Source: Nanobdellota archaeon
GTDB lineage: Archaea > Nanobdellota > Nanobdellia > Pacearchaeales > GW2011-AR1
DNA: 63,491 nt
Assembly (NCBI GenBank): GCA_018817405.1
Contig: JAHITZ010000032.1
Location: 1-63,491, forward strand
Direction of reading: 5' to 3'
In this document: one piece after another, positions 1 through 63,491 of the stretch
Layout of the letters: every line of letters begins with the position of its first letter
Position numbering within the stretch: the stretch's first letter is position 1
The notes under the pieces: model-generated
Seen by the model: only the letters and a program-made list of their open reading frames with translations
Told to the model about the DNA's origin: nothing
The model's database searches: none
Program-made: the position numbers and the translations under genes

Positions 1-150
1 TCGTAAGAAAGTAAATGCAAATCTTGACTGTGCTCAAGACCCCAAGAATTCCTTACAGTAGAATTCTTGGCTGCGTTCAAGAATCTTCGATTCTTGACGA
101 CCCGAGGCACGCCCTGGACTTTAGTCCGAGGGTTCTTGACATTGTAACAA
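1..150 (+). repeat. Multi-hairpin repeat family A, copy 1 (left part cut by window edge)
   Basis: nt 1-136 align by eye with 30587-30722 (about 5 substitutions plus a 4-nt indel); consecutive short hairpins built on CTTGA/TCAAG and GAATTC cores. Confidence 0.8.
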
Positions 151-239
151 ACGAATTAATAAATGTCTAATGCCCTTAATCAAACTCTCAATTATACACA
201 TATCGCAATCTTTATATTCCGACCTCTCTTGTTCTATTT

Positions 240-698
240 ATGTTAAGACGCACACATCTTGCCCTCGGATTAGCAATAGGACTTTATTTTGTGTCCCACA
301 TTAAAAGCAATAAGTGGGCATTTTTAGCAATTGTTTTAATCTCCAGCGTTTTGCCTGACATTGAATCAGGTTTTTCCGCTCCAAAGCGACACCGCCTTCT
401 AAGTTTTCAGCAAACTAAGTGGGTATTCCATAGGAATTTTCTCATTCACACCTACACAATTCTTATCCCTCTTACAATAGTATTCACGTTTTTTTATCCG
501 ACAATGGCTTTTCCTTTCTTTTTAGGCTACTCCTTCCATTTATTCCTGGACACTTTCTCGCCGCAAGGCATTAGACCTTTTTGGCCGCTAAAAGGAAAAT
601 CAACAGGTAGCATAGTCCCAGGTGGAAGAATCGACAAAGTCCTATTCTATGTTTTCGTAATCTTTGATTTTGCCTTGCTTGTTAAGCTATTTATCTAA
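240..698 (+). CDS. Membrane-bound metal-dependent hydrolase, YdjM/DUF457-like
   Basis: 152 aa, multi-TM; pattern H..LG...S.LPDIE...HR..IHT...G..FHL.LD resembles the DUF457 family. Confidence 0.65.
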   Translation: MLRRTHLALGLAIGLYFVSHIKSNKWAFLAIVLISSVLPDIESGFSAPKRHRLLSFQQTKWVFHRNFLIHTYTILIPLTIVFTFFYPTMAFPFFLGYSFHLFLDTFSPQGIRPFWPLKGKSTGSIVPGGRIDKVLFYVFVIFDFALLVKLFI

Positions 699-785
699 AA
701 AATCGCTAATATTATCACTCCCCCACAACAAAATTTTAATAGTGTCAAATACTTTTAGGTAGATAAAAACTCTTTTCTTATCAAA

Positions 786-1850
786 ATGGAGAAAAAAGAA
801 GTACAAAAGAAAATACTCGAGAAGGCAAAGAACAACAATGCAACAGAAGAAGAATTCGTATCGATTCTAAGGTCTGTTGCTCCTGGGACACATCTCAGAT
901 CATCACTCGACGGAACCCTCAGAACAGGCAAAGGGGCACTAATCATAGTCGAAAATGAAAACACTTTTGACATTTTTGACGGAGGTTTCTGGTTAAACAC
1001 TCGTTTCACTCCACAAAAACTCGTAGAGCTATCGAAGATGGATGGTGCTATAATTTTAAGCAAAGACATGAAGCGAATCAGCTACGCAAACGTCTTATTA
1101 ACACCAAGTAGCAAAATATCAACAAACGAAACAGGAACAAGACACAAAGCTGCAGAGCGCTCCGCTAAGCAAGCAGGCACATTAACAATTGCAATATCAG
1201 AAAGAAGAAACGAAATCACAATCTACTACAAAAATCTCAAATACCCTCTAGTTCCAACCGGAGACTTGCTAAGAAAAGCAAACGAAAACATCCAACTTCT
1301 AGAAAAACAAAGAGCCATATTCGATAAACAAGTTGAAAAATTAGACACTCTCGAATTGTTAGGTTCTTCAAATCTGAGACAAACAATCAATGTAATCCAA
1401 AAAGGAAGGATAATAGTGAAGTTAGCAGATGATTTAAGCAGATATTTAATTGAATTAGGAAAAGAAGGCACTCTCCTAAGAATGCGTCTCAAGGAAATCA
1501 CCATAGGGGTAGAAAAAGAAACAGACCTCGTTGTCAAGGATTATACTCAACTAGATTTGAAGAGATCAAAAAATCTTTTACACAATTTGTCATACGATTC
1601 TGTCTTGGATGAAGAATCAATCGCGAAGATCTTGGGTTACGAAGGAACAATTACAACACAAGAAATAAAAGGTTGGAGAATCCTCTCCCGAACCTGCTTG
1701 TCTGATTCAGAGATAGCTTCATTAATAAAGGAAAAGGCAACCCTAGTTGAAGTGTTAGATTTAAAACAAAACACTTTTGTAAACCTGTTTGGTGAAGAAA
1801 AAGCCCGAACACTAAAAGGAGAATTAGATAAGATTTCTACCAGCGTTTAA
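786..1850 (+). CDS. disA: DisA-like diadenylate cyclase (DNA integrity scanning protein)
   Basis: 354 aa; DAC-domain motifs GALIIV, DGAIIL, GTRHKAAER, then a long helical linker and C-terminal domain, as in DisA. Confidence 0.8.
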   Translation: MEKKEVQKKILEKAKNNNATEEEFVSILRSVAPGTHLRSSLDGTLRTGKGALIIVENENTFDIFDGGFWLNTRFTPQKLVELSKMDGAIILSKDMKRISYANVLLTPSSKISTNETGTRHKAAERSAKQAGTLTIAISERRNEITIYYKNLKYPLVPTGDLLRKANENIQLLEKQRAIFDKQVEKLDTLELLGSSNLRQTINVIQKGRIIVKLADDLSRYLIELGKEGTLLRMRLKEITIGVEKETDLVVKDYTQLDLKRSKNLLHNLSYDSVLDEESIAKILGYEGTITTQEIKGWRILSRTCLSDSEIASLIKEKATLVEVLDLKQNTFVNLFGEEKARTLKGELDKISTSV

Positions 1851-1859
1851 ATATCAATA

Positions 1860-2306
1860 TTATTCAACAACCCAAGTCTGAATAACAATTACCACGATAG
1901 CAATCACTGCAATAATTCCCTTAACTGCTAAAAAGCCAGATGCTTCAATTCTTACAGCAGGAATAGAGAACACGCCTGTTAAAACAGCGAGAACACCGAT
2001 TATAACAGTGATTAATTTTGTAAAGTTTTTTGGTGTAAGACCCTCATGTTTCATCCTCCCAAGTTTGGTAATTTCCCCTTCAACAACAAAACCAAGCCCA
2101 ATAATTATCATCAACATAGCCTCTACATAAAAACTCATATCAAAGTTAAACAAAGTAGCACTGATAATTCCCAAAAACCCAACAATGCTTACTAACGCCA
2201 GAGCTATGACAAACTTGTGCGACGCTGTTGTCATTTTCCTCTCATTTTTTTCTCGCGTCAATTTCCTTACAATTTTATTTTCTTTGCTATATCTTGCACC
2301 AGCCAT
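1860..2306 (-). CDS. Small multi-pass membrane protein (true start possibly the internal Met at 2234)
   Basis: Four hydrophobic segments; the first 24 codons overlap the upstream gene. Confidence 0.5.
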   Translation of the reverse strand: MAGARYSKENKIVRKLTREKNERKMTTASHKFVIALALVSIVGFLGIISATLFNFDMSFYVEAMLMIIIGLGFVVEGEITKLGRMKHEGLTPKNFTKLITVIIGVLAVLTGVFSIPAVRIEASGFLAVKGIIAVIAIVVIVIQTWVVE

Positions 2307-2608
2307 GTTTCTTTCTTTTCTCCAGACAGAGCATTAATCCACGCAATTAGCCACAAAACAAACCAAAACACCCACAAAAGAGGCTCAATAATATTCCCAA
2401 ATAACGGAGTCGATGAAACAAACGCTATAATAATTTGCCCAATAAAAAGCACAAGACCCTGCTTCGCGTAGTACATCACATACTCGTCATCCCGCTTTAC
2501 AATCAGCGCAATAATAAAACCAATTATCGTCAGGAACGTAGCAAGCCACGCAAACGTCTTGCTCTCACTCTTCTTACTTGATGTTTTCTTCACACTCTTT
2601 TTCGGCAT
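2267..2608 (-). CDS. DUF4870-like membrane protein
   Basis: 113 aa; basic N-terminus, TM helices, YYAKQGL motif typical of DUF4870. Confidence 0.5.
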   Translation of the reverse strand: MPKKSVKKTSSKKSESKTFAWLATFLTIIGFIIALIVKRDDEYVMYYAKQGLVLFIGQIIIAFVSSTPLFGNIIEPLLWVFWFVLWLIAWINALSGEKKETWLVQDIAKKIKL

Positions 2609-2676
2609 GTCTAATTATAAGAAAGGGTGTTTAAAAAAGTTTGGGGATGCTCCCCGTTAGTTAACTCATAGATCTA

Positions 2677-2922
2677 CTAATAAACATTCTTCCTAAAACC
2701 TATCCTCACCACAACAATTTTATTTGCAGAAACAATAACATCAACAATTGCTCTGTAATCTCCTATTCTTAACCGCCATAACTTTTGCCCCTGAAGTCTT
2801 TTGAGAAACCTAAATGGGTTGTCCCTAATCGAATAAATCTTTCTCAAAACTATCTCTGCATCTTTTTTTGGCAATTTCTTAAGGGAATTTTCAGCATTTT
2901 TTTCAATTTGGATCGAATACAT
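2677..2922 (-). CDS. relE: RelE/ParE-family toxin
   Basis: 81 aa; LPKK...NP....K.L.G...WRLRIGDYRAI..I......V..IG.RKNVY pattern. Confidence 0.8.
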   Translation of the reverse strand: MYSIQIEKNAENSLKKLPKKDAEIVLRKIYSIRDNPFRFLKRLQGQKLWRLRIGDYRAIVDVIVSANKIVVVRIGFRKNVY

Positions 2923-2923
2923 T

Positions 2924-3160
2924 CTAAGTTAAAGAAACGCCAAGTTCTTTTGCTACTTGTTCAATTGGCTTTACCTTTCCCCTTTTAACATTCTCTAAGG
3001 CAATCTTAATATCTTCAACCTCCTCCTCGCTTAAACTTTCTTCCTCAATATTGTCCACTAAATTATTGAGTAGTTCATCATAGGATTGTCTGTCAAAATT
3101 CTTCAACGCCTTTAGACGCCCAAGAGTGTTTGTATTTATTTGGATGGTTGTCTTTTCCAT
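2924..3160 (-). CDS. Cognate antitoxin (family unassigned)
   Basis: 78 aa acidic protein directly upstream of relE with a stop-1nt-ATG junction. Confidence 0.6.
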   Translation of the reverse strand: MEKTTIQINTNTLGRLKALKNFDRQSYDELLNNLVDNIEEESLSEEEVEDIKIALENVKRGKVKPIEQVAKELGVSLT

Positions 3161-3381
3161 GTTATATGATAACTATAATTAGTATATAATTGTTTCGTTT
3201 ATGCCCTGGACGCGAAAACAATAATACATTCGCGTTTGCTATCGTAGTTCTTGCTAATGCTCCCGCCGAGCAAGTGACCATCTTGGCGTCCTCAAGGGAT
3301 GTCTGTTTATTTTAACATAAACATTCCTTTCAGACTGTTTTGATTTAAAAATATTGTCGAGGTTGAGTATATCGATAAAAA

Positions 3382-4065
3382 CTAAGCCCCAACTATTCTA
3401 TTAACCGCCTCTGGAACTTCCCTGAGCATTTGTTCAACCATGTCCAAGTATGCATTCTTACCCTTACCTAAGACTTTCTTTATTTCTGATTTAGAATCAC
3501 CAGTAGCTAATTGGCTCAAAACAGAAATTGTGGGATCATATTCTATTCCAGAATACATCTTCGAGACCCTTGCATAATTTTCTTTGTCGACTGGTAAAAC
3601 AGCAATAACATCAAATCTTGGAACTGTTTGGTCTTTTCCATCTTTTACAGAACCTTTAATCCCATATTTTTCTATACATTCGGCAATATACCTTTTTCCA
3701 TCTGCCATAAATGCTGCCTCAGCCTTACTAAAAAGATGATTAAATAACCCATGCATACCTCCAGTTATTTGTGCTATTTCTAACGCTGCTTTATCAGATT
3801 GATTGTAGACACCACCCCTCTTAAATGCTAATCGATACAATTCATGCCTTTCATCAGATGAATATTCCTCATCAAACATTGCATTAGCCATTGTCCCACT
3901 AGAAATAATCCCATATTCTCCTTCTGCGCCGATTTCAACTAAATGGTTTCTTCCAATTAGTTCTACAAGTGGAGATCTACAATTATTAGTAGTGCATACA
4001 GCTTCAATTAGTTTTCTTGCCATTTCATCTGTCCTCCCAAATAGCTTTTTGTCTGTAAAACTCAA
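3382..4065 (-). CDS. Hypothetical protein, 227 aa, no family recognised
   Basis: Long ORF with non-host-like composition; its start overlaps the upstream ORF by 41 nt. Confidence 0.5.
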   Translation of the reverse strand: MSFTDKKLFGRTDEMARKLIEAVCTTNNCRSPLVELIGRNHLVEIGAEGEYGIISSGTMANAMFDEEYSSDERHELYRLAFKRGGVYNQSDKAALEIAQITGGMHGLFNHLFSKAEAAFMADGKRYIAECIEKYGIKGSVKDGKDQTVPRFDVIAVLPVDKENYARVSKMYSGIEYDPTISVLSQLATGDSKSEIKKVLGKGKNAYLDMVEQMLREVPEAVNRIVGA

Positions 4066-4372
4066 CTACTTCATCATCGCTAGGAGTTCCTGCAGAGATT
4101 ACTGGACTTCTAATACAAACGCTGTAACCCCAAGTAGTGTCTGGATGACCATCATTATCTGTGTCTTTTACATCTCTTGCAAGAGTGTAGGGAGTATTGC
4201 TCTCAATTCCTTCTCTCCCAACGATTTGTGCACTGTCAAAATTATCATAATTTCTCAAAGCTCCTCCGATTAATCCTGGAGCTAAAAAGACCCCCACTGT
4301 TGCTAGGGCTGTTAATAAGCCATTTCTTATTGTTTTCATTTTTTCTTTTTCCTCCTTACACTTTGTTTTCAT
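4025..4372 (-). CDS. Small secreted or membrane-anchored protein
   Basis: 115 aa; N-terminal hydrophobic segment LLTALATVGVFLAPGLIGG after a basic stretch. Confidence 0.45.
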   Translation of the reverse strand: MKTKCKEEKEKMKTIRNGLLTALATVGVFLAPGLIGGALRNYDNFDSAQIVGREGIESNTPYTLARDVKDTDNDGHPDTTWGYSVCIRSPVISAGTPSDDEVVEFYRQKAIWEDR

Positions 4373-4443
4373 AATATAGTAGTAAAATATAGCATATATA
4401 AAACGATAATATTAAATAGTTAGCACTATGCTATAATAATACT

Positions 4444-5481
4444 ATGGATAATAGCATTAAGCTAGATAAGAAGGATCTACAACTTCTAAGGTTGTTAGGA
4501 GAGAATTGCAGATTTCAACTTTCTACCTTAGCCAGAGCGCTTAATTTATCTAAAGATACAATAAGAAACAGAATTAAAGCCTTGGAGAAAAATCGCACCA
4601 TAACCCATTATAATACCCTATTAAATCCGAGACCGCTCGGATACTCAAAGTTCCAAATCCTAATAAAATTCAAAAGCGATATAAAAAATAAACAAGCACA
4701 AATAGAAAAATTAACTAAGCAGAAATCAATAAGTTTCATCAACACACTTATAGGAAAATATGATATTCATATCATTATAGATTCAGAGAATATTTTTTCG
4801 TTTGATAAAGCAAAATCTGAAATATTTGAGATATTAAAAAACTCAATCCAAAGTTATACTGTGCTCACCTTTTTCAATGATATTAAACACACGAATTTAA
4901 TTCCCGAAACATCAATGGATGTAAAAGTTCAAAAAAATCTTGACACTTCTTTCTCGTCATTACTCTCTCCAACCTTTGAAGTTGAACAAACAACACCAGA
5001 TTATACCCCTGATTCTCTTGATATTGAAATACTAAAAATACTAACAAAAAACCCCAGAGAAACATTGGTGCAGATAAGCAAGGATCTAAAGTACAATAGA
5101 GAAACAATAAAACAAAGGATTGTCAAATTAATCAAGAACAGAGTAATTATGAATTTCGGAGCAAATCTCTCTTTTGATTCATTTAATTACACCACCTATT
5201 TCATATTAATCAAAACTAACAGGGGCGTCGATGAAAGAGACTTGAAAAATTCTTTCAAAAGCGTAGACAATCTCTTTTACTGTGCAAAGACCTTGGGAGA
5301 TTATTCTTTAATAGCCTACATACTTGCAAAATCTCCCACACAATTGAAAGAGACTATTAAAAAAATTCAGGAGATTCTAGGAGACAGCATGTCAGAGTCA
5401 GATCTTCTTATCTTTGATGAATTACTCCTCTACAAACAACTGCCTCCAAACTTACTTGAAGAGATTAGAAAAAATGACTAA
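4444..5481 (+). CDS. Transcriptional regulator with two tandem Lrp/AsnC-type winged-HTH modules
   Basis: DKKDLQLLRLLGENCR..STLARALNLSKDTIRNRIKALE and a second copy DIEILKILTKNPRETLVQISKDLKYNRETIKQRIVKL. Confidence 0.65.
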   Translation: MDNSIKLDKKDLQLLRLLGENCRFQLSTLARALNLSKDTIRNRIKALEKNRTITHYNTLLNPRPLGYSKFQILIKFKSDIKNKQAQIEKLTKQKSISFINTLIGKYDIHIIIDSENIFSFDKAKSEIFEILKNSIQSYTVLTFFNDIKHTNLIPETSMDVKVQKNLDTSFSSLLSPTFEVEQTTPDYTPDSLDIEILKILTKNPRETLVQISKDLKYNRETIKQRIVKLIKNRVIMNFGANLSFDSFNYTTYFILIKTNRGVDERDLKNSFKSVDNLFYCAKTLGDYSLIAYILAKSPTQLKETIKKIQEILGDSMSESDLLIFDELLLYKQLPPNLLEEIRKND

Positions 5482-5684
5482 ACCGTTTTGATCTAAACAT
5501 CTTTCCCCTTCCGCTTACACAAAAACAGCAAAATAGGCAAAACCTCCTGATTTTTTTCGAGATCTGAAATTTCTTTTTTCATATCTTTATAAGACCTATT
5601 CATAACCATAAAATATCCAAAACTCCCACGCTTTTCTTTTAATTGTGGATATTCCTGAACAATCTCCAGCAAACACACCACCTA

Positions 5685-5723
5685 TGTAGACAAAATTGTA
5701 GAAAAGTTTAAATATGTAGACAA
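5685..5723 (+). promoter_or_regulatory. Iteron triplet TGTAGACAA / TGTAGAAAA / TGTAGACAA upstream of fic
   Basis: Three same-orientation 9-mers at 5685, 5697, 5715 (spacing 12 and 18 nt), 14 nt before the fic ATG. Confidence 0.6.
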
Positions 5724-5736
5724 GCATTGTATTGCT

Positions 5737-6675
5737 ATGTATATCGAAAAAAGAAAGTATTATGGCAAGACAAAGTATTGGCTTTCTCACTCATTCAGGG
5801 AAGGAGGCAAGATACATAAAATAAGAAAATTACTGGGCGTAGATTTAACTAAGGATAAATTAGAAGAAAGAAAAGAAAGGGCTGAGAACCTCATCTTAGA
5901 AGAAATTAATAAGTACAAAATAATAAAAGATCCCCTCCATGATAAGATATCCAAAGAAGAAATTGAATTTATTAAAAGGTTGCAAGCAGAAGCAAATCTT
6001 AAAGTAATTCACCTATCTGAAAAGCAGTGGAAAACTTTCTCTGAAATTTTTAGTTATAATACTAATGCGATAGAAGGCAGCGAATTAAGTAAAAAAGAAA
6101 CCAAGGAAGTCATAGAAAAAGGAGTTTGGCCAGTTGAAAAGTCTAAAGAAGATATCGCAGAAGCGTTAGGTGTGAACGAAGCCATAAAACTTATTAGAAA
6201 AACAAAAGAACATATTTCTTTAGACTTAATTAAGCAAATCCATTATATTGTTTTCAAAAACTCTAAAGATTTTGCAGGAGAATTGAGAAAGTTAGGACAA
6301 GAAGTAGTTGTTAGAACTGGAACAGGATTTATTGTTCACGAAGGCGCGCCTTCCTCGAGAGTTATTACTTTGCTCAATGAACTAATCAAATGGTATAATA
6401 AACACAAATCAGAATATCCTGGAATTCTGTTGGCTTCTGTCATACACAATCAGTTTGAAAATATACACCCCTTTGCAGATGGCAATGGAAGAGCCGGCAG
6501 AATTTTATTGAATAATATTTTATTAAAAAATAATCTTCCACCAGTCAATATAGATATAAAAAACCAAGCTGAATATTATCAGACTTTGCAATCTTATGAA
6601 AAAGATGGAAACATAAGGCCAACTATAGAACTCATATTAAAAGAGTACAAAAGTCTAAGTAAAATAATAAAATAA
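5737..6675 (+). CDS. fic: Fic-family protein (AMPylase-type), with N-terminal inhibitory motif
   Basis: HPFADGNGRAGR active-site motif; TNAIEG matches the (S/T)xxxE(G/N) inhibitory helix. Confidence 0.85.
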   Translation: MYIEKRKYYGKTKYWLSHSFREGGKIHKIRKLLGVDLTKDKLEERKERAENLILEEINKYKIIKDPLHDKISKEEIEFIKRLQAEANLKVIHLSEKQWKTFSEIFSYNTNAIEGSELSKKETKEVIEKGVWPVEKSKEDIAEALGVNEAIKLIRKTKEHISLDLIKQIHYIVFKNSKDFAGELRKLGQEVVVRTGTGFIVHEGAPSSRVITLLNELIKWYNKHKSEYPGILLASVIHNQFENIHPFADGNGRAGRILLNNILLKNNLPPVNIDIKNQAEYYQTLQSYEKDGNIRPTIELILKEYKSLSKIIK

Positions 6676-6687
6676 TAGAATTCTACG

Positions 6688-6725
6688 TGTAGACAATATT
6701 GTAGACAAGATTAATTTGTAGACAA
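6688..6725 (+). promoter_or_regulatory. Second iteron triplet TGTAGACAA x3 downstream of fic
   Basis: 9-mers at 6688, 6700, 6717 (spacing 12 and 17 nt); about 80 percent identical by eye to 5685-5723 over about 40 nt. Confidence 0.6.
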
Positions 6726-6782
6726 AGGCGCCCCACCGAAATGCCAAAATGTTATAATTCTCCTGTGGAACCTTCTGCTCTA

Positions 6783-6950
6783 TGCTCCTACCGGGATTCG
6801 AACCCGGGCCTTCGCCGTTCTCCATGCCTTTCAATCTGAAAGACACTTAAATAAAAGTGCCTGCCTCAAGCGAGACTGAAGGTATTAGATCACCTCAGCA
6901 ACCTCCGGCAATCGAGAGGGCGATATCCTTAACCGCTAGACAATAGGAGC
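6783..6950 (-). tRNA. tRNA-Glu (anticodon CUC inferred) with an intron of about 95 nt (about 6818-6912)
   Basis: Acceptor GCTCCTA/TAGGAGC; D arm GTCT..GGAT; anticodon stem TCGCC/GGCGA pairs only if about 95 nt after position 37 are removed; T arm CCGGG-TTCGAAT-CCCGG. Confidence 0.75.
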
Positions 6951-6986
6951 TTATTTCATAAGGTAATGTTCACTATAAAAGATTTG

Positions 6987-7322
6987 CTAATCTCCAGAAA
7001 GGGTTCTTTCTAAATTCTTAAAACCTTCTCCTAAATAATAAGCATCTTCATTAGACAAACCAATTATCAGCAGAGACATTCTGTGGTCATCGAAGTTTAA
7101 ATGTCTACAAGCTTTCCAATGACAATAAGCCTCCAGCGGCCTCATTCCAGCATGTAATTTAAATTCTCTCTGTTGCTCTTCTCTTGTCTGAGAGCTATCA
7201 ACCCATCCTAAACTTTCTGCATAATCTATTGCTTCATCTGAAACATAGGGTTCTTCCGCTAACATCCCCTCAAGCATGCTATCCATTATCAAAGAAGGCG
7301 CATCAAATTCACCACATTCCAT
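6987..7322 (-). CDS. Orphan ORF with atypical composition, acidic, 111 aa
   Basis: ORF next to tRNA-Glu; shares LERTLS-D and CxnCR motifs with ORF 30173-30412. Confidence 0.4.
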   Translation of the reverse strand: MECGEFDAPSLIMDSMLEGMLAEEPYVSDEAIDYAESLGWVDSSQTREEQQREFKLHAGMRPLEAYCHWKACRHLNFDDHRMSLLIIGLSNEDAYYLGEGFKNLERTLSGD

Positions 7323-7975
7323 AGCATATAATCAAATAGAACCCTATATAAAAATTATCGCAACACAGTTAATCGATTTCAGAAAGATTTAAATACGGAA
7401 ATGGTTGAGCGTTTTTATGGATCCAGAAAAAATGTACAAATTGAATGTAATATACTCGCCTACAACACCCAGAGGAGAAAGTGATAGACTAATTAAGCAG
7501 TCTAGCAGAGGACTTCAATATTCTTTATTCAAATAATGTTTTACCAGAAGATGCTGAACCAAGAGATAGGGTGGGTGCACAAAGAGCGATGGCAGAGCGA
7601 GGTGCAGCTTCAGGGTTTCCAATGGGGGTTGTACGATTTGGAGCCTTGCCTTATGACCAATTTAGAAGTTTAACACTCAGGGTGATGGATGAATTGGATG
7701 TTAGATCGTTGGATCCAAGTCCGATTAGTTAGTAATCAAACCGATAAAAGTAATTACTGAAAAAATTATTACCAAGCTTAAAACCCTCAAAGACTTCATC
7801 TAAATTACTCCAAACCCCCCAATACCAGAGCAATTATTATCGCAATCCCTAAAATCCATAATATAATACCTATCCAATTATTTTTATTCGCTATTCCATT
7901 AATTAACACTAAAACTATTTAATCTTTTCTCCGCTTGCGCAGAAACAAATATGTTGATTCTCACTCAAAACCCCT

Positions 7976-10150
7976 TTACTGATTCTCACTCAAACCCTTC
8001 CTCTCGCGAATTTTCTTAATCACGTTCGGCTGTAATTCAGCAGGCATTTTCTGAAAAGTCTGGTCCATTAAGCTAGAAATACCGCGACCTTCTGTTGCAG
8101 ACCGTAGGTCATTGCTCCACCCAATCATTTCTGCAACAGGTATTCTTGCTTGAATCACAACACTTTCTGATTCTTGTTGAACATCTAGCAACTCTCCTCG
8201 TTTAGAGCTGATTAACTGCGTCACAGTCCCCATAAATGAAACCGGAGCTTCAACTCTGTGGGTTTGTATTGGTTCTAATAAAGCAGGCCCTGCTTTGCTC
8301 ATTGATTCATGTATCCCTTTTCTAACAGCAGGATAAACCTGCGCCGGTCCGCGATGCATATGGTCAACGTGAATTTTCGCATCATGCAATATAACTTTTG
8401 TTTTCATCAACGGCTCTTTTGACAAAGGACCTCCATTAACAATCAGCCTCCAACCATCCATAATTGAATCTATGAGTTCTCCGAGTAAAACAATCCCCCT
8501 TGTCCTGTCTTCAAAAACATTGCCTTTGTAAATCTCTTTTATCTGACGAGCTTCTTCATTTGACATGCCCACTTCAGCAAGTTTTGTCCAGGCCTGCTCA
8601 GCTCTTTTCTTCATCCTTTCTTCTGGTAACTCTCCAGAAACAATTGCATCATAAACATCATCTTCCAATGGCTCAATACTAAAAAACAAGATGTTGTGTC
8701 CATTAGGCGTTCTGCTCTCAACCATAGGACTATCTTTTGTCACAGTTTCTCTATAAACAACAATCGGCGAACCAGTTTTAACAGCCAGCCCTTTTTCACT
8801 TTTTATTCTGTTTTCAATAACCTCCAAATGCAGTTCTCCCATTCCAGACATCAGATTTTCACCAGTCTCTTCATTAATTTCAATTTTTATATCTGCATAT
8901 TCTTTAGCAATTTGTCTTAATATTTCAACAAGTTTAGGTAAGTCAGCTGGCTTTGTTGCTTCAATACTCTTTGTAACAACTGGCTCAAAAATATGTTTAA
9001 TAGATTCAAATGGTTCCATCGCGTCAGAACTTACTGTCTCGCCAGCAAAAACATTTTTTAAACCAACAATACCAACAATGTTCCCGCCGACAACTTTGTC
9101 CATTTGTATCCTCTTTGCCCCCTTGTAAATAGAAACTTGCTGTAAGTTCAGCCTTTTCTTTGCCTGATTCATATAAACAGAATCACCCTGCTTTAGTGTT
9201 CCAGAAAACAATCTTCCTGCTGCAATCTCGCCTGCGTTTTTGTCAATTACAACTTTAGTGCAGATAAACGCCGGCTCTCCTTTTTCATTACAATTAACTA
9301 AGTCTTGTCCTGTCTTGCTGTCTAAATCCCCGTGCCAGATTTTTGGTATTCTATAAGGCTGAGCTTCTTTTGGAGAGGGGTGGTGGTGCACAACCATGTC
9401 AAGAATAACCTTGTGCAATGGTGCTTTTTTAGCTAACTCTTTGTGAGCATCTTCTTGAGAATTATACGCTTCAATTACATCTTTAAATGTTATACCCTCC
9501 CTTTGCATAAATGGAAGACTTAAAGCCCAGTTATGATACGCAGAACCAAAACCAACACTTCCTTCTTGGACATTGACCTGCCACTTCTCCCCGTACCCTT
9601 CTTCTGCAATATGTTTAATTAACTCGTTAACTTTATTGATTATACTAATAAAACGCTCCTGCATTTTTTCAGGAGTCAATTTAATCTCACGAATTAAGCG
9701 GTCAACTTTGTTGATGAACAAAATTGGTTTTACTCTTTCGCGAAGAGCCTGTCTTAAAACAGTTTCTGTTTGAGGCATGATTCCCTCGCTTGCACAACAC
9801 AAGACAATTGCTCCGTCAACAGCTCTCATCGCTCTTGTAACATCTCCTCCAAAATCAACATGCCCCGGAGTATCTATGAGATTAATTAAATAACCCTCTC
9901 CTTCTACATTGTGAACCATTGAAACATTTGCAGCATCAATTGTAATTCCTCTTGTCTGCTCGTCCTCATGAAAATCCAATGCTAGTTGTTTTCCAGCCAG
10001 TTCCTCAGACATCATCCCCGCCCCAGCCAATAGGTTATCTGAAAAAGTTGTCTTCCCGTGGTCAATGTGCGCAGCTATTGCTATGTTCCTAATCTTCTCT
10101 GGCTGAGACATTAGCTTTGTTACTTTTTCTTCTGTTTTATCTGTTGGCAT
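7976..10150 (-). CDS. fusA: Translation elongation factor aEF-2
   Basis: 724 aa; IRNIAIAAHIDHGKTT, DTPGHVDF, diphthamide-region HRGPAQ. Confidence 0.95.
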   Translation of the reverse strand: MPTDKTEEKVTKLMSQPEKIRNIAIAAHIDHGKTTFSDNLLAGAGMMSEELAGKQLALDFHEDEQTRGITIDAANVSMVHNVEGEGYLINLIDTPGHVDFGGDVTRAMRAVDGAIVLCCASEGIMPQTETVLRQALRERVKPILFINKVDRLIREIKLTPEKMQERFISIINKVNELIKHIAEEGYGEKWQVNVQEGSVGFGSAYHNWALSLPFMQREGITFKDVIEAYNSQEDAHKELAKKAPLHKVILDMVVHHHPSPKEAQPYRIPKIWHGDLDSKTGQDLVNCNEKGEPAFICTKVVIDKNAGEIAAGRLFSGTLKQGDSVYMNQAKKRLNLQQVSIYKGAKRIQMDKVVGGNIVGIVGLKNVFAGETVSSDAMEPFESIKHIFEPVVTKSIEATKPADLPKLVEILRQIAKEYADIKIEINEETGENLMSGMGELHLEVIENRIKSEKGLAVKTGSPIVVYRETVTKDSPMVESRTPNGHNILFFSIEPLEDDVYDAIVSGELPEERMKKRAEQAWTKLAEVGMSNEEARQIKEIYKGNVFEDRTRGIVLLGELIDSIMDGWRLIVNGGPLSKEPLMKTKVILHDAKIHVDHMHRGPAQVYPAVRKGIHESMSKAGPALLEPIQTHRVEAPVSFMGTVTQLISSKRGELLDVQQESESVVIQARIPVAEMIGWSNDLRSATEGRGISSLMDQTFQKMPAELQPNVIKKIRERKGLSENQ

Positions 10151-10256
10151 TTTGACTTTTAATTCTAATAAATTAGAATAAATGGTGATACAAATTTGAG
10201 TTTTTAAAGTTTTACTTATGCGAAAAGATTATTAATTCAAGATTCCTAAAGAAACA

Positions 10257-10514
10257 ATGGTGCGGGCATTCATAGATATCAGACCAGGAGACACTATTTC
10301 TATCAAGCCAAATAATTTAGAGCTAATGATTTTAAATTCAAATAGCCAAACCCTGAATCTACAAATATCTGGCGGGAGAAAGTTATCAATACCAGAAGGA
10401 GCAAACGCTCATCTCTCAACAGGCATATCACTGCACAACTATGGACACAGGGGCATGGGGAAGGCATATCACATAAGATTAACTTGCACACCAATAATCC
10501 CTTATACAAGATAA
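10257..10514 (+). CDS. Hypothetical small protein
   Basis: 85-aa ORF, no recognisable motif. Confidence 0.3.
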   Translation: MVRAFIDIRPGDTISIKPNNLELMILNSNSQTLNLQISGGRKLSIPEGANAHLSTGISLHNYGHRGMGKAYHIRLTCTPIIPYTR

Positions 10515-10607
10515 CAAGAACCCGCAAGGGAAAAGCAAATAATGTGGGGCTTGGATAAATCACAAGGTTTCGATAACTCTTTTAAACCCAGTTTCCTCAA
10601 CAGACAT

Positions 10608-11864
10608 ATGGCATTTTTCGATTTTTTAAGACGTTCCAGTAAGAAAGAAGAACAAAAACAATTAGAAGAAATAAATCTAAATGAAATTCCTGATTGGATA
10701 GGTTCTAAATCAAATAAGATATTTGAGAATCTAGACTCTGAATTTGAAGAAATAAGAGAGAAAATATCTCAAGAAAAAATAGCTCTCAAACAAAATCTTA
10801 AAAATCTAGAACAAGCAGAACTCAAGAATAAGGATATTCCTGATAGAATGAAGCAGATAATGGAAGGAAACAGGAGAATATATGTCCATAAAATTAATAG
10901 TTTTATAAGAAAAATTAATTTTCCTAGCGACACTGATGAAGCTTTAAACTTCGCAGTTTCTTTTGATTCAGAATTAGATAAGTTTGATAAAAGCATAGGG
11001 AAAAGCCACAACATCCTGGAAGAATTTTTCCCTGAAAAAGCAAATCTTGTCTCAACAAACGTGAAAAATATAGACAAATTAGTCAAAGAGGCAAAATCTA
11101 AAATAAAAAATTCTGAGGTTGAAAAAGTAAACGAACTAAAAAACCATGTTTCTTCAACATTAAATAAAATAAAACAAAAAGAAGAAGGCCATAAAAGGTT
11201 AAAACTGCTTGAAGAAGATTTGAAATTCCATAAGGAAACAATAAACAATAAGGAAAGTAGGTTAGAACAACTCCAACAACAAGAGACATACAAGAAAATA
11301 ATAGAGTTAATGGAAACGAAAGAACAACTAGAACAGAAAATTAAAGAAAACGAATCTAAATTTGTACATTCTTTTTCAGAGATTGAGACAGCCCTTAAAA
11401 AATATGAAAACCTCTCGGAAAATAAACTGGCAAAAAGATATTTGGAAGATTCTTTAAATGCTTTGCTAGGAGATAAGGATTTGGAAATTTTAGGCTTGTT
11501 AGATGCAATAAAAAAAGCAATTGCAAGCGGAGATATCACCTTGAAGGACAAAAAGAAAGATAAGGTGATAAAAGAATTGGACAGCCTAGATAAAGATTAC
11601 ATTGAAAGTTTCTTGCAAACTCACACAAACTCAAATAAAGACCTCTCTGAATTAGATTCTAAAATTAGAAGTTCCAATATCCTCAAAGAGATTGAAAATC
11701 TCAAGGATGAATTAAAACAAGACAACACAAATCTTGAAAAAGACAAGTTCAAGATAGGTAAGATGAAAAAAGAGACAGAGGGGATTGATGTTTCTCAGTT
11801 AATTTCAGGACTTGAAGACAAAATTAGAGAGAATACAGGAGAGGAAGTTAAAATCAACAATTAA
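10608..11864 (+). CDS. Coiled-coil protein (K/E-rich)
   Basis: Start placed at internal Met MAFFDFL; long heptad-like K/E/L/N-rich sequence. Confidence 0.6.
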   Translation: MAFFDFLRRSSKKEEQKQLEEINLNEIPDWIGSKSNKIFENLDSEFEEIREKISQEKIALKQNLKNLEQAELKNKDIPDRMKQIMEGNRRIYVHKINSFIRKINFPSDTDEALNFAVSFDSELDKFDKSIGKSHNILEEFFPEKANLVSTNVKNIDKLVKEAKSKIKNSEVEKVNELKNHVSSTLNKIKQKEEGHKRLKLLEEDLKFHKETINNKESRLEQLQQQETYKKIIELMETKEQLEQKIKENESKFVHSFSEIETALKKYENLSENKLAKRYLEDSLNALLGDKDLEILGLLDAIKKAIASGDITLKDKKKDKVIKELDSLDKDYIESFLQTHTNSNKDLSELDSKIRSSNILKEIENLKDELKQDNTNLEKDKFKIGKMKKETEGIDVSQLISGLEDKIRENTGEEVKINN

Positions 11865-12463
11865 CGAGCACTATCTGCTTGTTTCTCTGCCTCGTTCTTT
11901 TTTGAAAGAGCATAACTTTCCATATTCCCCTCTGAAGCTTTGATTATCTCCTCAGCAAGTGATTGTACCATCTTCTTTTTCTTTCCAAAACATCTTTGAT
12001 ATGCTCCCTGAACCATCCATCTCAACGCAAGGTCAACCCTTCTTGTAGGAGAAGTGTCAATTGCCTGTGGATATCTTGCTCCACCATGTTCAATAACAGT
12101 GATTTCGTCTCTTGGCGAACAATTTTCAATCGCAGTCACAAGAATCTGGACAGCATTTTTCTTTGTTCTTTGTTCAATAAGATTCATTACCTCTATCACA
12201 GTAACCATATTTTTGTTATACTTTCCAGAAGCCCAGCTTGTAATTATTTTGTGCCTCTTTCCGACATGTCCTGGTGTTGCAATCCTATTTGCAAGTCTCT
12301 CTAAGATATTCACTCTTGCCTTGCCAAACTTCCCAACATTCCTCCCCTGCGACTTCAAAAGCAACTTTGGTTCAACATTTATATAAGGCTTCAAAGCAGG
12401 ATCCTTTATCTCAATGTCAGAGACATCAAATATGTCGAAGAGTTTTATTTCTTGTTCAGCCAT
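11861..12463 (-). CDS. rps7: 30S ribosomal protein S7
   Basis: Start at MAEQEIKLFD, preceded by GGAGG; conserved S7 core (RVNILERLANRI, ENCSPR). Confidence 0.9.
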   Translation of the reverse strand: MAEQEIKLFDIFDVSDIEIKDPALKPYINVEPKLLLKSQGRNVGKFGKARVNILERLANRIATPGHVGKRHKIITSWASGKYNKNMVTVIEVMNLIEQRTKKNAVQILVTAIENCSPRDEITVIEHGGARYPQAIDTSPTRRVDLALRWMVQGAYQRCFGKKKKMVQSLAEEIIKASEGNMESYALSKKNEAEKQADSAR

Positions 12464-12683
12464 CCGCAATCCTCCTTGTTTTTTTATATTTTTTCCCAGC
12501 AGGAGTAAGCTTAACGCGCGGAACAGCAGAGTCCACAAACACTTGTGCATAACCTGTTGTTGTTAATTCTCCCTGAACCCTATCATACACATGGGCATCT
12601 AAACCACTAAAATCTACATGTCCCCCATTGTCATAAGCTTTTGATACAATTTCTTGTGTCGCGTCACTTAATTCTCTTGTCAT
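12456..12683 (-). CDS. Orphan ORF (75 aa) inside the rps12-rps7 operon
   Basis: TAA-A-ATG junction with the upstream ORF; overlaps the rps7 ATG by 8 nt. Confidence 0.5.
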   Translation of the reverse strand: MTRELSDATQEIVSKAYDNGGHVDFSGLDAHVYDRVQGELTTTGYAQVFVDSAVPRVKLTPAGKKYKKTRRIADG

Positions 12684-12684
12684 T

Positions 12685-13026
12685 TTATCTCATCTCCTCC
12701 AACTTAATCCCACATTCTTCAAACATTTTTAAAACTCTCTCAACTCTCACATCTGGATTTCCCAAACTTTTAGTATTAACACAAAGCACACATCTCTCTG
12801 CTTTACCATCCAAACCAATAGGCTCTCTTGTATGAAAATGTGGTGGATTTTCTTCTAATTCTAAACCATTATCTTTACGCAAACTATAATGCTGTACACC
12901 ATTCAAATATTTTCCTCTGGCAACTTTTCCTGATCTATTCAATCTTTCAAACAAATCCTGCATGCCCTCGCTATCTGCAAGAAAACAATATACAGCATCT
13001 TTAATCGTTTGAGTTCCAGTTGTCAT
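12685..13026 (-). CDS. Orphan ORF (113 aa from the internal ATG) inside the rps12-rps7 operon
   Basis: TAA-A-ATG junctions on both sides; contains PPHFHTREP and CVLC. Confidence 0.5.
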   Translation of the reverse strand: MTTGTQTIKDAVYCFLADSEGMQDLFERLNRSGKVARGKYLNGVQHYSLRKDNGLELEENPPHFHTREPIGLDGKAERCVLCVNTKSLGNPDVRVERVLKMFEECGIKLEEMR

Positions 13027-13027
13027 T

Positions 13028-13378
13028 TTACGCCGGGACCTCTGCCGCTCGGCTTTGAGATTGTGCAGATTCCACAATTCTTTTCAGTTTAGCTGAAAAG
13101 CTCAAAGAGGATCTATCCTCAGGACAATAAACATTGGCTGTGTACTGAGTGCCAACTCGCACCCCCTCATTGCCATAACCAGACACTGATTCAGATAATA
13201 AAAAATACTCTCCCCCCAATGTCAGTGCAGTTACTCTGGGAGTTGTCTCCAAATCGGTTGAGTGAACAATTTTCCTATGTTTAGTCCCACGAATAAATTC
13301 CCCAACGCCCGCTACAACTGCCTCAATCATTAGACCATCATAACTTCTCACATTAACTCCCTCAAATTGATTCCACAT
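13028..13378 (-). CDS. Orphan ORF (116 aa from the internal ATG) inside the rps12-rps7 operon
   Basis: TAG-A-ATG junction with the rps12 stop. Confidence 0.5.
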   Translation of the reverse strand: MWNQFEGVNVRSYDGLMIEAVVAGVGEFIRGTKHRKIVHSTDLETTPRVTALTLGGEYFLLSESVSGYGNEGVRVGTQYTANVYCPEDRSSLSFSAKLKRIVESAQSQSRAAEVPA

Positions 13379-13379
13379 T

Positions 13380-13802
13380 CTATCTCCTCCCCTTCTCAAT
13401 CTTCCCGCTCACCAATCGCGACAAAGGCTGATCATTTACTTTAATTACTTGGAACCTGATTCCTCTGATATCTCCTTTCGAACGTCCCTGCTTTCCTCCA
13501 ATTCTTTCTATCACAACTTCATCGTGTTCATCAATATACTTTTGCGCAAGGTTTCCAGGAATAAATGCCCCAACTTGAATTGCATTCTTAACAAGTTGAA
13601 CCTTACAGCATTTCCTCATCGCAGAGTTTGGCTGCGCAGCTTCTTTTTGAAATTTTTCTATAACAATTCCTTTTGCCTGGCTAGCCCTCCCAAGCGGGTC
13701 TGACTTAATCTTAAGATTTTTCATCTTAGTATTGTAAGTCTTATCAGCCCATCTAAACTTGCTTCTTTTCTTTGACAATTTTCTAGCACTTAATAGTCCC
13801 AT
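13380..13802 (-). CDS. rps12: 30S ribosomal protein S12
   Basis: 140 aa; [18 protein letters not shown], typical S12 core. Confidence 0.95.
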
Positions 13803-13840
13803 GTTATATCTTTGAAGAAAATGGTTTTTAAACTTTCTTA

Positions 13841-14059
13841 TTAACGAACCTTCCCTTCATTCTTTCTAATCGCTCTTAAAATCCAAACAACAATCCAAGT
13901 GACAATTATCAGCCCAAGAGCAATAGGGCCATAAAAAGAGATGTAAAGAGCCATCCCCAGATTCACCCCAAATACGAACGCTCCATAAATCAAGAAACCA
14001 AAAAACAATAAAACTACAATCACACTAATAATCCAGCCAACTTTAATCTCATTTTCCAT
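13841..14059 (-). CDS. Small two-TM membrane protein
   Basis: 72 aa, host-like composition; TAA-A-ATG junction with the nusA stop. Confidence 0.5.
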
Positions 14060-14060
14060 T

Positions 14061-14477
14061 TTAAATAATCTTCAAATCCAAATGATAAAAATCCTGCAGA
14101 ATCTTCTTCAACTCCAGGTATCTTCTTTTATTCCTACCAATTAATGAAGCTTTGTTTTGATTGTTCCCTGCTGTTATTACAATGCACCCTTCTTTAACTT
14201 CCACAGACTTCAGTCTCACCGGAGAAACAATATCTTCAATAAATCTTTTAACATCATCAAGACCCTCATCTTCTCTTATTATCCTCACTTTTTTCCCTAT
14301 CTTTTCCTGTATGTTTTTGATATTAGATGCTGCAGGTCCAATTGCTCTTGAAACTGATTTTCCATTCACGGCAAAAAACAGGATATTATTATGGACAAAG
14401 CACTTTCTAGTTTTAACTTTTGCTATTTTATCTAAGAGATTGATATATCTCATCGCTCTCATATCTATAACACCCAT
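14061..14477 (-). CDS. nusA: Archaeal NusA-like KH-domain protein
   Basis: 138 aa; two KH-like modules (GPAASNIKNIQEKIGKKV, LIGRNKRRY); canonical position upstream of rps12. Confidence 0.8.
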   Translation of the reverse strand: MGVIDMRAMRYINLLDKIAKVKTRKCFVHNNILFFAVNGKSVSRAIGPAASNIKNIQEKIGKKVRIIREDEGLDDVKRFIEDIVSPVRLKSVEVKEGCIVITAGNNQNKASLIGRNKRRYLELKKILQDFYHLDLKII

Positions 14478-14865
14478 GTTAAACCTTTTTAAGAATACTT
14501 CCTTTCACAACTATCCTTTTTCAATGTAGTTTATAAATTTATCTCTTCTTTACTGCTTTGTTAAATAAGTGGTGTTTGTTAAAAAAGCCGATTCCTGAAA
14601 TATTGAAAATAAAGAGTCAAGCCAGATAAAATTATAGTTGTTATTGCTAAAACCCAAGTAGCCCATACGAGCCTTATATTTGTTCTTTCAATTCTATAAG
14701 CAATATATGATTGAAATACTTTATCATTCAGGGTATTTATTTCTATTAAATCATTATTTTGTATTTTAGGGTTTTGTTTTTTAGCATTTTCCCTTTCAAT
14801 GTAAATAGCAATTTTTTTGTAATCTTTAAACCATCTTTTAAAACTCAGTGTATACTTCCTACCAC

Positions 14866-17800
14866 TTAACTTTTCTTCCCTTCATCTTTCCTAACCAAAG
14901 GCCCAGTCACTTTAACCAGCAAACCAGGCAAGCCAGTGCCAACAGGAATTGGCTGGTTCAATAAAATATTTTCAATCACAGATTTCAGTTCGTCTTCAGA
15001 ACCTTTAATTGTTGCATTAACAAATTGCTTATCTGGTGTTTCAAAAGTCGCCCGTGCCAAAATACTTGCTTTATCAGTTATGATTCCCATTCTTGTCACA
15101 CCTTTAACAGTTCCCGAAGAAGTCATAGCATCTGCTACAAGAGTCAAATGCCTTTTGTTAATGTCAAGTCCCTGGGTTTCAATAACATTTTTAATTTCAT
15201 TTATTATTGTTTGTCTTGCCGCCTCTATTCCGAGAATTTCTTTCACGTCGTGGATATCATTAGAAAAAACTTTATCTCTGTTAATCCCTTTGACCTCTAA
15301 GGTCTCCATAAGGTTGGAGCCACTTGTGAGAATAACATACTCTCTGTCTTTCTTAGAAACAACGACCTGGGGCACGCCCTTAATTCCAGAAACAACTATC
15401 TCTTTTAACTTCTCCTTTAGTTTATACATTTCTTTGAATCCATGTTCTGGAAGAGCAATAACGATTCTCATACCACTCAGCGTAGCTTTGAATTTTTTAT
15501 CTGTTAATTTATCTGCAACTTTTTGTGGGCCGATGTGGGCACCTTTTAACGCCTTTGAATCTAACTCTATTTCTATTTTATTATTCCCAAAATCAATATT
15601 TATCTCTGAGAGGATTTCTTTGAGCTTGACCTCTTTTATCTTTTCTGCTATGACTCGGGCATTCTTTTCATTATTATTCTCTCTGTCAAGATAAATTTCC
15701 ATCATTGGAGTAGATGGTTGTTTCCTAGCATCTAAAATTTCTATTAATCTTGGTAAACCAAGTGTAACCTGCATTTGAGCAACACCAGCCATATGGAATG
15801 TTCTAAGTACCATCTGCGTGGATGCCTCTCCAAATGATTGTGCAGTAATAACGCCCACAGCCTCTCCTGGAGAAATTTTGTCGTCTTTTAAGTGCAGCTT
15901 AGCAACATCTTTTCCGTCCTCTCCATAACTAAATTGAACAATATTTTCAGAAGCATCTCTCACCGTGCCGTCATATTCAACTTTCAAATCCTGCAGCGCA
16001 CTAACAAGTCTTCTGTACAAATAACCAGATTTTGGAGTCCTTAAAGCAGTGTCCATCAATGCGTCTCTTCCGGTAATCGCCCCGAAGAAGAACTCGCTTG
16101 GCTTCAATCCTTTAAGAAAACTGGACTTGATGAATCCTCTTGCTTCTGGTTTCAAATCATTTTTCTTGAAGAAAGCCAATGTTCTATCGCTATAACCAAA
16201 GCTAATTCTCTTGTTCCACAACGACTGCTGGCCAACACAACAACCCATCTGAGTAACATTAAGCATGCTTCCGCCGCTGCCTGACTTTATCATCTTATTA
16301 ATACTGCCTTCTGCAGGGAAATGGGACTTCACAACATCACTGACATCTGTTCTCACACTGTTAAGGATTTGCATTATCTTTGTTTCACGAGTTTCTTCCA
16401 TTGTTTTCCCAGGCATAGACTCCAATCTGTCTGCTTCATAATCTTCAATAACCTCAAGAGTTTTTTTCTCAGCTTTAGCTATAATCTCTTTAGTGATTTC
16501 CTTGACTTTTTCAGGGACATCTAAGTCGTGTAAGGACAAAGTGTATCCTTTTCTAGATAAATACACAGTTCCCAGTGTAAATGCCTTACTGATAGAATCA
16601 ACTGCGATCTCTCTTCCAAATTCTTTGTCTATTAACTTGACCATTTCCCCGTCTTCTGCTCCAAATGTATTGCTTCCGTTTATCGTTCCAGGAATGCTGA
16701 TATTAGAACCCTTTGGAATTACCTGTGAAAACACATCAATTCCAGAAACTTCTTTTTTCTTGACATTGTTGATTATATTTAAAGAAAACAACAGTTGGTC
16801 TGCTTCGCTTTTTTCAACAGTGTCTTTTCCTAAAAGATAAGCTCCGGTGACAGCATCTGCAATTGTTCCAACAAGGTTTGTGTTATTTTTGGATGATATA
16901 ATGTTGTTGTTTATATCCAAAAGCACTTTTGCTTCAGACAGCGCTTCTTCATTTTGAGGACTATGTATATTCATTTCATCTCCGTCAAAATCTGCGTTGT
17001 AAGGAGCTGCTGCTGCAGGGTTCAATCTAAATGTTCTTCCTGGAAGAACTTTTACATAATGTGCCATCAGCCCTTGCTTATGCAATGTGGGGTGCCTGTT
17101 GAACAGAACTATGTCTCCGTCTCTTAAGTGTCTCTCAACTTTATATCCTGGCTGTATCTCTGCAACTATTTCTTCTTTCAAATCTTCAGTAATGCGTTTC
17201 CTCCTTCCGTCTATCCTTATCACGTTGTTTACTCCAGGATATGCTGTTCCGTTTCTGATTAAATTCTTTATCTCTTCAATATTGGTGCTTGTGACAGATT
17301 CAGCTACTGTAATGACTTCTGCGATTTGCTGTGGCACTCCGATTTCATTAATTCTCAGGTAAGGGTCTGGCGAAATAACACTTCTCGCAGAGTAATTAAC
17401 CCTTTTTCCTGCAAGGTTGTGCCTTATTCTGCCCTCTTTTCCTTTAATTCTTTCAGTGATTGTTTTTAATGGCTGTCCAGAACGGTGCCTTGCAGGAGGT
17501 ATCCTCGTGACATTGTTATCAAAAAAAGTTGTAACATGATATTGCAATAAATCCCAAAGGTCTTCTATAATAACTTCTGGAGCTCCGGCATTTAGATTTT
17601 CCCATAGTCTTTGGTTGGCTCTTATAATATCACTCAATTTATGAGTCAGGTCATCTTCACTTCTTTCCCCTGTGTCAAGAGTGATTGACGGCCTTACAGT
17701 AACAGAAGGAACCAGCAATAACGAGATAACTGCTCTTTCTGGTCGTGCCGAATGAGTATTTATTCCTATTCTTCTTAGTTCTTCATCAGGGATATTAACA

Positions 17801-18297
17801 AGTCTTTCTCTTATTTCTATAGGATTCAGCCTTTTTTTGTCCACGAAAAAACTGGTTGGTTTTTCAAGTTTCACTCTGTTAATATTCTCGTTACAGTGAG
17901 GGCATTTCTTAGCATCTCTTGCTTTTTTAGCTTTTTTTGCAGGACTCAAGCCTTTTTGTTTTTCTTTGCTCAAAGCTAATTTTCCGCAATAAGGACAAAA
18001 ACTCCTTAAGCAAAGTTCTATTAGAGGAATGTATTTAATATGAAGGATAGGTCTTGCCAATTCAATGCTTCCAGAATGACCAGGACATTCCTTAACACGT
18101 TTCCCGCAAGTTCTGCACCTAACTCCAGGGTCAATTGCCCCTAACCTTAAGTCCATCAGCCCGCCGTCAACAGGAAACCCGTCAATATCATAAAGTTCTG
18201 GAGTCACAACCTTTACAGCGCTAAGTTTTTTAATCTGTTCAGCACTAAGCAAACAAAATCTCACAGACCTTATTTGCTTTCTTGAATGTTTAATCAT
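14866..18297 (-). CDS. rpoA: DNA-directed RNA polymerase largest subunit, A' and A'' parts in one ORF
   Basis: 1143 aa; Zn motif CRTCGKRVKECPGHSG, active site NADFDGDEMN, and A''-type trigger-loop region RTFHMAGVA..TLGLPRLIEILDA in the same frame. Confidence 0.9.
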   Translation of the reverse strand: MIKHSRKQIRSVRFCLLSAEQIKKLSAVKVVTPELYDIDGFPVDGGLMDLRLGAIDPGVRCRTCGKRVKECPGHSGSIELARPILHIKYIPLIELCLRSFCPYCGKLALSKEKQKGLSPAKKAKKARDAKKCPHCNENINRVKLEKPTSFFVDKKRLNPIEIRERLVNIPDEELRRIGINTHSARPERAVISLLLVPSVTVRPSITLDTGERSEDDLTHKLSDIIRANQRLWENLNAGAPEVIIEDLWDLLQYHVTTFFDNNVTRIPPARHRSGQPLKTITERIKGKEGRIRHNLAGKRVNYSARSVISPDPYLRINEIGVPQQIAEVITVAESVTSTNIEEIKNLIRNGTAYPGVNNVIRIDGRRKRITEDLKEEIVAEIQPGYKVERHLRDGDIVLFNRHPTLHKQGLMAHYVKVLPGRTFRLNPAAAAPYNADFDGDEMNIHSPQNEEALSEAKVLLDINNNIISSKNNTNLVGTIADAVTGAYLLGKDTVEKSEADQLLFSLNIINNVKKKEVSGIDVFSQVIPKGSNISIPGTINGSNTFGAEDGEMVKLIDKEFGREIAVDSISKAFTLGTVYLSRKGYTLSLHDLDVPEKVKEITKEIIAKAEKKTLEVIEDYEADRLESMPGKTMEETRETKIMQILNSVRTDVSDVVKSHFPAEGSINKMIKSGSGGSMLNVTQMGCCVGQQSLWNKRISFGYSDRTLAFFKKNDLKPEARGFIKSSFLKGLKPSEFFFGAITGRDALMDTALRTPKSGYLYRRLVSALQDLKVEYDGTVRDASENIVQFSYGEDGKDVAKLHLKDDKISPGEAVGVITAQSFGEASTQMVLRTFHMAGVAQMQVTLGLPRLIEILDARKQPSTPMMEIYLDRENNNEKNARVIAEKIKEVKLKEILSEINIDFGNNKIEIELDSKALKGAHIGPQKVADKLTDKKFKATLSGMRIVIALPEHGFKEMYKLKEKLKEIVVSGIKGVPQVVVSKKDREYVILTSGSNLMETLEVKGINRDKVFSNDIHDVKEILGIEAARQTIINEIKNVIETQGLDINKRHLTLVADAMTSSGTVKGVTRMGIITDKASILARATFETPDKQFVNATIKGSEDELKSVIENILLNQPIPVGTGLPGLLVKVTGPLVRKDEGKKS

Positions 18298-18563
18298 TTT
18301 TTCCTCTTCTCTAATTTATTTTTCAAATCATCAAAGTCTTTTTTTACTTTAACAAAAGACATCTTAACTTCATGCTTAAATTCTTTTGTTTCATCACTAA
18401 TCGCCCAGACCTTAAATATCAAAGTCAGAAACAAGACTATAACAATGCTAAGTTCTGTGGGGCTGTTGCCAAATATTCTCCAAATTACCAATATAACTGC
18501 AATTATCAATGTAATCCAAAATAATATATTAAGTATTTGTCTTTTGTTCATTTTATTGATCAT
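18294..18563 (-). CDS. Small membrane protein encoded between rpoB and rpoA
   Basis: 89 aa, two TM helices plus a K/E-rich tail; overlaps the rpoB end by 11 nt and the rpoA start by 4 nt. Confidence 0.5.
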   Translation of the reverse strand: MINKMNKRQILNILFWITLIIAVILVIWRIFGNSPTELSIVIVLFLTLIFKVWAISDETKEFKHEVKMSFVKVKKDFDDLKNKLEKRKK

Positions 18564-21500
18564 ATTTATTCTTCAATACAAATTTAGTTTGAATGCCCAA
18601 GCCAAGCAGCTCGTCAACAAGCAGTTTAAAGGCATATGAAACTTCAACAGGCTCTGCTTCTCCGCCTCCACAAGATGGACAGACTGTTTTGTTTCTGATA
18701 GCATCTTCATAACCAATACTATCGCACTCCCCACATACATGCACAATTGTCTTGTCTGAATCATACCTTTCTTTCAATAACAAAGATGCACCATGCCCTG
18801 CCAACGCCTGTTGTTCCATTTCTCCTAACCTGAGACCACCGCCTTTTGCACGACCTTCAATTGGCTGTCTTGTCAGCAAAGCGACTTTTCCAGAAGCTCT
18901 TGCATGAATTAAGTTCTTAACCATCCTCTTCAGTTTTAAGTAATACATACTGCCAATATAAATTTTAGCATCCATTTTCTTTCCTGTTACCCCGTTGTAC
19001 ATTGTTTCCTTACCGTCATAACTAAATCCCATTTCTTTCAATTGTTCTTCTAGTTCCTTAACACTTTGTCCTGTAAACGGAGTCCCGTCAACAATCTTTC
19101 CACTTATTGCTGCAGTCTTACTTGCTAGAATTTCTATTAAATAACCTACAGTCATTCTGCTCGGGATTCCATGTGGATTAAACATCAAGTCAGGAGTAAT
19201 TCCACTGCCTGTAAATGGAACATCATCAGGATTTGCAATCATCCCAACAACTCCTTTCTGTCCGTGTGGCGAAGAAAATTTATCTCCAACCTCGGGTAAT
19301 CTTGAGTCTCTTGTCCTTACATCAACAATCTTGTTTCCCTCACTATCGACACTGATAAAAGAAGCGTCAACAGTCGCTCTTTCTCCCTGTCTTATCACAG
19401 AGCTGGCTTCTTTTTTCGCCTGAATGCTTAAATCCCTTGCCTCAGACAAGAATTTAGGAGGAGTTACCTTGCCTATCACAACCTCTCCTGCCACCATGTC
19501 TGCTTCAGGGTAAGCAATTCCATCATCTTCTAAAAATTTATAAACTTCTTCAGTTCTGTAACTCGAGACATCTTTGTCCGGAATAGTAATTTCATCAGAT
19601 AGTCCTCCAGCATACTGCAATTCTGTTGCAGAGTATGGTCTAAAGTATGTGCTTCTGCCCATCCCCCTGTCTATACTCGCACTATTCAAAACAATAGAAT
19701 CTGCTATATTATAACCTTCAAAAGGCATTATCGCCAAGACAATGTTTTGTCCTGCAGGATGCACCTTGAGTGTGTCATAAATAAAACTCCTTACTAACGG
19801 TCTTTGAGGATAATGCAAGATTGAAACATCTGTATCAACCCTTACCAAATAATTTGCAGCATAAATTCCCAAGCTCTGTTTTAATGTCTTGCTTCCTCTA
19901 TTCAATCGAGAGCTCTGGTCGTGGTTGGCAAAAGGCACTAAAGAAGTAATCAAACCAAACACATCAATAGGGTGAATTTCAAGATGTGTATGTTCGCCTG
20001 TGATATCTTCTTCATTTAAAGCAATAAATGTGTTTTCTTCCTCACCAGCATCAATATATTCAATAATCCCTTTATCAACAAAATCAATCCATTTTATCTC
20101 CCCCTGTTCAAGTAAAACAAGGTCTTCGTCGTTTATTTTTGAAGCTCCATTTTCCACTATGACTAATGGTCTTAAGACTCTTCCCACCCCTGAAAGAATT
20201 ACAACACGTTCAAGAATATCATCATAAGACACGCTGACTTCGTGGGGAATTTCTTTCTTCCTTCTTAACTCCCTCAACTTTTGAGAAAACTCTTTAGGAT
20301 TTTCAATAAAACCAATAAACCTTCCGTTAAGAAAAACATCTGTGCCATTTTGATCTTCTTTTCTTAATCCAAATGATTCAAATTTTTTAATTGCACTATT
20401 CTCGTCAAAATCAATTGCTGTTGAAATTTTAGCTAGAAGTGAGAGATTTTTTCTTAAACCAATCTCAGTCCCTTCCGGAGTTTCTGTAGGGCAAAATCTC
20501 CCATAATGTGTCGGATGCAAGGTTCTTGCCTTAAAATTTTCTTGGTCTCCTGGAAGAAGACTTGTAACCCTCTGCAATTGTGATAGAACATCAAGGTAAT
20601 TAGTTTTTTGCATGTTTTGTGTAACCCCACTTCTTTCGCCTATCCAAGATCCTGTAGCTATCGCACTTTCAACTCGATGTGTGAACAAGGTTGATTTAGC
20701 AATTGTCTTTAATGAATAGAACTTTTTTCTTTTAGATATCTTTTGTAAAGAATACTGAATATCTCTAACAAGAATCTTCAAATTGACACGGAACAAATCA
20801 GCCATAAGGTCTCCAGAAAGTTTTACTCTTTTGTTTGAATAGTGGTCTTTATCTGTTCTTATTCTCTTATCATCTTTTGCTCTCAGATACAATCTAACAA
20901 TTCTGCACAGCGTAAACGCTTTATCCGCCCTTGAACTTTTGTTCATGCCGATGTTCGGGAGCAAAAAAGAATCAATTCTTTGTTTTACCCTGTCCAAGAT
21001 TTCTTTTTTTGTTCCTTGTATCCCTGACTTTTCAGCAATATACATCATAGCATCTTCAGCACTTTGCAAATTTGCAAACTCATATAGGTTAACAATCAAA
21101 CAGTCATTTTCAATCCCAATCCTTTTTGCAATCTCCTCTTCCTTTACCATTCCAAGGGCTTTAAGCAAAACCAAAATAGGGACATTTCGCAATCTGCTGA
21201 ATGTCAATTCTAATATCCCTTCATTTGTTTCACTGACTGTTGTGGGAATCCTGTACGAGCCTCTTTCTGAAAATATCCTTAATGTAAGGTCTTGTTTGCC
21301 TTCTTCAATAAATGGTTGATTCGGAGCTAAGTCTTCAGACATAACAATGACTCTTTCGTTTCCCTTAATAATAAAATAACCTCCCTGGTCAAGAGGGTCC
21401 ATATAATTCTTCCGCAATTCTTCTTTGTTCATGCCATGAGTGTTACATTTAGCACCCCTTACAATTACAGGAATTCTGCCTATTTCTACTTCAGCACTTT

Positions 21501-21807
21501 CTGTTTGGTTTTCATACTTCACGCTTAGTTCAACATGCACCGGTGCCGCATATGTAAGATTTCTCAATTTGGCCGTAATAGGAGTAATATTGTTAATACT
21601 TCCGTCTGCCTCGATTATATTCGGCTCTCCTATCTTTATTTTACCAAATTTTATTTCAACATCCTGGTCTATCAAACTTTCATTAAGCTCTTCGACAATT
21701 TGTTGAATTCTATTTTCTATGAAACCATTGAAAGACTTAATGTTAGATTCCACTAGCGAGTGTTGTTCAAGATATTTCTCAATAAGGATATTTTTTTTCT
21801 TATCCAT
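18553..21807 (-). CDS. rpoB: DNA-directed RNA polymerase subunit B (unsplit)
   Basis: 1084 aa; GQKGV, RMTVGYLIE, C-terminal Zn ribbon CGECD..CPSCGG. Confidence 0.95.
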   Translation of the reverse strand: MDKKKNILIEKYLEQHSLVESNIKSFNGFIENRIQQIVEELNESLIDQDVEIKFGKIKIGEPNIIEADGSINNITPITAKLRNLTYAAPVHVELSVKYENQTESAEVEIGRIPVIVRGAKCNTHGMNKEELRKNYMDPLDQGGYFIIKGNERVIVMSEDLAPNQPFIEEGKQDLTLRIFSERGSYRIPTTVSETNEGILELTFSRLRNVPILVLLKALGMVKEEEIAKRIGIENDCLIVNLYEFANLQSAEDAMMYIAEKSGIQGTKKEILDRVKQRIDSFLLPNIGMNKSSRADKAFTLCRIVRLYLRAKDDKRIRTDKDHYSNKRVKLSGDLMADLFRVNLKILVRDIQYSLQKISKRKKFYSLKTIAKSTLFTHRVESAIATGSWIGERSGVTQNMQKTNYLDVLSQLQRVTSLLPGDQENFKARTLHPTHYGRFCPTETPEGTEIGLRKNLSLLAKISTAIDFDENSAIKKFESFGLRKEDQNGTDVFLNGRFIGFIENPKEFSQKLRELRRKKEIPHEVSVSYDDILERVVILSGVGRVLRPLVIVENGASKINDEDLVLLEQGEIKWIDFVDKGIIEYIDAGEEENTFIALNEEDITGEHTHLEIHPIDVFGLITSLVPFANHDQSSRLNRGSKTLKQSLGIYAANYLVRVDTDVSILHYPQRPLVRSFIYDTLKVHPAGQNIVLAIMPFEGYNIADSIVLNSASIDRGMGRSTYFRPYSATELQYAGGLSDEITIPDKDVSSYRTEEVYKFLEDDGIAYPEADMVAGEVVIGKVTPPKFLSEARDLSIQAKKEASSVIRQGERATVDASFISVDSEGNKIVDVRTRDSRLPEVGDKFSSPHGQKGVVGMIANPDDVPFTGSGITPDLMFNPHGIPSRMTVGYLIEILASKTAAISGKIVDGTPFTGQSVKELEEQLKEMGFSYDGKETMYNGVTGKKMDAKIYIGSMYYLKLKRMVKNLIHARASGKVALLTRQPIEGRAKGGGLRLGEMEQQALAGHGASLLLKERYDSDKTIVHVCGECDSIGYEDAIRNKTVCPSCGGGEAEPVEVSYAFKLLVDELLGLGIQTKFVLKNKYDQ

Positions 21808-21809
21808 TT

Positions 21810-22019
21810 TTATAAAACAACAACCCTAAAGTAGTTTACAATTTTATCTCCTTCTCTTCTTTCTACCTTAAATACATCTCCAGGAGTGCATTCTTCTGGA
21901 ATTACTGGGTCATCAATCCGTATTCTTGGCAGTTGTGAAAAAGAGAGATTGTATTTATTAAGTAACTTTTTTACCTCATCAGGCTTCAATTTTGTGTGTT
22001 TGGGCTGTAATATGTGCAT
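21810..22019 (-). CDS. rpoH: RNA polymerase subunit H (Rpb5-like)
   Basis: 69 aa directly upstream of rpoB; LPRI...DPV....PGDV.K..R pattern. Confidence 0.85.
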   Translation of the reverse strand: MHILQPKHTKLKPDEVKKLLNKYNLSFSQLPRIRIDDPVIPEECTPGDVFKVERREGDKIVNYFRVVVL

Positions 22020-22141
22020 GGCTTTGCGTTATTGTTTAATATAAATATTTAATTAACGACTGGACGATGATAAAAGAAATTTGTGAAAGATGGTTTTTAA
22101 ATCTTTCTACTTTCTGGAATTTGGGGTAAAATAAGAAAAAA

Positions 22142-22239
22142 TGGTCCCGACGGGATTTGAACCCGCGACACCTAGGTTTCTTTTACTTTTAGTTCAATAC
22201 TAAAAGCCTAGTGCTCTAACCAGGCTGAGCTACGGAACC
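22142..22239 (-). tRNA. tRNA-Lys (UUU) with an intron of about 22 nt
   Basis: GGTTCCG/CGGGACC acceptor; GCTC-AGCCTGGTTA-GAGC D arm; anticodon stem CTAGG/CCTAG restored after removing about 22 nt; T loop TTCAAAT. Confidence 0.8.
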
Positions 22240-22288
22240 AATGTATAAACAAAGAAAAAATTACTTTTTAAGGTTAACTAAAAGACAA

Positions 22289-22657
22289 CTAACCTTTCGC
22301 CCTAGTTTCAGCAGGGATCGTCACATGAGATTTATCATAAAAACGTATTTCAACAGAAAAATCTAATCCATCAATAGAAGGGGTTCTCACGCTTCTTGGA
22401 GTTTCTCCGAGCTCAACAAGCCCCCCCCACAGTATTTGATCATTTGGAGTGTAAGCTGCTGCCCCATGTTGCCTGCTTGACACCATATGGCTAATTATTC
22501 CTCTTTCAACTTTTTCAAATGAAGTTGCTAAATCATGCCCTCTTGCAGAAACAGGCAGTTCCAAACATTCTGCAACTATATAATTGGGAGGGTCTCCTTC
22601 ACCAACATCAGATCTGTACGAAACAACCCTAAACACTTCAGTCACTCTACTAACCAT
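22289..22657 (-). CDS. Orphan ORF with atypical composition, 122 aa (weak HicB/UPF0150-like N-terminal pattern)
   Basis: YIVAECLELPVSARGHDLATSFEKVERGI loosely resembles the HicB-type Y.A..PELPG....G.T.EEA pattern. Confidence 0.45.
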   Translation of the reverse strand: MVSRVTEVFRVVSYRSDVGEGDPPNYIVAECLELPVSARGHDLATSFEKVERGIISHMVSSRQHGAAAYTPNDQILWGGLVELGETPRSVRTPSIDGLDFSVEIRFYDKSHVTIPAETRAKG

Positions 22658-22691
22658 AAAAAAACAAACATAAACGAGTATTAATAGTTTT

Positions 22692-23012
22692 CTACTTAAT
22701 CTCCTTCAACTTCTTCTCCAACTCATCCTTAGAAGTAACACCCATGGTTCTATCAACCTGCTTTCCATCTCTAAAAAAAATCAACGTCGGGATACTCATC
22801 ACCTGAAATCGCTGCGCCAGCTCACTTTGTTTATCAACATCAACCTTACCAAATTTTGTCTTATCTTTCAATTCATTAGCAGTCTCCTCAAAAACAGGAC
22901 CCATCATTTTGCAAGGTCCGCACCATGTAGCCCAAAAATAAACAACAATCTTATCATCTTTAATGAATTTATCAAAATTTTTAGAGTCCAAATCAGTAAT
23001 ATTCTTAGCCAT
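22692..23012 (-). CDS. trxA: Thioredoxin
   Basis: 106 aa; WCGPC active site. Confidence 0.9.
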   Translation of the reverse strand: MAKNITDLDSKNFDKFIKDDKIVVYFWATWCGPCKMMGPVFEETANELKDKTKFGKVDVDKQSELAQRFQVMSIPTLIFFRDGKQVDRTMGVTSKDELEKKLKEIK

Positions 23013-23091
23013 TATAATATCTGAAAAACTTGATTAATAAAGGTTTTGTTAATAGAGTTAATATTAATAACCTCTTGCCCTTTTTAATAAC

Positions 23092-23694
23092 ATGGACAAA
23101 CCCCAACTCCTTGCTTCACTAAAAGCCCAAGGCTTCCCACAAAAAATCCTCCAAGCATTTGCAAAAGTCCCTCGTGGATATTTCCTCCCCCAAAACCTCC
23201 AAGCCTATGCATACGAAGACCAGGCCTTACCCTTAGAACAAGGAGCCACAATCTCCCAGCCCTATACAATCGCCTTTATGTTAAACCTCCTAGACATAAA
23301 ACCCTCCCAAAAAATCCTAGAAATCGGAAGCGGATGTGGTTATGTCCTCGCCATTCTCTCCAAGCTCTCACCCTCATCAAAAATCTACGGAATTGAAGTA
23401 ATAAAATCACTTGCAGAAAAATCAAAACAAATTATTTCAGAATTGAAATATAAAAATGTCAATGTACTCGACGGCAATGGTTTTCAAGGTCTAAAAGAAA
23501 AAGCACCATTTGACAGAATCCTAATCAGCGCAGCAGCTGACAAATTGCCAGAGCATCTCTACCCTCAACTTTCTAATGATGGAATTATAGTCACGCCAGT
23601 TCTCGGATCAATTGTTCAGATTAAGAAACAAAAAGGTAAAATAAAACTCAAAGAGTTTCCAGGGTTTGTGTTTGTGCCTTTAGTCAGGGCTTAA
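23092..23694 (+). CDS. pcm: Protein-L-isoaspartate O-methyltransferase
   Basis: 200 aa; ISQPYTIAFML, LEIGSGCGY SAM-binding motif. Confidence 0.85.
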   Translation: MDKPQLLASLKAQGFPQKILQAFAKVPRGYFLPQNLQAYAYEDQALPLEQGATISQPYTIAFMLNLLDIKPSQKILEIGSGCGYVLAILSKLSPSSKIYGIEVIKSLAEKSKQIISELKYKNVNVLDGNGFQGLKEKAPFDRILISAAADKLPEHLYPQLSNDGIIVTPVLGSIVQIKKQKGKIKLKEFPGFVFVPLVRA

Positions 23695-23890
23695 CACTAA
23701 TCAAAATAAACAACGCTAACCCGATAATAATAAAAATCCCCATCATCAACGGAGAGGCATTTGCCAATAAATTCAACCCAGCAGACATCTCGCCTTCTTC
23801 AACAATCATTGAATTTGTCCACGATGAAAACATAAATAAAGAAACCAAGGCTAGAATTAACACAGCCAATAAAATTATGTTTTTTTTCAT
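23684..23890 (-). CDS. Small two-TM membrane protein
   Basis: 68 aa, hydrophobic. Confidence 0.4.
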   Translation of the reverse strand: MKKNIILLAVLILALVSLFMFSSWTNSMIVEEGEMSAGLNLLANASPLMMGIFIIIGLALFILISVKP

Positions 23891-23953
23891 GAGAAAAAAA
23901 GGAAGAAGGATTATTTATGTGTTTTGGACAGTAACAATACCGAATAAAATGTT

Positions 23954-24112
23954 TAACGGTATCGGGCTATACGAAGTCGGCGTAAGCCGATTTGGGTGGA
24001 GAAACCTGCAAGGTTTCGGAACCGTTAAATTCCTGTTATGCTCTCCCGACGACTGGAAGGAGGAGAGCGCAGCGGGGCAAAATCCAAAGGATTTTGAGTT
24101 CAGAATTCGGGC
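23954..24112 (+). ncRNA. GC-rich, structured-RNA-like segment (left copy), identity unknown
   Basis: Clearly GC-richer than its surroundings; stems AACGGT/ACCGTT, TCGGC-GTAA-GCCGA (GNRA loop), GAAACC/GGTTTC, CTCTCC/GGAGAG; 43 nt identical to 24513-24555. Confidence 0.35.
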
Positions 24113-24195
24113 GTCATCAATATTAACTTCAGAGTAGTAAAAGAACCGAAAGATTTATGAATATGCTCTTTATTCTAATCCTAAGGAGATAAAAA

Positions 24196-24462
24196 ATGTC
24201 AGAAAGAAGAGGATTAGGATTTTTTGAAACTGTCTGTGCAGTAGTAGTTGGAGCTTCATTAGCGACAATTCCAGACTACGTCAGACAAGGAAACATAGAG
24301 AATAAAGTTGACCAATTACTTCAAAGACCCGCAATTGAATTAAGAACAGAAAATGTTATTGGTGGAAATGCACCTGAGAAATTCTATGAAATTGCTGGGA
24401 AAAGAGTATATTTAGAAATAGATGGTCAACCAGTAGATAACTATGTTCAAAATAGAGAATAA
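24196..24462 (+). CDS. Small protein with a type IV pilin-like N-terminus
   Basis: AGGAG 8 nt upstream of the ATG; MSERRG-LGFFETVCAVVVGASLA gives basic residues, Gly, Glu at +5 and then a hydrophobic helix. Confidence 0.4.
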   Translation: MSERRGLGFFETVCAVVVGASLATIPDYVRQGNIENKVDQLLQRPAIELRTENVIGGNAPEKFYEIAGKRVYLEIDGQPVDNYVQNRE

Positions 24463-24491
24463 ATCTTTCGGTTTCTATAATTTTACATTTA

Positions 24492-24645
24492 GCCCGAATT
24501 CTGAATTAGACATAACGGTATCGGGCTATACGAAGTCGGCGTAAGCCGATTTGGGCGAACGGGGTGAGCCGTATAGCCCGTGTTATATGACCGAGCCGAA
24601 GGCGGGGCAAGGAGCGAAGCGACGCAGAGTTCCGAACCCCACCAT
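24492..24645 (+). ncRNA. GC-rich, structured-RNA-like segment (right copy), identity unknown
   Basis: 11-bp stem CGGGCTATACG/CGTATAGCCCG enclosing a TCGGC-GTAA-GCCGA hairpin; shares CGGGGCAA and GAGCG.AGCG strings with the left segment. Confidence 0.35.
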
Positions 24646-24647
24646 AT

Positions 24648-25244
24648 TTATTTTGTCTGAGTGCCACCTATAACTTCATTAGTGTTTTTATCCACATAAA
24701 CTACCAGATGACTACCTTCAGCAGGACCAGGATAATAAAATTTGACAATCCAACATGAATGTTTTGATGGCGATTTTATTGGCTCCTTGTCCCAGTTCTC
24801 CCAATAATGATTTGCTTCACATTCGTCTTCAACAACTTCCACTTTTTTCACCATAGAGAAAAAGTCAACATTGGGAAACGCATTATGAACATATTTTTGT
24901 AAATGCTCTTTGGCAATACTTTCTACTAAAGGAGTAGATGATTCAATACAAGCATTATTCACACAACTGCACCCTTCTGGAATCAAACACTTCCAACGTG
25001 GCTCTCGAAAACAATAACTTTTCAGATTATTGTACTTAGATACTCCTTCTAAATTCACACACTGTCCGCATCTTACTACCTTACAATCGCTATCTGAAGT
25101 GCAATATTTATAGTTCTTTAATTCTTCATTTGCCAATGTATGAAATTTATTTTCGCAGTATATGAATTGCCAGTACGCAATTACGAAAACAATCAGTATC
25201 AAAATTCCAATTCCAATTAAGATTTTTTTATTGTTTTTCATCAT
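24648..25244 (-). CDS. Membrane-anchored Cys-rich extracellular protein
   Basis: 198 aa; N-terminal TM, Cys-rich middle region, PepSY-like C-terminal pattern VVYVDKNTNEVIGG. Confidence 0.55.
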   Translation of the reverse strand: MMKNNKKILIGIGILILIVFVIAYWQFIYCENKFHTLANEELKNYKYCTSDSDCKVVRCGQCVNLEGVSKYNNLKSYCFREPRWKCLIPEGCSCVNNACIESSTPLVESIAKEHLQKYVHNAFPNVDFFSMVKKVEVVEDECEANHYWENWDKEPIKSPSKHSCWIVKFYYPGPAEGSHLVVYVDKNTNEVIGGTQTK

Positions 25245-25501
25245 AATTTATTATTGTTTTATTTTATTAAAATGTTTTGTTTTTTCAAAGGGGTTCGGAA
25301 TTTCATATAACAAGGTATTATGTCTACTTTCCCCAAACTAAAAAACCATTCCACTTATCGCACCCACTCCTCCTCTCGCTCACCACCAAAATTAAAGTTA
25401 CCCATCGCTCAGCAACACCAGCCACCTCTCACTTTGATATTTATCTGCCCCCTACAACCATTCCCCACACCCCCTACCTTCTCGCTCACCACCACCCCAC
25501 A

Positions 25502-28393
25502 TCACTCGCCACACCCACTCCTCGTCGTCTGCCGACAACTCGTGCAAAGAATTTCACAATTCCCTATACGTCGTGCAACACCTCCGCAAATCGGGCACGC
25601 AATGCCTTCATCTTGTTCAAATTCTTCAAGCGAAGCCTGTTGCTCTTCTGCTTGCTCCAGGTCCTTCAGTTCAATATGAACTCCTCCTTCACTTTCGCCA
25701 AAATTGTTCATCATAAACTGGGCAACATAATCAACAATTGAAGAGGCTGTTCTGATTTGTTTGATTTGGTCATCAACCTCGCCACCGACAACATGTTTCA
25801 CAAAACCAGCCGGCTCAAACTTTTGATGCCTAAACCTCTTAAACAAGTTCTTTATAGAAACACCATACTGCAAATTTACCGAAACAGAAGTTGCCCATGC
25901 ATCCAGCAAGCCCCTTATTGTTGAACCCTGCTTGTGCATCGTCACAAAAATTTCCCCTGGTTTTCCGTCGTCATATAACCCCACAGTTAAATAACCTTCA
26001 TGCCCCGATATTTCAAATTTATGTGTGATGGACCTTCTTGTTTGCGGTAACTTTACCCTGTCTCCAGCAAATCCTCCTGCATTTTTCTTAACAATCTCTC
26101 CTTCTGTTTTTTGAGTGTTCAGCGGTTGACTTCTTTTACTATTCTCTCTGTAAATCGCAACAGCTTTCAAACCCTGCTCCCAGGAAAAAATATATGCCTT
26201 TGCAATATCTTCAACTGTAGATTCTTCAGGCATATTTATTGTCTTAGAAATCGCCCCGGAAATAAATGGCTGAACAGAACCCATCATTTTGATATGTCCT
26301 TTGTAATTTATTGCCCTCTTGCCCTTGGCAGCTTTAAACGCACAGTCAAACACCGGCAGGTGCTCTTGCAATAAATGCGGCGCTCCTTCTATGGTTTCGT
26401 TTTTATCTATGTATCCAACAATATCCTTAATTTGTTCCTCGTTATAGCCTAATCCTTTCAAACCTTGTGAAATGCTGCCATTAACAATCTTTAACATTCC
26501 CCCGCCAGATAAAACCTTGTATTTTACAAGAGCAATATCTGGTTCAATTCCTGTTGTAGAGCAGTCCATCATAAATGCAGTTGTTCCTGTAGGAGCGAGA
26601 ACAGTTGTTTGTGCATTTCTGTAGCCGTTTTTTTCTCCAAGCTCAACAGCATCTGTCCACGAATCCCACGCATCATTTATTAAATAACGCAAATTAGAAG
26701 GTATTGCTTCAACATCAATTTTCTTGACAGCATTTTGATGCATCTTCATAACCTCAAACATTGACTCTTTGTTCTTCATAAACCCTGGGAACGGTCCAAC
26801 CAACCCTGCTAATTCTGCAGATGTTCTATAAGCCTCGCCGCACAGTATAGATGTAATTGTAGCAGCAACTGCCCTGCCAGCGTCTGAATCATAAGGAAGG
26901 CCAAGAGCCATTAACAACGCGCCAAGATTAGCATATCCCAACCCCAGCGCCCGGTAATCATGAGAATTTTGAGTAATTTTTCCAGTCGGATAACTTGCCC
27001 CATCAACAATTAGCTCCATTGCAATGATAAAGGTTTTTACAACTTTTTTGAATTTTTCTACGTCAAACTTTTTATCTTCTTTCAAAAACTTCAGCAGATT
27101 AATTGACGCGAGATTGCAGGCAGAGTCATCAAGAAAAATGTATTCACTGCAAGGATTACTCGCATTAATCCTCCCAGAATTTTTACAAGTATGCCACTTG
27201 TTTACTGTTGTGTCAAATTGTATTCCAGGGTCGCCGCAAAGATGAGTCCCTTGTGCAACTTTCTCAAGTATCTCCTTTGCCTTGAAAGTTTCACAAACTT
27301 CCTTTGTTTTTACATATCTTGTTTTCCATTCTCCGTCTTTTTTTACAGATTCCATAAATTCATCTGGTGCGCGAATAGAAAGATTGCAATTCTGGAAGAA
27401 AATACTTCCATAAGCAGGCCCGTTCAGGCCACCACCATAACCTTGCTCAATCAAGGCCCATGCTTTTTTTTCTTCATCAGGCTTTGCATTTATGAATTCA
27501 AATATGTCAGGATGGTCAACATTTAATATTTCCATCTTTGCTGCTCTTCTTGTTTTCCCCCCTGATTTTATAATCCCGGCATAAGCATCATAACCTTTCA
27601 TGAAACTTACAGGACCAGAAGCTTTTCCGCCGCCAGTCAAAGTTTCTTTAGAACTCCTTAATGTAGAGCGGTTTGTGCCAGTTCCAGATCCAGCTTTGAA
27701 CAAGTTTGCTTCAGCAACTTGGACAGCCATTATTGAGTCCATATCATCTTCAATGCTTTGAATAAAACATGCAGAGCACTGAGGTCTGTCACTTTTCTTT
27801 TCACTTTTCACAACTCTTTTTGTTGTAGAATCCCAAACGTAAGCTGAAACCCCTCCAGCATCTTTGTCATAGTCTTGTATTCCTGCATTAAACCAAACAG
27901 GAGAGTTAAACACTGCAACCTGGTTTAAGCAGATAGCAGCAATCTCATCTCCCAATATCTTTGCCCGCTCTTCATCAAAATATCCTTGTTTCAATGCTTG
28001 CCTTTCAAAAAATCTTGAAACTCTGCCAACCAGCTGCTCTACAGAATTTTCTCTTTCTCCTTTATTTTGATTTCCCCAAAAATATCTGCTTGCCACAACT
28101 TTTATAGCAAGTGAAGACCAAAAGTCCGGCCTTCTTACTTTTGGTTGCATGAAAATCGTCTTGCCAGAATCATCAGTAACACTTACATCTTCTGCAATCC
28201 AGTTAATAGAATTTCCATATAAATCAAATTCAAAAGGGTTTTTCCCCTCCTGTGTAAAACAACGCCCAATTTTCATAGAACTCAAGGCCAATTCAGGGTT
28301 TACCACATGATCAGGATGTTTTTCCCCTTCAAGACCATTGCCATTTTCCCAGTAATTATATTCATTACCATTTTCATTAAATCCATTCACCAT
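25502..28393 (-). CDS. nrdJ: Class II (adenosylcobalamin-dependent) ribonucleotide reductase
   Basis: 963 aa; NPCSEYIFLDDSACNLASINL, C-terminal Cys cluster CPICGG..CTSC. Confidence 0.9.
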   Translation of the reverse strand: MVNGFNENGNEYNYWENGNGLEGEKHPDHVVNPELALSSMKIGRCFTQEGKNPFEFDLYGNSINWIAEDVSVTDDSGKTIFMQPKVRRPDFWSSLAIKVVASRYFWGNQNKGERENSVEQLVGRVSRFFERQALKQGYFDEERAKILGDEIAAICLNQVAVFNSPVWFNAGIQDYDKDAGGVSAYVWDSTTKRVVKSEKKSDRPQCSACFIQSIEDDMDSIMAVQVAEANLFKAGSGTGTNRSTLRSSKETLTGGGKASGPVSFMKGYDAYAGIIKSGGKTRRAAKMEILNVDHPDIFEFINAKPDEEKKAWALIEQGYGGGLNGPAYGSIFFQNCNLSIRAPDEFMESVKKDGEWKTRYVKTKEVCETFKAKEILEKVAQGTHLCGDPGIQFDTTVNKWHTCKNSGRINASNPCSEYIFLDDSACNLASINLLKFLKEDKKFDVEKFKKVVKTFIIAMELIVDGASYPTGKITQNSHDYRALGLGYANLGALLMALGLPYDSDAGRAVAATITSILCGEAYRTSAELAGLVGPFPGFMKNKESMFEVMKMHQNAVKKIDVEAIPSNLRYLINDAWDSWTDAVELGEKNGYRNAQTTVLAPTGTTAFMMDCSTTGIEPDIALVKYKVLSGGGMLKIVNGSISQGLKGLGYNEEQIKDIVGYIDKNETIEGAPHLLQEHLPVFDCAFKAAKGKRAINYKGHIKMMGSVQPFISGAISKTINMPEESTVEDIAKAYIFSWEQGLKAVAIYRENSKRSQPLNTQKTEGEIVKKNAGGFAGDRVKLPQTRRSITHKFEISGHEGYLTVGLYDDGKPGEIFVTMHKQGSTIRGLLDAWATSVSVNLQYGVSIKNLFKRFRHQKFEPAGFVKHVVGGEVDDQIKQIRTASSIVDYVAQFMMNNFGESEGGVHIELKDLEQAEEQQASLEEFEQDEGIACPICGGVARRIGNCEILCTSCRQTTRSGCGE

Positions 28394-28394
28394 T

Positions 28395-28838
28395 TTATTT
28401 GGTAATCAACTCCTTTATCTCTTTTTTAAAGTCATCTAATTCTGTAAAATCCCTGTATACAGACGCAAATCTAATGTAAGAAACCTTGTCTATTTTTTTC
28501 AATTCAGAAACAAGCATATCACCAATAGCAGTGGATTTTATCTCTTTCCCTTTTTTTCTCAGCCTATCTTCAACTTTCGCAAGCATTTTGTTTATTTTCT
28601 CTGAACTCACAGGCCGTTTTTCACACGCCTTCATAACCCCTTTTTTTAATTTTTCATAATCAAAGCTCTCTCTTCTGCCGTCTTTTTTTATCACCCTCAG
28701 GTCAACTCTATTAACTATTTCTTGTGTATTAAATCGCTTGGCGCACTTAAGGCACTCTCGCCTCCTTTTTGACAATCCTTCAATGTCTCTTTTGTCTATG
28801 ACTTTCGTTTCACTATGAAGGCAATATGGGCAGAGCAT
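28395..28838 (-). CDS. nrdR: Transcriptional repressor NrdR (Zn ribbon plus ATP-cone)
   Basis: Start at MLCPYC; CPYC..C..C Zn ribbon, then ATP-cone; TAA-A-ATG junction with nrdJ. Confidence 0.85.
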   Translation of the reverse strand: MLCPYCLHSETKVIDKRDIEGLSKRRRECLKCAKRFNTQEIVNRVDLRVIKKDGRRESFDYEKLKKGVMKACEKRPVSSEKINKMLAKVEDRLRKKGKEIKSTAIGDMLVSELKKIDKVSYIRFASVYRDFTELDDFKKEIKELITK

Positions 28839-29073
28839 TGTTCGTTTAACACCACCAGATGTAGTGGTTTTCCTCTTTTTTAACACAATTCCTTGTGTTT
28901 ACGCGTGTTTTTAGTTTCAGCCTTATTTAAATACTTCTATCCTCTTTTTTTTATCGTCGGTAAAATATCCAAAACCAAAAGTCTTACTTTCCGAGTGATA
29001 AAAGGAGGAGTTCGGGTAATCTGATTTCTCAAATAGGGTAAACTTTTATAAACACTCTTTCATTAATCACCCC

Positions 29074-29328
29074 ATGGCACTAGAATCCTTCGGAACATGG
29101 TATACTTCTCTGCCTGTATGGCTAGTTCTTATTATCACGGTTTGGTCTTTGGTTTGGAAAGGCCTTGCTTTGTGGAAAGCAGCTGCTAAAAATAAAAGCC
29201 CGATTTGGTTTATTGTTTTGTTGGTCGTAAACACGATTAGTTTATTGGAAATTCTTTACATTTTCATATTTTCAGAAATGCGTGGCAAGTCCAAAACGGC
29301 CGAACCAAAAGTTAAGAAGAGGAAATAA
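29074..29328 (+). CDS. Small membrane protein (DUF5652-like)
   Basis: 84 aa; WKGLALWKAA..WF pattern, two TM helices. Confidence 0.5.
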   Translation: MALESFGTWYTSLPVWLVLIITVWSLVWKGLALWKAAAKNKSPIWFIVLLVVNTISLLEILYIFIFSEMRGKSKTAEPKVKKRK

Positions 29329-29339
29329 CTAATTCAAAA

Positions 29340-30140
29340 TCACCCACTCAAATTCCCATTTCTCGTGAAAACCTTTTTGCTACTCTCCTCCTTGCCCAAC
29401 CCATGCAACTTCTTGTAACTGCACCAATCACAAAACGCCTTCCCACAAGCAGACCACTCTGTCGTTGATTCAATCTTCTTAATCAATTCCAAAGTCTCTT
29501 CCTTCAATTTATCCAACTGCTCCTGCGTTCTCTTTGAATGAATCTTCTTATCAAACGCAAGAAAATGCCAAACAAGTTTTACCTTTATCTCCTCGTCAAA
29601 CAACGCCTGTAATCCAAGTTGATAAAAAGCCAACTGCCTGTCCTTATCAATCTCTTCTTGCGACTTCAGGAATGAATTTGTTTTATAATCATGAACCTCA
29701 TACTCTCCTTTTTCATTCAAAACAATTCTATCAATATATCCAACTATCGCGTAGTTTTCGTCAAGAGGAAACAAAATCTTCCTCTCAGTTTCAATTGTAT
29801 TTTCAGAAAAAGGCTTGTTGCTTTGAAAGTAATCAACTAAAAACTTTACACCCTTGTTAAAATAATCTCCTTCCTTATCTCCGACAGGAATCCTTACACA
29901 CAGAGTATACTGTTTATGCCAATTTTCTGCAAAATGTTTTACCAATTCATCGAGCTCAACAGTTTTTCCGCTTTTAATTTCATTATAAAGAAATTCCAAA
30001 CTTTCATGAACCATGCTTCCCAAAAATGCATGAACACTAGACGGCAATTCAGGAAATGTCCTGTCAATGTATTTAATTTTGTAAGCTTCTGGACAATTTT
30101 CATACAGCCAAAGTCTAGAATTTGAATATATCATCACCAT
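29340..30140 (-). CDS. PD-(D/E)XK nuclease, Cas4/RecB-like with C-terminal Cys cluster
   Basis: GYIDRIV...EVHDYKT nuclease motif; N-terminal Cys and C-terminal CGKAFCDWC. Confidence 0.7.
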   Translation of the reverse strand: MVMIYSNSRLWLYENCPEAYKIKYIDRTFPELPSSVHAFLGSMVHESLEFLYNEIKSGKTVELDELVKHFAENWHKQYTLCVRIPVGDKEGDYFNKGVKFLVDYFQSNKPFSENTIETERKILFPLDENYAIVGYIDRIVLNEKGEYEVHDYKTNSFLKSQEEIDKDRQLAFYQLGLQALFDEEIKVKLVWHFLAFDKKIHSKRTQEQLDKLKEETLELIKKIESTTEWSACGKAFCDWCSYKKLHGLGKEESSKKVFTRNGNLSG

Positions 30141-30172
30141 GCGAGGTAAAAAAGAGAGGAGTATAAAAAGTT

Positions 30173-30412
30173 TTAGGCTTTGTTTTTCATATCTTTAATG
30201 AATTTAGCCACCCTTCTCCTTTTTTCAGGCCATCCCTTTTCGTCTTCTGATAATGTCCTCTCGAGCAAAATAAGAAATCGAACCTCTTCACGACAAGGTT
30301 CACAGATTTGAGTAACATGTCTAGCCAAATCCGGCGCCGTTTCAGGACTAAATCCAGTTAAAGCTTGTAATTCACGGTCAGAGTCATAGTCTCCCCTTTC
30401 ATAATCGTTCAT
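30173..30412 (-). CDS. Orphan ORF (79 aa from ATG; frame stays open 43 codons further upstream, to the repeat edge)
   Basis: No stop between 30413 and 30541 in this frame; shares motifs with ORF 6987-7322. Confidence 0.4.
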   Translation of the reverse strand: MNDYERGDYDSDRELQALTGFSPETAPDLARHVTQICEPCREEVRFLILLERTLSEDEKGWPEKRRRVAKFIKDMKNKA

Positions 30413-30541
30413 TAAGGCATAGCTAAGAAATTCAAAGATAATCGGGCCAGTTATATCAGACCTTGTTTGACAAACATAATTCTTTATTTTCTCATCATCC
30501 CTTATTTTATCAAATGCGTCCAGTATAAAAGTATTTTGATG

Positions 30542-30722
30542 TTAATACATCAAGATTTGCATTTTACGTAAACTCCCCACTTTAGTTCGTGAGAAAGTAA
30601 ATGCAAATCTTGACTGTGCTCAAGACCCTAAGAATTCCTTACAATAGAATTCTTGGCTGCGCTCAAGAATCTTCGATTCTTGACGACCTGAGGCACGCGA
30701 TTTTAGTCCGCGGGTTCTTGAC
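30542..30722 (+). repeat. Multi-hairpin repeat family A, complete copy 2
   Basis: Five consecutive hairpins: CAAGATTTGCATTT..AAATGCAAATCTTG, CTTGA..TCAAG, AAGAATTC..GAATTCTT, TCAAGAATC-TTC-GATTCTTGA, CGCG..CGCG. Confidence 0.8.
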
Positions 30723-30860
30723 AATTTAAAGGGGTGGATAATATTGAAGCTATATTTTTCTAATCATAAACCTTTACCAAAAATTATTTGCTAATTTTAC
30801 TACTTTCTTAGAAGATAAATTGTGGAGAAAGTTTAAATATCTGGGAAGTATGTAAAAGGA

Positions 30861-33137
30861 ATGAAAAAGAGTGTGTTTATTCTTCTTGGGTTGGTGATTG
30901 TTTTTAGTTTTTTGGGAGTTGTTAGTGCTGAGTGGCAGGAGAATTTGAATGAAGGATTAATTTCTTACTATCCTTTCGATGAAAGTTCTGGAGTAATGGC
31001 AGAAGATGTTATTTCTGGAAATGATTTAACTATATATCGGGGGAATTTTGCAGATGGAGGAATTCTTGGAAATATGTTGAATGCTTCCATTATCGGTGAA
31101 TTAGAAGCAACATCAATTGAAGAAGTGGATGCTTCAATTTTAGGCAATAATCCGAGAACAATAAGTTTCTGGTCATTTACAAATTCTCCAAATAGCATTC
31201 ACACACAATATTTAGTTTCCTATGGCCTATGTAGCAGTAATCAAAAATTCTCAATTGCGAGGTCGGCGAATACTGGGTATTGGTTGGTACAATCTTGCGG
31301 GAGTGATTGGACTTCTGATGTGAGCGCAACTCGTGAAATGAATCATCATGTAATAACTCACAACGGAACCACTATGACTTATTATCTAAATGGGGAAGTG
31401 ATCGGAACCCCTTTTAGAACATATAACACTTTTTCTGCACAATTATACGTTGGAGATTGGTATGGTGGTGCTGGTGAATTATACAACGGCACAATGGACG
31501 AGCTAGGGATATGGAACAGGAGTTTAAGTGAGGAAGAAGCTTTACAACTTTGGAATAATGGGACTGGTTGGGCATATCCTTTTACTTTTAGTGCACCAAC
31601 AATCCAACCTATCGATGACATATTCGCCAATGAAAATGAAACACTTGTCGTTACTATTAATGCGACCCATCCTGAGAACGAAACAATGACTTATTTTATT
31701 CTTCCAGAAGGATACTTTGAGCAGGATGATAATATCTTTACGTGGCAAACAGACTTCGAAGATTGGGGCAATTACACCTTTGAAGCTCAAGTCAGTGATG
31801 GTTATTTTACCAATAGTACTATTTTTAACGTAATTATCTCCAACGTAAACCGCCCACCTTTCTTCTTTCCAATCGGAGACCAAATAGTCAATGAAAATGA
31901 CACACTAACCTTTCCAATATCTTATTCAGACCCTGATAATGAAAACAATGTAACTAACGACGACAATATTCTCACCCTTTCTTCACCCAATCTCCCACCA
32001 GGAGCCCAACTTATCGATGACATATTCACCTGGACACCAAACCACTGGCAATCAGGATTTTACTATCCAACATTTATTGTCTCTGACGGAGAATTTGAAG
32101 TTAATGAAACAATTACCATCGAAGTAATCCAAGTAGATGCAACAGACCTTACCTTAACAAACGATGATATTACCTTCAGCGATGACACACCGATTGAAGA
32201 CCAGACAATTTATATTACAGCGGTTTTCTATAATGTACTGGAGATTAACCCTCCGAGCATTGATGTTGGATTTTATGATGGTAATCCAGAAGATAATGGG
32301 ATACTGATTGACATTGTTACTGTAACTACTCGAGGTGATAGCTATTTTGCTCAGGTAGAATGGGTTGCTGAAATAGCAGGGGAACATGACATTTATTTTT
32401 ATTTAGACCCTGATAATGAAATCTATGAAGGTGATGAAACAAATAATATTGCTTTTAGGTCAATTACAGTAACGCCTGCTCCTGATTTAATGATAAGAGA
32501 ACAGGATATTGGTTTTACTAATCCTTTTCCAGAAGAAGGTGAAGAAATAAACATCCTTGCTATGATTCACAACATCAACTCAGGTGTGGCTGAAGAATTT
32601 AATGTTTTATTTTACTTGGATGATATTTCAAATGTGATTTGGGAGGAGACGTTAAGCATGGGAGGATATAGCACAGAACTTTTAGTAGTTCCCTGGACAG
32701 CTGTACAAGGAGAACATTTGATTCATGTTCTTGTTGATTCAGAACAGGAGATTGAAGAGCCAGATGAATCAAATAACGAAGCATGGAAAACAATTTTTGT
32801 AGAACCCGGGCTGAATAACCCGCCTGTATTAGACCCTGTGGGTGATAAGACAGTTTATGCAATGCATCTTCTGACTATTGACCTTAATGCTTCTGACGCT
32901 GACGACGACGACCTTTTGTATGGTATAACTTCCCATATCTTGCCTTCGAAATTCAATTTTGATCCATTGACAGGAATTTTTGAATGGAAACCTGAAAGAG
33001 AAGACATTGGATTGCATGAAGTTACATTTAATGTTACTGATGGAATTGATTATGATGAAGAAACTATAAACATTAAAGTTCTGCATTCTCCATGGGACTT
33101 CACAGGAGATACACCTGCAAACATACCTTCCCCTTAA
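30861..33137 (+). CDS. Secreted LamG-like / cadherin-like / CARDB-like surface protein
   Basis: Signal peptide; MDELGIWNRSLSEEEA LamG-type motif; repeated PP.F.PIGD..V.E...L modules; APDL..........G....I...I.N.G CARDB-like modules. Confidence 0.75.
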   Translation: MKKSVFILLGLVIVFSFLGVVSAEWQENLNEGLISYYPFDESSGVMAEDVISGNDLTIYRGNFADGGILGNMLNASIIGELEATSIEEVDASILGNNPRTISFWSFTNSPNSIHTQYLVSYGLCSSNQKFSIARSANTGYWLVQSCGSDWTSDVSATREMNHHVITHNGTTMTYYLNGEVIGTPFRTYNTFSAQLYVGDWYGGAGELYNGTMDELGIWNRSLSEEEALQLWNNGTGWAYPFTFSAPTIQPIDDIFANENETLVVTINATHPENETMTYFILPEGYFEQDDNIFTWQTDFEDWGNYTFEAQVSDGYFTNSTIFNVIISNVNRPPFFFPIGDQIVNENDTLTFPISYSDPDNENNVTNDDNILTLSSPNLPPGAQLIDDIFTWTPNHWQSGFYYPTFIVSDGEFEVNETITIEVIQVDATDLTLTNDDITFSDDTPIEDQTIYITAVFYNVLEINPPSIDVGFYDGNPEDNGILIDIVTVTTRGDSYFAQVEWVAEIAGEHDIYFYLDPDNEIYEGDETNNIAFRSITVTPAPDLMIREQDIGFTNPFPEEGEEINILAMIHNINSGVAEEFNVLFYLDDISNVIWEETLSMGGYSTELLVVPWTAVQGEHLIHVLVDSEQEIEEPDESNNEAWKTIFVEPGLNNPPVLDPVGDKTVYAMHLLTIDLNASDADDDDLLYGITSHILPSKFNFDPLTGIFEWKPEREDIGLHEVTFNVTDGIDYDEETINIKVLHSPWDFTGDTPANIPSP

Positions 33138-33394
33138 TTAAATTAAAGAGTAAATGGTAGTGATTAGCACAAAAAACAACTAATAATTAAAATGTCTGAA
33201 CATAAAACCATTATTATTAATCTCTTTACAATATGTTTTGAGTTCTAATTGTGGTTTTTGATTGTGTCAAATTAAAATCCTCCCTCCCCATCAAACCTCA
33301 TATAATTTATAATAATTAATTCGTTTGTTGCAACATCAAGAACAGTATTATTTGTTATGTCCTTCTGATAAAACAGCGAACTGGTTTTTGTGGA

Positions 33395-34663
33395 CTACTC
33401 CCCATCAAACCTCACAATAGAAAAGACGTTCCTCCCAGATAATTTATCTCTGCCTTTGAGGTCTGGCAGTTCAACTATGAATGCTACTTCGGCTACTTTG
33501 CCCCCGAGCCTTTTTATAAGATTGCAGGCAGCGCAGGCGGTTCCTCCTGTTGCAAGCAAGTCATCTATAATCAAGACGTTTTGCCCTGGAGAAATTGCGT
33601 CTTTGTGGACTTCAACACAGTCTGTTCCGTACTCTAGAGAATATTCTTCTTTGACTGTTTCACCAGGGAGTTTTCCTGGTTTTTTTATTGGGACCAGAGG
33701 AAGTTTAAGTTTATCCGCTAAAATTCCCCCTAAAATAAATCCCCTGCTTTCTATTGCAGCAATAACATCAATCTCTTTGTTTTTGTATCTGTTATAAAAA
33801 ATTTCAATTACTTTCTGCATCCCCTCAGGGTCTGCTAACAAAGTTGTGATGTCTCTGAACAGAATCCCTGGCTTGGGAAAGTTTGGTATTGTTCTTATCT
33901 TTCCCTTTATGAAGTTTTCATCTTGGTTTGACATTTTTGGGATGACCTCCAACAAAAGTTTTTTGACTTTGTCTGCGTTTTCTTTCATTCTTTCTAGAAT
34001 TATCTCAAAAGTCACTGGTTCTTCATCTTGTTTCCAGCAGTCGTAGTCAGTGGACATTGCAATGCTTGCGTATTCCAAGCCAAGTTCTTTTGCGAGGGTA
34101 CATTCTGGAACAGTTGTCATGCCGATTATGTCTGCAAGGTTCCGGAACATATGGCTTTCTGCTTTTGTGGAAAACCTCGGGCCTTCGATGACTACAATGG
34201 TTGCTTTTTTGTGGTGTTGCAGGGAGAGAGCTTCGGCATTTTGGATTAAAATGTTTCTTAGTTCTTTTGAAAAAGGCTCTGCCATCTCGGTGTGTTTGAC
34301 CTGACCGATTGTGTCATGGAATGTGTTTTTTCTGTGCTTAGTAAAATCAATAAACTGGTCTGGAAAAACCAAGTCTCCTGGTTTGATTTCTTCTTTAAGA
34401 GAGCCGACAGCGCTTGTTGTTAATATGTGTGTGCAACCGAGTGTGTTTAAAGCGTAAATGTTCGCCCTGAAGTTTACTTGGCTTGGAGGGATTTCATGGA
34501 ATTTTCCATGCCTTGACAAGATACAAACTTCTGTTCCTGAAATCTTGCCGCAGGTAATTTTGGAAGATGTTATTCCGTAAGGTGTATCAACTTCTTTTTC
34601 TTCATGGTCTTGAAGGATGTTTGGGTCATCTAAACCAGAGCCACCGATTATTCCGATTTTCAT
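33395..34663 (-). CDS. Fusion protein: 5'-methylthioadenosine phosphorylase (N-terminal) plus adenine phosphoribosyltransferase (C-terminal)
   Basis: MKIGIIGGSG..MTTVPE MTAP-type half; FPKPGILFRDIT...VLIIDDLLATGGT APRT half. Confidence 0.85.
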   Translation of the reverse strand: MKIGIIGGSGLDDPNILQDHEEKEVDTPYGITSSKITCGKISGTEVCILSRHGKFHEIPPSQVNFRANIYALNTLGCTHILTTSAVGSLKEEIKPGDLVFPDQFIDFTKHRKNTFHDTIGQVKHTEMAEPFSKELRNILIQNAEALSLQHHKKATIVVIEGPRFSTKAESHMFRNLADIIGMTTVPECTLAKELGLEYASIAMSTDYDCWKQDEEPVTFEIILERMKENADKVKKLLLEVIPKMSNQDENFIKGKIRTIPNFPKPGILFRDITTLLADPEGMQKVIEIFYNRYKNKEIDVIAAIESRGFILGGILADKLKLPLVPIKKPGKLPGETVKEEYSLEYGTDCVEVHKDAISPGQNVLIIDDLLATGGTACAACNLIKRLGGKVAEVAFIVELPDLKGRDKLSGRNVFSIVRFDGE

Positions 34664-34894
34664 GTGGTAAAAGAAGAGTTTTGGTTAATAAGGTTTTATG
34701 GTGTGGTTTATCTAATTTAAGCCCCTCAAATAACCCCACAGTACATAAAATCTGCCAGATATCTTGAGTGTTAATACTTATTTCTTAGTCTTTTTTCTGA
34801 ACATTATCTTATTCTTACTTCTCCATTCCACCAATCTATAATATCTTCTTTTATGGGATTTCCTTCTTTGTTGAACACAACGAGCGTTATGTGC

Positions 34895-34916
34895 GCGGGG
34901 GTGCCAGAGTCCGGTC
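34895..34916 (+). pseudogene. Fragment identical to the 5' 22 nt of tRNA-Leu(GAG)
   Basis: GCGGGGGTGCCAGAGTCCGGTC equals 37011-37032; no T arm follows. Confidence 0.7.
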
Positions 34917-35027
34917 GAATAAAGGAAAAGTTTTGTTTGGACTTTTTATGTTTGGTTTAAGATTTAGAGTAGGATGTTCAAGGGGGTAATGTTCTACTAA
35001 GTTTAACATTTTGTAATCTGCTAAAGA

Positions 35028-35468
35028 TTATTTAATTCTATTGCCCCCTCTATCAAAAATACCCGTTATACTCTCAAAGTTAACGTGATATTCTCCATGT
35101 TTAGCGTAACGGTATTGAGTAAACGAGTCGTCTACGTTTACTGAAACACTAAAGCCTGGTTCAATCATAGAGTCTGCTTTAGCTGAATGACTAGTTAATA
35201 AGATGGTTTCTGTACCTGCTCCGGTTCGTAGCGAAAAAATGTAAGGAGAAGAGTTTCCAAAAGGACCCTGGGCTGAATGGAAAGGTATCTCTGCTATGAC
35301 CTTACCAGAAACAATGGAAGATGGTCTTGAGATAGAATGGTCGGCAGACACGTTTTTTCTTCGAGAATAGTCGACAGATAAGACTGTAAAAGTACATAGA
35401 AAACCTGTTAGCGCAACAGCGCCCAGTGTGACCACCAACTGTTTCAAACCATCTAATTGTTTTCTCAT
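35028..35468 (-). CDS. Membrane-anchored orphan protein, 146 aa
   Basis: N-terminal TM VVTLGAVALTGFLCTFTVL; remainder S/G/T-rich, no family recognised. Confidence 0.45.
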   Translation of the reverse strand: MRKQLDGLKQLVVTLGAVALTGFLCTFTVLSVDYSRRKNVSADHSISRPSSIVSGKVIAEIPFHSAQGPFGNSSPYIFSLRTGAGTETILLTSHSAKADSMIEPGFSVSVNVDDSFTQYRYAKHGEYHVNFESITGIFDRGGNRIK

Positions 35469-35970
35469 TTTAAAGGTAGAAAAGGGACCTATAAAAATCT
35501 TTAGATTAAACGAACGTGTGTCGTATCTGATAATTATTTTCCAACGCTAATGTAGACCGGCACGTGAAATTAACAAAAAAGAAGATTGCGAACACGCTAA
35601 GAATCCTTGAAGAAGGTGAAATCTGTAAAGTAGTAGTACACCAATTTAGTGGAGATAGTATAAGAATGCCCTTATTTAGAGAAAAAGCTGGTGTGGGCAA
35701 ATAGTAACCAAGGCCAAGTATGGTGCATGCTATTCCAAGGAAGAGGATTGTTGTTTGTGTTTAGTTTCTAAGGAAATTATTGCAACCTAGAAATAGCATA
35801 ATCATTTTTCCACAACATCCACCCCACCCCACCAAAGATTATTTAACATTATTATCTAAAACCATAAGATTCTAATCTATTGTTTAATATTTATTCATTT
35901 CACCAAGTATGGATTGATGATGTGATAGTTATAATGTGCGTTGTGGAATATTATTGGGTTATTGGGTTTA

Positions 35971-36549
35971 TTAACCAAACTTCATAAAAGGATTCTCTTT
36001 TTTCTCCTCACAGATTGTCGAACTTTTCTTATTCCCATAATCATGGCCGGGATAAACTTCTATGTTGTCTGGAAGTTTAGATAATTTCTTTAGGCTTTGG
36101 AACATTTGTTTTTCATCGCTTTCTGGTAAATCAGTTCTTCCAATACTGTTTACAAATAAAGTGTCTCCAGTAAACAATTTGTTATCAATTAGAAAGCACA
36201 CGCCACCTGCAGAATGTCCAGGAGTGTGCAGAACTTTGATTTTTATTTTTCCTAATGTGATGATGTCGTTGTCTTTTATATTTTCATGCGGGACAGTTAA
36301 GGATTCGTCTTTGTGAACATATACTTTTGCTTTTGTTTTTTCCATTAATTTACCAAGATCGGTAATGTGGTCAAAGTGCGTGTGAGTTAGAAGAATTTTA
36401 GTTATCTTTAGGTTTTGTTCTTTTGCCTTGTTGAGGATTTTCTCGTGCTCAAAGCCTGGGTCAACAACTGCAGCTTGTTTTGTTTCTTCATCTACCAAGA
36501 TGTAGGAAAAATTTTCCATGTTGCCTACTGGGATTTGGTGGAGGAGCAT
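35971..36549 (-). CDS. MBL-fold hydrolase (glyoxalase II-like)
   Basis: Start at the internal Met MLLHQIPVG; HTHFDH motif, HTPGHS, later conserved D and H. Confidence 0.8.
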   Translation of the reverse strand: MLLHQIPVGNMENFSYILVDEETKQAAVVDPGFEHEKILNKAKEQNLKITKILLTHTHFDHITDLGKLMEKTKAKVYVHKDESLTVPHENIKDNDIITLGKIKIKVLHTPGHSAGGVCFLIDNKLFTGDTLFVNSIGRTDLPESDEKQMFQSLKKLSKLPDNIEVYPGHDYGNKKSSTICEEKKENPFMKFG

Positions 36550-36587
36550 ATTATAATGATTAGAATGGAGATTTATTAAGTTTGTGT

Positions 36588-36920
36588 TTAGTATTGAAAG
36601 CCAACTTGCGCAACACCACAGATTACATTGCAAGTGTTGCCGAATATTTCTTCGCGGATTGTGTGGGCGATTAATGTTCTTCCTTTTAATTCCTGCAAAG
36701 AGCCAATACATAAATAAGACAAAAGTCCTTGGATTCTGTTTTTTGTAAATGATGTTGGGCCTTGATAGTGCTGGTTTCTTAGATATAATCCGATTCGTCT
36801 TGTGAAACTCTTAACCTCAACAACCCTTACGCGATGAAGAGATGTTGGACTTGCCATGATTCTCTCTCTATCAGGGTTTTGAAAACACCATTCTGAAGGA
36901 TAAAATCTTTCTTTGGTCAT
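36588..36920 (-). CDS. Orphan ORF, 110 aa
   Basis: ORF upstream of the MBL gene, atypical composition. Confidence 0.3.
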   Translation of the reverse strand: MTKERFYPSEWCFQNPDRERIMASPTSLHRVRVVEVKSFTRRIGLYLRNQHYQGPTSFTKNRIQGLLSYLCIGSLQELKGRTLIAHTIREEIFGNTCNVICGVAQVGFQY

Positions 36921-37010
36921 GGGAGATGTTTGAGCAGAGAGTTTTTAAAGTTTAGGAATACGGATGTTTTAGAGAAACTCTTTTAAGTTATTAATTCTTA
37001 TGTTTTTCGC

Positions 37011-37096
37011 GCGGGGGTGCCAGAGTCCGGTCAAATGGGCTAGCTTGAGGGGCTAGTGGCTTAGTGCCTGCCAGGGTTCGAATCCCTGCTCCCGCA
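37011..37096 (+). tRNA. tRNA-Leu (GAG), no intron
   Basis: Acceptor GCGGGGG/CTCCCGC; anticodon stem CTAGC/GCTAG with loop TTGAGGG; long variable arm; T loop TTCGAAT. Confidence 0.85.
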
Positions 37097-37141
37097 TTAG
37101 GGATTCGAAAGGATTTTAAGTTTGATTTCTCTTAAAAGTAT

Positions 37142-37375
37142 ATGATTAAAAAAAGAATAATTAACGATCCAGTTAGGTATGTTAAATTAAAAGGGATTGG
37201 CTTAAGGATTGATTATTACTTCAATAGGAAAGGTTGCAATAATAAAGAAAGAGGTCATCTCGCTATTGAAGATGGAAAAGTAGTATGTGAAAGACCAGCT
37301 TCAGCTTTAAACGTCTTTATATCTAATGGTTCTCCTTTCTTAAACATCTCTGGTGCTCTTATTCTTCCAATCTAA
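37142..37375 (+). CDS. Hypothetical small protein
   Basis: 77-aa ORF, no motif recognised. Confidence 0.3.
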   Translation: MIKKRIINDPVRYVKLKGIGLRIDYYFNRKGCNNKERGHLAIEDGKVVCERPASALNVFISNGSPFLNISGALILPI

Positions 37376-37397
37376 CTGCACATTTTCCATTGGTATT

Positions 37398-38093
37398 TCA
37401 CTTAACGCCCTTTTCAAAATCATTAAGGTTTTTTTCTAAAGCTTTGACTGCCTCGGCCAAAATATCTTTTGCTGGCATGTTGCCATAGGATTCTATAATA
37501 AAAAGTAATTCGTTGGAATCAGAGAGTGCATTTTTATCAATGTCTTCAATTTGTTTTATTTCTGCTTCGTTTAGGTCACATAACCATTTAGAGCCTTTTT
37601 TTTCTGGTTTGATAAGGCCTTTGGATTTTTCAATTATTTTATCTATCTGCGGAGATGATTTTACTTCAAGAAGATGATGGTAGTAGCATAAACCTGGGAC
37701 GTGTTTTGCGTGTTCTGTTCCTTTTCCTAATCTGGCTGTAGCCATTAATTCTAATTTGTGATTTTCTCTGAGAAGTGTTAAAGGAATTTTTTTGTAGATG
37801 ACTTCTGCAGGACCTTTCAAATCTTCTGAATAAACAGTGCAAGGACCTTTCTTTGACAGTTTGAAATCTATTTTTGTTTTTGCTGTCATGGATTTTTCTG
37901 TCTTCAATGGAATCAGGCCGAACCTGTTTGCAAGAATTTCGTCGTAAAGAGCAGAATCATTTTTGTAAATTTCAACTTCGTCAATTGCAAGGGTTGGGAT
38001 TTCAGAGACGCTTCTGCGAATAGCATTTGCTAAAGGCTCGTTTGCTTCTATTCTCAAGACCAATTTTTCCTTTGTGTTTTGTATTGTTTGCAT
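37398..38093 (-). CDS. rpoD: RNA polymerase subunit D (Rpb3-like)
   Basis: 231 aa; ANAIRRSV.SEIPTLAIDEVEI..N.S.L.DEILA.R.GLIPL; canonical position after rps11. Confidence 0.85.
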   Translation of the reverse strand: MQTIQNTKEKLVLRIEANEPLANAIRRSVSEIPTLAIDEVEIYKNDSALYDEILANRFGLIPLKTEKSMTAKTKIDFKLSKKGPCTVYSEDLKGPAEVIYKKIPLTLLRENHKLELMATARLGKGTEHAKHVPGLCYYHHLLEVKSSPQIDKIIEKSKGLIKPEKKGSKWLCDLNEAEIKQIEDIDKNALSDSNELLFIIESYGNMPAKDILAEAVKALEKNLNDFEKGVK

Positions 38094-38130
38094 TTTTATT
38101 TAACGAATTTTTAGTTTTAAAGGTTTGCTA

Positions 38131-38829
38131 TTATACTCTCCTCCCCCTTCTTCCGCCTTTTTTCTTTGGGCCTCCCCGAGGAACTTTTGTTGTGTCTAGT
38201 ATGCTTATGATGTCAAAGCCTGCCTTGCCAAGACTTTTTACTGCAGAATTTGTACCAGGCCCGTGTCCAAATCGTGTTTTTCCTTTCATTCTTACATACA
38301 GTCTTGTAAAACCTAAATCGCGAGCTCGCTCTGCAGCCCTTTTAGCGACGAACATTGCAATTGTTGGATTTGCTTTTAATCTCGAGTGTTTTGTAATCAT
38401 TCCTCCTGAAACTTTTGAGATTGTACTGCCTGAAAGGTCTGTTATGTGGACTCTTGTGTTGTTTGAGGAGCTTGAGATGTAAGCGATTCCTGTTTTGTCT
38501 TCTTTCCTTTTTGTTTTGGATTCTGTTTTTTGTGGTGTAACTTTTTCTTCTTTAGGTTCTTTTTTCTTCTTATCAACTATTTCTGCAGCAACTTCCTCGG
38601 CAACTTCTTCAGCTACTTTCTCCGCAGCTTCTTCTTTTTTCTTCTTATCAACTATTTCTGCAGCAACTTCCTCGGCAACTTCTTCAGCTACTTTCTCCGC
38701 AGCTTCTTCTTTTTTCTTCTTAGTTTTGGTCTCAAGAGAGGTTGGAATCTTTTTTTCTATTTCTTCTTCTACAATTTCCTTGATTTCTTCCTTTACTTTC
38801 TTCTCAACTTTTTTCTTTTCTTCTGGCAT
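38131..38829 (-). CDS. rps11: 30S ribosomal protein S11 with an N-terminal K/E/A-rich extension of about 100 aa
   Basis: C-terminal 130 aa are a canonical S11 (GIAYISSSSNNTRVHITD...GRRGRRV). Confidence 0.9.
   Translation of the reverse strand: MPEEKKKVEKKVKEEIKEIVEEEIEKKIPTSLETKTKKKKEEAAEKVAEEVAEEVAAEIVDKKKKEEAAEKVAEEVAEEVAAEIVDKKKKEPKEEKVTPQKTESKTKRKEDKTGIAYISSSSNNTRVHITDLSGSTISKVSGGMITKHSRLKANPTIAMFVAKRAAERARDLGFTRLYVRMKGKTRFGHGPGTNSAVKSLGKAGFDIISILDTTKVPRGGPKKKGGRRGRRV
38566..38715. repeat. Perfect 2 x 75-nt tandem duplication inside the rps11 5' extension
   Basis: 38566-38640 and 38641-38715 read identical; encodes KKKKEEAAEKVAEEVAEEVAAEIVD twice. Confidence 0.85.
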
Positions 38830-39119
38830 TATGCTGCTTCCTCTAGTTTACTTACAGAAACGTAAAAATTATGTTCTCTTAGATTTGGTAAAACTGGATC
38901 TTCATTAAATCTTTGAGTTGCTTCGTTGGGAGTAGAGTTGAAAAATACAATTGCTTCTGTCTTATCACGAGTCGAATTATAAGGCATTGCCCAATCATAT
39001 CTTTGTCCAGGGATTAATTGACCGATTGATAAGTTCTGTGCGCTTCTTAATCCTCTTCTTTCTACCACAGACCTAAAAGCATTGTCCACCATAATTAGAT
39101 TTGGATTAAAGGTTGCCAT
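38829..39119 (-). CDS. Orphan ORF (96 aa) between rps4 and rps11
   Basis: TAATG stop/start overlaps on both sides; shares motifs with ORF 39855-40187. Confidence 0.5.
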   Translation of the reverse strand: MATFNPNLIMVDNAFRSVVERRGLRSAQNLSIGQLIPGQRYDWAMPYNSTRDKTEAIVFFNSTPNEATQRFNEDPVLPNLREHNFYVSVSKLEEAA

Positions 39120-39727
39120 TATTCGGTTGCCTCCTTTGATTCTTCCTTTGGGGCTTCTTCTTGAGTTGGTTCTGCTGGCTTAGCTGGTTCGGCCGGAGCT
39201 TCAGCTTGTGGCTCTTGAGCTAGTTGTTCTGCCTGCGGTTCAGCAGCTGGAGCTTCTTCTTTCTTTGGCTTTGGCTTCTTTGCTTTCTTTTTTAGTGTGA
39301 TCTTGTTTTCTTCTGAAAGAGGTACAAGATAGCTTGGAGAGTTTACGACCTTTTTGTTAATTAGAATTTTTTTATGAACTACCATCTGCCGTGCTTGCCT
39401 TGTAGTGTCTGCTAACTTCTTTTGTGCAACCACTGTTGGCAATCTTCTTTTTAAGATATCTTCTACCTGCAAGTCTAAAACATCTGCAATGGTGTTTGTG
39501 TTTAAGCCGAGAGCTTTTAATTTTCTAAACAAAATTTCTTGTTCTTCAAGTGGTTTTTTAGCAAGGGCCTTTGCTCTTCCTCTGCAATATTCAACTTTTG
39601 CCTGTGTTTTCCACAGTTCTTTTTTATTTTTCAAAGCGTATTTCTTCTTTAACTGCTCTTCTTCCTTGATTCTCTCTTTTTCAAAAGGTTTCATTGGTTT
39701 TTTGTAGAGGTTTTTTTTGCGGATCAT
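39119..39727 (-). CDS. rps4: 30S ribosomal protein S4 with a Pro/Ala/Glu-rich C-terminal tail
   Basis: S4 core (S4 RNA-binding domain region RRLPTVV.....A.T..QARQ.V.H..I); about 55-aa low-complexity tail. Confidence 0.9.
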   Translation of the reverse strand: MIRKKNLYKKPMKPFEKERIKEEEQLKKKYALKNKKELWKTQAKVEYCRGRAKALAKKPLEEQEILFRKLKALGLNTNTIADVLDLQVEDILKRRLPTVVAQKKLADTTRQARQMVVHKKILINKKVVNSPSYLVPLSEENKITLKKKAKKPKPKKEEAPAAEPQAEQLAQEPQAEAPAEPAKPAEPTQEEAPKEESKEATE

Positions 39728-39854
39728 TTTATGTTTTGGTTAGTAAATTTAAATTGTTATAATCTGTATTGAAAGAACGATTATCTAAAAAAATAAATGG
39801 TTTGGATAAATAATATTTGACTTTTATTTTATTTGATTTTGTCATTTTAACTTA

Positions 39855-40187
39855 TTACACTCCTCTCCTCAATTCTGGAAACATTTGTTCAAGAGATTTT
39901 AACTCTTGGTATGGTGGTATGAGTAACTTCAAATAATGCTGTGGGCGGGCTCCGAGAGCTACATCTCGCACCATACTTCGAAACGTTCCTCTTGCGTTGT
40001 TATAACGAGGCAGTGCTTCTACAAATAAACTACTTGATGCTAGCTGTTCGGCCTGCATCATATTAGCCTCAAAAACAGAGAGATGAAAATTATGATGTAC
40101 CAAGTTAGAACTTATTGGCTCCCCTACAAACTCGCAGTTTACTGCTGTTACATTTCCCCTTTCTTCTGTTGTCATTATTGCTACCAT
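39855..40187 (-). CDS. Orphan ORF (110 aa from the internal ATG) between rps13 and rps4
   Basis: TAA-A-ATG junction with the rps13 stop; motif sharing with 38829-39119 and 40700-40966. Confidence 0.5.
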   Translation of the reverse strand: MVAIMTTEERGNVTAVNCEFVGEPISSNLVHHNFHLSVFEANMMQAEQLASSSLFVEALPRYNNARGTFRSMVRDVALGARPQHYLKLLIPPYQELKSLEQMFPELRRGV

Positions 40188-40188
40188 T

Positions 40189-40698
40189 TTATCCTTTCTT
40201 CCCCTTACTTGCTTTTTTCTGAACACTAACTGCCTTGCCTTTCTTTCTAAAGTGCGAGCGAGTTCTTTGGCCGCGAACTGGCAGGCCTGCTGTGTGACGG
40301 ATTCCTTTATAGGACTTGATTTTTTTCATTCGGCGGATGTCAAAATCTCTTTTCATTTCCAGGTCTGCTCCAATACAATGCTCTGTTTCCCCTGTTTCTG
40401 GGTCTTTTCTTCTGTTTTTTTGAAAATCTTTAATGTCTGGATTTTTCAAAAATTCCTCGATTTTTTGAATCTCTTCTTTAGAGAGTTCTAAAACTTTTTT
40501 TGTTTTTTGGATTTTTAGTTTTATGCAAGTGGCATTTGCAACTGTCCAGCCAACTCCTTTTATTCTTGTCAGACCTGCGAGAATTCTTTTTGAGCCAGGG
40601 ATGTCATAGCCTGCAATTCTGATTAACATTTCTTCAAGGTCTTCTTTTTCAAAATGTTTTTTTGGTTTTTCAGTTTTAGGTTGGTTTGGGGCTGCCAT
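40189..40698 (-). CDS. rps13: 30S ribosomal protein S13
   Basis: Start at MAAPNQ; IAGYDIPG.K....LT.I.GVG, KGIRH..GLPVRGQRT. Confidence 0.9.
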   Translation of the reverse strand: MAAPNQPKTEKPKKHFEKEDLEEMLIRIAGYDIPGSKRILAGLTRIKGVGWTVANATCIKLKIQKTKKVLELSKEEIQKIEEFLKNPDIKDFQKNRRKDPETGETEHCIGADLEMKRDFDIRRMKKIKSYKGIRHTAGLPVRGQRTRSHFRKKGKAVSVQKKASKGKKG

Positions 40699-40699
40699 T

Positions 40700-40966
40700 T
40701 TATTCTGTTTGCCCTCTTGCTTCATTGTAAGCTTGTCGTGCAGCGTTATAGCGGTTTCCTAATTCTAGGGCTGTTCCTTCTGAAACGCCTGCTGCTTTTT
40801 GTCTAACAATATAGGATTTTAATTCGTTTAGGTGGCTTGAAGCGGAGGCAAGAGACAGTGTTGCGCGCTCAGAGGCACCTAGCTTAGCTGAATACGTTGC
40901 ATTAGCACAAAGATTTTCAACTTCGGCGGCCATTTGGTCTGCTTTTCTTAATTTGCCTTTTCCCAT
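40700..40966 (-). CDS. Orphan ORF (88 aa, predicted helical) upstream of rps13
   Basis: TAA-A-ATG junction with rps13; A/S/L/N/E-rich. Confidence 0.45.
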   Translation of the reverse strand: MGKGKLRKADQMAAEVENLCANATYSAKLGASERATLSLASASSHLNELKSYIVRQKAAGVSEGTALELGNRYNAARQAYNEARGQTE

Positions 40967-40972
40967 TTTATG

Positions 40973-41251
40973 CTACACCCCCCTCTCTTCGATATACGAT
41001 TCAACAGCCTGAATAGAATTATCTGCTTGTAAGTAAAAGGCCTCAATATCTGCATTAGACGTTAAACCCTCGCTTTCTTCTCCGTATACTTCTAAAATGG
41101 CCAGTTGCCATCCTGCACCATCCACAAACATAGTTGCATTACAAAATCTTCCTTCATTAGCATGTTGTCTGGCAAGTCTACAAGTTCTTGCCATACCCTC
41201 TGCGGCGTCTCTTGCGTTTGCTATTAATATTTTATTCCTTTCTTCTCCCAT
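40973..41251 (-). CDS. Orphan ORF (92 aa)
   Basis: Starts 2 nt after the DUF655 stop; C-NAT motif shared with 40700-40966. Confidence 0.45.
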   Translation of the reverse strand: MGEERNKILIANARDAAEGMARTCRLARQHANEGRFCNATMFVDGAGWQLAILEVYGEESEGLTSNADIEAFYLQADNSIQAVESYIEERGV

Positions 41252-41253
41252 CT

Positions 41254-41793
41254 TTACCTCACAAACAGATTAAACCTCTGTCTTACTGTTAACTCTTCTA
41301 TAAATCTCTTTTCAACTGCTTTCTTTGGGTCGGGTATGGATTTCACTCTAGCCTTGATGTCTTCAAAGCTTGCGAATGGTTTTTCTTTTCTTGCTTCCAT
41401 GATCTCCCTTGTGTGTTTTTTACCGAAGCCAGGCAAGAGTTCAAGTTGATGGAGGCGCGTATTCATGGCCTGAGCATTATTGAAGAATTCCACAAAGGTT
41501 TTCTCCTGCTCCCCAACCACTGCCTCAACAAACTCCTGCAGTTGGATCTTTGCAGTCTCTGTAAGCTTCTCTTTATGAAGCCTACCTGCGATGTAGTATA
41601 TCTTATCTCTTTTCTCCGGGCCTATATAAACTTTTTCCTTTGGTGATAATAACACGCCCCTACGTGGAATTAGTTCTAAAAGAGAAAATGTCTTGATGCC
41701 AATGGCTTGAGCTATCGGGTTCGTGTGCTTTTCCATTGGATAACCGTAAGGGAGGAAATCCAGTATGATTGCGTGTTCTTCTTTCTCTGTCAT
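41254..41793 (-). CDS. DUF655 (COG1491) HhH-containing nucleic-acid-binding protein
   Basis: 179 aa; ILDFLPYGYP...LHQLELLPGFGKK; canonical partner of rpl21e-rpoF. Confidence 0.7.
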   Translation of the reverse strand: MTEKEEHAIILDFLPYGYPMEKHTNPIAQAIGIKTFSLLELIPRRGVLLSPKEKVYIGPEKRDKIYYIAGRLHKEKLTETAKIQLQEFVEAVVGEQEKTFVEFFNNAQAMNTRLHQLELLPGFGKKHTREIMEARKEKPFASFEDIKARVKSIPDPKKAVEKRFIEELTVRQRFNLFVR

Positions 41794-41801
41794 TTTTACC
41801 T

Positions 41802-42101
41802 TTAGTATTTGTTAACAATTTCCAGTATTGCATTTGTTTCCTCTTCGGTTAATGAAGTATCTATAAAAATTTTATTAACATCTTCTGCATCTTTCGGCAG
41901 GAAGTCAATAAGTTTTACAATGTGTTCTTCTTTTATTTTCATATTTCCTAAAGATTTAATTTCTTCTTTTAGTTTAAGAGCTTTATCTTTAGAAAGTTTT
42001 GTGAACTTTTTCAAGTAGGCTTTTATTTCCTGCCTTTCTTCTAGTGGTTTCACTATGTCTTGCACTTCTGCTAGTGTTAGTGGGTTTTTGGAGTGGATCA
42101 T
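41802..42101 (-). CDS. rpoF: RNA polymerase subunit F (Rpb4-like)
   Basis: 99 aa helical K/E-rich protein in the conserved position between rpl21e and DUF655. Confidence 0.65.
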   Translation of the reverse strand: MIHSKNPLTLAEVQDIVKPLEERQEIKAYLKKFTKLSKDKALKLKEEIKSLGNMKIKEEHIVKLIDFLPKDAEDVNKIFIDTSLTEEETNAILEIVNKY

Positions 42102-42102
42102 T

Positions 42103-42471
42103 TTATTCTTGTACCTCTATTAATTCTTCACCAAGTAATCTTGAGAGGTCTGCTCTTACTCTTTCAACTTTGTCTTGTTCCCCAATTAAACTTGCTTCTG
42201 GATGATATTGTTCCCCTCCACAAAAAACTCCTGTAACCCCTCCTATAGAATGTAGCACACTTATGCATGATTCTATATAATCTGGAATGGTATGTATCCC
42301 ATATCCCCTCTCGAGAGCTTCGGTTCCAACTCTCTTTTTCTCTATGAAAAATATACTCCAAATATCTTTACCTCTTAATTCATATTTTTTTGTTACTATC
42401 CCTTCTCCTGTTTGTGTTTCTGTTCCTTGAACTGGAATCCTCGGGAACGTTTCTCCAGGTTCTACTGACAT
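42103..42471 (-). CDS. Orphan ORF (122 aa) between rpl21e and rpoF
   Basis: ATG embedded in the last codons of rpl21e; TAA-A-ATG junction with rpoF. Confidence 0.45.
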   Translation of the reverse strand: MSVEPGETFPRIPVQGTETQTGEGIVTKKYELRGKDIWSIFFIEKKRVGTEALERGYGIHTIPDYIESCISVLHSIGGVTGVFCGGEQYHPEASLIGEQDKVERVRADLSRLLGEELIEVQE

Positions 42472-42740
42472 TTTATTTTTCCTCCTGCGTTTTCTATCCT
42501 CTTTAAATGAATTGGTCTAATTAAATACTTTTTTGTTTTGTTTATATCTTTGATTTCTACGTAGTAGGCTGAGCCTCGTTTTTCTATGACTTTGCCCGTT
42601 CTGCCTTGTAGGCGATTAGAATATGCGAATGGTTGGCTTAGTTCCTGAACTACTGCGACAGAGTCGCCTGGCTGGAACTTCTGGAAAAATCTCGTAAATG
42701 AGAACTTTCCTTTTTGTTTTTGTTTCTTGTGCTTTAACAT
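42462..42740 (-). CDS. rpl21e: 50S ribosomal protein L21e
   Basis: 92 aa; F..GD.V.........G.P...F.G.TG.V....G.AY.V pattern. Confidence 0.85.
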   Translation of the reverse strand: MLKHKKQKQKGKFSFTRFFQKFQPGDSVAVVQELSQPFAYSNRLQGRTGKVIEKRGSAYYVEIKDINKTKKYLIRPIHLKRIENAGGKIKCQ

Positions 42741-42892
42741 AGAATTTAGTGAGAGAATTAGTTTTTAAGCTTTGGGGTTTATGAATTTTTAGAATATTTT
42801 ATAGCATTAACAATTATTCAATTAGTTCAGACTTTGCGACCAATGAATTGTTAGAAATAAGTATACGGAAAAGGTTTTGTGTCCTTTGCGTG

Positions 42893-43357
42893 TTAATAAT
42901 TATCTACAAAGAATGCTTCTTCTGATTCTTGTTCTTTTTGCTGTATTTGTTGATGCATTGGCGGCTCTAATTTAACTTCTGATTCTGGCTCTAATGTTTC
43001 TGCTTCGGCAAACTCTGGAAAGGCTTCAACAAGAGGAGGTATGTCTTCTTTTGTTGGCTTTGCTTCTTCAAGGGCTTCTAATTGTTCTTCAACTATATCA
43101 GGTGATTGCTGAGCTTCCTGCTGTGCCAGGGCTTCTTCTGCGATACAACTTAATCCTGATTTTTTAATGGTTTTCTGTGATTGGGAATCTGAAACAGAAC
43201 CTTGGTAGAGGTCTCCTGCTTCTCTTGCTCCTTCCATGTTTTCTACAATTGTGTTGAACATCTTTGAACCCCAAACACCAATACCACATCTTCTGCAAAC
43301 ATCTATGACAGAGTTTCCGTCAATATTAGTTTTACAGTACATACAACTTTTGCTCAT
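42893..43357 (-). CDS. Zn-ribbon protein with a long acidic tail
   Basis: CMYC...CRRC at the N-terminus; E/Q/A/P-rich C-terminal half. Confidence 0.5.
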   Translation of the reverse strand: MSKSCMYCKTNIDGNSVIDVCRRCGIGVWGSKMFNTIVENMEGAREAGDLYQGSVSDSQSQKTIKKSGLSCIAEEALAQQEAQQSPDIVEEQLEALEEAKPTKEDIPPLVEAFPEFAEAETLEPESEVKLEPPMHQQIQQKEQESEEAFFVDNY

Positions 43358-43582
43358 TTCGCCTCTTTACTTAAGATTAGTAGATTTGGAGAGGAAGGTA
43401 TATAAATTTATCTTCTGTTGATTATAGACAGAACATATGAAAACCAGCACATTTGTTTTATCAGAAGGACACAACAAATAATATCTAAACAGTATGGCTC
43501 TAGACAATAATATTATCACAATCTATTTTGGAAGGTTGGAGGGGGTGGGTAAATAATTAATCAATTTCGATGTTGTAACAAA

Positions 43583-43728
43583 TAAATAAATCGCTAAATT
43601 CGCTATCCTCCTGGCAAGACCATTGGGTATTTGCCGCGAATTTCCAAGACGCGATTTCTAATTTTCTTTTTGAAAAAACGCGGCAAGACTGCGGGGTATC
43701 AAACCCCAAAAAGAAAATGAATTAATAA
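43583..43728 (+). repeat. Hairpin-rich repeat family B, copy 1 (long form)
   Basis: Near-identical to 48929-49074; nested stems AAATCGC/GCGATTT, AATTCGC/GCGAATT, ATTTTCTTTTTG/CAAAAAGAAAAT, GGGG/CCCC; GGCAAGAC occurs twice. Confidence 0.8.
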
Positions 43729-43899
43729 TTGTATATGTCGCTTGTTTGGACGTTTGGATGTGCAAAGTTGCATTCGTCCGCGCACTCGAGTGCGCGGTTT
43801 TCTGCAAAGCAAGTTTGGTATAATAGTATGGAAAGATTTAACAATATAAAATGCAATTGTATAACTGACGTATAACTGACAGATTTGAAAGGAGGTAAA

Positions 43900-44676
43900 A
43901 TGAGTGACGAAACAATTACAATAAAGAAAGAAAATCTTTGGAAATATTCTACTTTTGTTTTGGGAGCATTGGTCATAGTGATGGCGCTTGTGATATTTAC
44001 GGGCGACAATAGTTCAGTGACTGGGAATGTTGTTGCAAATCCTCAGCCAAGCCCAAGTCCTAATCAGCAAGCTCCAAGTCCTTCTGCAGAGCAGCAGAGG
44101 TCTCCACAAGTAGATGTTGGTGTTGATGACGACGCTGTTTTAGGAGATGAAAATGCTCCGGTTACAATAATAGAATTTTCTGATTACCAGTGTTCATTTT
44201 GCATGAGATTCTGGAGTCAGACATTGCCACAGATAAAATCTCAGTATATTGAATCTGGAAAAGTAAAATTTTCTTATAGGGATTTGCCATTGACAAGCAT
44301 ACATCCTTTTGCACAGAAAGCTGCAGAATCAACAGAATGTGTGCGCGAGCAAGGAGGAGATGAGGCATTTTGGATGATGCATGACAAGATATTTGAAAAC
44401 CAGGCGGGTTTGAATGATGAAAACTTAAGGATCTGGGCACAAGAAAGAGGATATAATATTGACACCTGTTTGAAGTCTGGCAAGTTTAGAGGAGAAATCC
44501 AGAAAGACATGCAGGATGCGCAAAGAGCTGGCGGAAGAGGAACACCTTACTTTATTATCAACGGAAAAACACTTAGTGGTGCATGTCCGTTCAACGCATT
44601 CCAACAAGCAATTGATGCAGAGCTTGCCGGAAAAGAGTGGTACAGTCCTGGAAGTTGTCAAATAACAGTGATTTAA
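43900..44676 (+). CDS. Membrane-anchored DsbA-family thiol:disulfide oxidoreductase
   Basis: GGAGG 5 nt upstream of the ATG at 43900; TM anchor; thioredoxin-fold CSFC active site. Confidence 0.8.
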   Translation: MSDETITIKKENLWKYSTFVLGALVIVMALVIFTGDNSSVTGNVVANPQPSPSPNQQAPSPSAEQQRSPQVDVGVDDDAVLGDENAPVTIIEFSDYQCSFCMRFWSQTLPQIKSQYIESGKVKFSYRDLPLTSIHPFAQKAAESTECVREQGGDEAFWMMHDKIFENQAGLNDENLRIWAQERGYNIDTCLKSGKFRGEIQKDMQDAQRAGGRGTPYFIINGKTLSGACPFNAFQQAIDAELAGKEWYSPGSCQITVI

Positions 44677-44759
44677 TTTTTTTGTTTTCTGTTTTTTATT
44701 TTGTTTTTGATTTACCTAGTTAACGTAAGTCTTTTAAGGCTGTTTTTATTTATTGTTTT

Positions 44760-45362
44760 ATGAGATTCTCACATCGTGAAAAAAAAGACTTGTTGTATGC
44801 TGGGTTATTGATTTCATTAGCCTTTGCTATTTTGCTTTCTGGAGGATATCGTGCGTTGTTATCGCTTAATTCTTCTTTCTTGGTGATTTTCTTTATTGCT
44901 TTCTTGACCGCTGGCCTTGGTTTTCTGTTGCATGAGATGATGCATAAATATGTTGCTCAGAGTTATGGATATTTGGCAGAGTTTCAGGCGTATTACCGGG
45001 GGCTTTATCTGGCGTTGGCGTTTTCGTTTTTTGGTTTTATTTTTGCTGCGCCGGGCGCAGTTGTTATCCGAAGTTACTCACACATATCGCGTGAGAGAAA
45101 CGGTAAAATCTCTTTGGCAGGGCCTTTGACTAATCTTGTTCTCGCGGTTTTGTTTTTGATTCCGCTTTTGTTAGTTAGTAATGCTGGTTTGTTAGGGGCG
45201 TTATTTAGCTATGGTTTAACGATTAACTCTTTGCTTGCGGCGTTTAATATGATCCCTGTGATGCCGTTTGACGGAGCAAAGATTAAGGATTGGAGTGTTG
45301 GTGTTTATGCGATAACTGTGATTGCTGCGGTTGGGTTGTTTGTTTTGGGATTGGTTTTGTAG
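44760..45362 (+). CDS. Site-2 protease family (M50) membrane metalloprotease
   Basis: HEMMH zinc motif and NMIPVMPFDG second motif, multi-TM. Confidence 0.75.
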   Translation: MRFSHREKKDLLYAGLLISLAFAILLSGGYRALLSLNSSFLVIFFIAFLTAGLGFLLHEMMHKYVAQSYGYLAEFQAYYRGLYLALAFSFFGFIFAAPGAVVIRSYSHISRERNGKISLAGPLTNLVLAVLFLIPLLLVSNAGLLGALFSYGLTINSLLAAFNMIPVMPFDGAKIKDWSVGVYAITVIAAVGLFVLGLVL

Positions 45363-45420
45363 AATTAAATAATTTTAAAAAGGAATATCTCGTGCCGCAT
45401 TGATGGGATGAGACGTAAAT

Positions 45421-45678
45421 TTGCTACCTACGAGAAAGAAAACTGCAAGTAATAGAGCGACAGAATTAGGCTCTGCTAGATATAGAACAAGGCATAAGAT
45501 ATGTGTGTTTAGTGCGCAATATGTTGATAGACCAGAAGAACTCACTTCAGAAAATCACAGTTATAATTCCTCAAGAGTTTTTACAGAAGGAGTAGAAGTT
45601 ATGGTTGATAAAAATTCAGGAGAGTTATATGTTGAGGGAAGAGGGCTGATGATCAAGTTTCAGACTATTCCAAATTAA
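45421..45678 (+). CDS. Questionable orphan ORF (TTG start)
   Basis: 85 codons, non-ATG start, atypical composition. Confidence 0.25.
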   Translation: MLPTRKKTASNRATELGSARYRTRHKICVFSAQYVDRPEELTSENHSYNSSRVFTEGVEVMVDKNSGELYVEGRGLMIKFQTIPN

Positions 45679-45700
45679 TTTTAATTATTCAACTAAAAAA

Positions 45701-47650
<1,950 letters not shown>

Positions 47651-47654
<4 letters not shown>

Positions 47655-47929
47655 TCTCTATCCTCCACCCTCGCAAGAACATCCTTGAAATCAACTATTA
47701 AAAGTTTTTCGCTGTTGAGTTCAAATTCCTCATTGCTGTAGCCGCCGTAAATTACTTTGTCTCCTTTTTTCAGCGGGATGAGGGAGCCATTTTTTAGTGT
47801 GCCAACTTCCTGCACAATGCCTTCTTTTTTTTCTTCAGAAGATTTTGGAAGATAGATTCCTGACTTGGTTCTTTCTTCTGCTTTAACTGGCTTTAAAATA
47901 ATTCTTTCTCCAAGTGGTATGAGTTTCAT
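47651..47929 (-). CDS. groS: Co-chaperonin GroES
   Basis: 92 aa; KLIPLGERIILKP.....KT.SGIYLP. Confidence 0.9.
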
Positions 47930-48023
47930 GGAATTAGTGTAAGATTGAAGTTTATAAGTTTTACTCTACTGGAGTTTATGTGTAAGACAGAGGTATATCC
48001 CATCCCAATAAATTTTATAGATA

Positions 48024-48317
48024 TTATGGTTCTGGATTGAAAGGAAGGTTGTCAATTCTTTTTTCTTTTTCAAGCAAGGCGGATTTTTTTAATCCTGCTT
48101 TTTCTGCAAGCACGTTAAAGGCTGCTTCTGTTGGGTCCCCGATTATTTCATATTCCTCCTTGCCATTAACTTGTTTCTTGATTAAAGTTGAGTTGTTACA
48201 AGCAGAGACTATGTGTAATAATTTGTATAGACGTTTGTTTTCCAGAGGGACAATTTGTTTATTGTTCTGGGAAAATTCCCCCTTGGGTGTCCAGCCGATT
48301 CCAGAAACAGTAATTTT
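48024..48317 (-). pseudogene. Internal fragment of a P-type (cation) ATPase N-domain, no start codon
   Basis: 97 open codons between two TAA codons: VSGIGWTPKGEF...LLHIVSACNNSTL...IIGDPTEAAFNVLAEKAG...RIDNLPFN matches the P-type ATPase nucleotide-binding domain pattern. Confidence 0.6.
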
Positions 48318-48504
48318 TTATTATTTATTGAAATTAATAATAACAGCCCATTAGGGTTAAGATGTTGATGCATACAATTATTTTTGATTAGTTTTTTTTA
48401 TTACTATTTTAAGTTGTATGGAAGGTCTGTGACTACACTAACTTAAAAAAACAAACATATATAAATGAAAATTACATGTAAAGAGTAGTAAAAGGAGGTT
48501 AAAA

Positions 48505-48843
48505 ATGTCTAAAAAACAAACTGGGAACATGCTTGGAAGTTGGGCCTTTTTGATTGGTGTCATCTTGGCATTGGTCTTTGGGCTTTTCGGCAACTTGAGC
48601 CCTGCTATAACATATGTTTTGGTTGTGCTGGGTATTATCATTGGTCTGTTGAACATTGCAGCAAAGGAAGCAATGCCCTTCTTAATGGCAGGCACTGTGC
48701 TTGTTATTGTGGCAACGCTGGGACAGGGTGTTGTTCAGATGGTTCCAATCTTCTATGTAGCTTTGCAAGCGTTGACAATGCTGTTTGTACCAGCAACAAT
48801 TATTGTAGCTTTGAAGCACGTGTTCAGCCTAGCACGAAAATAG
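48505..48843 (+). CDS. Small multi-pass membrane protein
   Basis: GGAGG 6 nt upstream; 112 aa, four hydrophobic segments. Confidence 0.5.
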   Translation: MSKKQTGNMLGSWAFLIGVILALVFGLFGNLSPAITYVLVVLGIIIGLLNIAAKEAMPFLMAGTVLVIVATLGQGVVQMVPIFYVALQALTMLFVPATIIVALKHVFSLARK

Positions 48844-48928
48844 AAAAAGATTTATTTTTTTAATTTTTTACTTATTGGATTTTTATAGTTTTGGGTAGGG
48901 GGAGAGTTATTAAAGAAGAGGATTCTTA

Positions 48929-49074
48929 AATAAAGAAATCGTTAAAATTAACTATCCCCATGGCAAGACACTTGGGTATTTGCCGCGAATTTCCAAGACG
49001 CGATTTCTAATTTTCTTTTTGGAAAAATTCGGCAAGACCGCGGTGTATCAAACCCCAAAAAGAAAATTATAATT
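48929..49074 (+). repeat. Hairpin-rich repeat family B, copy 2 (long form)
   Basis: Aligns with 43583-43728 by eye. Confidence 0.8.
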
Positions 49075-49213
49075 AGAATAAATAACCTTCTTTTTAATTT
49101 AACCTAATCCAAGACCAGAATTATAACTCAAAACAGAATGTAGGGGGGGTATCAGGATATTTATGTGCTCCTTAAAGTAGGTGTAACATTTTATTGTGTA
49201 ATCAAGATAATTA

Positions 49214-49465
49214 TTATTCATCCACAGCTTGTAAAAACTCTTCATCCATCATGACATAAGCGATTGTTTTATCTTCTTTGTTAAGGACTTCAACATGATA
49301 CTGACCGTTTGGAAGGATTACATTTACTTTTCCATTCATTCCTTTTTTTATTGCAAGGGGTTTGCCTGTTTTTTCTGGGTCAAATTCTGGGTCGTACTCA
49401 ATGTATTCTGGGTCTGGATCAATTAGAAGCTTGACTTTGGTGTGGCGTTTGAAGATGGTTTGCAT
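49214..49465 (-). CDS. Hypothetical small acidic protein
   Basis: 83-aa ORF. Confidence 0.4.
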   Translation of the reverse strand: MQTIFKRHTKVKLLIDPDPEYIEYDPEFDPEKTGKPLAIKKGMNGKVNVILPNGQYHVEVLNKEDKTIAYVMMDEEFLQAVDE

Positions 49466-49549
49466 ATTAAGTTTAGGATAATTAATTTAATAAAGGTTGT
49501 TATGCTGCATTATATATATCTTTAAATACTACTTTACTCTCTTATTACT

Positions 49550-49687
49550 ATGCAAAAAATAACAAAAAGTTTTCGAGTTGAGCCAAAACTTTGGACAGAG
49601 GTGAAGGTTTACTGTGCTGGACAAAACCTTGATTTGTCCTCTTTCCTTGAAGACGCTCTGAAAGAGAAACTAAAGAAGGCAAAATAA
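49550..49687 (+). CDS. Possible ribbon-helix-helix (CopG-like) mini-protein, 45 aa
   Basis: ATG at 49550, TAA at 49685; FRVEPKLWTEVKVYCAGQNLDLSSFLEDALKEKL resembles an RHH strand-helix-helix. Confidence 0.35.
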   Translation: MQKITKSFRVEPKLWTEVKVYCAGQNLDLSSFLEDALKEKLKKAK

Positions 49688-49710
49688 ATTTAGGTGATGG
49701 GAAGTATATA

Positions 49711-49968
49711 ATGAAAAATCAGATTATTTCAAAAGAACCTATTACAATATGGATTCGAGGATATGATAAAAGAGTTGTCGAACAACCATATTTGTTGAGG
49801 GCAACCAAAGTGGAATTAATGGGAAATGAGCTATATTTTTGTCTAAAAAAAGAATTAATCTTTAAAATTTGGCTTAAAGAAGAAAAATGGAGAAGCTACA
49901 AGAATATCAACGAAGCCCTAAAAGATGTGGATATTGAGGTTATAGGCAAAGACACTCTTAACTACTAA
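49711..49968 (+). CDS. Hypothetical small protein
   Basis: 85-aa ORF downstream of the RHH-like ORF. Confidence 0.4.
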   Translation: MKNQIISKEPITIWIRGYDKRVVEQPYLLRATKVELMGNELYFCLKKELIFKIWLKEEKWRSYKNINEALKDVDIEVIGKDTLNY

Positions 49969-50240
49969 AAAGTCATACGAAGAAATTTTAAAGGATTACT
50001 ACGATATTTTAAAGAGTTTAGCAAAATGAAAAAAGAAGATAAAATCAAAAAATGCAAGAGAATCTTGAAGCAAGTTGAGAAAGAATTAGCAGAGTTCAGA
50101 GACAAGAAAAAATGGTTTGAAAGGGAACGTGAAACCTATATTAAAAATCTGAAAAGCGAGATTAAGAAATTAGAAAAGAAAAAGTAACAGACTTTTTTTA
50201 CAAGGACTAGTTATTAAACAAAGCATATGCTTTTGAATTA

Positions 50241-50480
50241 ATGCGTGAGCGAGAAGAACCGACATTAAGGGAAAGCTTAAGAGTTATTGGAAGGCAATGC
50301 GTGCTTAAACCTCTGCAATATGTATATACTACCGGAGTGGCAGTACTTTATGTTGGTGCCAGATTACTTCTTTGTGATGACCGCGACCCTGCCAGACCAA
50401 TTGATGATTTTATGACTGTCTTTGAGGCCGGAAGACCCAATTGTCAAGATTTGCATTTACTTTCTCACGAACTAAAGTAG
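50241..50480 (+). CDS. Orphan ORF whose last 12 codons are supplied by repeat A copy 3 (likely truncated gene)
   Basis: The C-terminal CQDLHLLSHELK-stop is encoded within the repeat 50443-50515. Confidence 0.3.
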   Translation: MREREEPTLRESLRVIGRQCVLKPLQYVYTTGVAVLYVGARLLLCDDRDPARPIDDFMTVFEAGRPNCQDLHLLSHELK

Positions 50481-50515
50481 GGAGTTTACGCAAAATGCAA
50501 ATCTTGATGTATTAA
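50443..50515 (-). repeat. Repeat family A, copy 3: first hairpin module only, inverted orientation
   Basis: The reverse complement matches 30542-30614 with 2 mismatches in 73 nt. Confidence 0.85.
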
Positions 50516-50575
50516 TGAAAACCAGATAAAGGTTAATGTATAACTACTATATTTATGGACAACTATTTCTATCTT

Positions 50576-53500
50576 TTAATACCCCTTCCTCTTCCTAATC
50601 CCAAAGTAAATCCCTACAACAATCGCAGCTATTACCACAACACCAAGAACCACAAACAAAATCGTTCCTCCAGTCTTGCCAAGACCAAGAAGACCTTCAC
50701 CTTCTCCAGCAGCTTCTCCCTCATCAGCAGCTCTTCCAGTTACAGGACCTGTTCCTTCTTCTTCACCCTCTTCTTCTTCATCTTCACATATGCTTGAACA
50801 TCCATCTCCATCTTCAGTATTTCCATCATCACACTCTTCTCCAGTATTAATAATCCCATTACCACAAAGTTCTACTAAACCCCCTCCGCCGCTAGAACCC
50901 CCACCAATAACGCCACCATCAGCACCTGCAGTGAACTCATAATATGTGGAAAACTCACAGAATGGAACTTCCCAAACACAATTAGTTGCATCTTTTAATG
51001 TAGCTGATGAAGTCCTATCAGTACAGCTAGTTCCAGCGTCATTACAATGATACAATGTATCGCATGTTCCTGTAAATGGTACCTTAATCCTGCAAACCTC
51101 TGGATGCAAGTTGTTTATTATTTTGTCTCTTGATTCTGAATTCAATCCGACAAGTGTGCTAGTGCCAATAATATTATCATCGGCAGTGGTCAGGGTTCTA
51201 ACCTTGTCATTCAAGCCTGTTTTACTTACGCTTACATTCAAAAATTCAAAGTAAATAGTTCCATCATTTCTAGAAAGTTTTATGTTCATTGCTCTTGCAT
51301 CAGTATAATTTATCTTCATTCCTGCATTTACTCCACATACTTGTCCTTGAGAATGCTCGTAAGTCCCATCGCTATCAGCGTCATATGAAACATTCCATGC
51401 AGACGGTTCTTTCAATCTCAGGACAAAATTGCAATAACCGCAAGTGCTAGTGGTTGTTGTCCTAAACTTGCTGCACTTGCTTAAAGAACATTTGTTATTA
51501 GAATCACAAATTCTCAGTTTGTAGTAATAATCTGTACTAGCATCCAAGGCAGTAACTAATGAAGTTGCGCCATCATCATACAATGCAATTTGCTGCCATA
51601 ACTTGAACTCCCTAACAGTATTATTCTTCCTAATTCCAACGTCATAAACACTCTTGTTCAAAGTTTTACATGTTGAGTCATTCCCATAGAACTTAAGAGT
51701 TCCATTAACTGGTTTGCTTGACTCAAACATTAGCAAGGCAGCATCAGGATATTCCTCTACTCTAACACCTTTTATAACAGGCATAGTTGTATCTCCAAAG
51801 CTGCCATTATTTGTTCCCAAACTATTTGCAACACAATAAGTATTAAACTCACATGCCCAATCAGCGCAATCAACAGCACCATTTTCATCATCATCTACAC
51901 CATTATAACAATCTTCATATCCAACAAATCCTTTTTGTAAAATTTTCTCAAATTTTGCTGTATTTGCACCAAATTCCAATGCTCCTGTAAGCTCAAAATC
52001 AACAGCTCCAGGAGTTGCCCATGCAGGGCCTGCACTATCTGTTGGTGTAGTTATATCTCCAGTATCACCGATAGTTACAACATAAACCCTCATATCTCCT
52101 GTTGAGCTATAAAGTGTTGGGAACCTTGATAATTCACCTTTCTCAATCGCTATCATAGGACCTCCAATCTCATTGCACATCTTCTGTTTCCACGAGTTTG
52201 TTTTAATATCAGCAACTTTCCATTTGCTGTTATCGCACTTGTATGAAGTAAAAGTCTCTGTTGCTTTGCTATTGTTGTTATCCCATACTGAGGAATATCT
52301 TAGCTTAAATTCATATCCTTCTGAACCTGACAAGGATTCTATTGCACAACCATCTACAATACTGCCATCTGTATCAAGATAAACAATATATTTGACAGTT
52401 TCATTTCCATCTCCTGTTTTCTCTAAAGCTGTAGGTCCTCCTTCTTCTCCTCCTCCGCCTCCTTCCATATCCATAACAAACGAACTTATTTTTATCCTAT
52501 TACAAACAGATGAATTTTCAAAATTATAAACACGAGTCCCAAAGCCATAAGTGTCACCCATATCTTTCATGCCAAATCCGCAGATATCAACACTTGCTTG
52601 ACTAATACTCTCTGTTCCACAACCATCTATTCCAATAGGAGTAGGAGCTCCTGTTTCCATTTCGTCAAACATACCCATCATTCCAGTAGGATTGCACCAT
52701 CCAGTAAGCCATCTGCATCCGCTTCCACATGTTGCCTGAGTTGTAGCTGAGAAGCACGTTGGCTCACAACTACCCCAGGTAGTAGAATTACAGTAACTAT
52801 TATTATTACAAGCACTTGCATCAGTTTGCAATGTCGTATTACTCCAGCACTGGTCCATTATATTCGTGCAATAGCTTCCCCAGTCATCACTCTTAAACCA
52901 GCACCCATTTGTAACATTACATCCATCGGCATCACTTGCATATTGCCAACAATCTCCTCCTGCATTCCAATCTACTTCACACCACGGACTTGACTCTGAA
53001 AACCAACTGCAACTTATGTTTATGATTGTGCTATTTGTACAATAAGATTGATTGCCATCATATCTCCAACACTCTCCACCAATTCCTCCGCCACCAGCCA
53101 TTGCTCCAGTGTTAAAACCATCTTTTGGATTGCACCATCCATCATTTCTCCACCTGCATACACTATCTGCATCACAATTGGTCTGGTTATTAGAATTAGT
53201 TGAATTCCAGCAAGTTGCAGATTGTTGCTCTTCACACCACCCAGGATCTGCCATCCAAACACAGCCAGAAACAGCCTCGCATGCAGTACCAGAATTAGAC
53301 ATTGTTTCATTAAAGCAGGCTGGCTGACAATTTCCATCCCCTCCCCCGTATGTTTGCCATGTGCACTCAACAGAAGCACTATCACATTCACTTTCAGTCC
53401 ACACATTCCAACATTCATCATACAAACTACCACACCAGTTATTATTAGAATTCCACCAACAGCCATTAGCTGCTGTGCAATTACTAGAACCATATCCCCA

Positions 53501-56500
53501 GCAATCCATGCTATCTGTCCAGTTCACTTCACAATGTGGCTGAGACCACTCATCAGTGCGCCATGAGCAACCAGTTACATTACAACTAGAATTGCTGCTA
53601 TACTGCCAACAATCCTGCATTACAAAAGAAGAATGGTCACACCAACCCCCATAATTGTCACACCAATCCGTGCCATTTCCTCCTGTACTGCACCATGTAT
53701 CATTTGACCATGCACAGCCAGAACCACTTTGGTTGTTGCATCCACTTTCGCTACTATATCCAAAACAAACTTCTGCTATGCTCCAGTCCTGCTCACACCA
53801 TCCACTCCCACTACCTGCCTGCCATTCGCAAAACTGGGATTCATTCTTGTAATATTGATAAGAAACATTAGTATAGTTCCAAATCATATCCACCATAACA
53901 CTACTGTTAGTAAAATTAATAGTCTGCCTTGTGTAATCAACAGTATAATTCCCTATCAACAGCCCTCCAGTAACATTTGTTATATTTACAGAACCATTAA
54001 CCCAACCAGCACCCGGATAAGCCAGAGTGAGTGTATAAACTTCATTAATTTGATTTCCAATTAGCGACCGCGCCAATGTGATATTTAGTGATTCGTTAAC
54101 TTGAGTAATACTCCTGCATGTAGTCTCGCTACCATCATATCTCCAACATTGACTCCCTCTAAAGTCACACCAGCTTCCCCATCCATCACTAACCCATTCA
54201 CAATTACTATCTACATTACATGTATCTTCAGTATTCCAAACAAAACAATCTCCTGAAACCATTCCACAGAACGAATCTGCATAACATCCAGGGTCAGCAC
54301 AGTCTATCAAAGAATCAGAATCATCGTCTTCTCCATTCCAGCAGATTTCAACATCTCCTGCAATGTTAGCAACACAGCTTCCATCACTATCACCTCCCTG
54401 CCACTTGCAGCTTCCACTCTGGTTTGCAACATTTGTTCTCCCGTCATTAGTGCATGTGCTCTGTGTCTCACATCTGTCACAAGCATCTTTGCATGTTTCT
54501 GCATCTTTACCCAAACAATACCCTCCTGTTGTTGTGCTGTTATCATCCTCCCACTTACATGCAGTTGGATAGTCTTTACACCAACTTTCAGGTGTCTTTG
54601 TTCCATTTGCTCCAGAAGGATCCCCCATAAATGTGCATGCACCACAATTTGCAGTCCCGCACGTTTCAGCTACTCCTGTTGTAAATTCTGTCTTTGCTCT
54701 GCATTTTCCATATCCATTAGTTGCATTGCTATCTTCTGTAAACTCACAGAAACCTAAAAGAGAGGCATAACAAGCTTCTCTTGCAGCATCAGTTGAATTA
54801 TGTGCTGACCCATCTGATTTAGATTCACATGCAAAACACGCCTTATTGCAATTTGTTTCATCATCAAACTTGTGTTCACATCTTCCTGTCGGAACAGAAA
54901 TATTTCCAGCACAATAGTTTTCAGTTATCCATTTACCACCAATAGCCTCACAAGTCTTCTTATTTTCTATTGTAACTAAGCTTTGTGTGTTATTACCCCA
55001 AATATCAGATGTTTTTATTGTACATTTCGTAGGTGAGGTTGAATTGTCCCATTTACAAGGCCAATACCACGGAGTTCCTGCAAGAAGATCGCAATTAGAT
55101 TTAGTTGTGGCATCATCACACGAATCTTCTCCACTTGGCGTTCCATCAACATTGCTCCAACAAGATGCATCAAACTCACTTACCGTACATGTCCCGCTTT
55201 GCCAAGCACAACAAGAGGACAGTGCAGGAATGCTGTTGCACAAACTAGAACTGTTTATTATAGTGCAATTTATGCCATTAGCATTTATTGACAAATTATA
55301 TGCATGAGTTGAGTTAGTATCACACACACCAGTAGAATTATCGCACCCTATAACATAACCACATTCAGTCATATTATTATCAAAGATATAACATCCCGGG
55401 TTCCATTGATTTAATATACTTCCAGAGTCATCCACTGTGCTCCAATCAGGGTCTGTGCAATTCCCCCCCACACTTGGATCACTCCAGTCATTTGCCTGCC
55501 ACCAGCAATACCAACTATCATAGCATTGCATTTCATTTGTATAACTGCTGCAGTTTGTATTAGAAAAATCTGTTTCACACCATCCTATCCCTCCCGACAT
55601 ATTTACCCAGTTGCAGCTTAGCCCATATAAGCTCGCATTACCATTACAAGCTTCTTCACTTCCTCCGCTCCAAGAATCCCATGTCCAACAATTAACTTCA
55701 TCACACCAACCAGAAGTTTCCCAACTATCCCAAATACACTGGGTTCTATTCCCACATGTTGCAGAATCTGTAGCTGTCCAGCAATTATCTTCAATGCAAT
55801 AACCACTGTTCCATGTGCAATCTAGATTGTCAGTTGTATTAGAATTTATACATCCTGTTTGGTTTCCGTCAAAACTCCAACATCCAATTTCCTCACACCA
55901 TCCAGTGCTGGAAGAACCTATCCAATTGCAGTGACTTGCAGCATTGCATGTAGTAATATTATTATATAACTCATAACTCCAGCAGCTATCTTCAATACAA
56001 CTGCTTGAAGTATTTGACCAAACGCAATTCCTTCCATTCCAGGGATCTTTTTTAGCATTGCAAATATCTTCTCCCTCGCTGGTGTAATCCCAACAGCTTT
56101 TTGTCATACAACCTCCCCAAGCACACCCAGTTGTATTTTGACAAAGTGATTGATTATTTCCAATCCCCCAGCAGTCTGCATTTCCTCCTCCAGAACTAAA
56201 ACATTCATCTCTCCATTCACAAGACCTATCATCTGTGTTATTAACACATATAGCTTCGCTAGTTCCATCCCAAGTCCAACAACTTATCTCTTCACAATAA
56301 TACTGCGTCCCCCCGCCTCGCCAAGTACAATTCTTATTGGCAATGCTTGTAGTAGTACAATCATCTTGCGTCCACAAACTCCAACAGTTTAGTTCTTCAC
56401 ACCAACTTCCCCAAGGGTCACTTCTCCAGATGCATCCATTGGGGGAATCACACTGGCCTGTTGCATTGCTTGTGTACAAATAACAATTAGTTGCAGAAAC

Positions 56501-56596
56501 AAAACTCAATGAGAGAAAGAAAACCAATGCTAGTGCGAGAGATAATAGCATCACCCCATTGTTAAGTTTATATTTTTTCACCACTTTTATAAACAT
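50576..56596 (-). CDS. Giant (2006 aa) Cys/Trp/Asn-rich, C-terminally membrane-anchored surface protein
   Basis: N-terminal signal/TM; many copies of a C.W...WC[ED]E..CW module; CGNGIINTGEECDDGNTEDGDGCSSIC repeat; acidic linker, TM helix, RKRKGY tail. Confidence 0.85.
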   Translation of the reverse strand: MFIKVVKKYKLNNGVMLLSLALALVFFLSLSFVSATNCYLYTSNATGQCDSPNGCIWRSDPWGSWCEELNCWSLWTQDDCTTTSIANKNCTWRGGGTQYYCEEISCWTWDGTSEAICVNNTDDRSCEWRDECFSSGGGNADCWGIGNNQSLCQNTTGCAWGGCMTKSCWDYTSEGEDICNAKKDPWNGRNCVWSNTSSSCIEDSCWSYELYNNITTCNAASHCNWIGSSSTGWCEEIGCWSFDGNQTGCINSNTTDNLDCTWNSGYCIEDNCWTATDSATCGNRTQCIWDSWETSGWCDEVNCWTWDSWSGGSEEACNGNASLYGLSCNWVNMSGGIGWCETDFSNTNCSSYTNEMQCYDSWYCWWQANDWSDPSVGGNCTDPDWSTVDDSGSILNQWNPGCYIFDNNMTECGYVIGCDNSTGVCDTNSTHAYNLSINANGINCTIINSSSLCNSIPALSSCCAWQSGTCTVSEFDASCWSNVDGTPSGEDSCDDATTKSNCDLLAGTPWYWPCKWDNSTSPTKCTIKTSDIWGNNTQSLVTIENKKTCEAIGGKWITENYCAGNISVPTGRCEHKFDDETNCNKACFACESKSDGSAHNSTDAAREACYASLLGFCEFTEDSNATNGYGKCRAKTEFTTGVAETCGTANCGACTFMGDPSGANGTKTPESWCKDYPTACKWEDDNSTTTGGYCLGKDAETCKDACDRCETQSTCTNDGRTNVANQSGSCKWQGGDSDGSCVANIAGDVEICWNGEDDDSDSLIDCADPGCYADSFCGMVSGDCFVWNTEDTCNVDSNCEWVSDGWGSWCDFRGSQCWRYDGSETTCRSITQVNESLNITLARSLIGNQINEVYTLTLAYPGAGWVNGSVNITNVTGGLLIGNYTVDYTRQTINFTNSSVMVDMIWNYTNVSYQYYKNESQFCEWQAGSGSGWCEQDWSIAEVCFGYSSESGCNNQSGSGCAWSNDTWCSTGGNGTDWCDNYGGWCDHSSFVMQDCWQYSSNSSCNVTGCSWRTDEWSQPHCEVNWTDSMDCWGYGSSNCTAANGCWWNSNNNWCGSLYDECWNVWTESECDSASVECTWQTYGGGDGNCQPACFNETMSNSGTACEAVSGCVWMADPGWCEEQQSATCWNSTNSNNQTNCDADSVCRWRNDGWCNPKDGFNTGAMAGGGGIGGECWRYDGNQSYCTNSTIINISCSWFSESSPWCEVDWNAGGDCWQYASDADGCNVTNGCWFKSDDWGSYCTNIMDQCWSNTTLQTDASACNNNSYCNSTTWGSCEPTCFSATTQATCGSGCRWLTGWCNPTGMMGMFDEMETGAPTPIGIDGCGTESISQASVDICGFGMKDMGDTYGFGTRVYNFENSSVCNRIKISSFVMDMEGGGGGEEGGPTALEKTGDGNETVKYIVYLDTDGSIVDGCAIESLSGSEGYEFKLRYSSVWDNNNSKATETFTSYKCDNSKWKVADIKTNSWKQKMCNEIGGPMIAIEKGELSRFPTLYSSTGDMRVYVVTIGDTGDITTPTDSAGPAWATPGAVDFELTGALEFGANTAKFEKILQKGFVGYEDCYNGVDDDENGAVDCADWACEFNTYCVANSLGTNNGSFGDTTMPVIKGVRVEEYPDAALLMFESSKPVNGTLKFYGNDSTCKTLNKSVYDVGIRKNNTVREFKLWQQIALYDDGATSLVTALDASTDYYYKLRICDSNNKCSLSKCSKFRTTTTSTCGYCNFVLRLKEPSAWNVSYDADSDGTYEHSQGQVCGVNAGMKINYTDARAMNIKLSRNDGTIYFEFLNVSVSKTGLNDKVRTLTTADDNIIGTSTLVGLNSESRDKIINNLHPEVCRIKVPFTGTCDTLYHCNDAGTSCTDRTSSATLKDATNCVWEVPFCEFSTYYEFTAGADGGVIGGGSSGGGGLVELCGNGIINTGEECDDGNTEDGDGCSSICEDEEEEGEEEGTGPVTGRAADEGEAAGEGEGLLGLGKTGGTILFVVLGVVVIAAIVVGIYFGIRKRKGY

Positions 56597-56654
56597 CTAT
56601 TACAATTTATATACTAATAACTTCCTTATAAACTTTTCGCATGACTCGACGGGT

Positions 56655-59117
56655 TTATTCAACAAAAATCCCAGGCCGACCAGGCTTCACTTTCTTAGAT
56701 TTATTTTCAGGATCATATTTCTTTTTATCATTCACTGCAAAAACATTCACATCTTTCCCAACTCTTTTCGCAATTTCCTCTGCCGAGTAGTTCTCTAATT
56801 CATTAGGCAAAACATAAACATACACCAGCTCACCTTTAGAAACAATCTTCAAAATATTTAAAATATCAGCAACTGTTCTCTCAACAGCTTTTTCAGCCTT
56901 ATCAAATTTTTCATTTATCTTCTTCTCATTACACTTGGGCCAATCTGATAAAGAAACAAATCCTTTTCCTCCAATCCTTGACCAAAGTTCCTCTCCGACG
57001 TGAGGACAAAACACAGAAAATAACTTAACAAAACTCTCCAAGTCTTTCTTCGCCATCTCGCCCTCCAAACTTCCAAACAACCCTCTCAACTTAATTACAG
57101 CCAGATTATACTTAAGATTTTCAATGTCTTCGGTTATTTCCTTCACCCCCTTATTAACTTTATGCTCCACTTTTGCCGAAGATTTCCCTGCATTCCATTT
57201 AGAAGCATAATCAATCACTTTCTCAATAAGCTTTAGAATTCCTTCTGCTCCTTTGTCGCTCCAGTCCCGGTTTTTATCAGGGCCCCCTGTTGAGACCAAG
57301 AATAATCGCACACTATCAACGCCAAATTTTTCACTAACAACCTCTGGCATAACAACATTACCTCTTGACTTTGACATTTTCTCCCCACCTGGGCCGTGGA
57401 CCATGCCCTGATTAAACAACTTCACAGCAGGCTCGTCAAAATCCAACAAACCAATATCTCTCAAAAATTTAGTGTAAAACCTGCAATAAATAAGATGTCC
57501 TGTTGCATGTTCTCTTCCTCCGATGTATATATCAATGGGCATCAAGTGTTTTATTTTCTTCTTGTCAAAAATCGCCTTCTCATTCTTGGCATCACAATAT
57601 CTCAAAAAATACCACGACGAATTTACAAAAGTGTCCATTGTGTCTGTTTCTCTTCTTGCTTTGCCCTTGCATTTTGGGCATTTCACATCCATAAATTTAC
57701 TACAACCAATTAAGGGATTTTTCTTGCTTGTGAATTTAATATTATCTGGGAGTTTGACAGGTAAATCCTTCTCAGGCACACCTTGAATTCCACACCCATC
57801 ACAGTATATAATAGGAATCGGAGTTCCCCAGAATCTTTGACGGGAAATTAGCCAGTCTCTGAGTTTGTAATTGATGGTTTTCTTACCCCACTTATTTTTC
57901 TCAATCCAATTAGCCATTTTAGGCAAGGCTTCACGATTATTCATTCCGCTAAATTCTCCCGAGTTGAACAAGATTCCGTCATTTACAAATGCGTAATCCT
58001 CTCTCATTGCGTCCAACTCTTCCCCATCTTCACTTATAACAAACTTCAATGGAATATCATATTTTCTAGCAAATCTAAAATCTCTTTTGTCGTGAGCATC
58101 ACACATAACAACACCAGAGCCATACATTAAAGCAAAATTAGCAACATAAATCGGGACCTTTTCATTATTAACAGGATTGATTGCATATCTCCCAGTAAAT
58201 ATTCCTTCTTTTTCCTTTTCCTCGTTAATTCGGTCAGCAAACGACTCCTTCGCAAGTCTTTGAGAAAATTCCTTAACTTCTTTTTCCCTATCACTCCCTT
58301 CAACTAACTCGTTAACAAGCGGGCTTTCTGGAGCAACTGCTAAAAAGGTAACACTAAAGATTGTGTCGCATCTTGTTGTGTAGGTAGAAAGGATTTTTTC
58401 TGAGTCTTCCAACTTAAAATAAATATCAGTTCCCTGGCTCTTCCCAATCCAATTCTTCTGCATCGCCTTAATATCCTCTGGCCAGTCTTTCAGTTTTTCA
58501 ATATCTTCATACAGCTCATCAGCATACTTAGTTATTTTTAAAAACCATTGGTCAAGGTGCTTTATCTCGACTTCTGTGTCCTCGTGCAGATAACACCTGC
58601 CATCTTTAACCTGCTCATTCGCAAGAACTGTATTGCATTGGGAACACCAATTTACAGGAGCTTCTTTCTTGTACGCAAGGCCTTTCTCAAACATCTTCAA
58701 AAAAATCCACTGGTCCCATTTGTAAAAATCTGGTTTATGGCATTCCACCATCCTGCTCCAGTCATAGCTCAAGCCAAGGTTTTTCTGTTGCTTGATGTAA
58801 TTCTTTATTGCATCTTCAGTAAATTTCTTTGGATGTGATTTACCTCTGATCGCAGCATTTTCCGCAGGCAAACCAAAAGAGTCATAACCCATTGGGTAGA
58901 GAACATTGAATCCTTGCATTCGTTTAAAACGGGCGTAAATGTCTCCTATCGTATAATTGAAGGCATGGCCAATATGCAAACCAGACGCCGAAGGATAAGG
59001 GTACATTTCAAGAACATAATACTTCTCCTTCTTCCCACCTTCCTTAACCTCAAAAGCTTTAGACTTTTCCCACTTTGACTGCCATTTCTTTTCTATCTTT
59101 GCAAAGTTTATTTTCAT
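56655..59117 (-). CDS. leuS: Leucyl-tRNA synthetase, bacterial-type architecture
   Basis: 820 aa; YPYPSASGLHIGH, FGLPAENAA, KMSKS; collinear by eye with the bacterial LeuS N-terminus. Confidence 0.95.
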   Translation of the reverse strand: MKINFAKIEKKWQSKWEKSKAFEVKEGGKKEKYYVLEMYPYPSASGLHIGHAFNYTIGDIYARFKRMQGFNVLYPMGYDSFGLPAENAAIRGKSHPKKFTEDAIKNYIKQQKNLGLSYDWSRMVECHKPDFYKWDQWIFLKMFEKGLAYKKEAPVNWCSQCNTVLANEQVKDGRCYLHEDTEVEIKHLDQWFLKITKYADELYEDIEKLKDWPEDIKAMQKNWIGKSQGTDIYFKLEDSEKILSTYTTRCDTIFSVTFLAVAPESPLVNELVEGSDREKEVKEFSQRLAKESFADRINEEKEKEGIFTGRYAINPVNNEKVPIYVANFALMYGSGVVMCDAHDKRDFRFARKYDIPLKFVISEDGEELDAMREDYAFVNDGILFNSGEFSGMNNREALPKMANWIEKNKWGKKTINYKLRDWLISRQRFWGTPIPIIYCDGCGIQGVPEKDLPVKLPDNIKFTSKKNPLIGCSKFMDVKCPKCKGKARRETDTMDTFVNSSWYFLRYCDAKNEKAIFDKKKIKHLMPIDIYIGGREHATGHLIYCRFYTKFLRDIGLLDFDEPAVKLFNQGMVHGPGGEKMSKSRGNVVMPEVVSEKFGVDSVRLFLVSTGGPDKNRDWSDKGAEGILKLIEKVIDYASKWNAGKSSAKVEHKVNKGVKEITEDIENLKYNLAVIKLRGLFGSLEGEMAKKDLESFVKLFSVFCPHVGEELWSRIGGKGFVSLSDWPKCNEKKINEKFDKAEKAVERTVADILNILKIVSKGELVYVYVLPNELENYSAEEIAKRVGKDVNVFAVNDKKKYDPENKSKKVKPGRPGIFVE

Positions 59118-59210
59118 GAATGAAAAAGAAAGAGGAGGGATTTAAAGTTTACTGCTTTCGCTCCAACACACATATCACAAAATAGTCATCCACAACCCCT
59201 CCTTTTCCGT

Positions 59211-59444
59211 CTAATTATTTTTCTCTTCTATTTTCTTCACTCGCTTCTTCAACTCCTTAATCTCAGCAAGAATCTCCTCATGCTTCTCCCCGAATTTAGA
59301 ATCCATTGACTTAACAAAATCATTCAAATAAGCATTAAACAAAGTTGAAAGTTTCCCACCAAACAAATCAAGCTTCTTCCGTACCTTTTTCAACAACCTT
59401 GCATCAACTGTTACATTAACTCTCTTTCTTTTCATTGTACACAC
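59211..59444 (-). CDS. Ribbon-helix-helix-like small protein with coiled-coil tail
   Basis: KRVNVTVDARLLKKV strand-helix pattern. Confidence 0.45.
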   Translation of the reverse strand: MCTMKRKRVNVTVDARLLKKVRKKLDLFGGKLSTLFNAYLNDFVKSMDSKFGEKHEEILAEIKELKKRVKKIEEKNN

Positions 59445-59508
59445 AAATACACACCTTAGTATAAAAATCTTTCGCCACAGTTAACTTTAAATACCTTCAA
59501 TAAAACAA

Positions 59509-59889
59509 TTGTTCATGCACAAACTAAGCAAAACAAAATTAAAGTCCCGCACTAAGAAAAAAACAAATCCTGTTTTAGTTGAAACCCTCAACGCTGCAAT
59601 AAAAAACCCCTCATGGAAAGAAGTTTCAAAGTTACTATCAACACCAACTAGAAGATACTCTTCAGTAAACCTGTTCGAAATAGACAAACAAACAAAAGCA
59701 GGCGACACAGTTATCATACCAGGTAAAGTCCTTAGCAAAGGCGAGATGACAAAAAAAGTCAGAATCTGCGCTCTTTCAATATCAGAAAAAGCAAAAGAAA
59801 AATTAAAACCAACAAAATCAGAAATTGTTTCAATCCTTGAGGAGATAACTAAAAACAAAAAAGCAGAGGGGATTAAAATAATTAAGTAA
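59509..59889 (+). CDS. rpl18e: 50S ribosomal protein L18e
   Basis: TNPVLVETL.......W..V...L..P.R....VN...I......G....IPGKVL pattern. Confidence 0.8.
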   Translation: MFMHKLSKTKLKSRTKKKTNPVLVETLNAAIKNPSWKEVSKLLSTPTRRYSSVNLFEIDKQTKAGDTVIIPGKVLSKGEMTKKVRICALSISEKAKEKLKPTKSEIVSILEEITKNKKAEGIKIIK

Positions 59890-59890
59890 A

Positions 59891-60295
59891 ATGCCCTCAC
59901 AAATAATCATCGACGCAACCGACGGAATAATGGGTAGAATCGCAAGCTTCGCGGCAAAACAGTCCCTTTTAGGAAAAGAAGTAGTAATTGTTAATTGCAA
60001 TCAAACTCTAATAACTGGCAGACCAAGAACAGCAATCACAAACTATCAGCAAAAACGCTCCAGAGGTGGCTCAAGCTTGAAAGGACCGCATTTTCCAAAA
60101 TCCCCAGAAAGAATAATGAAAAGAACAGTCAAAGGGATGCTCTCGCATAGACAAGCCCGTGGCCGCGACGCTTTGAAAAGAGTGATCTGCTACAACAAAG
60201 TCCCGGCAGAATTTGAAAACGCAGAAAAAATCTCACTGAAAAGAGAAATCAAAGTAAAAGCCCTCACACTCAAAAAATTAAGTGAGGAATTGTAA
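59891..60295 (+). CDS. rpl13: 50S ribosomal protein L13
   Basis: IIDATDGIMGRIAS.AAK.LL.G..V.IVN; TAA-A-ATG junction with rpl18e. Confidence 0.9.
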   Translation: MPSQIIIDATDGIMGRIASFAAKQSLLGKEVVIVNCNQTLITGRPRTAITNYQQKRSRGGSSLKGPHFPKSPERIMKRTVKGMLSHRQARGRDALKRVICYNKVPAEFENAEKISLKREIKVKALTLKKLSEEL

Positions 60296-60302
60296 AATTA
60301 AA

Positions 60303-60731
60303 ATGACAAAACCAAAAACTCCTTCAATAGAAAAAACAATTTTTTCAGGAAAAAGAAAAACAGCAGTAGCTAAATTAAAAATTAAACAAGGAAATGGAAA
60401 AATCTTTTTTAATTATCTCTCGCACACAGAACTCGGCCTTTTCCACAAACTTGCTCTTTCCGAACCATTAAGAATTTACCAGCAAGTTCTCGGCGAAGAG
60501 CCAAAATTTGATTTCCACATAAAAACCCGGGGAGGAGGAAGAGAATCCCAAATTCAGGCAGCAAGATTAGGAATTGCACGCGCATTGCTTGAAATAACTG
60601 GCTCAGATGTTTTGAAAAAAGCTTATGTAAAATACGACAGAAATATGGTTGTCCAAGATTTTAGAAGAAAAGAAGTTTGCAAACCCGGCGACAGCAAAGC
60701 AAGAGCAAAAAGGCAGAAGAGCTTCCGTTAA
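60303..60731 (+). CDS. rps9: 30S ribosomal protein S9
   Basis: Start at MTKPK; GKRKTAVA...GG....Q..A...GIARAL...D.R..E.KK.G...AR...Q.S.R. Confidence 0.9.
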   Translation: MTKPKTPSIEKTIFSGKRKTAVAKLKIKQGNGKIFFNYLSHTELGLFHKLALSEPLRIYQQVLGEEPKFDFHIKTRGGGRESQIQAARLGIARALLEITGSDVLKKAYVKYDRNMVVQDFRRKEVCKPGDSKARAKRQKSFR

Positions 60732-60975
60732 AATTAAATAATAAATACAATCTCAATTTGCACAGACCAACGACTACTGATTGTCTCATTAAAGTATTAC
60801 ACCAACCCAACCACCAAACATTTTCCGCATAATTATTATCTTGATAAATCTTGTGAGCGTGGTGAACATTTAACATCTGGGCTATTTTCAGTTGTATCTT
60901 GCAAACTAATTTCTCCATACTAAATAATAGTCCTCCACAACAAAACTTAAGAAACCATTTCTGCAAGAAAAACAA

Positions 60976-61323
60976 ATGCCAAAAGTATTAAGGTCAAACC
61001 AAGTCCCCATAGATGTAAGCAGGATTAAAGGAAATATTAGGGGAAATTGTAGACTTCCAGAAGAACTAAAATTAGAACTTTTAGACTGGTATGAGAAACT
61101 TTCTAAAAGAGGAAGAGAAACCATGAAAAGCCACGGCATCTCTCGTTACGAAGTGGTTCTCAAAACAAGACAACTTGACTTTTACCCATACAGAATAATT
61201 CAAACAAGCACAAAAAGACAAGCAGAAAGAACCCACGACAAAGCTCTAAGAAAAATGCAACAAAGCCAATACACCTTACATTTAATCAGCGAAATAGAAA
61301 AAAGATTAGAGTTTGAGGATTAA
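60976..61323 (+). CDS. Hypothetical basic protein, 115 aa
   Basis: ORF; its stop codon abuts repeat B copy 3. Confidence 0.4.
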   Translation: MPKVLRSNQVPIDVSRIKGNIRGNCRLPEELKLELLDWYEKLSKRGRETMKSHGISRYEVVLKTRQLDFYPYRIIQTSTKRQAERTHDKALRKMQQSQYTLHLISEIEKRLEFED

Positions 61324-61400
61324 TTATTCATTTTCTTTTTGGGGTGTGATACCCCGCGGTCTTGCCAAGGGGATAGCGAATTTTAGCGATTTCTTTATAT
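61324..61400 (-). repeat. Repeat family B, copy 3 (short form, inverted)
   Basis: The reverse complement matches the two ends of the long form; the interior between the two GGCAAGAC motifs is missing. Confidence 0.75.
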
Positions 61401-61762
61401 TTGTAATTCAATCCAAAACCCTAATTATTCATCAAAACAGAACAAGTATGATACAAATTAACTCTTTATATGTGCATCGTTAACAGGAGTTTGTCATCAC
61501 TTTTCAACTCCGAACGAGATTTATCTATTAATTTTATAGGTGTATGCAATATTTTTGTGCATCTTATCAATAAACTTCAGAGAACCTCAATCAACAAAAC
61601 CTTTTCAAAAACCTCTTCCTCAAATACAACGCAAACATCCCAAAAAAGCACACAATGCAACATAATCGGGCGTTAATCCAAATTCATGATGTCCACGCTT
61701 ATTCATTCTACAATCCCCCACCATTCAACCTCCCCACCCAGCCATTCTCAAAACCCTCGAGC

Positions 61763-62605
61763 CTATTCACTTTTCCCACTATCTTCCTTAAACAAACCAT
61801 CAAATGGATTCGCAACTTTCTTCAACTGTTCAGAAGAGATATGAGTATAAACTTGAGTTGTGTTTAATGATGCGTGGCCCAACATCACCTGAATAAGACG
61901 AATGTCAACACCCTGCTCAAGCAAATGCGTGGCAAAACTATGCCTTAATGTGTGGGGCGTTGTTTTCTTCGTAATGCCTGCGCGCTCTTTAGTTCCTTTA
62001 ATAATTTTTTGTATATTCCTCGTCGTCAGAGGCTTTGTCTTGGAAAAAACATACTCATTTTCCTTTCCTCTTGTATCAAAGTAATCTTTCAGCTCTTCAG
62101 AAAGATTTTCAGACATAACAAATAATCTGTCTTTGTTTCCTTTTCCCCTTCTCACCCATCCTGTTTTTTCGTCTAAATTCAAATCAGAAACCTTCAGATT
62201 AACAAGCTCAGAAACCCTCAAACCAGTAGAATACAATAACGAAACAATCAACCGCGACTTTATGGTGTCAGTAGACTCAATCAAGTTCCTGACTTCGCTC
62301 TTCGTTAAAACTTCTGGAAGTTTTTTTTCTTTCTTCGGCAGTGGAATGCCCTCAAAATCTTTTTTCAAAACTTCTTTAAAGAAAAACTTCAACGAAGCAC
62401 CGGCAAGCATGATTGTGTTCTTGGATTTTGTGTCAAACATCTCAGAAAGATAAGCCTTAACATCTTCCTTGTCTAATTCTTTTTCTTTTTTGTTTGTTTT
62501 TTTTAAAAATTTATTGACGAAAAAAGTATAGTTACGAACGGTCAACGGAGAAAACCCCCGAATTTTCAACTCTGCTTTTAATTTTTCTAATAACTCCATT
62601 AGCAC
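61763..62605 (-). CDS. xerA: Tyrosine recombinase, XerA/XerC/XerD-like
   Basis: 280 aa; GLRVSE, HTLRHSFATHLL, LGHASLNTTQVYTH. Confidence 0.85.
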   Translation of the reverse strand: MLMELLEKLKAELKIRGFSPLTVRNYTFFVNKFLKKTNKKEKELDKEDVKAYLSEMFDTKSKNTIMLAGASLKFFFKEVLKKDFEGIPLPKKEKKLPEVLTKSEVRNLIESTDTIKSRLIVSLLYSTGLRVSELVNLKVSDLNLDEKTGWVRRGKGNKDRLFVMSENLSEELKDYFDTRGKENEYVFSKTKPLTTRNIQKIIKGTKERAGITKKTTPHTLRHSFATHLLEQGVDIRLIQVMLGHASLNTTQVYTHISSEQLKKVANPFDGLFKEDSGKSE

Positions 62606-62794
62606 CTCTTTAGCATTCTGAATTAAAACGAACCTCTATTTAAAAGTTGTTGCTCTGGCTTATACAACATTATTACATGAGTATTTATATAGTGAACAAA
62701 CTAAATTCTTCAGTTGGTTTAGTATTAGCGGAGTAATTAAATTCGCCGAAAGATTTAATTGGTCTGCTATATACCTAGCACCACTCACAAAACA

Positions 62795-62956
62795 ATGGAA
62801 GAAGACTACAAATTAAAAATGGCAATCATCGCAGGGGCTTCGCACGCCCTAAAATTCAAAGAAAAAAACCCGCACGCAACAGAGCAGGAAGTCCTGCAGC
62901 ACATTACAGAAAAAACAAATGAAATTCTTTCTAAGATTGAAGATGAAGATGATTAA
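62795..62956 (+). CDS. Small hypothetical protein (start at the internal ATG)
   Basis: 53-aa ORF, helical and acidic. Confidence 0.3.
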   Translation: MEEDYKLKMAIIAGASHALKFKEKNPHATEQEVLQHITEKTNEILSKIEDEDD

Positions 62957-63015
62957 TTGAGTAATTAAAAAAATAAACAAAACCCTTTTATACCCTCTTT
63001 AATCTTTATTTAAGT

Positions 63016-63146
63016 GCGGGAGTTCCAGAGTGGTCAAATGGGCAGGACTTAAGACGTCTGTCGTTCATCAGAGCGATATAAGATAGGATTTCGTAAGAGA
63101 TCCTGTGTGCTTAGTGCCTTCGGAGGTTCGAATCCTCCCTCCCGCA
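63016..63146 (+). tRNA. tRNA-Leu (UAA) with a 46-nt intron (about 63054-63099)
   Basis: Acceptor GCGGGAG/CTCCCGC; anticodon stem CAGGA/TCCTG restored after intron removal; loop CTTAAGA; long variable arm; T loop TTCGAAT. Confidence 0.8.
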
Positions 63147-63297
63147 TTTATGTCTTCTCCGAAGACATATCAATTCGCGGTAGCGAATTGTGCCTACGGC
63201 AAACAAGACGAGCAAAGCGAGTTCTATTGTAGTCTTTTGATGCGTACAACTTTTCTTCTAGAAAAGTCGTACTTCGTGATCCTCCCTCCCGCATTTA
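63147..63297 (+). mobile_element. Hairpin-rich mini-insert of about 130 nt, bounded by a 19-nt duplication of the tRNA-Leu 3' end
   Basis: ATCCTCCCTCCCGCATTTA at 63132-63150 and 63279-63297; interior hairpins ATGTCTTC/GAAGACAT, CAATTCGC/GCGAATTG, ACTTTTC/GAAAAGT. Confidence 0.6.
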
Positions 63298-63491
63298 GGA
63301 TTCGAACAGCGGGAAAGGTTCGAAAAGCAAAGACGCAAGAGCGGCTACTTGTTAAAGTCCCGCAAGAAATCCCGTTGCTTTAGCTGTGGGATGAATTGCG
63401 GCAATCTTTTTCTATTTTTATGAATATAAAAAAATGAGCGAGTCGTCGCTCATTGTGTTTACAAACAGGGTGAGAACTGACTTGTTCTAAA

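Follow-up and report, generated by a model that had tools for sequence, protein, structure and literature searches.

Small open reading frames, candidate lineage-restricted genes, at core-operon stop/start junctions of a DPANN archaeon

The open reading frames and their coding signal

The window, the whole 63,491-nt stretch of DNA analysed here, carries 15 small open reading frames (ORFs) that an initial annotation had singled out. All 15 were found at the coordinates and on the strands listed below; each starts with ATG, and the annotated frame alone is open. Ten of them lie at stop/start junctions of core operons: S12/S7 (three), L21e/RpoF, DUF655/S13 (two), S13/S4, S4/S11 and GroES/GroEL. 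ORFs are named by their first coordinate, and the junctions contain the following:

12456-12683, minus strand: 75-aa ORF, third S12/S7 insert; stop overlaps the S7 start by 8 nt (ATGGCTGA)
12685-13026, minus strand: 113-aa ORF, second S12/S7 insert, 1-nt gap on each side; codon score 0.34
13028-13378, minus strand: 116-aa ORF, first of the three S12/S7 inserts, 1-nt gap after S12; codon score 0.20, K 3.4%
38829-39119, minus strand: 96-aa ORF between S4 and S11, 1-nt overlap on each side; codon score 0.19
39729-39845, minus strand: putative 38-aa K/N-rich mini-ORF outside the original list, read from the sequence; closes the rest of the S13/S4 junction (9 nt after 39855, TAAaATG before S4); no call in public annotations
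39855-40187, minus strand: 110-aa ORF at S13/S4, 1-nt gap after S13; codon score 0.07 (weak), GC1-GC3 0.23
40700-40966, minus strand: 88-aa ORF, second DUF655/S13 insert, 1 nt from the S13 start (MAAPNQ); codon score 0.29
40973-41251, minus strand: 92-aa ORF, first DUF655/S13 insert; codon score 0.37, K 1.1%; annotated as a gene in independent assemblies
42103-42471, minus strand: 122-aa ORF at L21e/RpoF; start overlaps the L21e end by 10 nt, 1 nt to RpoF; codon score 0.37
47313-47654, minus strand: 113-aa ORF between GroES (ATGA overlap) and GroEL (1-nt gap)

The ten junction ORFs stand at distances of -10, -8, -4, -1, +1, +1, +1, +2, +6 and +9 nt from their neighbours. They are co-oriented with them, and in each case the preceding gene carries a Shine-Dalgarno-like GGAGG within its 3′ end. 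With a stop/start spacing of -10 to +9 nt per side, there is no room for a promoter of their own. An eleventh ORF (22289) has thioredoxin on one side and a tRNA on the other, and four or five ORFs, two of them weak, are free-standing. These six and two further ORFs outside the original list are:

22289-22657, minus strand: 122-aa ORF upstream of rpoH-rpoB; 34 nt separate it from the preceding thioredoxin gene and 49 nt from the intron-containing tRNA that follows (22142-22239); codon score 0.29
6987-7322, minus strand: free-standing 111-aa acidic ORF, net charge -14; codon score 0.30; singleton cluster; TATA-like TTTTTATATA about 25-30 nt 5′ of the ATG
30173-30412, minus strand: free-standing 79-aa ORF; a PD-(D/E)XK-like nuclease gene follows 32 nt downstream; codon score 0.29; a dispersed repeat (30542-30729) is close by
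35028-35468, minus strand: free-standing 146-aa ORF with a hydrophobic N-terminal helix; codon score 0.07 (weak); TATA-like box upstream; cluster of same-population variants only; adjoined by a tRNA-Leu 5′ fragment (34886-34920)
36588-36920, minus strand: doubtful 110-aa basic ORF upstream of a metallo-beta-lactamase-fold gene; codon score 0.11; lowest periodicity of the set (GC1-GC3 = 0.10); overlaps the long form of ORF 35971-36711
50241-50480, plus (opposite) strand: doubtful 79-aa ORF; codon score 0.08; 3′ end within a three-copy dispersed repeat (50443-50515, 1-147, 30542-30729)
24196-24462, plus strand: 88-aa ORF outside the list, K-poor and R-rich; R/(K+R) 0.70, codon score 0.37; flanked on both sides by a perfect 43-nt direct repeat (23954-23996, 24513-24555)
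45421-45678, plus strand: 85-aa ORF outside the list, likewise K-poor and R-rich; R/(K+R) 0.62, codon score 0.26; converges on the GroEL 3′ end; singleton cluster

The initial annotation had described the set as embedded in core operons, with most members filling the intergenic space exactly, and as sharing the coupling grammar of native gene pairs. The description fits the ten junction ORFs throughout; 22289 is embedded only loosely, 6987, 30173, 35028, 36588 and 50241 are not, and exact filling does not extend beyond the ten.

At 37.4% GC the probability of a stop codon is 0.067 per codon, and the chance that any given frame remains open is 5e-3 over 75 codons and 4e-5 over 146 codons. A codon model trained on host genes gave the annotated frame the top score in 15/15 ORFs. 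These scores span 0.07-0.37, whereas 52 shadow ORFs average -0.06 (Mann-Whitney p = 2e-8). The difference between GC1 and GC3 ranged from 0.10 to 0.35, with GC1 > GC2 > GC3 in all. The expectation that chance ORFs are unlikely was borne out for the set. An origin in annotation or assembly, as chance ORFs or chimeric contigs, might be suspected from the four weakest codon scores (35028, 36588, 39855 and 50241), all inside the upper shadow-ORF range (maximum 0.22), from the repeat in which 50241 terminates and from the alternative long ORF that overlaps 36588. We regard this as very improbable: public assemblies of the same population (NCBI, Logan, JGI, independent) carry the same arrangement and gene calls, open frames of this length are rare by chance, the coding statistics far exceed those of shadow ORFs, and orthologs with 30-67% identity retain length and position. 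For the ten junction ORFs an artefact is refuted; it could apply to 36588 and 50241.

Relative to the host level, the 15 ORFs are depleted in K (0.41x) and I (0.60x) and enriched in R (1.70x). R/(K+R) is 0.64 versus 0.30 (p about 1e-7 to 1e-8, and likewise against other small ORFs). The bias first reported, rich in G/A/V/R/S/T and poor in K/I/N, is therefore narrower than claimed, as A, G, V and S reach only 1.2x, T 1.07x and N 0.85x. It is also confined to amino acids: nucleotide GC is native, and synonymous codon usage correlates with that of the host (r = 0.905). E, A, G and D occur at about 1.5-3 times random expectation, and the composition is farther from random than from the host. Net charges run from -14 to +7, mostly -1, giving near-neutral or acidic proteins. 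This K-poor, R-rich and I-poor composition is contrary to what relaxed constraint under AT-biased mutation would be expected to produce.

Homologues and rates of divergence

Eleven ORFs were queried against 1.84 billion representative proteins. Five had homologues, at most three each (E-values 2e-19 to 2e-4), and every homologue with readable genomic context lies on a DPANN/Nanoarchaeota contig, which bears out the lineage specificity first proposed. Six of the ten junction ORFs had no detectable homologue among these representatives, 38829, 39855, 40700, 40973 and 42103 being among those that returned none, as did the free-standing 30173. None of the 15 ORFs matched a Pfam, PHROG or PADLOC family above threshold (6987 matched Pfam Arch_fla_DE below it, E = 0.0012, 19.2 bits versus a 21-bit cutoff), and the inserts had no PDB sequence match. 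Among themselves the ORFs showed no sequence similarity save a weak likeness between 38829 and 39855 (motif NL.EHNF.VSV; Smith-Waterman z = 5.1, BLAST E = 0.027). The ORFs are a class in composition and size only. The suggestion of a dispersed multi-component system finds no support, since the ORFs are mutually unrelated and their subsets differ between close relatives, so they do not co-occur as a set.

For four of the five ORFs with matches, homologues occupy the same position (after S12, before S7, GroES/GroEL, and thioredoxin to rpoH). The post-S12 ORF 13028 has homologues P0018, P0020 and P0021 only (30-46% identity, among 5.8 billion proteins), each encoded immediately downstream of S12 (L099, L100, L101) and sharing the motif PRVTA.T..G..FLL.E; its AF2 model is poor (pLDDT 50). 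The single homologue of 12685, P0023, shows 31-34% identity (E = 9e-15 pairwise and 2e-4 across the full library) and lies on a contig of 537 nt. The ortholog of 12456, P0016 (67-70% identity), has the same place in L104-L106, where the order is S12, 85 aa, 72 aa, S7. For 47313, every homologue (P0017, P0019 and P0022; 35-45% identity) occupies the GroES/GroEL junction (L097, L108, L109), and the homologue of 22289, P0024 (36-39% identity), lies in the syntenic thioredoxin-rpoH region of L102.

Homologues are 30-67% identical, compared with 77-94% for flanking genes. Insert dN is 0.26-0.81 versus 0.06-0.15 in the flanks, 3-12 times as high, with dN/dS of about 0.2-0.55: 0.58-0.81 for 13028 against 0.07-0.08 for S12 (dN/dS about 0.2-0.3), 0.57 for 47313 against 0.10-0.11 (about 0.34), and a dN/dS of 0.56 for 12456/P0016. 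In three of the four positional families, 13028 and 47313 included, synonymous sites have reached the same saturation as those of the flanks; at a constant position, this fits vertical inheritance. The exception is 12456, where pS is 0.35 [0.23-0.49] versus 0.63 and 0.77 in the flanks, a comparison over 72 codons.

Two of these families invite the reading that the products are lineage-specific subunits or regulators of the ribosome, RNA polymerase or chaperonin, made stoichiometric by coupling. Clade-specific ribosomal proteins of other reduced genomes provide a model. One family is always found between GroES and GroEL and the other always directly after S12, and tightly coupled gene pairs are enriched in subunits of heteromeric complexes (PMC10666635). 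Furthermore, the AF2 prediction for 47313 is a confident small beta-barrel (pLDDT 78.7), possibly SH3/Tudor/KOW-like, for which Foldseek gave no significant match. Such barrels are frequent among translation proteins. We nevertheless hold this reading to be improbable: the genes are patchy even in close relatives, unrelated genes substitute at the same junction, nonsynonymous change runs 3-12 times faster than in the proposed partners, low lysine content and a near-neutral or acidic charge set the products apart from RNA-binding ribosomal proteins, and Pfam and PDB matches are lacking.

Junctions in relatives

We surveyed 44-73 relatives per junction. The junctions are tight (-4 to about +6 nt) in 80-99% of them, DUF655/S13 in 55/66 and L21e/RpoF in 53/58, and are likewise tight in other archaeal phyla. 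Inserts are concentrated in the clade of the window (NJ tree from one 179-aa protein) and are patchy within it, L017 having 3/4 junctions occupied versus 0/4 in L018. The close relative L108 has the GroES/GroEL gene, an unrelated 103-aa ORF at DUF655/S13 and an empty L21e/RpoF junction; a junction can thus be gained, lost or replaced between relatives with core proteins 84-89% identical.

At the same junction, relatives also hold ORFs that are comparable in length (about 80-130 aa) yet unrelated, and both the window (39729-39845) and L021 have mini-ORFs of 38-48 aa that resemble decaying fillers. Together with the exact filling of junctions, the retained grammar, the extreme divergence and the six ORFs lacking homologues, these data could mean that the inserts are junk DNA encoding functionless peptides, in which frame, Shine-Dalgarno sequence and junctions are kept for reinitiation on the essential downstream gene. 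Termination-reinitiation coupling requires overlaps or very short distances and collapses at about 20 nt (PMC10666635). We consider the spacer reading unlikely overall, although the six junction ORFs lacking homologues might be pure spacers. Where measurable, dN/dS is 0.2-0.55 and not 1, motif blocks are conserved, the composition is protein-like and the GroES/GroEL family has a confident predicted fold; moreover, junk should be lost from a strongly streamlined genome, and the clean empty junctions of relatives indicate that precise absence is attainable.

Other comparisons cross junctions. The GroES/GroEL ORF of L025 (L025_3641) is related to 38829 at S4/S11 (43% identity across 37 aa, z = 9.2, E = 3.5e-5 to 8e-5), which in turn weakly resembles 39855 at S13/S4. 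Further cross-junction pairs are similar at z = 6-7, and L004 and L025 have tandem paralogs. At L21e/RpoF the insert has its own GGAGG and ATAAAATG on each side, where the empty site of L108 has a single AAAATG. These features, the patchy distribution and the low pS of 12456 would suit mobile selfish cassettes, promoter-less units of Shine-Dalgarno sequence plus ORF that move between junctions of highly expressed operons, within and between genomes, perhaps with the junction motif (TAAAATG or ATGA) as target or microhomology. Selfish genes exploiting operons were among the initial proposals, and this remains a live minority reading, one that we judge rather unlikely, its use of the junction motif included. 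The inserts show no multi-copy families, near-identical copies, terminal repeats, or transposase, integrase or endonuclease domains; the repeated motif is simply what native gene pairs use as functional stop/start grammar; families 13028 and 47313 point to vertical descent; the pS contrast covers 72 codons; and same- and cross-junction similarity do not differ significantly once clear orthologs are excluded (p = 0.12).

A probable explanation: small genes coupled into core operons

Based on these results we favor, with a probability of roughly 55%, the explanation that the ORFs embedded in operons are true genes for small proteins, restricted taxonomically and quick to turn over, which hitch-hike on core-operon expression in Pacearchaeota/Woesearchaeota-like DPANN archaea, about ten small genes in a tiny genome. 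Co-orientation, GGAGG, stop/start spacing and coding signal support the view that they are real genes coupled into operons. The inserts would have been spliced, within one clade, into stop/start junctions of ancestrally compact core operons, and would be transcribed along with the operon and translated through termination-reinitiation coupling. In a promoter-poor, very compact genome, new genes may be expressed mainly within existing transcription units. After insertion, a nonsense mutation or imprecise deletion would probably uncouple the essential downstream gene; because of this risk, reading frame and junction grammar would be protected, with the protein sequence weakly constrained. In families with relatives, the insert proteins diverge 3-12 times faster than the flanks, under relaxed purifying selection. 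The products are a mixed set of small soluble domains, of which at least one has a predicted beta-barrel fold, and they form neither one family nor one system. Counter to vertical descent alone, the synonymous deficit of 12456 and the related ORFs at different junctions hint at lateral movement.

The habit of placing inserts between universally conserved neighbours is unusual and is common to a few related lineages. Prokaryotic orphan genes usually have host-like GC, fewer optimal codons and purifying selection, and those at a conserved locus can diverge past recognition (PMC11293555).

Core operons of the window and the geometry of their junctions

The 63.5-kb window (37.4% GC) belongs to a Pacearchaeota/Woesearchaeota-type DPANN archaeon that carries the NCBI label 'Nanoarchaeota archaeon'. 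Pieces 99.96-100% identical to it were found in GCA_018812805.1 and in one Logan assembly, and its nearest relatives in the genome collections, sought via S4, are MAGs of Pacearchaeota, Woesearchaeota and Nanoarchaeota. Three classical archaeal core operons lie on its minus strand, and their bracketed junctions hold 10 of the 15 reported small ORFs, which are named here by their start coordinates:

Core operon 1, minus strand: rpoH-rpoB-rpoA ... NusA-S12-[ ]-S7, with EF-2 further on
Core operon 2, minus strand: L21e-[ ]-RpoF-DUF655-[ ]-S13-[ ]-S4-[ ]-S11-RpoD
Core operon 3, minus strand: GroES-[ ]-GroEL

All 15 ORFs are present as the initial annotation described them, and in each case the frame given is the only open one. 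The same annotation held that they are embedded in core operons and fill the intergenic space exactly, with the coupling grammar of native gene pairs. This is accurate for the 10 junction ORFs, which lie -10 to +9 nt from their neighbours, but not for the other five (6987, 30173, 35028, 36588 and 50241), which are free-standing, two of them with TATA-like boxes ~25-30 nt upstream; 22289 is located between thioredoxin and a tRNA. Judged by this geometry, every junction ORF is co-oriented with its operon and preceded by a GGAGG-like motif. Typical junctions read TAAaATG or ATGA, with GGAGG in the last codons of the upstream gene, and follow the same stop/start grammar as the native pairs of the operon. 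The S13/S4 junction is completed by a 38-aa mini-ORF (39729-39845, minus strand) that was not among the original 15.

Further features were noted in these operons. RNA polymerase A' and A'' are usually two genes in archaea; here the large subunit is one 1143-aa ORF (14866-18297), with a 1142-aa counterpart in the related locus L102, and apparently represents A'+A'' in fused or shortened form. In the 388 nt between rpoA and NusA (14478-14865, minus strand), where archaeal gene order would presumably place L30e, that gene was not seen and no ORF has a canonical start; one frame is open for ~85 codons with a hydrophobic helix at its end (…LVWATWVLAITTIILSGLTLYF…) and, if it uses an unusual start, could encode a small membrane protein. 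In S11, the K/E/A-rich N-terminal extension contains a perfect 75-nt tandem duplication (38557-38706; repeated AEKVAEEVAEEVAAEIVDKKKKEE). The RNAP-NusA-S12 operon also houses two ORFs for small membrane proteins whose composition is the ordinary, K/I-rich one, and invasion of this operon is therefore not confined to K-poor ORFs:

18294-18563, minus strand: 89-aa ORF between rpoB and rpoA
13841-14059, minus strand: 72-aa ORF between NusA and S12

Coding status and composition of the small ORFs

Given the base composition of the window, the chance probability of an open frame is 5e-3 over 75 codons and 4e-5 over 146. Scored with a codon model built from the recognisable host genes, the annotated frame ranked first in 15/15 ORFs, with per-codon log-odds of 0.07-0.37 as against -0.06 +/- 0.13 for 52 shadow ORFs inside real genes (p = 2e-8). 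GC1 > GC2 > GC3 held in all 15, and GC1-GC3 exceeded that of host genes. Since this periodicity (GC1 high, GC3 low) follows the ORFs' own frame, we rejected the idea that they arose from host genes copied in antisense or with a shifted frame. The lowest coding signals belong to 35028, 36588, 39855 and 50241. Two of these are doubtful, 36588 for its low periodicity and its overlap with an alternative ORF, and 50241 for a 3′ end that lies inside a dispersed repeat; only for these two do we consider an artefact, and even there it is very improbable.

The ORFs had been described as poor in K, I and N and rich in G, A, V, R, S and T. Relative to host proteins, K (0.41-fold) and I (0.60-fold) are indeed depleted and R (1.70-fold) is enriched, whereas A, G, V and S are raised only ~1.2-fold and N is barely changed. 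R/(K+R) is 0.64 in the ORFs versus 0.30 (p ~1e-7 to 1e-8), a difference that holds against other small ORFs as well. In GC and GC3 the ORFs match the host, as they do in their choice of synonymous codons (r = 0.905), apart from a slight shortage of C-ending ones. The inserts of relatives, meaning the small ORFs at their core-operon junctions, are small too, mostly 80-130 aa, and poor in K, with an R/(K+R) of 0.55. GC content is not significantly linked to insert load (p = 0.09). Two window ORFs outside the original 15 share the K-poor, R-rich composition:

24196-24462, plus strand: 88-aa ORF
45421-45678, plus strand: 85-aa ORF

Three origins of this composition were ruled out. E, A, G and D occur at ~1.5-3 times random expectation, and this amino-acid comparison excludes a random-sequence or de novo-like composition. 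Third codon positions show no effect, which rules out a coding-strand A-to-G mutation bias as the source of the K-to-R and I-to-V shifts. Native synonymous usage and GC3, together with the absence of donor homologues, led us to dismiss a recent horizontal transfer from a GC-richer donor.

Junctions, homologues and evolutionary rates in relatives

To survey the junctions, we combined 80 loci from a metagenome scan with the DUF655 protein (71-90% identity) with loci from genomes, scoring 44-73 relatives per junction. Between 80 and 99% of junctions were tight (-4 to about +6 nt), and inserts of >150 nt occurred in only 1-20%. Junctions are also tight in the loci of Micrarchaeota, Parvarchaeota, Methanosarcinales and Asgard archaea, which makes compactness the ancestral state of the operon and the presence of inserts a derived one. 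Insert-bearing loci group mainly in the clade of the window, in a single-protein NJ tree that is indicative only. Their load is uneven: inserts occupy 5/5 junctions in locus L021, 4/6 in L019, 3/5 in L003 and 3/4 in L017, and none in the sister locus L018.

Only a few of the inserts found in relatives are related in sequence to window inserts. Turnover is directly visible in the comparison with L108, a locus that shares 84-89% identity with the window in its core proteins: its GroES/GroEL gene is the ortholog of 47313 (39% identity), its DUF655/S13 gene is unrelated to that of the window, and its L21e/RpoF junction is empty. In relatives whose core dN is 0.15-0.24, orthologous inserts would be unrecognisable at the insert rates measured; most pairs at the same junction are therefore not classable as orthologs or independent gains. 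Insert loads are far heavier in some relatives, L097 and L003 among them, and a clear homologue of one of the five L003 ORFs listed here (L003_5996) lies at the same S11/RpoD junction in L029 (E = 4e-19); L021 has recurring segments at its inserts:

L097, 2903-3966: GroES/GroEL junction with three ORFs of 118, 112 and 121 aa
L003, 4883-7036: S11/RpoD junction with 2.1 kb of inserts, five ORFs of 75-283 aa
L021, 9795-9894, 10654-10706 and 11332-11402: segments of ~50-70 nt, 73-77% identical, recurring at insert 3′ ends upstream of S4, S11 and RpoD

The recurring L021 segments yield mini-ORFs with a shared C-terminus (...LNFSGKL(T)K) and could represent a repeated junction module.

HMMER/phmmer searches of 1.84 billion representative proteins with 11 of the ORFs returned 0-3 homologues per ORF, and any at all for only five:

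Homologues of window ORFs among the representative proteins (ORF; homologues; identity; position)
12456; P0016; 70%; directly before S7
13028; P0018, P0020 and P0021; 30-46%; all three directly after S12
12685; P0023; 31%
22289; P0024; 36%; between thioredoxin and rpoH
47313; P0017, P0019 and P0022; 36-45%; all three between GroES and GroEL

Wherever the context is readable, the homologue occupies the same position as the window ORF, and all such cases come from DPANN contigs. No homologue was found in this set for 30173, 38829, 39855, 40700, 40973 or 42103, and 6 of the 10 junction ORFs are without a detectable one. Profile searches extended to 5.8 billion proteins brought in no further convincing member, the sole extra match covering 26% of its query and looking spurious. 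No family in Pfam, PHROG or PADLOC scored above threshold, the only near match being a sub-threshold Arch_fla_DE for 6987, and PDB sequence profiles gave no usable match. In lacking detectable homologues beyond a narrow lineage, the ORFs behave as orphan genes. Resemblances of 12456 to a winged helix and of 22289 to HicB were seen by eye only, confirmed by none of the tests and therefore set aside.

Nor do the ORFs form one class by sequence: in all-against-all BLAST and phmmer comparisons of the 15, the one relationship detected was a weak resemblance of 38829 to 39855, which lie on either side of S4 (z = 5.1, E = 0.027). An insert superfamily defined by an 'MTTQ...SRE' start and a C-terminal 'C..KgIP' was ruled out, with hhalign probabilities <10% and a jackhmmer search that did not converge; the MT(T)Q start is also present in native genes, such as S7 of L099, and probably reflects a preferred start context, ATGACAAC. 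The further suggestion of a single dispersed multi-component system finds no support, since the genes show no sequence relationship and relatives do not carry them together.

Substitution rates were estimated by the Nei-Gojobori method for inserts and their flanking genes, with dS saturated in most comparisons:

Divergence of inserts and flanking genes (comparison; insert dN; flank dN; dS)
13028 family; 0.58-0.81; 0.07-0.08 (S12); saturated in both
47313 vs L108; 0.57; 0.10-0.11 (GroES, GroEL); 1.66 vs 1.1-1.2
47313 vs L097; 0.69; 0.06-0.12; saturated or near-saturated
12456 vs P0016; 0.26; 0.06-0.11

Insert proteins change 3-12 times faster than their neighbours, and dN/dS is ~0.2-0.55 in the three families with usable orthologs; those with measurable orthologs are not evolving neutrally. 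Together with the coding statistics and native synonymous usage, these ratios are those of real coding genes. Conserved motif blocks occur within insert families (for example PRVTA.T..G..FLL.E), and an AF2 model of the GroES/GroEL protein is a small beta-barrel with a pLDDT of 78.7 overall and 80-94 over residues 10-90. The blocks and this confident model support real proteins, at least in these families. It is the only usable structure model among the inserts, that of the post-S12 family being poor (pLDDT 50), and in Foldseek it matched only generic, non-significant SH3/Tudor/eIF5A-like small barrels (E > 0.09). Set against the rapid change and the lack of detectable homologues for most junction ORFs, these signs of selection and folding lead us to regard pure 'spacer ORFs' as an unlikely account of the inserts. 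Dedicated new subunits or regulators of the ribosome, RNA polymerase or chaperonin are improbable: Pfam and PDB sequence searches place no insert in a ribosomal protein, RNAP subunit or co-chaperonin family, and 80-99% of relatives, like other archaeal phyla, have nothing at these junctions.

The best-supported reading, to which we assign a probability of roughly 0.55, is that the inserts are genuine lineage-restricted accessory protein genes placed at coupling junctions of core operons. They would be co-transcribed with the core operon and translated by termination-reinitiation. Their frames and junctions would be protected by coupling to the essential downstream genes, since breaking them would be polar on those genes, and such protection would let weakly constrained proteins persist and diverge fast. 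S12-S7, S13-S4-S11 and GroES-GroEL are among the most conserved prokaryotic gene adjacencies and serve as fixed landmarks for phylogenomics and binning; marker-gene synteny assumptions and the filtering of 'hypothetical proteins' can hide inserts of this kind. The insert-rich clade lends itself to the study of how new genes come to be expressed in symbiont genomes that are ultra-compact and poor in promoters, and to a test of whether translational coupling can shelter weakly selected genes. It also supplies, in the GroES/GroEL and post-S12 families, candidates for lineage-specific modulators of DPANN core machines.

Possible signs of movement and comparison with known systems

Several sequence features hint at movement of inserts. 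One family occupies S4/S11 in the window but GroES/GroEL in L025 (E = 3.5e-5 to 8e-5, z = 9.2); z is 6-7 for further pairs from different junctions, and tandem paralogs exist. The pS of 12456/P0016 is 0.35 (CI 0.23-0.49), below that of the flanking S12 (0.63) and S7 (0.77). The L21e/RpoF insert is flanked on both sides by ATAAAATG, and the empty L108 site has one AAAATG; as a sign of mobility this duplication is ambiguous, being equally native stop/start grammar. Against these hints, a repeat search of the window revealed no repeat families covering inserts and no inverted repeats at their ends, all-against-all protein comparison gave no multi-copy insert families, and neither the window ORFs nor 10 inserts from L003 had a Pfam match to an HNH, GIY-YIG or LAGLIDADG domain. 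The only tyrosine-recombinase-like gene, judged by sequence, lies at 61763-62605, ~14-49 kb from the junction inserts. Mobile junction-targeting cassettes are accordingly a rather doubtful explanation, and of the hallmarks of transposable elements or MITEs (terminal inverted repeats, target-site duplications and multiple similar copies) none was found beyond the ambiguous ATAAAATG pair. Also unlikely is a previously undescribed form of gene gain, in which cassettes of the promoter-less 'SD + ORF' kind would enter, swap and displace one another specifically at the stop/start junctions of highly expressed core operons in a DPANN clade, coupling to the essential downstream gene acting as an addiction that protects the cassette, as a distributed platform without integrase or attC.

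The window does contain other repeats and tRNA-related features:

23954-23996 and 24513-24555: perfect 43-nt direct repeat, 559 nt apart, bracketing the K-poor ORF 24196-24462
23950-24140 and 24513-24650: GC-rich flanks of that ORF with a long hairpin (GGGCTATACG...CGTATAGCCC)
1-147, 30542-30729 and 50443-50515 (inverted): intergenic copies of dispersed repeat A
43596-43718, 48945-49067 and 61319-61398 (inverted): intergenic copies of dispersed repeat B
34886-34920: fragment resembling a tRNA, with 89% identity to the 5′ part of tRNA-Leu (37011-37096)
6779-6818: tRNA 3′-half-like fragment
22142-22239 (98 nt) and 63016-63146 (131 nt): tRNAs found by Rfam only and missed by ARAGORN

The region around 24196-24462 looks like a structured RNA gene duplicated or interrupted by insertion; Rfam had no match there. 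Repeats A and B differ from each other (~70-190 nt, copies 91-97% identical), one copy overlaps the 3′ end of ORF 50241-50480, and a regulatory element, small RNA or MITE-like element is possible. The 98-nt and 131-nt tRNAs presumably carry introns, and the fragments and atypical tRNAs could be att-site remnants or split tRNA genes.

Like phage morons, the inserts are extra, non-conserved small genes between pairs that are adjacent in relatives, with patchy presence. Morons bring a promoter and a terminator with them and belong to phage genomes, whereas the inserts have 1-nt spacers that leave no intergenic room for either element, rely on the host operon, sit in a cellular chromosome among core genes and have no PHROG match. 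Integron gene cassettes, also reported in Archaea, are similarly promoter-less, mostly orphan, co-oriented ORFs of ~100 aa expressed from an upstream promoter; the inserts, however, are scattered over several operons rather than arrayed at a single attI beside an integron integrase, and no attC was found at their 3′ ends, where spacers of 1-9 nt leave no room for one. Free-standing homing endonuclease genes of T4-like phages share the precise insertion between co-transcribed conserved genes and the presence/absence polymorphism, but the inserts are half the size, are not in a phage and lack the nuclease domains. PADLOC and Pfam gave no match to known toxin-antitoxin or anti-phage defence families, and most inserts are single genes; novel families of this kind are conceivable.

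Termination-reinitiation needs overlaps or very short spacers (PMC10666635), and the inserts share with such gene pairs the -4/-1 nt overlaps or very short spacers and the SD inside the upstream gene (Huber et al. 2019, 2023; PMC6728339, PMC10666635). Those pairs are conserved subunit pairs whereas the inserts are orphans, and the likeness probably concerns how the inserts are expressed and says nothing on what they are. The closest correspondence in kind is with prokaryotic orphan genes (Vakirlis & Kupczok 2024, PMC11293555), which likewise lack homologues beyond a narrow lineage, have host-like GC and codon usage with fewer C-ending ('optimal') codons and signs of purifying selection, and have positional orthologs diverged to or beyond the detection limit. 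Only ~1,900 of >600,000 orphans in that survey had operon-like arrangements, whereas the inserts are concentrated at coupled junctions of universal core operons, several per operon, and recur across a clade with a distinctive K-poor, R-rich composition. Our searches of the literature retrieved no earlier description of orphan inserts at core-operon junctions, and such a concentration of orphan genes in universal core operons is unusual.

Follow-up and report, generated by a model that had tools for sequence, protein, structure and literature searches.

Fast-evolving small ORFs chained between rps12 and rps7 in a Nanobdellota archaeon belong to a junction that is filled differently across its clade

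In archaea in general, the genes for ribosomal proteins S12 and S7 are direct neighbors (PMC10833476). The archaeal str/L30e ribosomal-protein operon runs rpoH, rpoB, rpoA, NusA, S12, S7, EF-2, all co-oriented, and this order is retained in the window studied here, a stretch of 63,491 nucleotides (contig JAHITZ010000032.1 of assembly GCA_018817405.1) from a member of the Nanobdellota, a tiny groundwater archaeon. The window departs from the standard operon in several respects: three genes split S12 and S7, L30e was undetected between rpoA and NusA, extra small open reading frames (ORFs) occur in the rpoB-rpoA and NusA-S12 gaps, and a convergent 440-amino-acid (aa) gene lies between S7 and EF-2. 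Horizontal gene transfer hotspots, the few core-gene intervals in which fast-turnover accessory genes are concentrated (Oliveira et al. 2017, PMC5635113), are similar in being flanked by core genes, in content that varies among close relatives, and in holding mostly genes of unknown function. In contrast, the S12-S7 slot is tiny (0.2 to 1.2 kb, one to three genes) and lies inside an essential co-translated operon rather than between operons, its inserts have no promoters of their own, its hosts are archaea, and its surroundings showed no integrase, tRNA, or hallmark of mobile elements.

Integron cassette arrays also consist of variable, promoter-less ORFs in one orientation that assort independently behind an upstream resident promoter. 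However, no attC-like sites or boundary-associated inverted repeats were found at the locus, where the spacers measure 1 nt; no adjacent integrase was identified, and expression would use translational coupling. Phage morons and T4-like hyperplastic regions likewise place small, packed, mostly orphan ORFs between conserved genes, with contents that differ from one close relative to the next and stop and start codons that frequently overlap or abut, but the backbone here is a cellular operon for ribosomal proteins. PHROGs gave no viral relatives, nor did IMG/VR scans with A, B, the C alignment, and the B alignment. The spacing of the genes can be compared with that in termination-reinitiation (Huber et al. 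2019, PMC6728339; 2023, PMC10666635), which is lost with spacers of ~20 nt in both E. coli and an archaeon (PMC10666635). The distances of +1 and -8 nt found here are within the coupling range, and the short 3' region of the upstream gene has an SD-like motif, as in the described cases, whereas -4 and -1 are the most frequent coupled spacings elsewhere and +1 (TAAAATG) is the house style here; the gene table shows 1-nt spacers to be a general habit of this genome. We did not find interrupted S12-S7 junctions in DPANN described in the literature.

All of the genes concerned are on the minus strand. rps12 (uS12; 140 aa; PF00164, E = 5.5e-35) occupies 13380..13802 and rps7 (uS7; 200 aa; PF00177, E = 2.3e-32), the last gene of the unit, occupies 11861..12463; NusA lies 5' of S12 and is co-oriented with S12 and S7 (Pfam NusA-like KH; gene table). 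The stop of S7 is overlapped by the convergent 440-aa ORF. From the S12 stop to the S7 ATG there are 916 nt, with three ORFs between: ORF A (13028..13378, 116 aa) in the first position, ORF B (12685..13026, 113 aa) in the middle, and ORF C (12456..12683, 75 aa) last before S7. Read directly, the S12/A junction is TAG (13382-13380), A (13379), and the ATG of ORF A (13378-13376); the A/B junction is TAA (13030-13028), A (13027), and the ATG of ORF B (13026-13024); and the B/C junction is TAA (12687-12685), A (12684), and the ATG of ORF C (12683-12681). The TGA of ORF C (12458-12456) lies past the first base of the S7 ATG (12463-12461), an overlap of 8 nt, and the stop-to-start distances along the chain from S12 to S7 are +1, +1, +1, and -8 nt. 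An SD-like GGAGG or GAGG is found 7-12 nt 5' of each ATG. The one that precedes ORF A (GGAGG, 13390-13386, 7 nt 5' of its start) is supplied by the S12 3' codons AAG GGG AGG AGA TAG, and the GGAGG at 12475-12471, 7 nt 5' of the S7 ATG, is inside ORF C. The end of S12 (...aagggNagNagaTAA) is conserved and present in 72/72 relatives.

A TATA-like TTTAAAAA (13825..13832, minus strand), centered ~26 nt 5' of the S12 ATG, is a candidate archaeal promoter; by the TATA-to-start spacing usual for archaeal promoters, it is a candidate to produce a leaderless or near-leaderless S12 mRNA. An Rfam scan of the region returned no RNA family. Rereading bore out the coordinates, junctions, lengths, strand, 8-nt overlap, and internal GGAGG given in the original prediction. 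Its placement of the ORFs within the operon agrees with the sequence, in which S12 through S7 look like one transcription unit, and the 1-nt spacers with SD-like motifs before each ATG are consistent with the coupling that it proposed. The prediction had also raised chimeric assembly. The 1942-nt S12-to-S7 stretch is 100%, 100%, 99.95%, and 100% identical in four independent assemblies (ENA, NCBI x2, Logan), and as the arrangement is the same in all four, the locus is not an assembly artifact. Comparable architecture in dozens of other genomes argues further against a chimera or mis-join, the probability of which we consider negligible.

ORFs A, B, and C are genuine coding sequences, as had been proposed. 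The 99.6% coverage obtained by tiling with stop-free runs of >=70 codons was reached in 0/2000 shuffles, codon-position periodicity with a strong G1/GC1 signal is present in all three ORFs, and B and C have homologs. The amino acid bias noted earlier is real (K+I+N of 10% in ORF A versus 28% in S12). The impression that the DNA is richer in GC clearly stands for ORF A only: GC content is 0.445 in A, 0.413 in C, and 0.357 in B, versus 0.40 in S12 and 0.374 in the window. The excess lies in codon positions 1 and 2 (GC1/2/3 of ORF A, 0.53/0.46/0.35), whereas the GC3 of the ORFs (0.24-0.35) is host-like. K+R accounts for 10-15% of A, B, and C, with D+E equal, and for 24% of S12.

The view that the ORFs belong to no described family is upheld. 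There were no matches for A, B, and C at E <= 1 in Pfam, PHROGs, PADLOC, or NCBIfam, and PADLOC and Pfam thus yielded no defense or toxin-antitoxin component at that threshold; PDB sequence and profile searches with A, B, C, and the MxW family of slot proteins (below) gave nothing below an E of 0.1. Concatenated A+B+C retrieved nothing from 5.8 billion clusters, not even itself, which makes this negative unreliable. Neither blastn nor tblastx gave a signal for an origin of the insert in other DNA of the window or in another frame of relatives' inserts.

We compared the S12-S7 junction in 72 related Pacearchaeota/Woesearchaeota genomes or loci. The gap is <=60 nt in 29/72 and >150 nt in 43/72. 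Empty junctions, in which S12 and S7 are directly adjacent, account for 40% of species. The filled junctions (~60%) hold one to three same-strand, gap-filling, mostly orphan ORFs, which start 0-5 nt past the S12 stop and are typically 60-145 aa long. A confident Pfam domain was found in only 1/63 slot ORFs, and almost all of the 63 are unrelated to one another, with only eight pairs linked by phmmer. The slot of one relative (L034) encodes a minimal nucleotidyltransferase, which is a different gene from A, B, and C. The MxW slot family occurs in L008, L009 (L009c), L021 (L021a/b), L053, L074 (L074a), and L086. On a tree of S12+S7, empty junctions are scattered among filled ones, and the five-species subclade of the window shows A|B|C, x|C, empty, orphan, and orphan. 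Ancestrally, a coupling junction (TAA-A-ATG or TAATG) linked the two genes; in the present state of ~60% of species, one to three promoter-less same-strand ORFs intervene, and each boundary repeats that coupling junction. The adjacency of rps12 and rps7 that the original prediction took to be nearly universal therefore applies to archaea in general (PMC10833476) but not to this clade, within which the locus is no exception but one case of a junction filled by differing orphan ORFs in most species. Every junction of the rpoA-NusA-S12-S7-EF2 cluster is loosened in the clade, and thus the S12-S7 site may not be specially targeted.

We consider it probable, although well short of certain, that A, B, and C are separate coding, fast-evolving, promoter-less accessory genes in a hypervariable rps12-rps7 slot that is common to the Pacearchaeota/Woesearchaeota-like DPANN clade as a whole. 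The slot is best read as a clade-wide swap-in site, rather than a fixed three-gene system, and as a variant of the core-gene-flanked variable hotspot. Inserted genes would be transcribed from the S12 promoter and translated by termination-reinitiation, aided by the SD-like GGAGG inside the preceding ORF. Their expression would be constitutive and high, roughly at the level of ribosomal proteins, and synthesis of S7 would depend on coupling through the inserts. The only inserts tolerated would be ORFs still chained stop to start from S12 to S7, as a result of which the gap would always be completely coding. Turnover would involve gain, loss, and replacement, at least partly by lateral exchange from a pool of small genes shared among relatives, combined with very fast sequence divergence. 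Our guess is that the slot proteins are small binding or modulator proteins, accessory or conflict-related, and not core parts of the ribosome.

If this explanation is correct, a DPANN clade parks and expresses fast-changing small genes at one of the most conserved junctions in biology, and this would point to dozens of abundant, unannotated small-protein families in organisms whose biology is little known. The slot would be a compact natural system (0.2-1.2 kb with known flanks), easily amplified from metagenomes and suited to the study of gene gain, loss, and possibly birth under coupling to an essential gene. It would also caution against assuming S12-S7 contiguity, or dropping short orphan ORFs found in ribosomal operons, in annotation and phylogenomic pipelines. 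If the proteins are inert, the locus still shows coupling shaping the survival of insertions.

The proposal of a three-gene module is not supported by comparison with relatives. A single co-functional system (a complex, a toxin-antitoxin-like or defense module) inserted as a unit would fit the tight stop-N-ATG chaining throughout, and subunits of heteromeric complexes are overrepresented among overlapping or closely spaced gene pairs (PMC10666635). However, 1-nt chaining is common genome-wide, and the weak 25-nt direct repeat that brackets A+B (13357-13381 and 12694-12718) is at chance level, with an estimated ~0.2-0.3 expected in the region. ORF A occurs nowhere else, B-family genes in L086 and L087 have other neighbors, with no A-like or C-like gene adjoining, and the sister species has ORF C but neither A nor B; with no PADLOC match at E <= 1 in addition, we regard such a system as quite improbable.

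ORF C was found only in that sister species (L006/L085), where it follows a different ORF. It has 71% aa identity to L006 867-1085, and DNA homology between the window and L006 starts exactly at TAAAATG. Over the ~50 synonymous sites of this single comparison, pS is 0.34, versus 0.63 and 0.77 in the flanks (pooled, 0.71; p = 1e-7). Judged by its synonymous sites, ORF C is more recent than the flanks around it, which would fit lateral exchange. Alternatively, as the window and L006 are sister taxa, ORF C could have descended vertically under some unexplained synonymous constraint. Its omega of ~0.5 is not significantly <1 (p = 0.10). A metagenome scan with the ORF C alignment added one locus only, of the L006 type. 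When ORF C alone was compared with the 5.8 billion clusters, it retrieved only itself and missed the 71%-identical L006 copy as well, so negatives from that search are weak. The idea that ORF C is a winged-helix protein was a mere impression, as ORF C itself had no match; sub-threshold EarA and F-93 WHD matches were seen for related-looking slot ORFs.

ORF B belongs to a small, fast-evolving family. Exhaustive phmmer comparison recovered two full-length relatives, P0005 (1.9e-5) and P0006 (3.6e-4), which tblastn also detected (1e-15 and 8e-13, respectively); identity is ~33%, and the motif pattern is conserved over the full length. In L086, which represents another lineage, the 3' end of S12 is followed directly by P0005 and then by an MxW-family slot gene. 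P0006 belongs to another array of small ORFs, one member of which is homologous to the 85-aa ORF that the window has between S7 and EF2. A single-sequence AF2 model of ORF B (pLDDT 58) has a beta-alpha-beta4-alpha-beta layout and is too weak for fold assignment; Foldseek matches to it were generic alpha/beta only (E no lower than 0.04 in PDB and 0.02 in BFVD).

In phages, free-standing homing endonucleases classically insert between two highly conserved genes, and the ORFs could in principle be selfish genes of this type that target the S12/S7 junction. ORF B reads HFHTREPIGLDGKAERCVLCVNTK, in which the HFH...CxxC stretch resembles an HNH core, and the insert of L005 is bounded on both sides by a 13-nt direct repeat, TAAAATGACAGAG. 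However, HNH, GIY-YIG, and LAGLIDADG all gave no match at E <= 1, and the ORF B model is an alpha/beta sandwich with only generic Foldseek matches. The PPHFHTREP and CVLC motifs to which the original prediction drew attention are not kept in the homologs: as an HNH or His-Me finger, ORF B fails because H62, H64, C79 (partly), and C82 are not conserved in P0005 and P0006, the one exception in the motif being the Cys of R-C. The homing-endonuclease reading is largely refuted by these residues, and we consider it very unlikely.

ORF A seems to be a true orphan. Its sole match in the search of 5.8 billion clusters was itself, there was no match in any frame in 80 related loci, and its single-sequence AF2 model (pLDDT 38) is too weak for fold assignment. 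ORF A was considered as a diverged member of the MxW family, given its MW start and position, but hmmsearch gave no match and hhalign gave 0.3% against alignment A5, compared with 92% for the L086 ORF; membership of L007 and L078 was likewise unsupported. Without a homolog and with a very poor model, ORF A could be a young or nonfunctional translated ORF. More broadly, one or more of the ORFs, most of all A, could be translated spacers or proto-genes, with selection acting on translation that relays ribosomes to S7 and not on the protein. Coupling needs near-zero spacing (PMC10666635), and any insert is therefore forced to stay open; ORF C, with its omega not significantly below 1, is consistent with this. 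However, the strong G1/GC1 periodicity extends to all three ORFs, other slot families have omega significantly <1, and the full-length motif pattern of ORF B is conserved at 33% identity. A short relay would also be cheaper than ORFs of the length typical of the slot. We thus consider the translated-spacer explanation possible but unlikely.

Judged by dN/dS, the measure named in the original prediction, homologous slot genes appear to evolve under relaxed purifying selection: six homologous pairs have omega values of 0.27-0.68, significantly <1 in 4/6, versus 0.01-0.09 in the S12/S7 flanks. Purifying selection suggests that the proteins do something. In the past, uncharacterized ORFs in archaeal ribosomal operons have proved to be ribosomal proteins, and the slot proteins might be lineage-specific ribosome-associated proteins or translation modulators kept near S12 and S7 for stoichiometric co-expression. 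In line with this and with purifying selection, at least two unrelated families keep the position downstream of S12 across lineages at low identity, namely, the B family (in the window and L086) and the MxW family in the loci named above. However, 40% of species have nothing in the slot, and close relatives carry unrelated proteins there. A, B, and C evolve 5-10 times faster than the flanks; absent or replaced in close relatives, they have neither the lineage-wide presence nor the strongly basic composition of ribosomal proteins (K+R of 10-15%, versus 24% in S12), and they are unlike any ribosomal protein by sequence or fold. A ribosome-associated role therefore seems rather improbable to us.

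A more speculative reading is that the junction is a dedicated, integrase-free "expression dock," at which small genes of a clade-wide mobile pool are swapped by recombination at the conserved TAAAATG junction and the conserved flanks, kept chained by the need for coupling, and expressed at ribosomal-protein level, to act on the ribosome or in host/virus conflicts. We think this unlikely, if conceivable; were it true, genome-reduced, regulator-poor symbionts would gain a fast-changing repertoire of abundant small proteins. A search for recombination machinery, att-like sites, and terminal repeats at the locus gave nothing convincing, and the Pfam list contains no integrase among the called genes within 10 kb. 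Signs of lateral acquisition are the presence of B-family genes in other contexts and the low pS of ORF C, yet GC3 is host-like, and some slot-gene pairs (L070/L075) look vertical.

We conclude that the interval between the genes for ribosomal proteins S12 and S7 is best filed as a variable accessory-gene hotspot. On the minus strand of the window, rps12 (13802-13380, 140 aa; Pfam PF00164, 5.5e-35) is followed by ORF A (13378-13028, 116 aa), ORF B (13026-12685, 113 aa), ORF C (12683-12456, 75 aa), and rps7 (12463-11861, 200 aa; Pfam PF00177, 2.3e-32). The ORFs are chained at coupling distance, with a TAG-A-ATG junction between rps12 and A, TAA-A-ATG junctions between A and B and between B and C, and an end of C 8 nt inside rps7; direct minus-strand reading bore out these predicted coordinates and junctions. 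A Shine-Dalgarno (SD)-like motif lies within the preceding ORF ahead of all four starts: GGAGG 7 nt before A (13390-13386), GAGG 12 nt before B (13042-13039), and GGAGG 12 nt before C (12700-12696) and 7 nt before S7 (12475-12471), all on the minus strand. Together with a TATA-like element, TTTAAAAA (13832-13825, minus strand), that precedes the S12 ATG by about 26 nt, and a convergent gene overlapped by the S7 stop, these motifs suggest a single unit that reads S12-A-B-C-S7. The three ORFs would be transcribed from the S12 promoter and translated by termination-reinitiation. The original description of A, B, and C as orphan, coupled, and operon embedded is supported, coupling and shared transcription being read from sequence.

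A, B, and C are real coding genes. The coverage by long stop-free runs was reached in none of 2,000 shuffles, so the tiling of the gap is not due to chance. All three show coding periodicity (GC1 > GC2 > GC3; G at position 1, 0.35 to 0.43), with GC3 (0.24 to 0.35) similar to that of host genes. The impression that the DNA is GC richer is borne out, relative to the window (0.374), by A (0.445) and to a marginal degree by C (0.413), but not by B (0.357). An assembly artifact is ruled out, as identical A, B, and C proteins are encoded in four independent assemblies (ENA ERZ27247128, GCA_018812805.1, GCA_018825405.1, and Logan SRR6514274), which are 99.95 to 100% identical over the 1,942 nt from S12 to S7. 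These copies all come from one population and are therefore uninformative about selection.

A scan with S12 as the query recovered 80 loci from Pacearchaeota, Woesearchaeota, and Nanoarchaeota MAGs (S12 identity, 73 to 96%), and gap statistics were taken from the 72 nonredundant loci with both S12 and S7. The two genes had been considered near-universal neighbors; here, adjacency (≤60 nt from S12 stop to S7 ATG) holds in 29 of the 72 and is lost in 43, where the distance exceeds 150 nt (maximum, 1,213 nt). The junction is thus a clade-wide variable slot. Empty junctions read ...AGA TAA A ATG... or TAATG. Filled ones carry one to three same-strand ORFs, the first starting 0 to 5 nt past the S12 stop, and usually terminate at S7 in the same TAAAATG. 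Nearly all slot ORFs are orphans without kin in other slots: among 63, phmmer found only eight related pairs, and Pfam identified a domain with confidence in just one, the minimal nucleotidyltransferase of locus L034 (4493-4903; PF01909, 2e-09); two others had weak regulator-like matches. Minimal nucleotidyltransferases usually partner HEPN toxins. The one true multispecies slot family, MxW, occurs at L008, L009c, L021a/b, L053, and L074a. It supplies the last of three chained ORFs in the largest slot (L009, 442-1662; 1.2 kb), the middle ORF of which has two weak winged-helix-like halves (archaeal-virus F-93 WHD, E = 0.018, below threshold).

Slot turnover is rapid. Empty and filled states are mixed throughout a neighbor-joining tree of S12 plus S7, and even the window's subclade contains A, B, and C (window), an unrelated ORF followed by C (L006), an empty slot (L014), and orphans (L005 and L007). 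At the window locus, no convincing repeat or att site was found as an insertion hallmark, nor was a recombinase seen. A and B are bracketed by an imperfect direct repeat of 25 nt (80% identity), with one copy at 13357-13381, across the S12 stop and the start of A, and the other at 12694-12718, shortly before B ends; the two copies lie in different reading frames. By our estimate this repeat is within chance expectation, yet its position hints at an insertion footprint. In L005, the closest relative, the insert is bracketed by a 13-nt direct repeat, TAAAATGACAGAG (4420-4436 and 4741-4762), that corresponds to the junction and first S7 codons, and the insert ORF begins MTEQ, as does the ancestral S7. 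This could reflect target-site duplication or an origin by junction duplication.

The original prediction of a three-gene module is not supported, as A, B, and C assort independently. A homolog of C (71% identical) occurs without A or B in the sister species (L006 and L085), again directly upstream of S7 and preceded by an unrelated 85-aa ORF. DNA homology begins precisely with the TAAAATG junction and tails off near the end of C. At synonymous sites, C (pS, 0.34) has diverged roughly half as far as its flanks (S12, 0.63; S7, 0.77; p = 1e-7), which suggests that C was exchanged after the species split; vertical descent, conceivable given the sister-species relationship, appears less probable. 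For B, when 1.84 billion representatives were searched exhaustively with phmmer, two full-length matches proved to be genuine relatives: P0005 (116 aa) and P0006 (123 aa), both with neighbors other than A and C; two eukaryotic repeat proteins were judged spurious. The three share the pattern LFExLN...RG...F-T-E...G...RC. The HFH and CVLC residues flagged earlier in B are not conserved, which removes an HNH-like assignment. The P0005 contig (L086) opens with the conserved 3' end of S12, GAGAAAGGTAGGAGATAA, so the B family again occupies the first post-S12 slot, in a different lineage, and an MxW-family gene comes next (hhalign 92%, E = 5.7e-7). On the P0006 contig (L087), small same-strand ORFs overlap one another in a dense array; L087 could represent a mobile element or a further variable region. 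Its 1.7 kb also encodes (177-509, E = 8e-11) a homolog of an 85-aa ORF in the window's S7-EF2 gap (10257-10514, plus strand; absent from the gene calls of the searched collection), and thus two window gap-gene families co-occur elsewhere. ORF A has no relative by any search, including all frames of the relatives' S12-S7 gaps; its membership in MxW was rejected by hmmsearch and hhalign.

As first stated, the three proteins belong to no recognized family. None matched Pfam, PHROGs, PADLOC, or NCBIfam at E ≤ 1, and sequence and profile searches of the PDB gave nothing below E 0.1. Word-seeded searches of 5.8 billion clusters with C and A returned self-matches only; a concatenated A+B+C query gave no match whatever and was disregarded. 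Single-sequence AF2 models were weak for A (pLDDT 38) and B (pLDDT 58; beta-alpha-beta-beta-beta-beta-alpha-beta), and Foldseek matched the latter to generic alpha/beta sandwiches only (best E, 0.04 in PDB and 0.02 in BFVD).

Slot genes are under purifying selection. Across six homologous pairs, omega is 0.27 to 0.68, significantly below 1 in four, compared with 0.01 to 0.09 for the flanking S12 and S7; dN is 0.16 to 0.75 versus 0.01 to 0.17. For C, omega is ~0.5, and its departure from 1 is not significant (p = 0.10). As a class, slot genes therefore encode proteins under real but relaxed constraint, evolving 5 to 10 times faster than their neighbors.

In Haloferax and E. coli experiments, a spacer of ~20 nt abolishes coupling (PMC10666635), and a chain-breaking insert would thus be expected to deprive the cell of S7. 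This would account for gaps that are invariably coding from end to end and for the recurrence of the junction motif: coupling may filter which inserts survive, with contents turning over through lateral exchange and fast divergence. The locus shares its backbone with the canonical archaeal str/L30e cluster (PMC10833476), but S12-S7 adjacency is broken. In behavior it is closest to core-gene-flanked transfer hotspots (PMC5635113), although miniaturized and inside an essential, cotranslated operon. Integron cassette arrays and phage hyperplastic regions work somewhat similarly, but this locus lacks attC, an integrase was not seen, and no viral relatives were found in IMG/VR or PHROGs. What sets the hotspot apart is its place at the translational-coupling junction of two universal ribosomal-protein genes and its recurrence across a whole DPANN clade; a limited literature search found no description of the phenomenon, and we do not claim priority.

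The S12-S7 junction is the most striking case rather than the sole one, as other junctions are also loosened (>150 nt at 37% of loci for rpoA-NusA, 53% for NusA-S12, and 77% for S7-EF2). Between NusA (14477-14061) and S12 lies a 72-aa predicted membrane protein (13841-14059, minus strand), starting 1 nt past the NusA stop, with a homolog in none of 80 related loci. An 85-aa ORF without a Pfam match (18294-18551, minus strand), 1 nt after rpoB and overlapping rpoA by 4 nt, looks like the same insertion habit within RNA polymerase genes. Archaea normally carry an L30e gene between rpoA and NusA; no L30e ORF was seen in that AT-rich spacer (14478-14865; reported as 392 nt; GC, 0.27 to 0.29). The A' and A'' subunits, separate in most archaea, appear fused, as rpoA (14866-18297, minus strand) is a single 1,143-aa ORF with Rpb1 domains 1 to 5. 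Convergent with S7, and overlapping its stop by 4 nt, is a K/E-rich, probably coiled-coil protein of 440 aa (10542-11864, plus strand) with no Pfam match; homologs occupy the same position in L005, L007, L010, and L014. In near-identical strains (L002 and L003), 418-aa and 86-aa genes replace this region, which indicates strain-level variation adjoining A, B, and C. A few kilobases beyond EF-2 are predicted addiction-type genes near the translation cluster: a Fic-domain gene (~5737-6675, from 16352-17290 of contig L001) and a DUF7557 gene adjoining a ParE-toxin-like gene (~2685-2922, from L001 20105-20342). The two tRNA genes (22142-22239, minus strand, 98 nt; 37011-37096, plus strand, 86 nt) are longer than standard and so probably contain introns.

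Follow-up and report, generated by a model that had tools for sequence, protein, structure and literature searches.

Are two GC-rich, folding segments in an AT-rich archaeal genome genes for a structured RNA, or are they something else? The question is raised by a 63,491-nt stretch of DNA from a Nanobdellota archaeon (the window), which has a mean GC content of 0.374 and encodes an intron-containing tRNA, RNA polymerase subunits and a class II ribonucleotide reductase (RNR). An earlier note on this DNA had described the two segments as GC-rich and strongly structured, with a shared 43-nt core, and had put them forward as candidate unannotated RNA. The description has largely held up. The core, TAACGGTATCGGGCTATACGAAGTCGGCGTAAGCCGATTTGGG, occurs exactly at 23954-23996 and 24513-24555; the segments have a GC content of 52–62% against 37% for the window (0.56 at 23953-24099 and 0.62 at 24485-24683) and rank among its few GC peaks; and the TCGGC-GTAA-GCCGA hairpin, as well as the strings GCGGGGCAA and GAGCG.AGCG, are all present. 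The 11-bp stem of the right copy, CGGGCTATACG/CGTATAGCCCG, is likewise exact (24522-32 / 24570-80). The left closing stem, given as AACGGT/ACCGTT, does exist, but its extent had been misjudged, as it really comprises 9 bp, TTTAACGGT/ACCGTTAAA.

Other features of the locus had been overlooked. The two copies of the 43-nt repeat lie 559 bp apart, which is one cassette length, perfect inverted repeats enclose an 88-aa ORF (24099-24112/24492-24505 and 24144-24158/24459-24473), and a third, stripped-down partner site lies at 25290-25311. Moreover, the GNRA loop of the TCGGC-GTAA-GCCGA hairpin is not conserved among relatives. A 24-nt part of the 43-nt repeat was found in these two places only, with up to 3 mismatches allowed and no occurrence expected. 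The segments are most likely attC-type recombination sites of a short integron-like cassette array rather than RNA genes, and the array would be CALIN-like because no integrase gene adjoins it. Its features, from about 23951 to 25311, are as follows (R1 is the covariance model described below).

23951-24041, + strand: site A, a degenerate chimeric attC-like site (R1 match 23951-24115, 31.8 bits, E 7e-6)
23951-23957, + strand: left box of site A, GTTTAAC
23954-23996, + strand: stretch of site A identical to site B, holding the TCGGC-GTAA-GCCGA hairpin
24002-24017, + strand: site A hairpin GAAACC-TGCAA-GGTTTC
24023-24033, + strand: orphan 3' stem strand of site A, CGTTAAATTCC, matching the stem GGAATTTAACG/CGTTAAATTCC of locus L177
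24035-24041, + strand: right box of site A, GTTATGC
24042-24112, + strand: tail of cassette 88, with the GC-rich hairpins GCTCTCC...GGAGAGC and AAAATCC-AAA-GGATTTT
24099-24112, + strand: arm of cassette 88, TTCAGAATTCGGGC, pairing perfectly with 24492-24505
24144-24158, + strand: predicted own promoter of the 88-aa ORF
24196-24462, + strand: cargo ORF of cassette 88, 88 aa with a pilin-like N-terminus, in the minority orientation
24492-24516, + strand: right end of cassette 88, arm' GCCCGAATTCTGAA (24492-24505) and then box ACATAAC (24510-24516)
24510-24590, + strand: site B, an intact attC-like site (R1 match 24510-24646, 127.9 bits, E 2e-29)
24522-24532, + strand: stem strand CGGGCTATACG of site B, after box ACATAAC and spacer GGTAT
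24533-24552, + strand: site B hairpin AAGT-CGGC-GTAA-GCCG-ATTT
24554-24570, + strand: site B hairpin GGC-GAACGGGGTGA-GCC
24570-24590, + strand: return stem of site B, CGTATAGCCCG (24570-24580), then T and box GTTATATGA (24582-24590)
24591-24640, + strand: conserved tail of cassette 198, CCGAGCCGAAGGCGGGGCAAGGAGCGAAGCGACGCAGA, which contains GCGAAGC, and arm GTTCCGAACCCC (24629-24640)
24648-25244, − strand: cargo ORF of cassette 198, 198 aa, Cys-rich, with an N-terminal membrane/signal segment
25290-25311, + strand: right end of cassette 198, arm' GGGGTTCGGAAT and then box TCATATAAC (25303-25311)
23957-24515: cassette 88, 559 bp
24516-25310: cassette 198, 795 bp

The box ACATAAC (24510-16) that ends cassette 88 doubles as the left box of site B, and its CATAAC (24511-16) is complementary to GTTATG at 24035-40; the crossover between this cassette and site B would fall between A24515 and C24516. 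Folded as DNA, site B reproduces the architecture of its family. The 198-aa ORF, for which no significant Pfam family was found, has the usual orientation, opposite to the strand used here to describe the sites. It is bracketed by TGTTATATGA...GTTCCGAACCCC on the left (24581-24640) and by GGGGTTCGGAAT-T-TCATATAACA on the right (25290-25312), with the arm GTTCCGAACCCC (24629-40) pairing with 25290-25301 and TCATATAAC (25303-11) forming the exact reverse complement of GTTATATGA (24582-90). The right crossover of cassette 198 is predicted between A25310 and C25311, and 25290-25311 is considered the end of the array because no 3-way junction comes after it. The tail of cassette 88 is homologous to those of two other loci (L161 and L169), and 24581-24646 is identical at 63 of 66 positions to a Dehalococcoidia locus.

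The orientation of the 88-aa ORF counts against the cassette-array reading. Homologs of this ORF elsewhere share its promoter motif and are without the flanking sites. An element linked to the ORF was rejected, given homologs in six loci (L146-L151), on other small archaeal contigs, that have no GC-rich flanks; the flanks are thus foreign to that gene family. Exact-protein look-ups around the RNR and PIMT genes returned window-identical copies only, and searches of viral contigs with 14–16-nt patterns gave chance matches only.

The right segment belongs fully to a family of sites with at least 43 further loci, which come from very diverse Archaea and Bacteria. The pattern TGTTAWATG-N15-45-GGAGCGAAGCGACG, drawn from the part common to the right-hand sites of the window and of L001 (a contig of another assembly), identified 26 loci in GTDB contigs representing one genome per species, about 22 of them with the full architecture, and a stricter pattern added 17 further loci in metagenome contigs. 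The family ranges over Archaeoglobales, Methanosarcinales, Thermoplasmatales, Altiarchaeota, Nano- and Woesearchaeota, Dehalococcoidia, WOR-3, Acidobacteria, Clostridia and others. Model R1 was built from an alignment (A1) of 17 members. The consensus opens with nnnTAAC, G plus 4 nt, a 9–11 bp stem, a hairpin with an AAGT/ATTT base, and GG; it continues with a hairpin GC-GAR-(mini-hairpin)-YGA-GC, the return strand, T, GTTAnnnn and a GC-rich tail. In pattern-selected members this tail contains GGAGCGAAGCGACG, a 14-mer that is invariant by construction, as is TGTTAWATG, since the loci were collected with that pattern.

Covariation, which the earlier note had proposed as a check, heavily supports the 3-way junction among 41 relatives. 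Paired cells amount to 93.0% in these members, versus 73.5% in shuffles and 31–51% in slid controls; in 20 of 23 pairs both partners change, with 160 compensatory cells, and helix 1 is 92.6% paired without a bulge. Left boxes of the form nnnTAAC occur in 33 of the 41 and right boxes GTTAnnn in 34. The strict forms are rarer, with RYYYAAC in 15/41 boxes and GTTRRRY in 7/41, the latter count being biased by the search pattern. The boxes of the window itself read GTTTAAC...GTTATGC at site A and ACATAAC...GTTATAT at site B.

The arrangement of the sites is that of an array. In the loci matched by R1, 2–4 sites per locus lie on one strand, 0.2–4 kb apart, and the flanking ORFs are on the opposite strand in 56 of 57 cases to the right (the tail side) and in 44 of 52 to the left. 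Each site is followed by a GTTAnnnn box that is reverse-complementary to the nnnnTAAC box preceding the next site, as in the pairs GTTAAGTGA/TCACTTAAC, GTTCAACGA/TCGTTGAAC and GTTAGGCGATACGGCGGTA/TACCGCCGTTTCGCCTAAC, and the complementarity often reaches 18–20 nt or continues as a separate arm. Exact complements of at least 9 nt were found in 16 of 29 adjacent pairs, versus 9% in cross-locus controls. Boxes reading GTTATATGA have their partner, (arm')-TCATATAAC, 0.4–6 kb downstream, and the arms covary between loci (e.g., TTGCGACGGCCGC/GCGGCCGTCGCAA and GTGGCGAGCGAAGT/ACTTCGCCCGCCA). This box complementarity is the integron cassette rule, by which the first bases of a cassette pair with the inverse core of its own site, and it would follow from a circular cassette stage closed at G|TT. 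As the rule is symmetric, the orientation of the sites was taken from ORF direction and the invariant A after AAC.

A second strain provides a comparison at the level of whole cassettes. L001 matches the window at 99.8% identity in the RNR gene region and at 98% in 23990-24536 (cassette 88), and this near-identity stops at 24517. Between ...TTAGACATAAC| and |AAGGTATTATGTCTAC, L001 holds a different right-hand site and a HIT-family gene, so that a 677-bp HIT cassette stands in place of cassette 198. The change points are ...ACATAAC| and ...TAAC|, with identity resuming at TAAC. Each version has self-complementary ends of its own: TGTTATATGA (24581-90) / TCATATAACA (25303-12) with arms GTTCCGAACCCC/GGGGTTCGGAA in the window, and TGTTAAATGC/GCATTTAACA with arms TTGAAAAAGTGCGCC/GGCGCACTTTTTCAA in L001. 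The right-hand site of L001 has the same architecture as that of the window, with compensatory main-stem changes (GGGCTTATGCG/CGCATAAGCCC). As read from the two sequences, this is a cassette swap between near-identical strains, with its end points marked by the sites.

Site A tells a different part of the story. The main stem of the family cannot form here, and the DNA fold closes TTTAACGGT/ACCGTTAAA instead, since the 3' strand CGTTAAATTCC has its proper partner in GGAATTTAACG, as seen in L177. Site A is a chimera of two site types, in which 5' 43 nt from a B-type site are followed, with the joint at the conserved TTTGG, by the 3' half of a different type, and it is probably a crippled site. 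This derivation of its 5' part also accounts for the 43-nt identical core. Site A of L001 has yet another 5' half, and the break between the window and L001 at this site falls at TTTGG within the site, off the AAC. Breakpoints inside sites are taken to be homologous or aberrant inter-site exchanges, and some of the rearrangements here are not site-specific.

Which molecule folds, and what then becomes of the RNA genes proposed at the outset? These would be genes for structured non-coding RNAs of about 140–160 nt on the + strand, with their own promoters and oligo-T ends. The structure is indeed conserved with compensatory changes, the whole 721-nt stretch folds at z = −10, TATA-like sequences occur at 23912 (TTATTTAT) and 24476 (TATAATTT), T-runs flank both copies, and the + strand carries two invariant G·T(U) pairs. 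Yet none of 4227 Rfam models reached its gathering score or E ≤ 10 in 23850-24750, the sole matches being at chance level in the AT-rich flanks; SRP RNA, RNase P RNA, 5S, H/ACA and hammerhead RNAs were rejected on this result and on motifs that misfit by inspection. Members occur in both domains, wedged between and antisense to co-oriented genes, and often without room for a promoter (site A of L001 directly follows the stop codon of SMC), while the “promoter” of the right copy is the loop between the two inverted repeats of cassette 88. The inability of site A to form the family main stem also weighs against RNA genes, which would offer no rationale for box complementarity across cargo genes or for the cassette swap. 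Furthermore, a transcribed structure is expected to tolerate G·U far better than A·C, whereas the variable pairs contain 20 GT/TG and 19 AC/CA cells and thus show no G·U excess, in an alignment made with an RNA model, which favours G·U. With structured ncRNA families of Rfam the segments of the window have in common a high GC content, a 3-way junction and covarying stems; they differ in behaving genomically as recombination sites. The segments are strongly structured, as had been claimed, and conserved, and we give very little credence to RNA genes in view of the arrays, the box rule, the cassette swap and the missing G·U excess. A split or permuted RNA gene, or a BHB intron enclosing the 88-aa ORF, was also rejected: the stems are perfect and bulge-free, no BHB could be drawn by inspection at the base of the 24099-24112/24492-24505 or 24144-58/24459-73 stems, and the 43-nt repeat would be left unexplained.

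As DNA, both strands fold with the same architecture and similar energy. The strand with the two invariant G·T pairs runs antisense to the cargo genes and is the bottom strand in integron terms. The tail contains GCGAAGC and several C-GAA-G units, and d(GCGAAGC) is an unusually stable DNA mini-hairpin. Going by the arrays, the box complementarity, the missing G·U excess, the cassette swap and the recombinase genes with palindromic sites at the ends of several arrays, the segments would most likely be DNA recombination sites that fold as single strands.

No recombinase adjoins the array of the window; the nearest is an XerA-type gene at 61763-62605, 37 kb away. Elsewhere, a recombinase gene lies within a few kb of an array in 7 of 43 fetched loci, all seven matches having come from XerA-like tblastn queries and three having been typed by profile or structure search. 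In five loci (L165, L176, L184, L162 and L190) the array ends with ..CATATAA|C, followed by two palindromic repeats and then a tyrosine recombinase gene, which is co-oriented with the cassettes in L165, L176, L184 and L162 (here a pseudogene) and divergent in L190. The terminal repeat reads ATATCCGAAC-N-GTTCG.ATAT, with covarying arms. The typed array-end recombinases score above the cutoff for NF040815 (XerA), with TIGR02249 below cutoff and in two pieces, and a structure search matched XerA (PDB 5hxy, 4a8e) in one stretch and IntI4 (2a3v) in two. As counted in one sequence, the catalytic Arg is separated from the His-x-x-Arg box by 87 residues, a spacing that, set beside those of XerD and IntI1, we take to leave no room for the IntI-specific insertion. 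Because the array-end recombinases are XerA-like and without this insertion, the system is regarded as integron-like and not canonical.

A mechanism can be proposed by analogy with integrons. On the + strand, a site consists of nnnnTAAC and a spacer of 5 nt, then a stem of 11 bp that encloses two hairpins, and finally T and GTTAnnnn; a cassette would begin with the C in one AAC and end with the AA in the following one. Its parts follow in the order junction, GTTAnnnn box, GC-rich hairpin tail and arm, cargo gene, complementary arm' and complementary nnnnTAA box. One strand, antisense to most cargo genes and carrying the two invariant G·T pairs, is predicted to fold into the hairpin, and a tyrosine recombinase acting in trans would cleave the conserved AA|C, which is G|TT in the complementary strand. 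Cassettes could then leave as circles, enter an array or replace one another. Once a cassette is circular, its two boxes and two arms would pair to give one long stem capped by the junction. The predicted circle junction of cassette 198 is GGAATTTCATATAA|CGGTATCGGGC, with A25310 joined to C24516, and that of cassette 88 is CTGAATTAGACATAA|CGGTATCGGGC, which because of the 43-nt repeat would equal the resident 24515|24516 junction. The predicted empty site is TTAGACATAA|CAAGGTATTATG.

How close would such a system be to integrons proper? Integrons and integrase-less attC clusters (CALINs) with canonical attCs are known in archaea, including groundwater Nanoarchaeota, and attC identity extends across domains (PMC9668308). 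The present loci resemble integrons in their arrays of mostly single-gene, co-oriented cassettes split by imperfect-palindrome sites, in their ..AAC / GTT.. cores, in whole-cassette strain differences at those cores, in their cross-domain range, and in a terminal site beside a tyrosine recombinase that is divergent (L190) or co-oriented as in “reverse” integrons. In contrast to integron attCs, however, the core-adjacent stem is a perfect 9–11 bp helix without extrahelical bases or an L-box bulge, the spacer is 5 nt on one strand and 1–2 nt on the other where canonical attC has a symmetric unpaired one, and the “variable” part is a conserved 3-way junction with fixed AAGT, ATTTGG and a GAR..YGA hairpin. 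The complementarity likewise exceeds 7 nt, with 9–20 nt boxes and arms bracketing a GC-rich tail that is near-invariant across phyla, and the recombinases are XerA-like without the IntI-specific domain. Nine published archaeal attCs have AAC-AA and a bulged L'' (..C.C..GAC) and bear no sequence resemblance to the present sites, their alignment supporting a 6-bp R box only. The supplement of Ghaly et al. 2022 (PMC9668308) includes neither this assembly nor these motifs.

Xer systems offer a second comparison. A dif site occurs singly, as a 28-bp duplex in which 11-nt arms flank a 6-nt spacer (PMC8371274). The array-terminal sites are dif-like in their dyad symmetry (ATATCCG-AAC-N-GTT-CGGATAT), and the associated enzymes score as XerA. 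Unlike dif, the cassette sites have a folded junction of about 70 nt between AAC and GTT and occur in arrays with self-complementary cassette ends, the dif-like palindromes being confined to the array ends of other loci. Modules bounded by recombinase sites presumably resemble the pdif modules of Acinetobacter plasmids and IMEX elements. Literature searches of partial coverage gave no account of these motifs or of Xer-linked cassette arrays, which is not proof of novelty.

The sites could conceivably be ordinary attCs served by a canonical IntI encoded elsewhere, with the XerA-like genes being coincidental or cargo. The AAC/GTT cores, the cassette architecture, the co-oriented ORFs and cassettes of 0.4–2 kb would all fit, as would the integrons and CALINs already known from Nanoarchaeota and other archaea. 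We nevertheless consider this unlikely, since the three typed array-end recombinases lack the IntI-specific insertion, 5 of the 7 recombinase genes abut a conserved palindromic terminal site, the geometry of the sites is unlike that of a canonical attC, and no IntI was found in the fetched loci, where the tblastn queries would match it (one outside them could be missed). It is also conceivable that the segments are a selfish GC-rich palindromic repeat of the MITE, REP or “GC-cluster” type, which would provoke homologous recombination and define no cassettes. GC-rich islands in an AT-rich genome, short-read contigs that break at copies (L156 and L003), and the breakpoint of site A in the TTTGG core, as repeat-to-repeat homologous exchange would give, speak for such an element. 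Nonetheless, there is a single cluster in 63 kb, the arrays always have one orientation with box and arm complementarity specific to each intervening gene, and arrays are associated with a recombinase platform, all of which leaves this idea with next to no credence. An element of the IS200/IS605 type was rejected as well, as Pfam scans of ten other window ORFs and of locus ORFs gave no TnpA/TnpB, the cargo genes are mutually unrelated and the logic of the arrays differs.

Taken as attC-type cassette sites, the segments may have a more particular identity, which we offer tentatively: the window could be an outpost of an undescribed cross-domain integron analogue, comprising a platform with an XerA-like recombinase that lacks the IntI domain, dif-like terminal palindromes and three-way-junction cassettes. 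In such an analogue, the terminal site would be two dif-like palindromes centred on AAC-N-GTT, and every cassette would have a conserved three-way-junction hairpin between AAC and GTT, long self-complementary ends and a GC-rich tail that hardly varies. The cassette site would then be a dif-type core with a folding module enlarging its centre. The host's own XerA might then move the cassettes of arrays that lack a recombinase.

A GC-rich folded island in an AT-rich DPANN genome need not be an RNA gene. In the window such islands flag a hot spot of gene exchange, which differs between strains that are 99.8% identical next door. As the site type recurs from Nanoarchaeota to Dehalococcoidia and Acidobacteria, with a part 95% identical across domains, it is a candidate carrier of genes between the domains. 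Should the link to Xer-like enzymes hold, cassette capture would reach beyond IntI integrases, and integron-type sites would have a possible origin in dif-type sites.

The ends of related integron-like cassette arrays were found to share a common "platform", which could be located in five other loci, listed here with coordinates that place the site on the plus strand.

L165, 6195-6275, plus strand: array-terminal platform
L184, 1990-2065, plus strand: array-terminal platform
L176, 1945-2030, plus strand: array-terminal platform
L167, 885-985, plus strand: array-terminal platform
L179, 6633-6710, plus strand: array-terminal platform

In each, the array end ..CATATAA|C (the bar marking the presumed cut point) is followed by two to three repeats with dyad symmetry and the pattern ATATCCGAAC-N(1-5)-GTTCG.ATAT. 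The arms of these repeats covary between loci, and several of the loci have a gene for a XerA-like recombinase next. The window itself encodes a XerA-type tyrosine recombinase on the minus strand (61763-62605; NF040815, 270 bits), which shares about 40% identity with the recombinases at cassette-array ends elsewhere and might serve the window array in trans.

Within that array, the cargo gene of cassette 88, ORF88 (24196-24462, plus strand), has a BRE/TATA promoter region, AAAGATTTAT, at 24144-24158; this sequence and GTAGTAA are both kept upstream of ORF88 homologs in other contigs, and a perfect 15-bp inverted copy of AAAGATTTAT lies right behind the ORF88 stop codon, at 24459-24473. The protein begins with MSERRG/LGFFETVCAVVVGASLA, an N-terminus similar to signal peptides of class III, the type IV pilin-like kind. 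The homologs found number ten, with 40–70% identity; nine come from metagenome assemblies (Logan, ENA or JGI), and no Pfam family was assigned to any of the ten.

One tRNA gene and one tRNA-like gene, both on the minus strand, also came to light. The tRNA gene at 22142-22239, with a 24-nt intron, matches Rfam (58 bits) and was not called by ARAGORN. A tRNA-like gene at 6770-6945, absent from both ARAGORN and Rfam output, has a 7-bp acceptor stem (GCTCCTA/TAGGAGC), recognizable D and T arms (GGGTTCGAATCCC) and an internal surplus of about 95 nt that probably represents one or two large introns.

Immediately 3′ of the ribonucleotide reductase stop codon lies a tract of about 200 nt (25300-25500, minus strand; GC skew -0.75) that is G-rich and nearly without C, in which GGTGGTGAGCGAGA occurs repeatedly and GC stems are impossible. 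A comparable G-rich stretch ends the SMC gene of the sister-strain contig, L001 (2680-2760). There, comparison of L001 2755-2800 with window 23951-23999 showed that site A, the degenerate attC-like left border of cassette 88, has a different left half, through which the SMC gene is linked to this cassette. The breakpoint falls at the conserved TTTGG inside the site and not at AAC, the predicted crossover core, which suggests an exchange between sites located in different parts of the genome or, possibly, a mis-joined contig.

Follow-up and report, generated by a model that had tools for sequence, protein, structure and literature searches.

Two gene cassettes of a probable integron-like recombination system in a DPANN archaeon

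Results and discussion

Positions 23957-25311 of the 63,491-nucleotide contig JAHITZ010000032.1 of a Nanobdellota archaeon, analysed over its whole length (the window), probably consist of two mobile gene cassettes belonging to an integron-like site-specific recombination system of DPANN archaea. On balance we lean slightly towards the broader reading that this system is an unrecognised integron analogue, in which a XerA-like enzyme without the IntI insertion would act on folded single-stranded DNA sites composed of a three-way junction and a dif-like box, and would shuffle self-expressed cassettes, whose cargo is mainly accessory enzymes and small proteins of the surface or membrane, within and between genomes. 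The system is widespread and apparently undescribed in tiny groundwater DPANN archaea. The genomes of these archaea are tiny and their lifestyle is host-dependent; the gain and variation of their surface and accessory genes are poorly understood.

Organization of the two-cassette array

Coordinates refer to the + strand unless indicated. The left junction of the array is an N5TAAC box (ATGTTTAAC, 23948-23956) and the units begin directly after such a box in all loci. The left crossover would be placed at or next to TAAC| of this box, and no cassette was present to the left of it within the window. The first copy of a perfect 43-nt direct repeat (23954-23996, identical to 24513-24555) extends from the TAAC box to a conserved ATTTGGG junction and constitutes the 5' half of the three-way junction of unit A, the structured unit of the ORF88 cassette (23957-24098; nhmmer match 23954-24122, E 5.5e-38). 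Unit A consists of the three-way junction (to approximately 24032), the GTTAT box GTTATGCTC (24034-24042), a core hairpin (24042-24078) containing the family's conserved 31-mer and a variable hairpin (24078-24096) followed by AG. The unit is chimeric because the 43-nt copy supplies a P1 5' strand (GGGCTATACG) that does not pair with the P1 3' strand (CCGTTAAATTCC). Further chimeric units were identified at L001 (unit A), L017, L114, L149 and L023, and these together with unit A of the window point to a second site of exchange close to the ATTTGGG junction, which the cassette model does not predict.

The left arm of the outer inverted repeat IR1 (24099-24112) is the ORF88 cassette's arm and, like that of every other unit, is preceded by GAG. 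It is succeeded by a conserved left frame (24113-24195) including ATCAATATTAAC, AGTAGTAA, the left arm of the inner repeat IR2 (AACCGAAAGATTTAT, 24144-24158) and AGGAG (24184-24188). The cargo gene ORF88 (24196-24462) encodes an N-terminal membrane helix and a C-terminal domain of about 45 aa without known function, and overlaps the conserved right frame (24459-24505) made up of the IR2 right arm ATAAATCTTTCGGTT (24459-24473), a T-rich stretch and the IR1 right arm. The cassette ends with TT and AGACATAAC (24506-24516), where the crossover point would be TAAC|. This terminal box is complementary to the family GTTAT box GTTATGTCT, and the window's own copy of that box has one C inserted.

The second cassette carries a gene of 198 aa on the - strand (24648-25244), whose product is Cys-rich, has an N-terminal membrane helix and matched no Pfam family. 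Its structured unit B (24517-24629) has a three-way junction with the second 43-nt copy (24513-24555), the GTTAT box GTTATATGA (24583-24591) and a short core in which a GCGAAGC mini-hairpin occupies 24614-24620. The ORF is enclosed like ORF88, as the arm TTCCGAACCCC (24630-24640), directly preceded by GAG, pairs with GGGGTTCGGAA (25290-25300), which with TT and TCATATAAC (25303-25311) forms the cassette end at 25290-25311. The final 9 nt perfectly complement the cassette's own box GTTATATGA. The occupied target site continues immediately beyond with its right half, AAGGT ATTATGTCT (25312-25325). The short site at 25303-25325, TCATATAAC-AAGGT-ATTATGTCT, fits the Xer/dif layout of two inverted arms of approximately 11 nt with a spacer of approximately 6 nt. 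Joining 24508-24516 to 25312-25325 would give a dif-like empty site, AGACATAAC-AAGGT-ATTATGTCT, in which AGACATAAC| is expected to abut AAGGTATTATGTCT directly. The 43-nt direct repeat, the GC-rich structured units beside ORF88 and the second enclosed gene had been missed in the first-pass annotation of this locus.

Inverted repeats and the ORF88 gene

That annotation described a pilin-like ORF within two nested perfect 14-bp inverted repeats. IR1 is such a pair (TTCAGAATTCGGGC, 24099-24112, with GCCCGAATTCTGAA, 24492-24505), while IR2 is perfect and at the positions given for it but is 15 bp long (24144-24158 with 24459-24473) rather than 14. The length of ORF88 (88 aa), the position of its AGGAG and the overlap of its stop codon TAA with the IR2 right arm were all reproduced. 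Perfect 14-mer inverted repeats spaced 50-600 nt apart occur at only four loci in the 63-kb window, two of them being IR1 and IR2, compared to a mean of 0.4 inverted-repeat seeds in first-order random sequences, and chance does not account for these repeats. The expectation that the repeats are functional and conserved in relatives, with an ORF-bearing cassette lying among structured elements, was borne out by 33 other cassettes with the same repeat pairs.

These thirty-three distinct IR1-bearing cassettes are located on other Woesearchaeota and Pacearchaeota contigs, and 25 of them also contain the two arms of IR2. Their cargo consists of unrelated ORFs of 77-172 aa, or of two genes, downstream of the same left frame and in a constant orientation. 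IR1 and IR2 are not specific to ORF88; unrelated cargo occupies the same frame elsewhere. IR2 is probably a pair of conserved frame motifs, and the two copies of IR1 are probably the arms of the ORF88 cassette. In IR2 the left arm is BRE/TATA-like and located 38 nt 5' of the ATG in standard cassettes, which suggests a promoter, and a similar aaagatttata box is found upstream of ORF88 homologs that are ordinary genes. Being the putative promoter of the gene, the arm would fall outside the ORF88 transcript, which argues against the RNA-level control that had been suggested for the repeats.

Archaeal type IV pilins with class III signal peptides share with ORF88 a short N-terminus bearing charge, then Gly and a hydrophobic helix. 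ORF88 differs in that the motif is not conserved: the RRG/Glu+5 leader on which the pilin assignment was based is missing from 10 ORF88 homologs and varies among 11 family members, and conservation across the 10 homologs is confined to the C-terminal 45 or so aa, a small beta domain. No Pfam family was matched at E <= 0.01, no NCBIfam pilin domain was present, and the AF2 model was weak, of low confidence and did not contain the long N-terminal helix of pilins. A phase-variable, invertible pilin gene switch would also be consistent with a small membrane-protein gene lying between inverted repeats, but it is extremely unlikely. In 33 of 33 distinct cassettes with the frame the cargo ORF points the same way at a constant offset (84-98 nt), with no inverted variant among them, and strand-changing joints were not seen in the contigs of four metagenomes. 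Inversion would moreover not be expected to switch expression because the predicted promoter sits inside the repeats.

Cassette family and complementarity of cassette ends

Cassettes of the family share a layout of a GC-rich structured unit of approximately 200 nt (three-way junction, GTTAT box and conserved 31-mer hairpin), a cassette-specific arm, the cargo, the complementary arm and TT + N5TAAC. The order GAG|arm ... arm'|TT N5TAAC was general in dozens of units, with arms of 10-19 nt that differ between cassettes. In 40 of 62 automatically called cassettes the final 9 nt complemented the cassette's own GTTAT box at 5/5 variable positions, compared to a mean of 2.3/5 in the shuffled control, and at least 15 covarying box variants were represented. 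Cargo across the wider family lies on either strand and includes HIT, NUDIX, methylase-like and phosphotransferase-like proteins as well as small secreted proteins. Some units of the wider family flank genes of housekeeping type as well, for instance a tRNA-synthetase-like ORF and a UvrA-like ORF.

Strain-level exchange and breakpoints

The strain-level relative L001 was 99.8% identical to the window over the ribonucleotide reductase gene and 100% identical over 24006-24517, with identity stopping at 24517 and resuming at 25312, although L001 is a metagenome-assembled genome in which an assembly chimera at repeats is possible. Between ACATAAC| and ATATAAC| it has a different unit and a HIT-family gene in place of the 198-aa gene, and the swapped cassette has its own matching box pair (GTTAAATGC/GCATTTAAC) and its own arms (TTGAAAAAGTGCGCC). 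Near-identical segments in different flanks also ended at (T)AAC, including 1985 bp at 99.95% identity between L039 and L124, 1132 bp between L039 and L147 and 980 bp between L035 and L149. Distinct left breakpoints were at [TC]AAC in 22 of 38 cases against a background of 5.7%, and the metagenome assembly graphs branch at 24516/24517. From the strain swap and the TAAC-bounded shared segments we infer that cassettes are excised and integrated; neither circular junctions nor empty sites were observed directly in reads. Homologous recombination between repeats was rejected as the sole cause of the swaps, given that the ends of swapped segments complement their own internal box, and the 43-nt repeat was rejected as attL/attR of a 516-bp integrated element, given that L001 holds the same block between non-identical flanks.

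ORF88 and its repeats could alternatively be a miniature transposon, that is a mobile insertion cassette or MITE mobilised by a transposase in trans and inserted by chance between unrelated repeat copies. Perfect inverted-repeat ends, a frame at high copy in metagenomes and non-transposase cargo as in mobile insertion cassettes agree with this, and the DPANN cassettes resemble MITEs, REP/BIME-type repeats and mobile insertion cassettes in being structured, intergenic and numerous. The mobile segments nevertheless end at TAAC and not at the arms, there is no target-site duplication, and the terminal arms are not conserved repeats but vary while staying complementary, a pattern that would not be compatible with a single transposase. 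Unit, gene and TAAC box are moreover fixed in position relative to one another, and no transposase family was recurrent among the 146 loci inspected near arrays, the associated enzyme being a recombinase. Such an origin is very unlikely. Single-strand transposition of the IS200/IS605 type was likewise rejected, with no Y1 transposase recurrent near arrays.

Folding of the structured units

Compared to shuffled sequences, the + strand of 23940-24660 gives a far better fold (z = -10), and its fold is also better than that of the - strand. Covariation is strong in P1 and P3. Pairing in P1 reaches 96.8%, 9 of its 11 pairs show double changes, and only six G-T and two A-C cells were found among its 374. 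The P2 loops include C-GNA-G triloops in 26 of 70 cases versus two GNNA loops, and CGNAG occurs 88 times on the + strand versus 9 on the - strand. Covariation restricted to Watson-Crick pairs and the C-GNA-G triloops suggest that these units would act as folded single-stranded DNA and not as RNA.

The same folding and covariation, together with the GC-rich nature of the units in an AT-rich genome and the occurrence of related units in three metatranscriptomes (unstranded contigs only, one at 637x), are what would be expected of new structured non-coding RNA genes or a cis-regulatory leader, with the stems serving in RNA for processing, circularisation or translational control. Transcription of the units is possible. 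An RNA function is nonetheless unlikely, as is the insertion in a structured RNA considered previously: the helices are almost free of wobble pairs, the loops are of the DNA type and not GNRA, and the Rfam 15 covariance models gave nothing above chance on the window units or on the canonical unit L022. There is no conserved promoter 5' of the units, the IR2 left arm itself being the candidate cargo promoter, and either cargo strand is possible. An RNA role also leaves the TAAC breakpoints, the complementarity of cassette ends and the recombinase linkage without explanation. Known RNAs (RNase P, SRP, group I/II introns, riboswitches, ribozymes) were dismissed for want of an Rfam match, and a split or intron-bearing tRNA for want of bulge-helix-bulge geometry at the stem base.

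Arrays and the associated recombinase

Arrays of two to five units were identified at 47 loci, in 45 of which all units have a single orientation. A tyrosine recombinase was the most recurrent neighbouring gene family (11/146 loci) and in all 11 loci was located 0.4-2.8 kb past the last unit, at the same end of the array and on the same strand as the units; the loci inspected had no further units past it. Approximately 100-260 nt upstream of the recombinase gene there is a short N5TAAC-N3-TTAT/TATTA site. This integron-like geometry, in which the recombinase is transcribed away from the array with an attI-type site in between, was present at 11 of 11 loci. The window itself shows an array only, without an adjoining recombinase gene. 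Its own tyrosine recombinase (61763-62605) may belong to another element, since it is 37 kb away and adjoins a tRNA gene whose 3' end is duplicated.

The array-linked recombinase, which at L014 is a protein of 271 aa, matches Pfam PF00589 and PF13495, and scores 193 bits to NCBIfam XerA_Arch and 187 bits to the integron integrase TIGR02249 (cutoff 265), both below cutoff. Its closest relative is XerA (PDB 4A8E, 9.5e-35) in one continuous match, whereas IntI4 (2A3V) is matched in two separate parts and IntI residues 179-246 face only query residues 177-198. The enzyme is XerA-sized and lacks the IntI-specific insertion, which is essential for integron function (PMC8138268).

The array-linked enzyme could simply be the housekeeping XerA, and the cassettes would then hijack XerA/dif in the manner of IMEX or the Acinetobacter pdif modules, with no dedicated platform. 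In common with these Xer-dependent elements and archaeal XerA/dif, the DPANN system has a Xer-family recombinase, inverted sites bounding modules and short dif-like sites whose inverted arms of approximately 9-11 nt end in ATAA / TTAT around a 3-7-nt spacer, dif itself having an 11-6-11 layout with cleavage at the spacer ends (PMC8371274). Most DPANN sites differ in being long folded structures instead of 28-bp duplexes, with an 80-170-nt three-way junction between the arms that is impossible for a duplex dif. In addition, arrays of up to five units adjoin the recombinase gene, each cassette has outer arms of its own and the recombinase is under the XerA_Arch cutoff. Hijacking is quite unlikely, and is a variant of the integron-like explanation rather than a true alternative to it.

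Proposed mechanism and comparison to integrons

Under the integron-like system that we favour, a cassette would read on the + strand as three-way junction, GTTATnnnn box, conserved hairpin core, GAG, specific arm, cargo gene(s), complementary arm, TT and an nnnnATAAC box that complements its own GTTAT box. The + strand is proposed to fold as single-stranded DNA, and helices formed by the arms and boxes would join the cassette ends and display a dif/attC-like duplex. A XerA-family tyrosine recombinase would cleave at or beside ATAA|C, so that cassettes could be exchanged, inserted or excised via a circular form. New cassettes would build up beside the recombinase gene at the short attI-like site, with occasional insertion at secondary sites such as that of the window, downstream of the ribonucleotide reductase gene.

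Integrons share several of these properties, namely same-orientation arrays of single-gene cassettes by a tyrosine recombinase that points away, an imperfect-palindrome site with ...AAC / GTT... boxes, strand-asymmetric folding that points to a single-stranded substrate, and accessory cargo. A crossover beside AA|C, which the DPANN system would have in common with integrons, makes the cassette's first bases complementary to the box at its other end. The attC sites of integrons are imperfect palindromes of 57-141 nt with R'' (RYYYAAC) and R' (GTTRRRY) boxes and a crossover at G|TT, and the start of a cassette complements its own R''. The DPANN boxes are N5TAAC / GTTAN5, likewise complementary between a cassette's own ends, within sites of 80-170 nt that differ by their three-way junction, short R-L spacers, conserved 31-mer hairpin and extra arms enclosing the cargo. 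Integron cassettes are promoterless and driven by the common Pc promoter, while many DPANN cassettes have what looks like a promoter in their own frame and carry cargo on either strand. The recombinase differs as well by lacking the IntI-specific insertion.

If this explanation is correct, a cassette system would account for strain-level gene swaps in DPANN lineages, and integron-like biology would reach a Xer-type enzyme without the IntI domain. This bears on the origin of integrons from Xer; in the DPANN system the integron principle would either have arisen independently from Xer or be present in its ancestral form. With their many hyper-stable DNA mini-hairpins, the folded sites would then be a new class of tyrosine recombinase substrate. 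The signature of 31-mer core, TAAC/GTTA boxes and complementary arms could also be used to find archaeal mobile genes in metagenomes, which are probably missed by current integron finders.

Distribution and copy number

The cassette system was found in Woesearchaeota, Pacearchaeota and Nanoarchaeota; among the genomes listed in a survey of archaeal integrons (Ghaly et al. 2022, PMC9668308), only a few are of Woesearchaeales. Some contigs were labelled Saccharibacteria, Parcubacteria or Gammaproteobacteria, and the Pfam matches of the neighbouring genes on these were not diagnostic of the domain of life. A viral origin was rejected as the core 31-mer had no match in IMG/VR. The 22-mer at 24057-24078 is exact in 26 GTDB species genomes and the 20-mer in at least 119 metagenome contigs. 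In metagenomes the depth of unit A was 465-1000x compared to 6-28x for the genome, and that of 24488-24516 in the assembly graphs was 299-374x.

Inverted repeats and enclosed genes at the window locus

ORF88, an 88-aa ORF at 24196-24462 (+) preceded by AGGAG at 24184-24188, was enclosed by nested inverted repeats as first annotated. The outer repeat, TTCAGAATTCGGGC (24099-24112), paired perfectly with 24492-24505. Perfect pairing was also confirmed for the inner repeat AACCGAAAGATTTAT, although its length was 15 bp (24144-24158 with 24459-24473) rather than 14 bp, and its right arm takes in the TAA stop of the ORF. Perfect 14-mer inverted repeats spaced 50-600 nt occurred at only four loci in the whole 63-kb window while first-order random sequences gave a mean of 0.4 seeds, so the two nested pairs were not due to chance. 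The first-pass annotation had missed a perfect 43-nt direct repeat (23954-23996 = 24513-24555), the two GC-rich islands flanking ORF88 within an AT-rich archaeal chromosome, and a second enclosed gene, a 198-aa ORF (24648-25244, -) with arms TTCCGAACCCC (24630-24640) and its complement (25290-25300). The chromosome encodes RpoA/B/H, EF-2, ribosomal proteins and thermosome.

The ORF88 protein belonged to a small family of ten relatives with a conserved C-terminal domain (ELKTENVIG..PEKFYEI.GKRVYLEIDGQPV) and a variable N-terminal membrane helix. The type IV pilin-like leader proposed earlier (RRG with Glu at +5) was not conserved among these relatives, and the pilin-like assignment was not supported. 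No Pfam match was found for ORF88 and its AF2 model was weak (pLDDT 63), with two helices, the first of them short, and three strands. Homologs in relatives were ordinary chromosomal genes without structured units.

Conserved frames and variable cargo

The inverted repeats were kept in relatives, where thirty-three distinct cassettes shared TTCAGAATTCGGGC...GCCCGAATTCTGAA TT AGACATAAC around unrelated ORFs of 77-172 aa, many with N-termini of lipoprotein or membrane-helix type and one with two genes within 1.3 kb. Cargo orientation was identical throughout, with the ATG 84-98 nt past the arm start. Both inner-repeat arms were kept in 25 of these cassettes. The left arm is a BRE/TATA-like box by sequence, and in other genomes the same aaagatttata box precedes homologs of ORF88 that occur as ordinary genes. 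The right arm supplied the cargo TAA stop, and the boundary between variable and conserved sequence therefore lies exactly at the stop codon. The right frame TAAATCTTTCGG gave TAA to unrelated cargo in the window (24459-24462) and at loci from other genomes (L014, L015, L022, L030, L033 and L037). Changes in the inner repeat were rarely compensated (5 compensated positions versus 32 mismatched), so its copies look like conserved motifs and not a freely covarying stem. A second subfamily featured the box GTTATACGC/GCGTATAAC and arm TTCAAAAAATATTTTTC, and its cargo lies on the other strand, behind a conserved hairpin that resembles a terminator.

Units also flanked genes whose N-terminal sequences looked of housekeeping type, a UvrA-like ABC protein and a tyrosyl/tryptophanyl-tRNA-synthetase-like ORF, and multi-gene blocks were likewise bounded by units (L013 2294-4537; L033, flipped, 6146-7279; L030, flipped, 1372-4268), so unit-bounded segments are not all small accessory cassettes. 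Metagenome contigs at up to 149x contained joints from 24158 to 24450/24458 that fused the left frame to the right frame without an ORF. Such joints suggest that frames lacking cargo are abundant in other genomes; the loci retrieved contained none.

Structure and distribution of the units

The consensus unit (+ strand) starts with N5TAAC and a 1-3-nt spacer, followed by a three-way junction consisting in order of an 11-bp P1, AAG, a variable P2 hairpin, (A)ATTTGGG, a P3 hairpin and the P1 3' strand, and then by T, GTTAN5, a hairpin with GACGACTGAAAGGAGGAGAGCGCAG in its loop, a variable hairpin, GAG and the arm. The GACGACTGAAAGGAGGAGAGCGCAG loop sequence, closed by CCCC(G)/(C)GGGG (window 24042-24078; all loci L013-L157), was almost invariant across species, and short units such as unit B of the 198-aa cassette (24517-24629) were without this loop. 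Unit A of the ORF88 cassette (23957-24098) had non-pairing P1 strands and was identified as a chimera because of the 43-nt direct repeat, which spans the TAAC box to the ATTTGGG junction. Similar chimeric units were found at L017, L114, L149, L023 and on L001, a contig of another assembly, and suggest that the three-way junction contains a second exchange point, or undergoes gene conversion, near ATTTGGG.

A 22-mer of unit A (24057-24078) had exact matches in 26 GTDB species genomes, nearly all Woesearchaeota, Pacearchaeota or Nanoarchaeota, and a 20-mer had perfect matches in 119 or more JGI metagenome contigs and in no IMG/VR contig. Some unit-bearing contigs (L025, L035, L038 and L032) came from bins labelled Saccharibacteria, Parcubacteria or Gammaproteobacteria, reflecting either mis-binning or cross-domain spread; the neighbouring genes were not diagnostic. 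Depth over 23937-24118 was 465-1000x in four groundwater and biofilm metagenomes versus 6-28x for the remaining genome, and the 29-mer 24488-24516 reached 299-374x. Assembly unitigs from metagenomes broke at 24487/8 and 24516/7.

Cassette ends and strain-level exchange

Across units, GAG directly preceded the arm and, 0.3-3 kb on, the complementary arm was directly followed by TT N5TAAC. The arms (10-19 nt) were different in each cassette yet complementary within it. Of 62 cassettes called automatically, 40 had a last 9 nt complementary to their own GTTA box at each of the five variable positions, with at least 15 different box sequences and a shuffled control mean of 2.3/5; failures were mostly spurious AT-rich repeat calls. 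Examined in situ, the box helix was paired in its outer half only about half the time versus 96.8% for P1, the pattern expected if the crossover point separates the TAAC box from the three-way junction. Independent near-identical segments lying in different flanks ended at (T)AAC, including those shared by L039/L124 (1985 bp, 99.95% identity), L039/L147 (1132 bp) and L035/L149 (980 bp), and 22 of 38 distinct left breakpoints were at [TC]AAC (background 5.7%).

The exact ORF88 protein was also encoded on L001, which was 99.8% identical to the window over the ribonucleotide reductase gene and 100% over 24006-24517. The two differed between ...ACATAAC (24516/7) and ...ATATAAC (25311), where L001 has another structured unit plus a HIT-family gene in place of unit B and the 198-aa gene. 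The window segment carries GTTATATGA after its three-way junction, TCATATAAC at its end and arms TTCCGAACCCC/GGGGTTCGGAA, the matching elements in L001 being GTTAAATGC, GCATTTAAC and arms TTGAAAAAGTGCGCC/GGCGCACTTTTTCAA. Each swapped segment is self-consistent, with its own end complementing its own internal box. Simple homologous recombination between repeats was rejected as the sole cause, since it would not yield ends that complement the internal box of the same segment. Such ends would be expected if a circular or folded element recombined at the TAAC box.

Arrays and the associated tyrosine recombinase

Forty-seven loci carried 2-5 units each, all in a single orientation in 45 of them. 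Among 646 neighbouring ORFs, tyrosine recombinase was the most recurrent family (11 loci) and no transposase family recurred. The recombinase gene lay 0.4-2.8 kb past the last unit on the unit strand in all 11, none of the loci inspected showed units beyond it, and a short N5TAAC-N3-(G)TTAT/TATTA site was located ~100-260 nt upstream of it. The protein matched PF00589 and PF13495, scored 193 bits for XerA_Arch and 187 bits for integron integrase in NCBIfam (both under cutoff) and had P. abyssi XerA as its nearest solved relative. Its alignment with IntI4 passed over the IntI-specific insertion, which has been reported as essential for integron function (PMC8138268).

The recombinase in the window itself (61763-62605, -) was 37 kb off, next to a tRNA gene that has an intron and a duplicated 3' end; what the window shows is therefore only a cluster of two cassettes at a secondary site. 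This type II tRNA gene (63016-63146, +; ~46-nt intron) was missed by ARAGORN and the whole-window Rfam run. Its 3' end is repeated ~160 nt away (~63289-63310). Gene and repeat are both just upstream of the XerA-like recombinase, which may be a remnant of an integrated element.

Folded DNA or RNA

Rfam gave no match for the GC-rich islands at gathering or permissive thresholds and none for a canonical family member. The + strand folded much better than shuffles, double changes were present in 9 of 11 P1 pairs and 7 of 8 P3 pairs, and no shuffle reached the observed covariation score. Covariation in P1 was almost purely Watson-Crick (6 G-T and 2 A-C among 374 cells). Terminal loops of P2 were C-GNA-G triloops in 26 of 70 cases versus GNNA in 2, CGNAG counts were 88 for the + strand versus 9 for the - strand, and GCGAAGC/GCGTAGC mini-hairpins were frequent. 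Both d(GCGAAGC) and GNA triloops were reportedly described by Hirao and colleagues in the 1990s as exceptionally stable in DNA, and they are not known as a standard RNA motif. The Watson-Crick covariation, DNA-type triloops and recombinase link favour folding of the + strand as single-stranded DNA, which would resemble integron attC bottom strands.

Related units were also present in metatranscriptome contigs. In run X25, a 637x contig with a related unit from another organism aligned over window 24548-24628, its unit spanning the P1 3' strand to the GTTAT box. Such depth in an RNA library may mean that some units are highly transcribed, or may reflect DNA carry-over.

Comparison with known systems

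On sequence grounds, the cassette system appears to work like an integron, with an array beside a tyrosine recombinase, AAC/GTT boxes, own-end complementarity and strand-biased folding. It departs from integrons in two defining features, as the recombinase is without the IntI insertion and the cassettes are not promoterless, judging by the putative promoter, and its sites are much larger, with extra arms and a conserved core. Short 'empty' sites with dif-like geometry, such as TCATATAAC-AAGGT-ATTATGTCT at 25303-25325, were reminiscent of Xer-dependent elements (dif layout from PMC8371274). A 2022 survey of archaeal integrons listed only a few Woesearchaeales genomes (PMC9668308), and literature searches found no description of this cassette and unit architecture.

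Other features of the window

A G-rich, almost C-free tail with repeated GGTGGTGAGCGAGA (25327-25501, -) sits between the ribonucleotide reductase gene stop and the TAAT box, and a similar tail in L001 (4690-4755, +) follows an SMC gene directly before the L001 unit. The hairpin stem TCAAGATTTGCATTT ... AAATGCAAATCTTGA occurred twice with different loops (30550-30613 and 50444-50507), one copy upstream of the gene for a 758-aa surface protein and the second immediately beyond a 2006-aa gene. Rfam, unlike ARAGORN, detected a tRNA gene at 22142-22239 (-) that has a 24-nt intron. Bacterial-type regulators were encoded at 786-1850 (DisA-like diadenylate cyclase), 5737-6675 (Fic protein) and 28395-28886 (NrdR-like repressor), the last adjoining the reductase gene.
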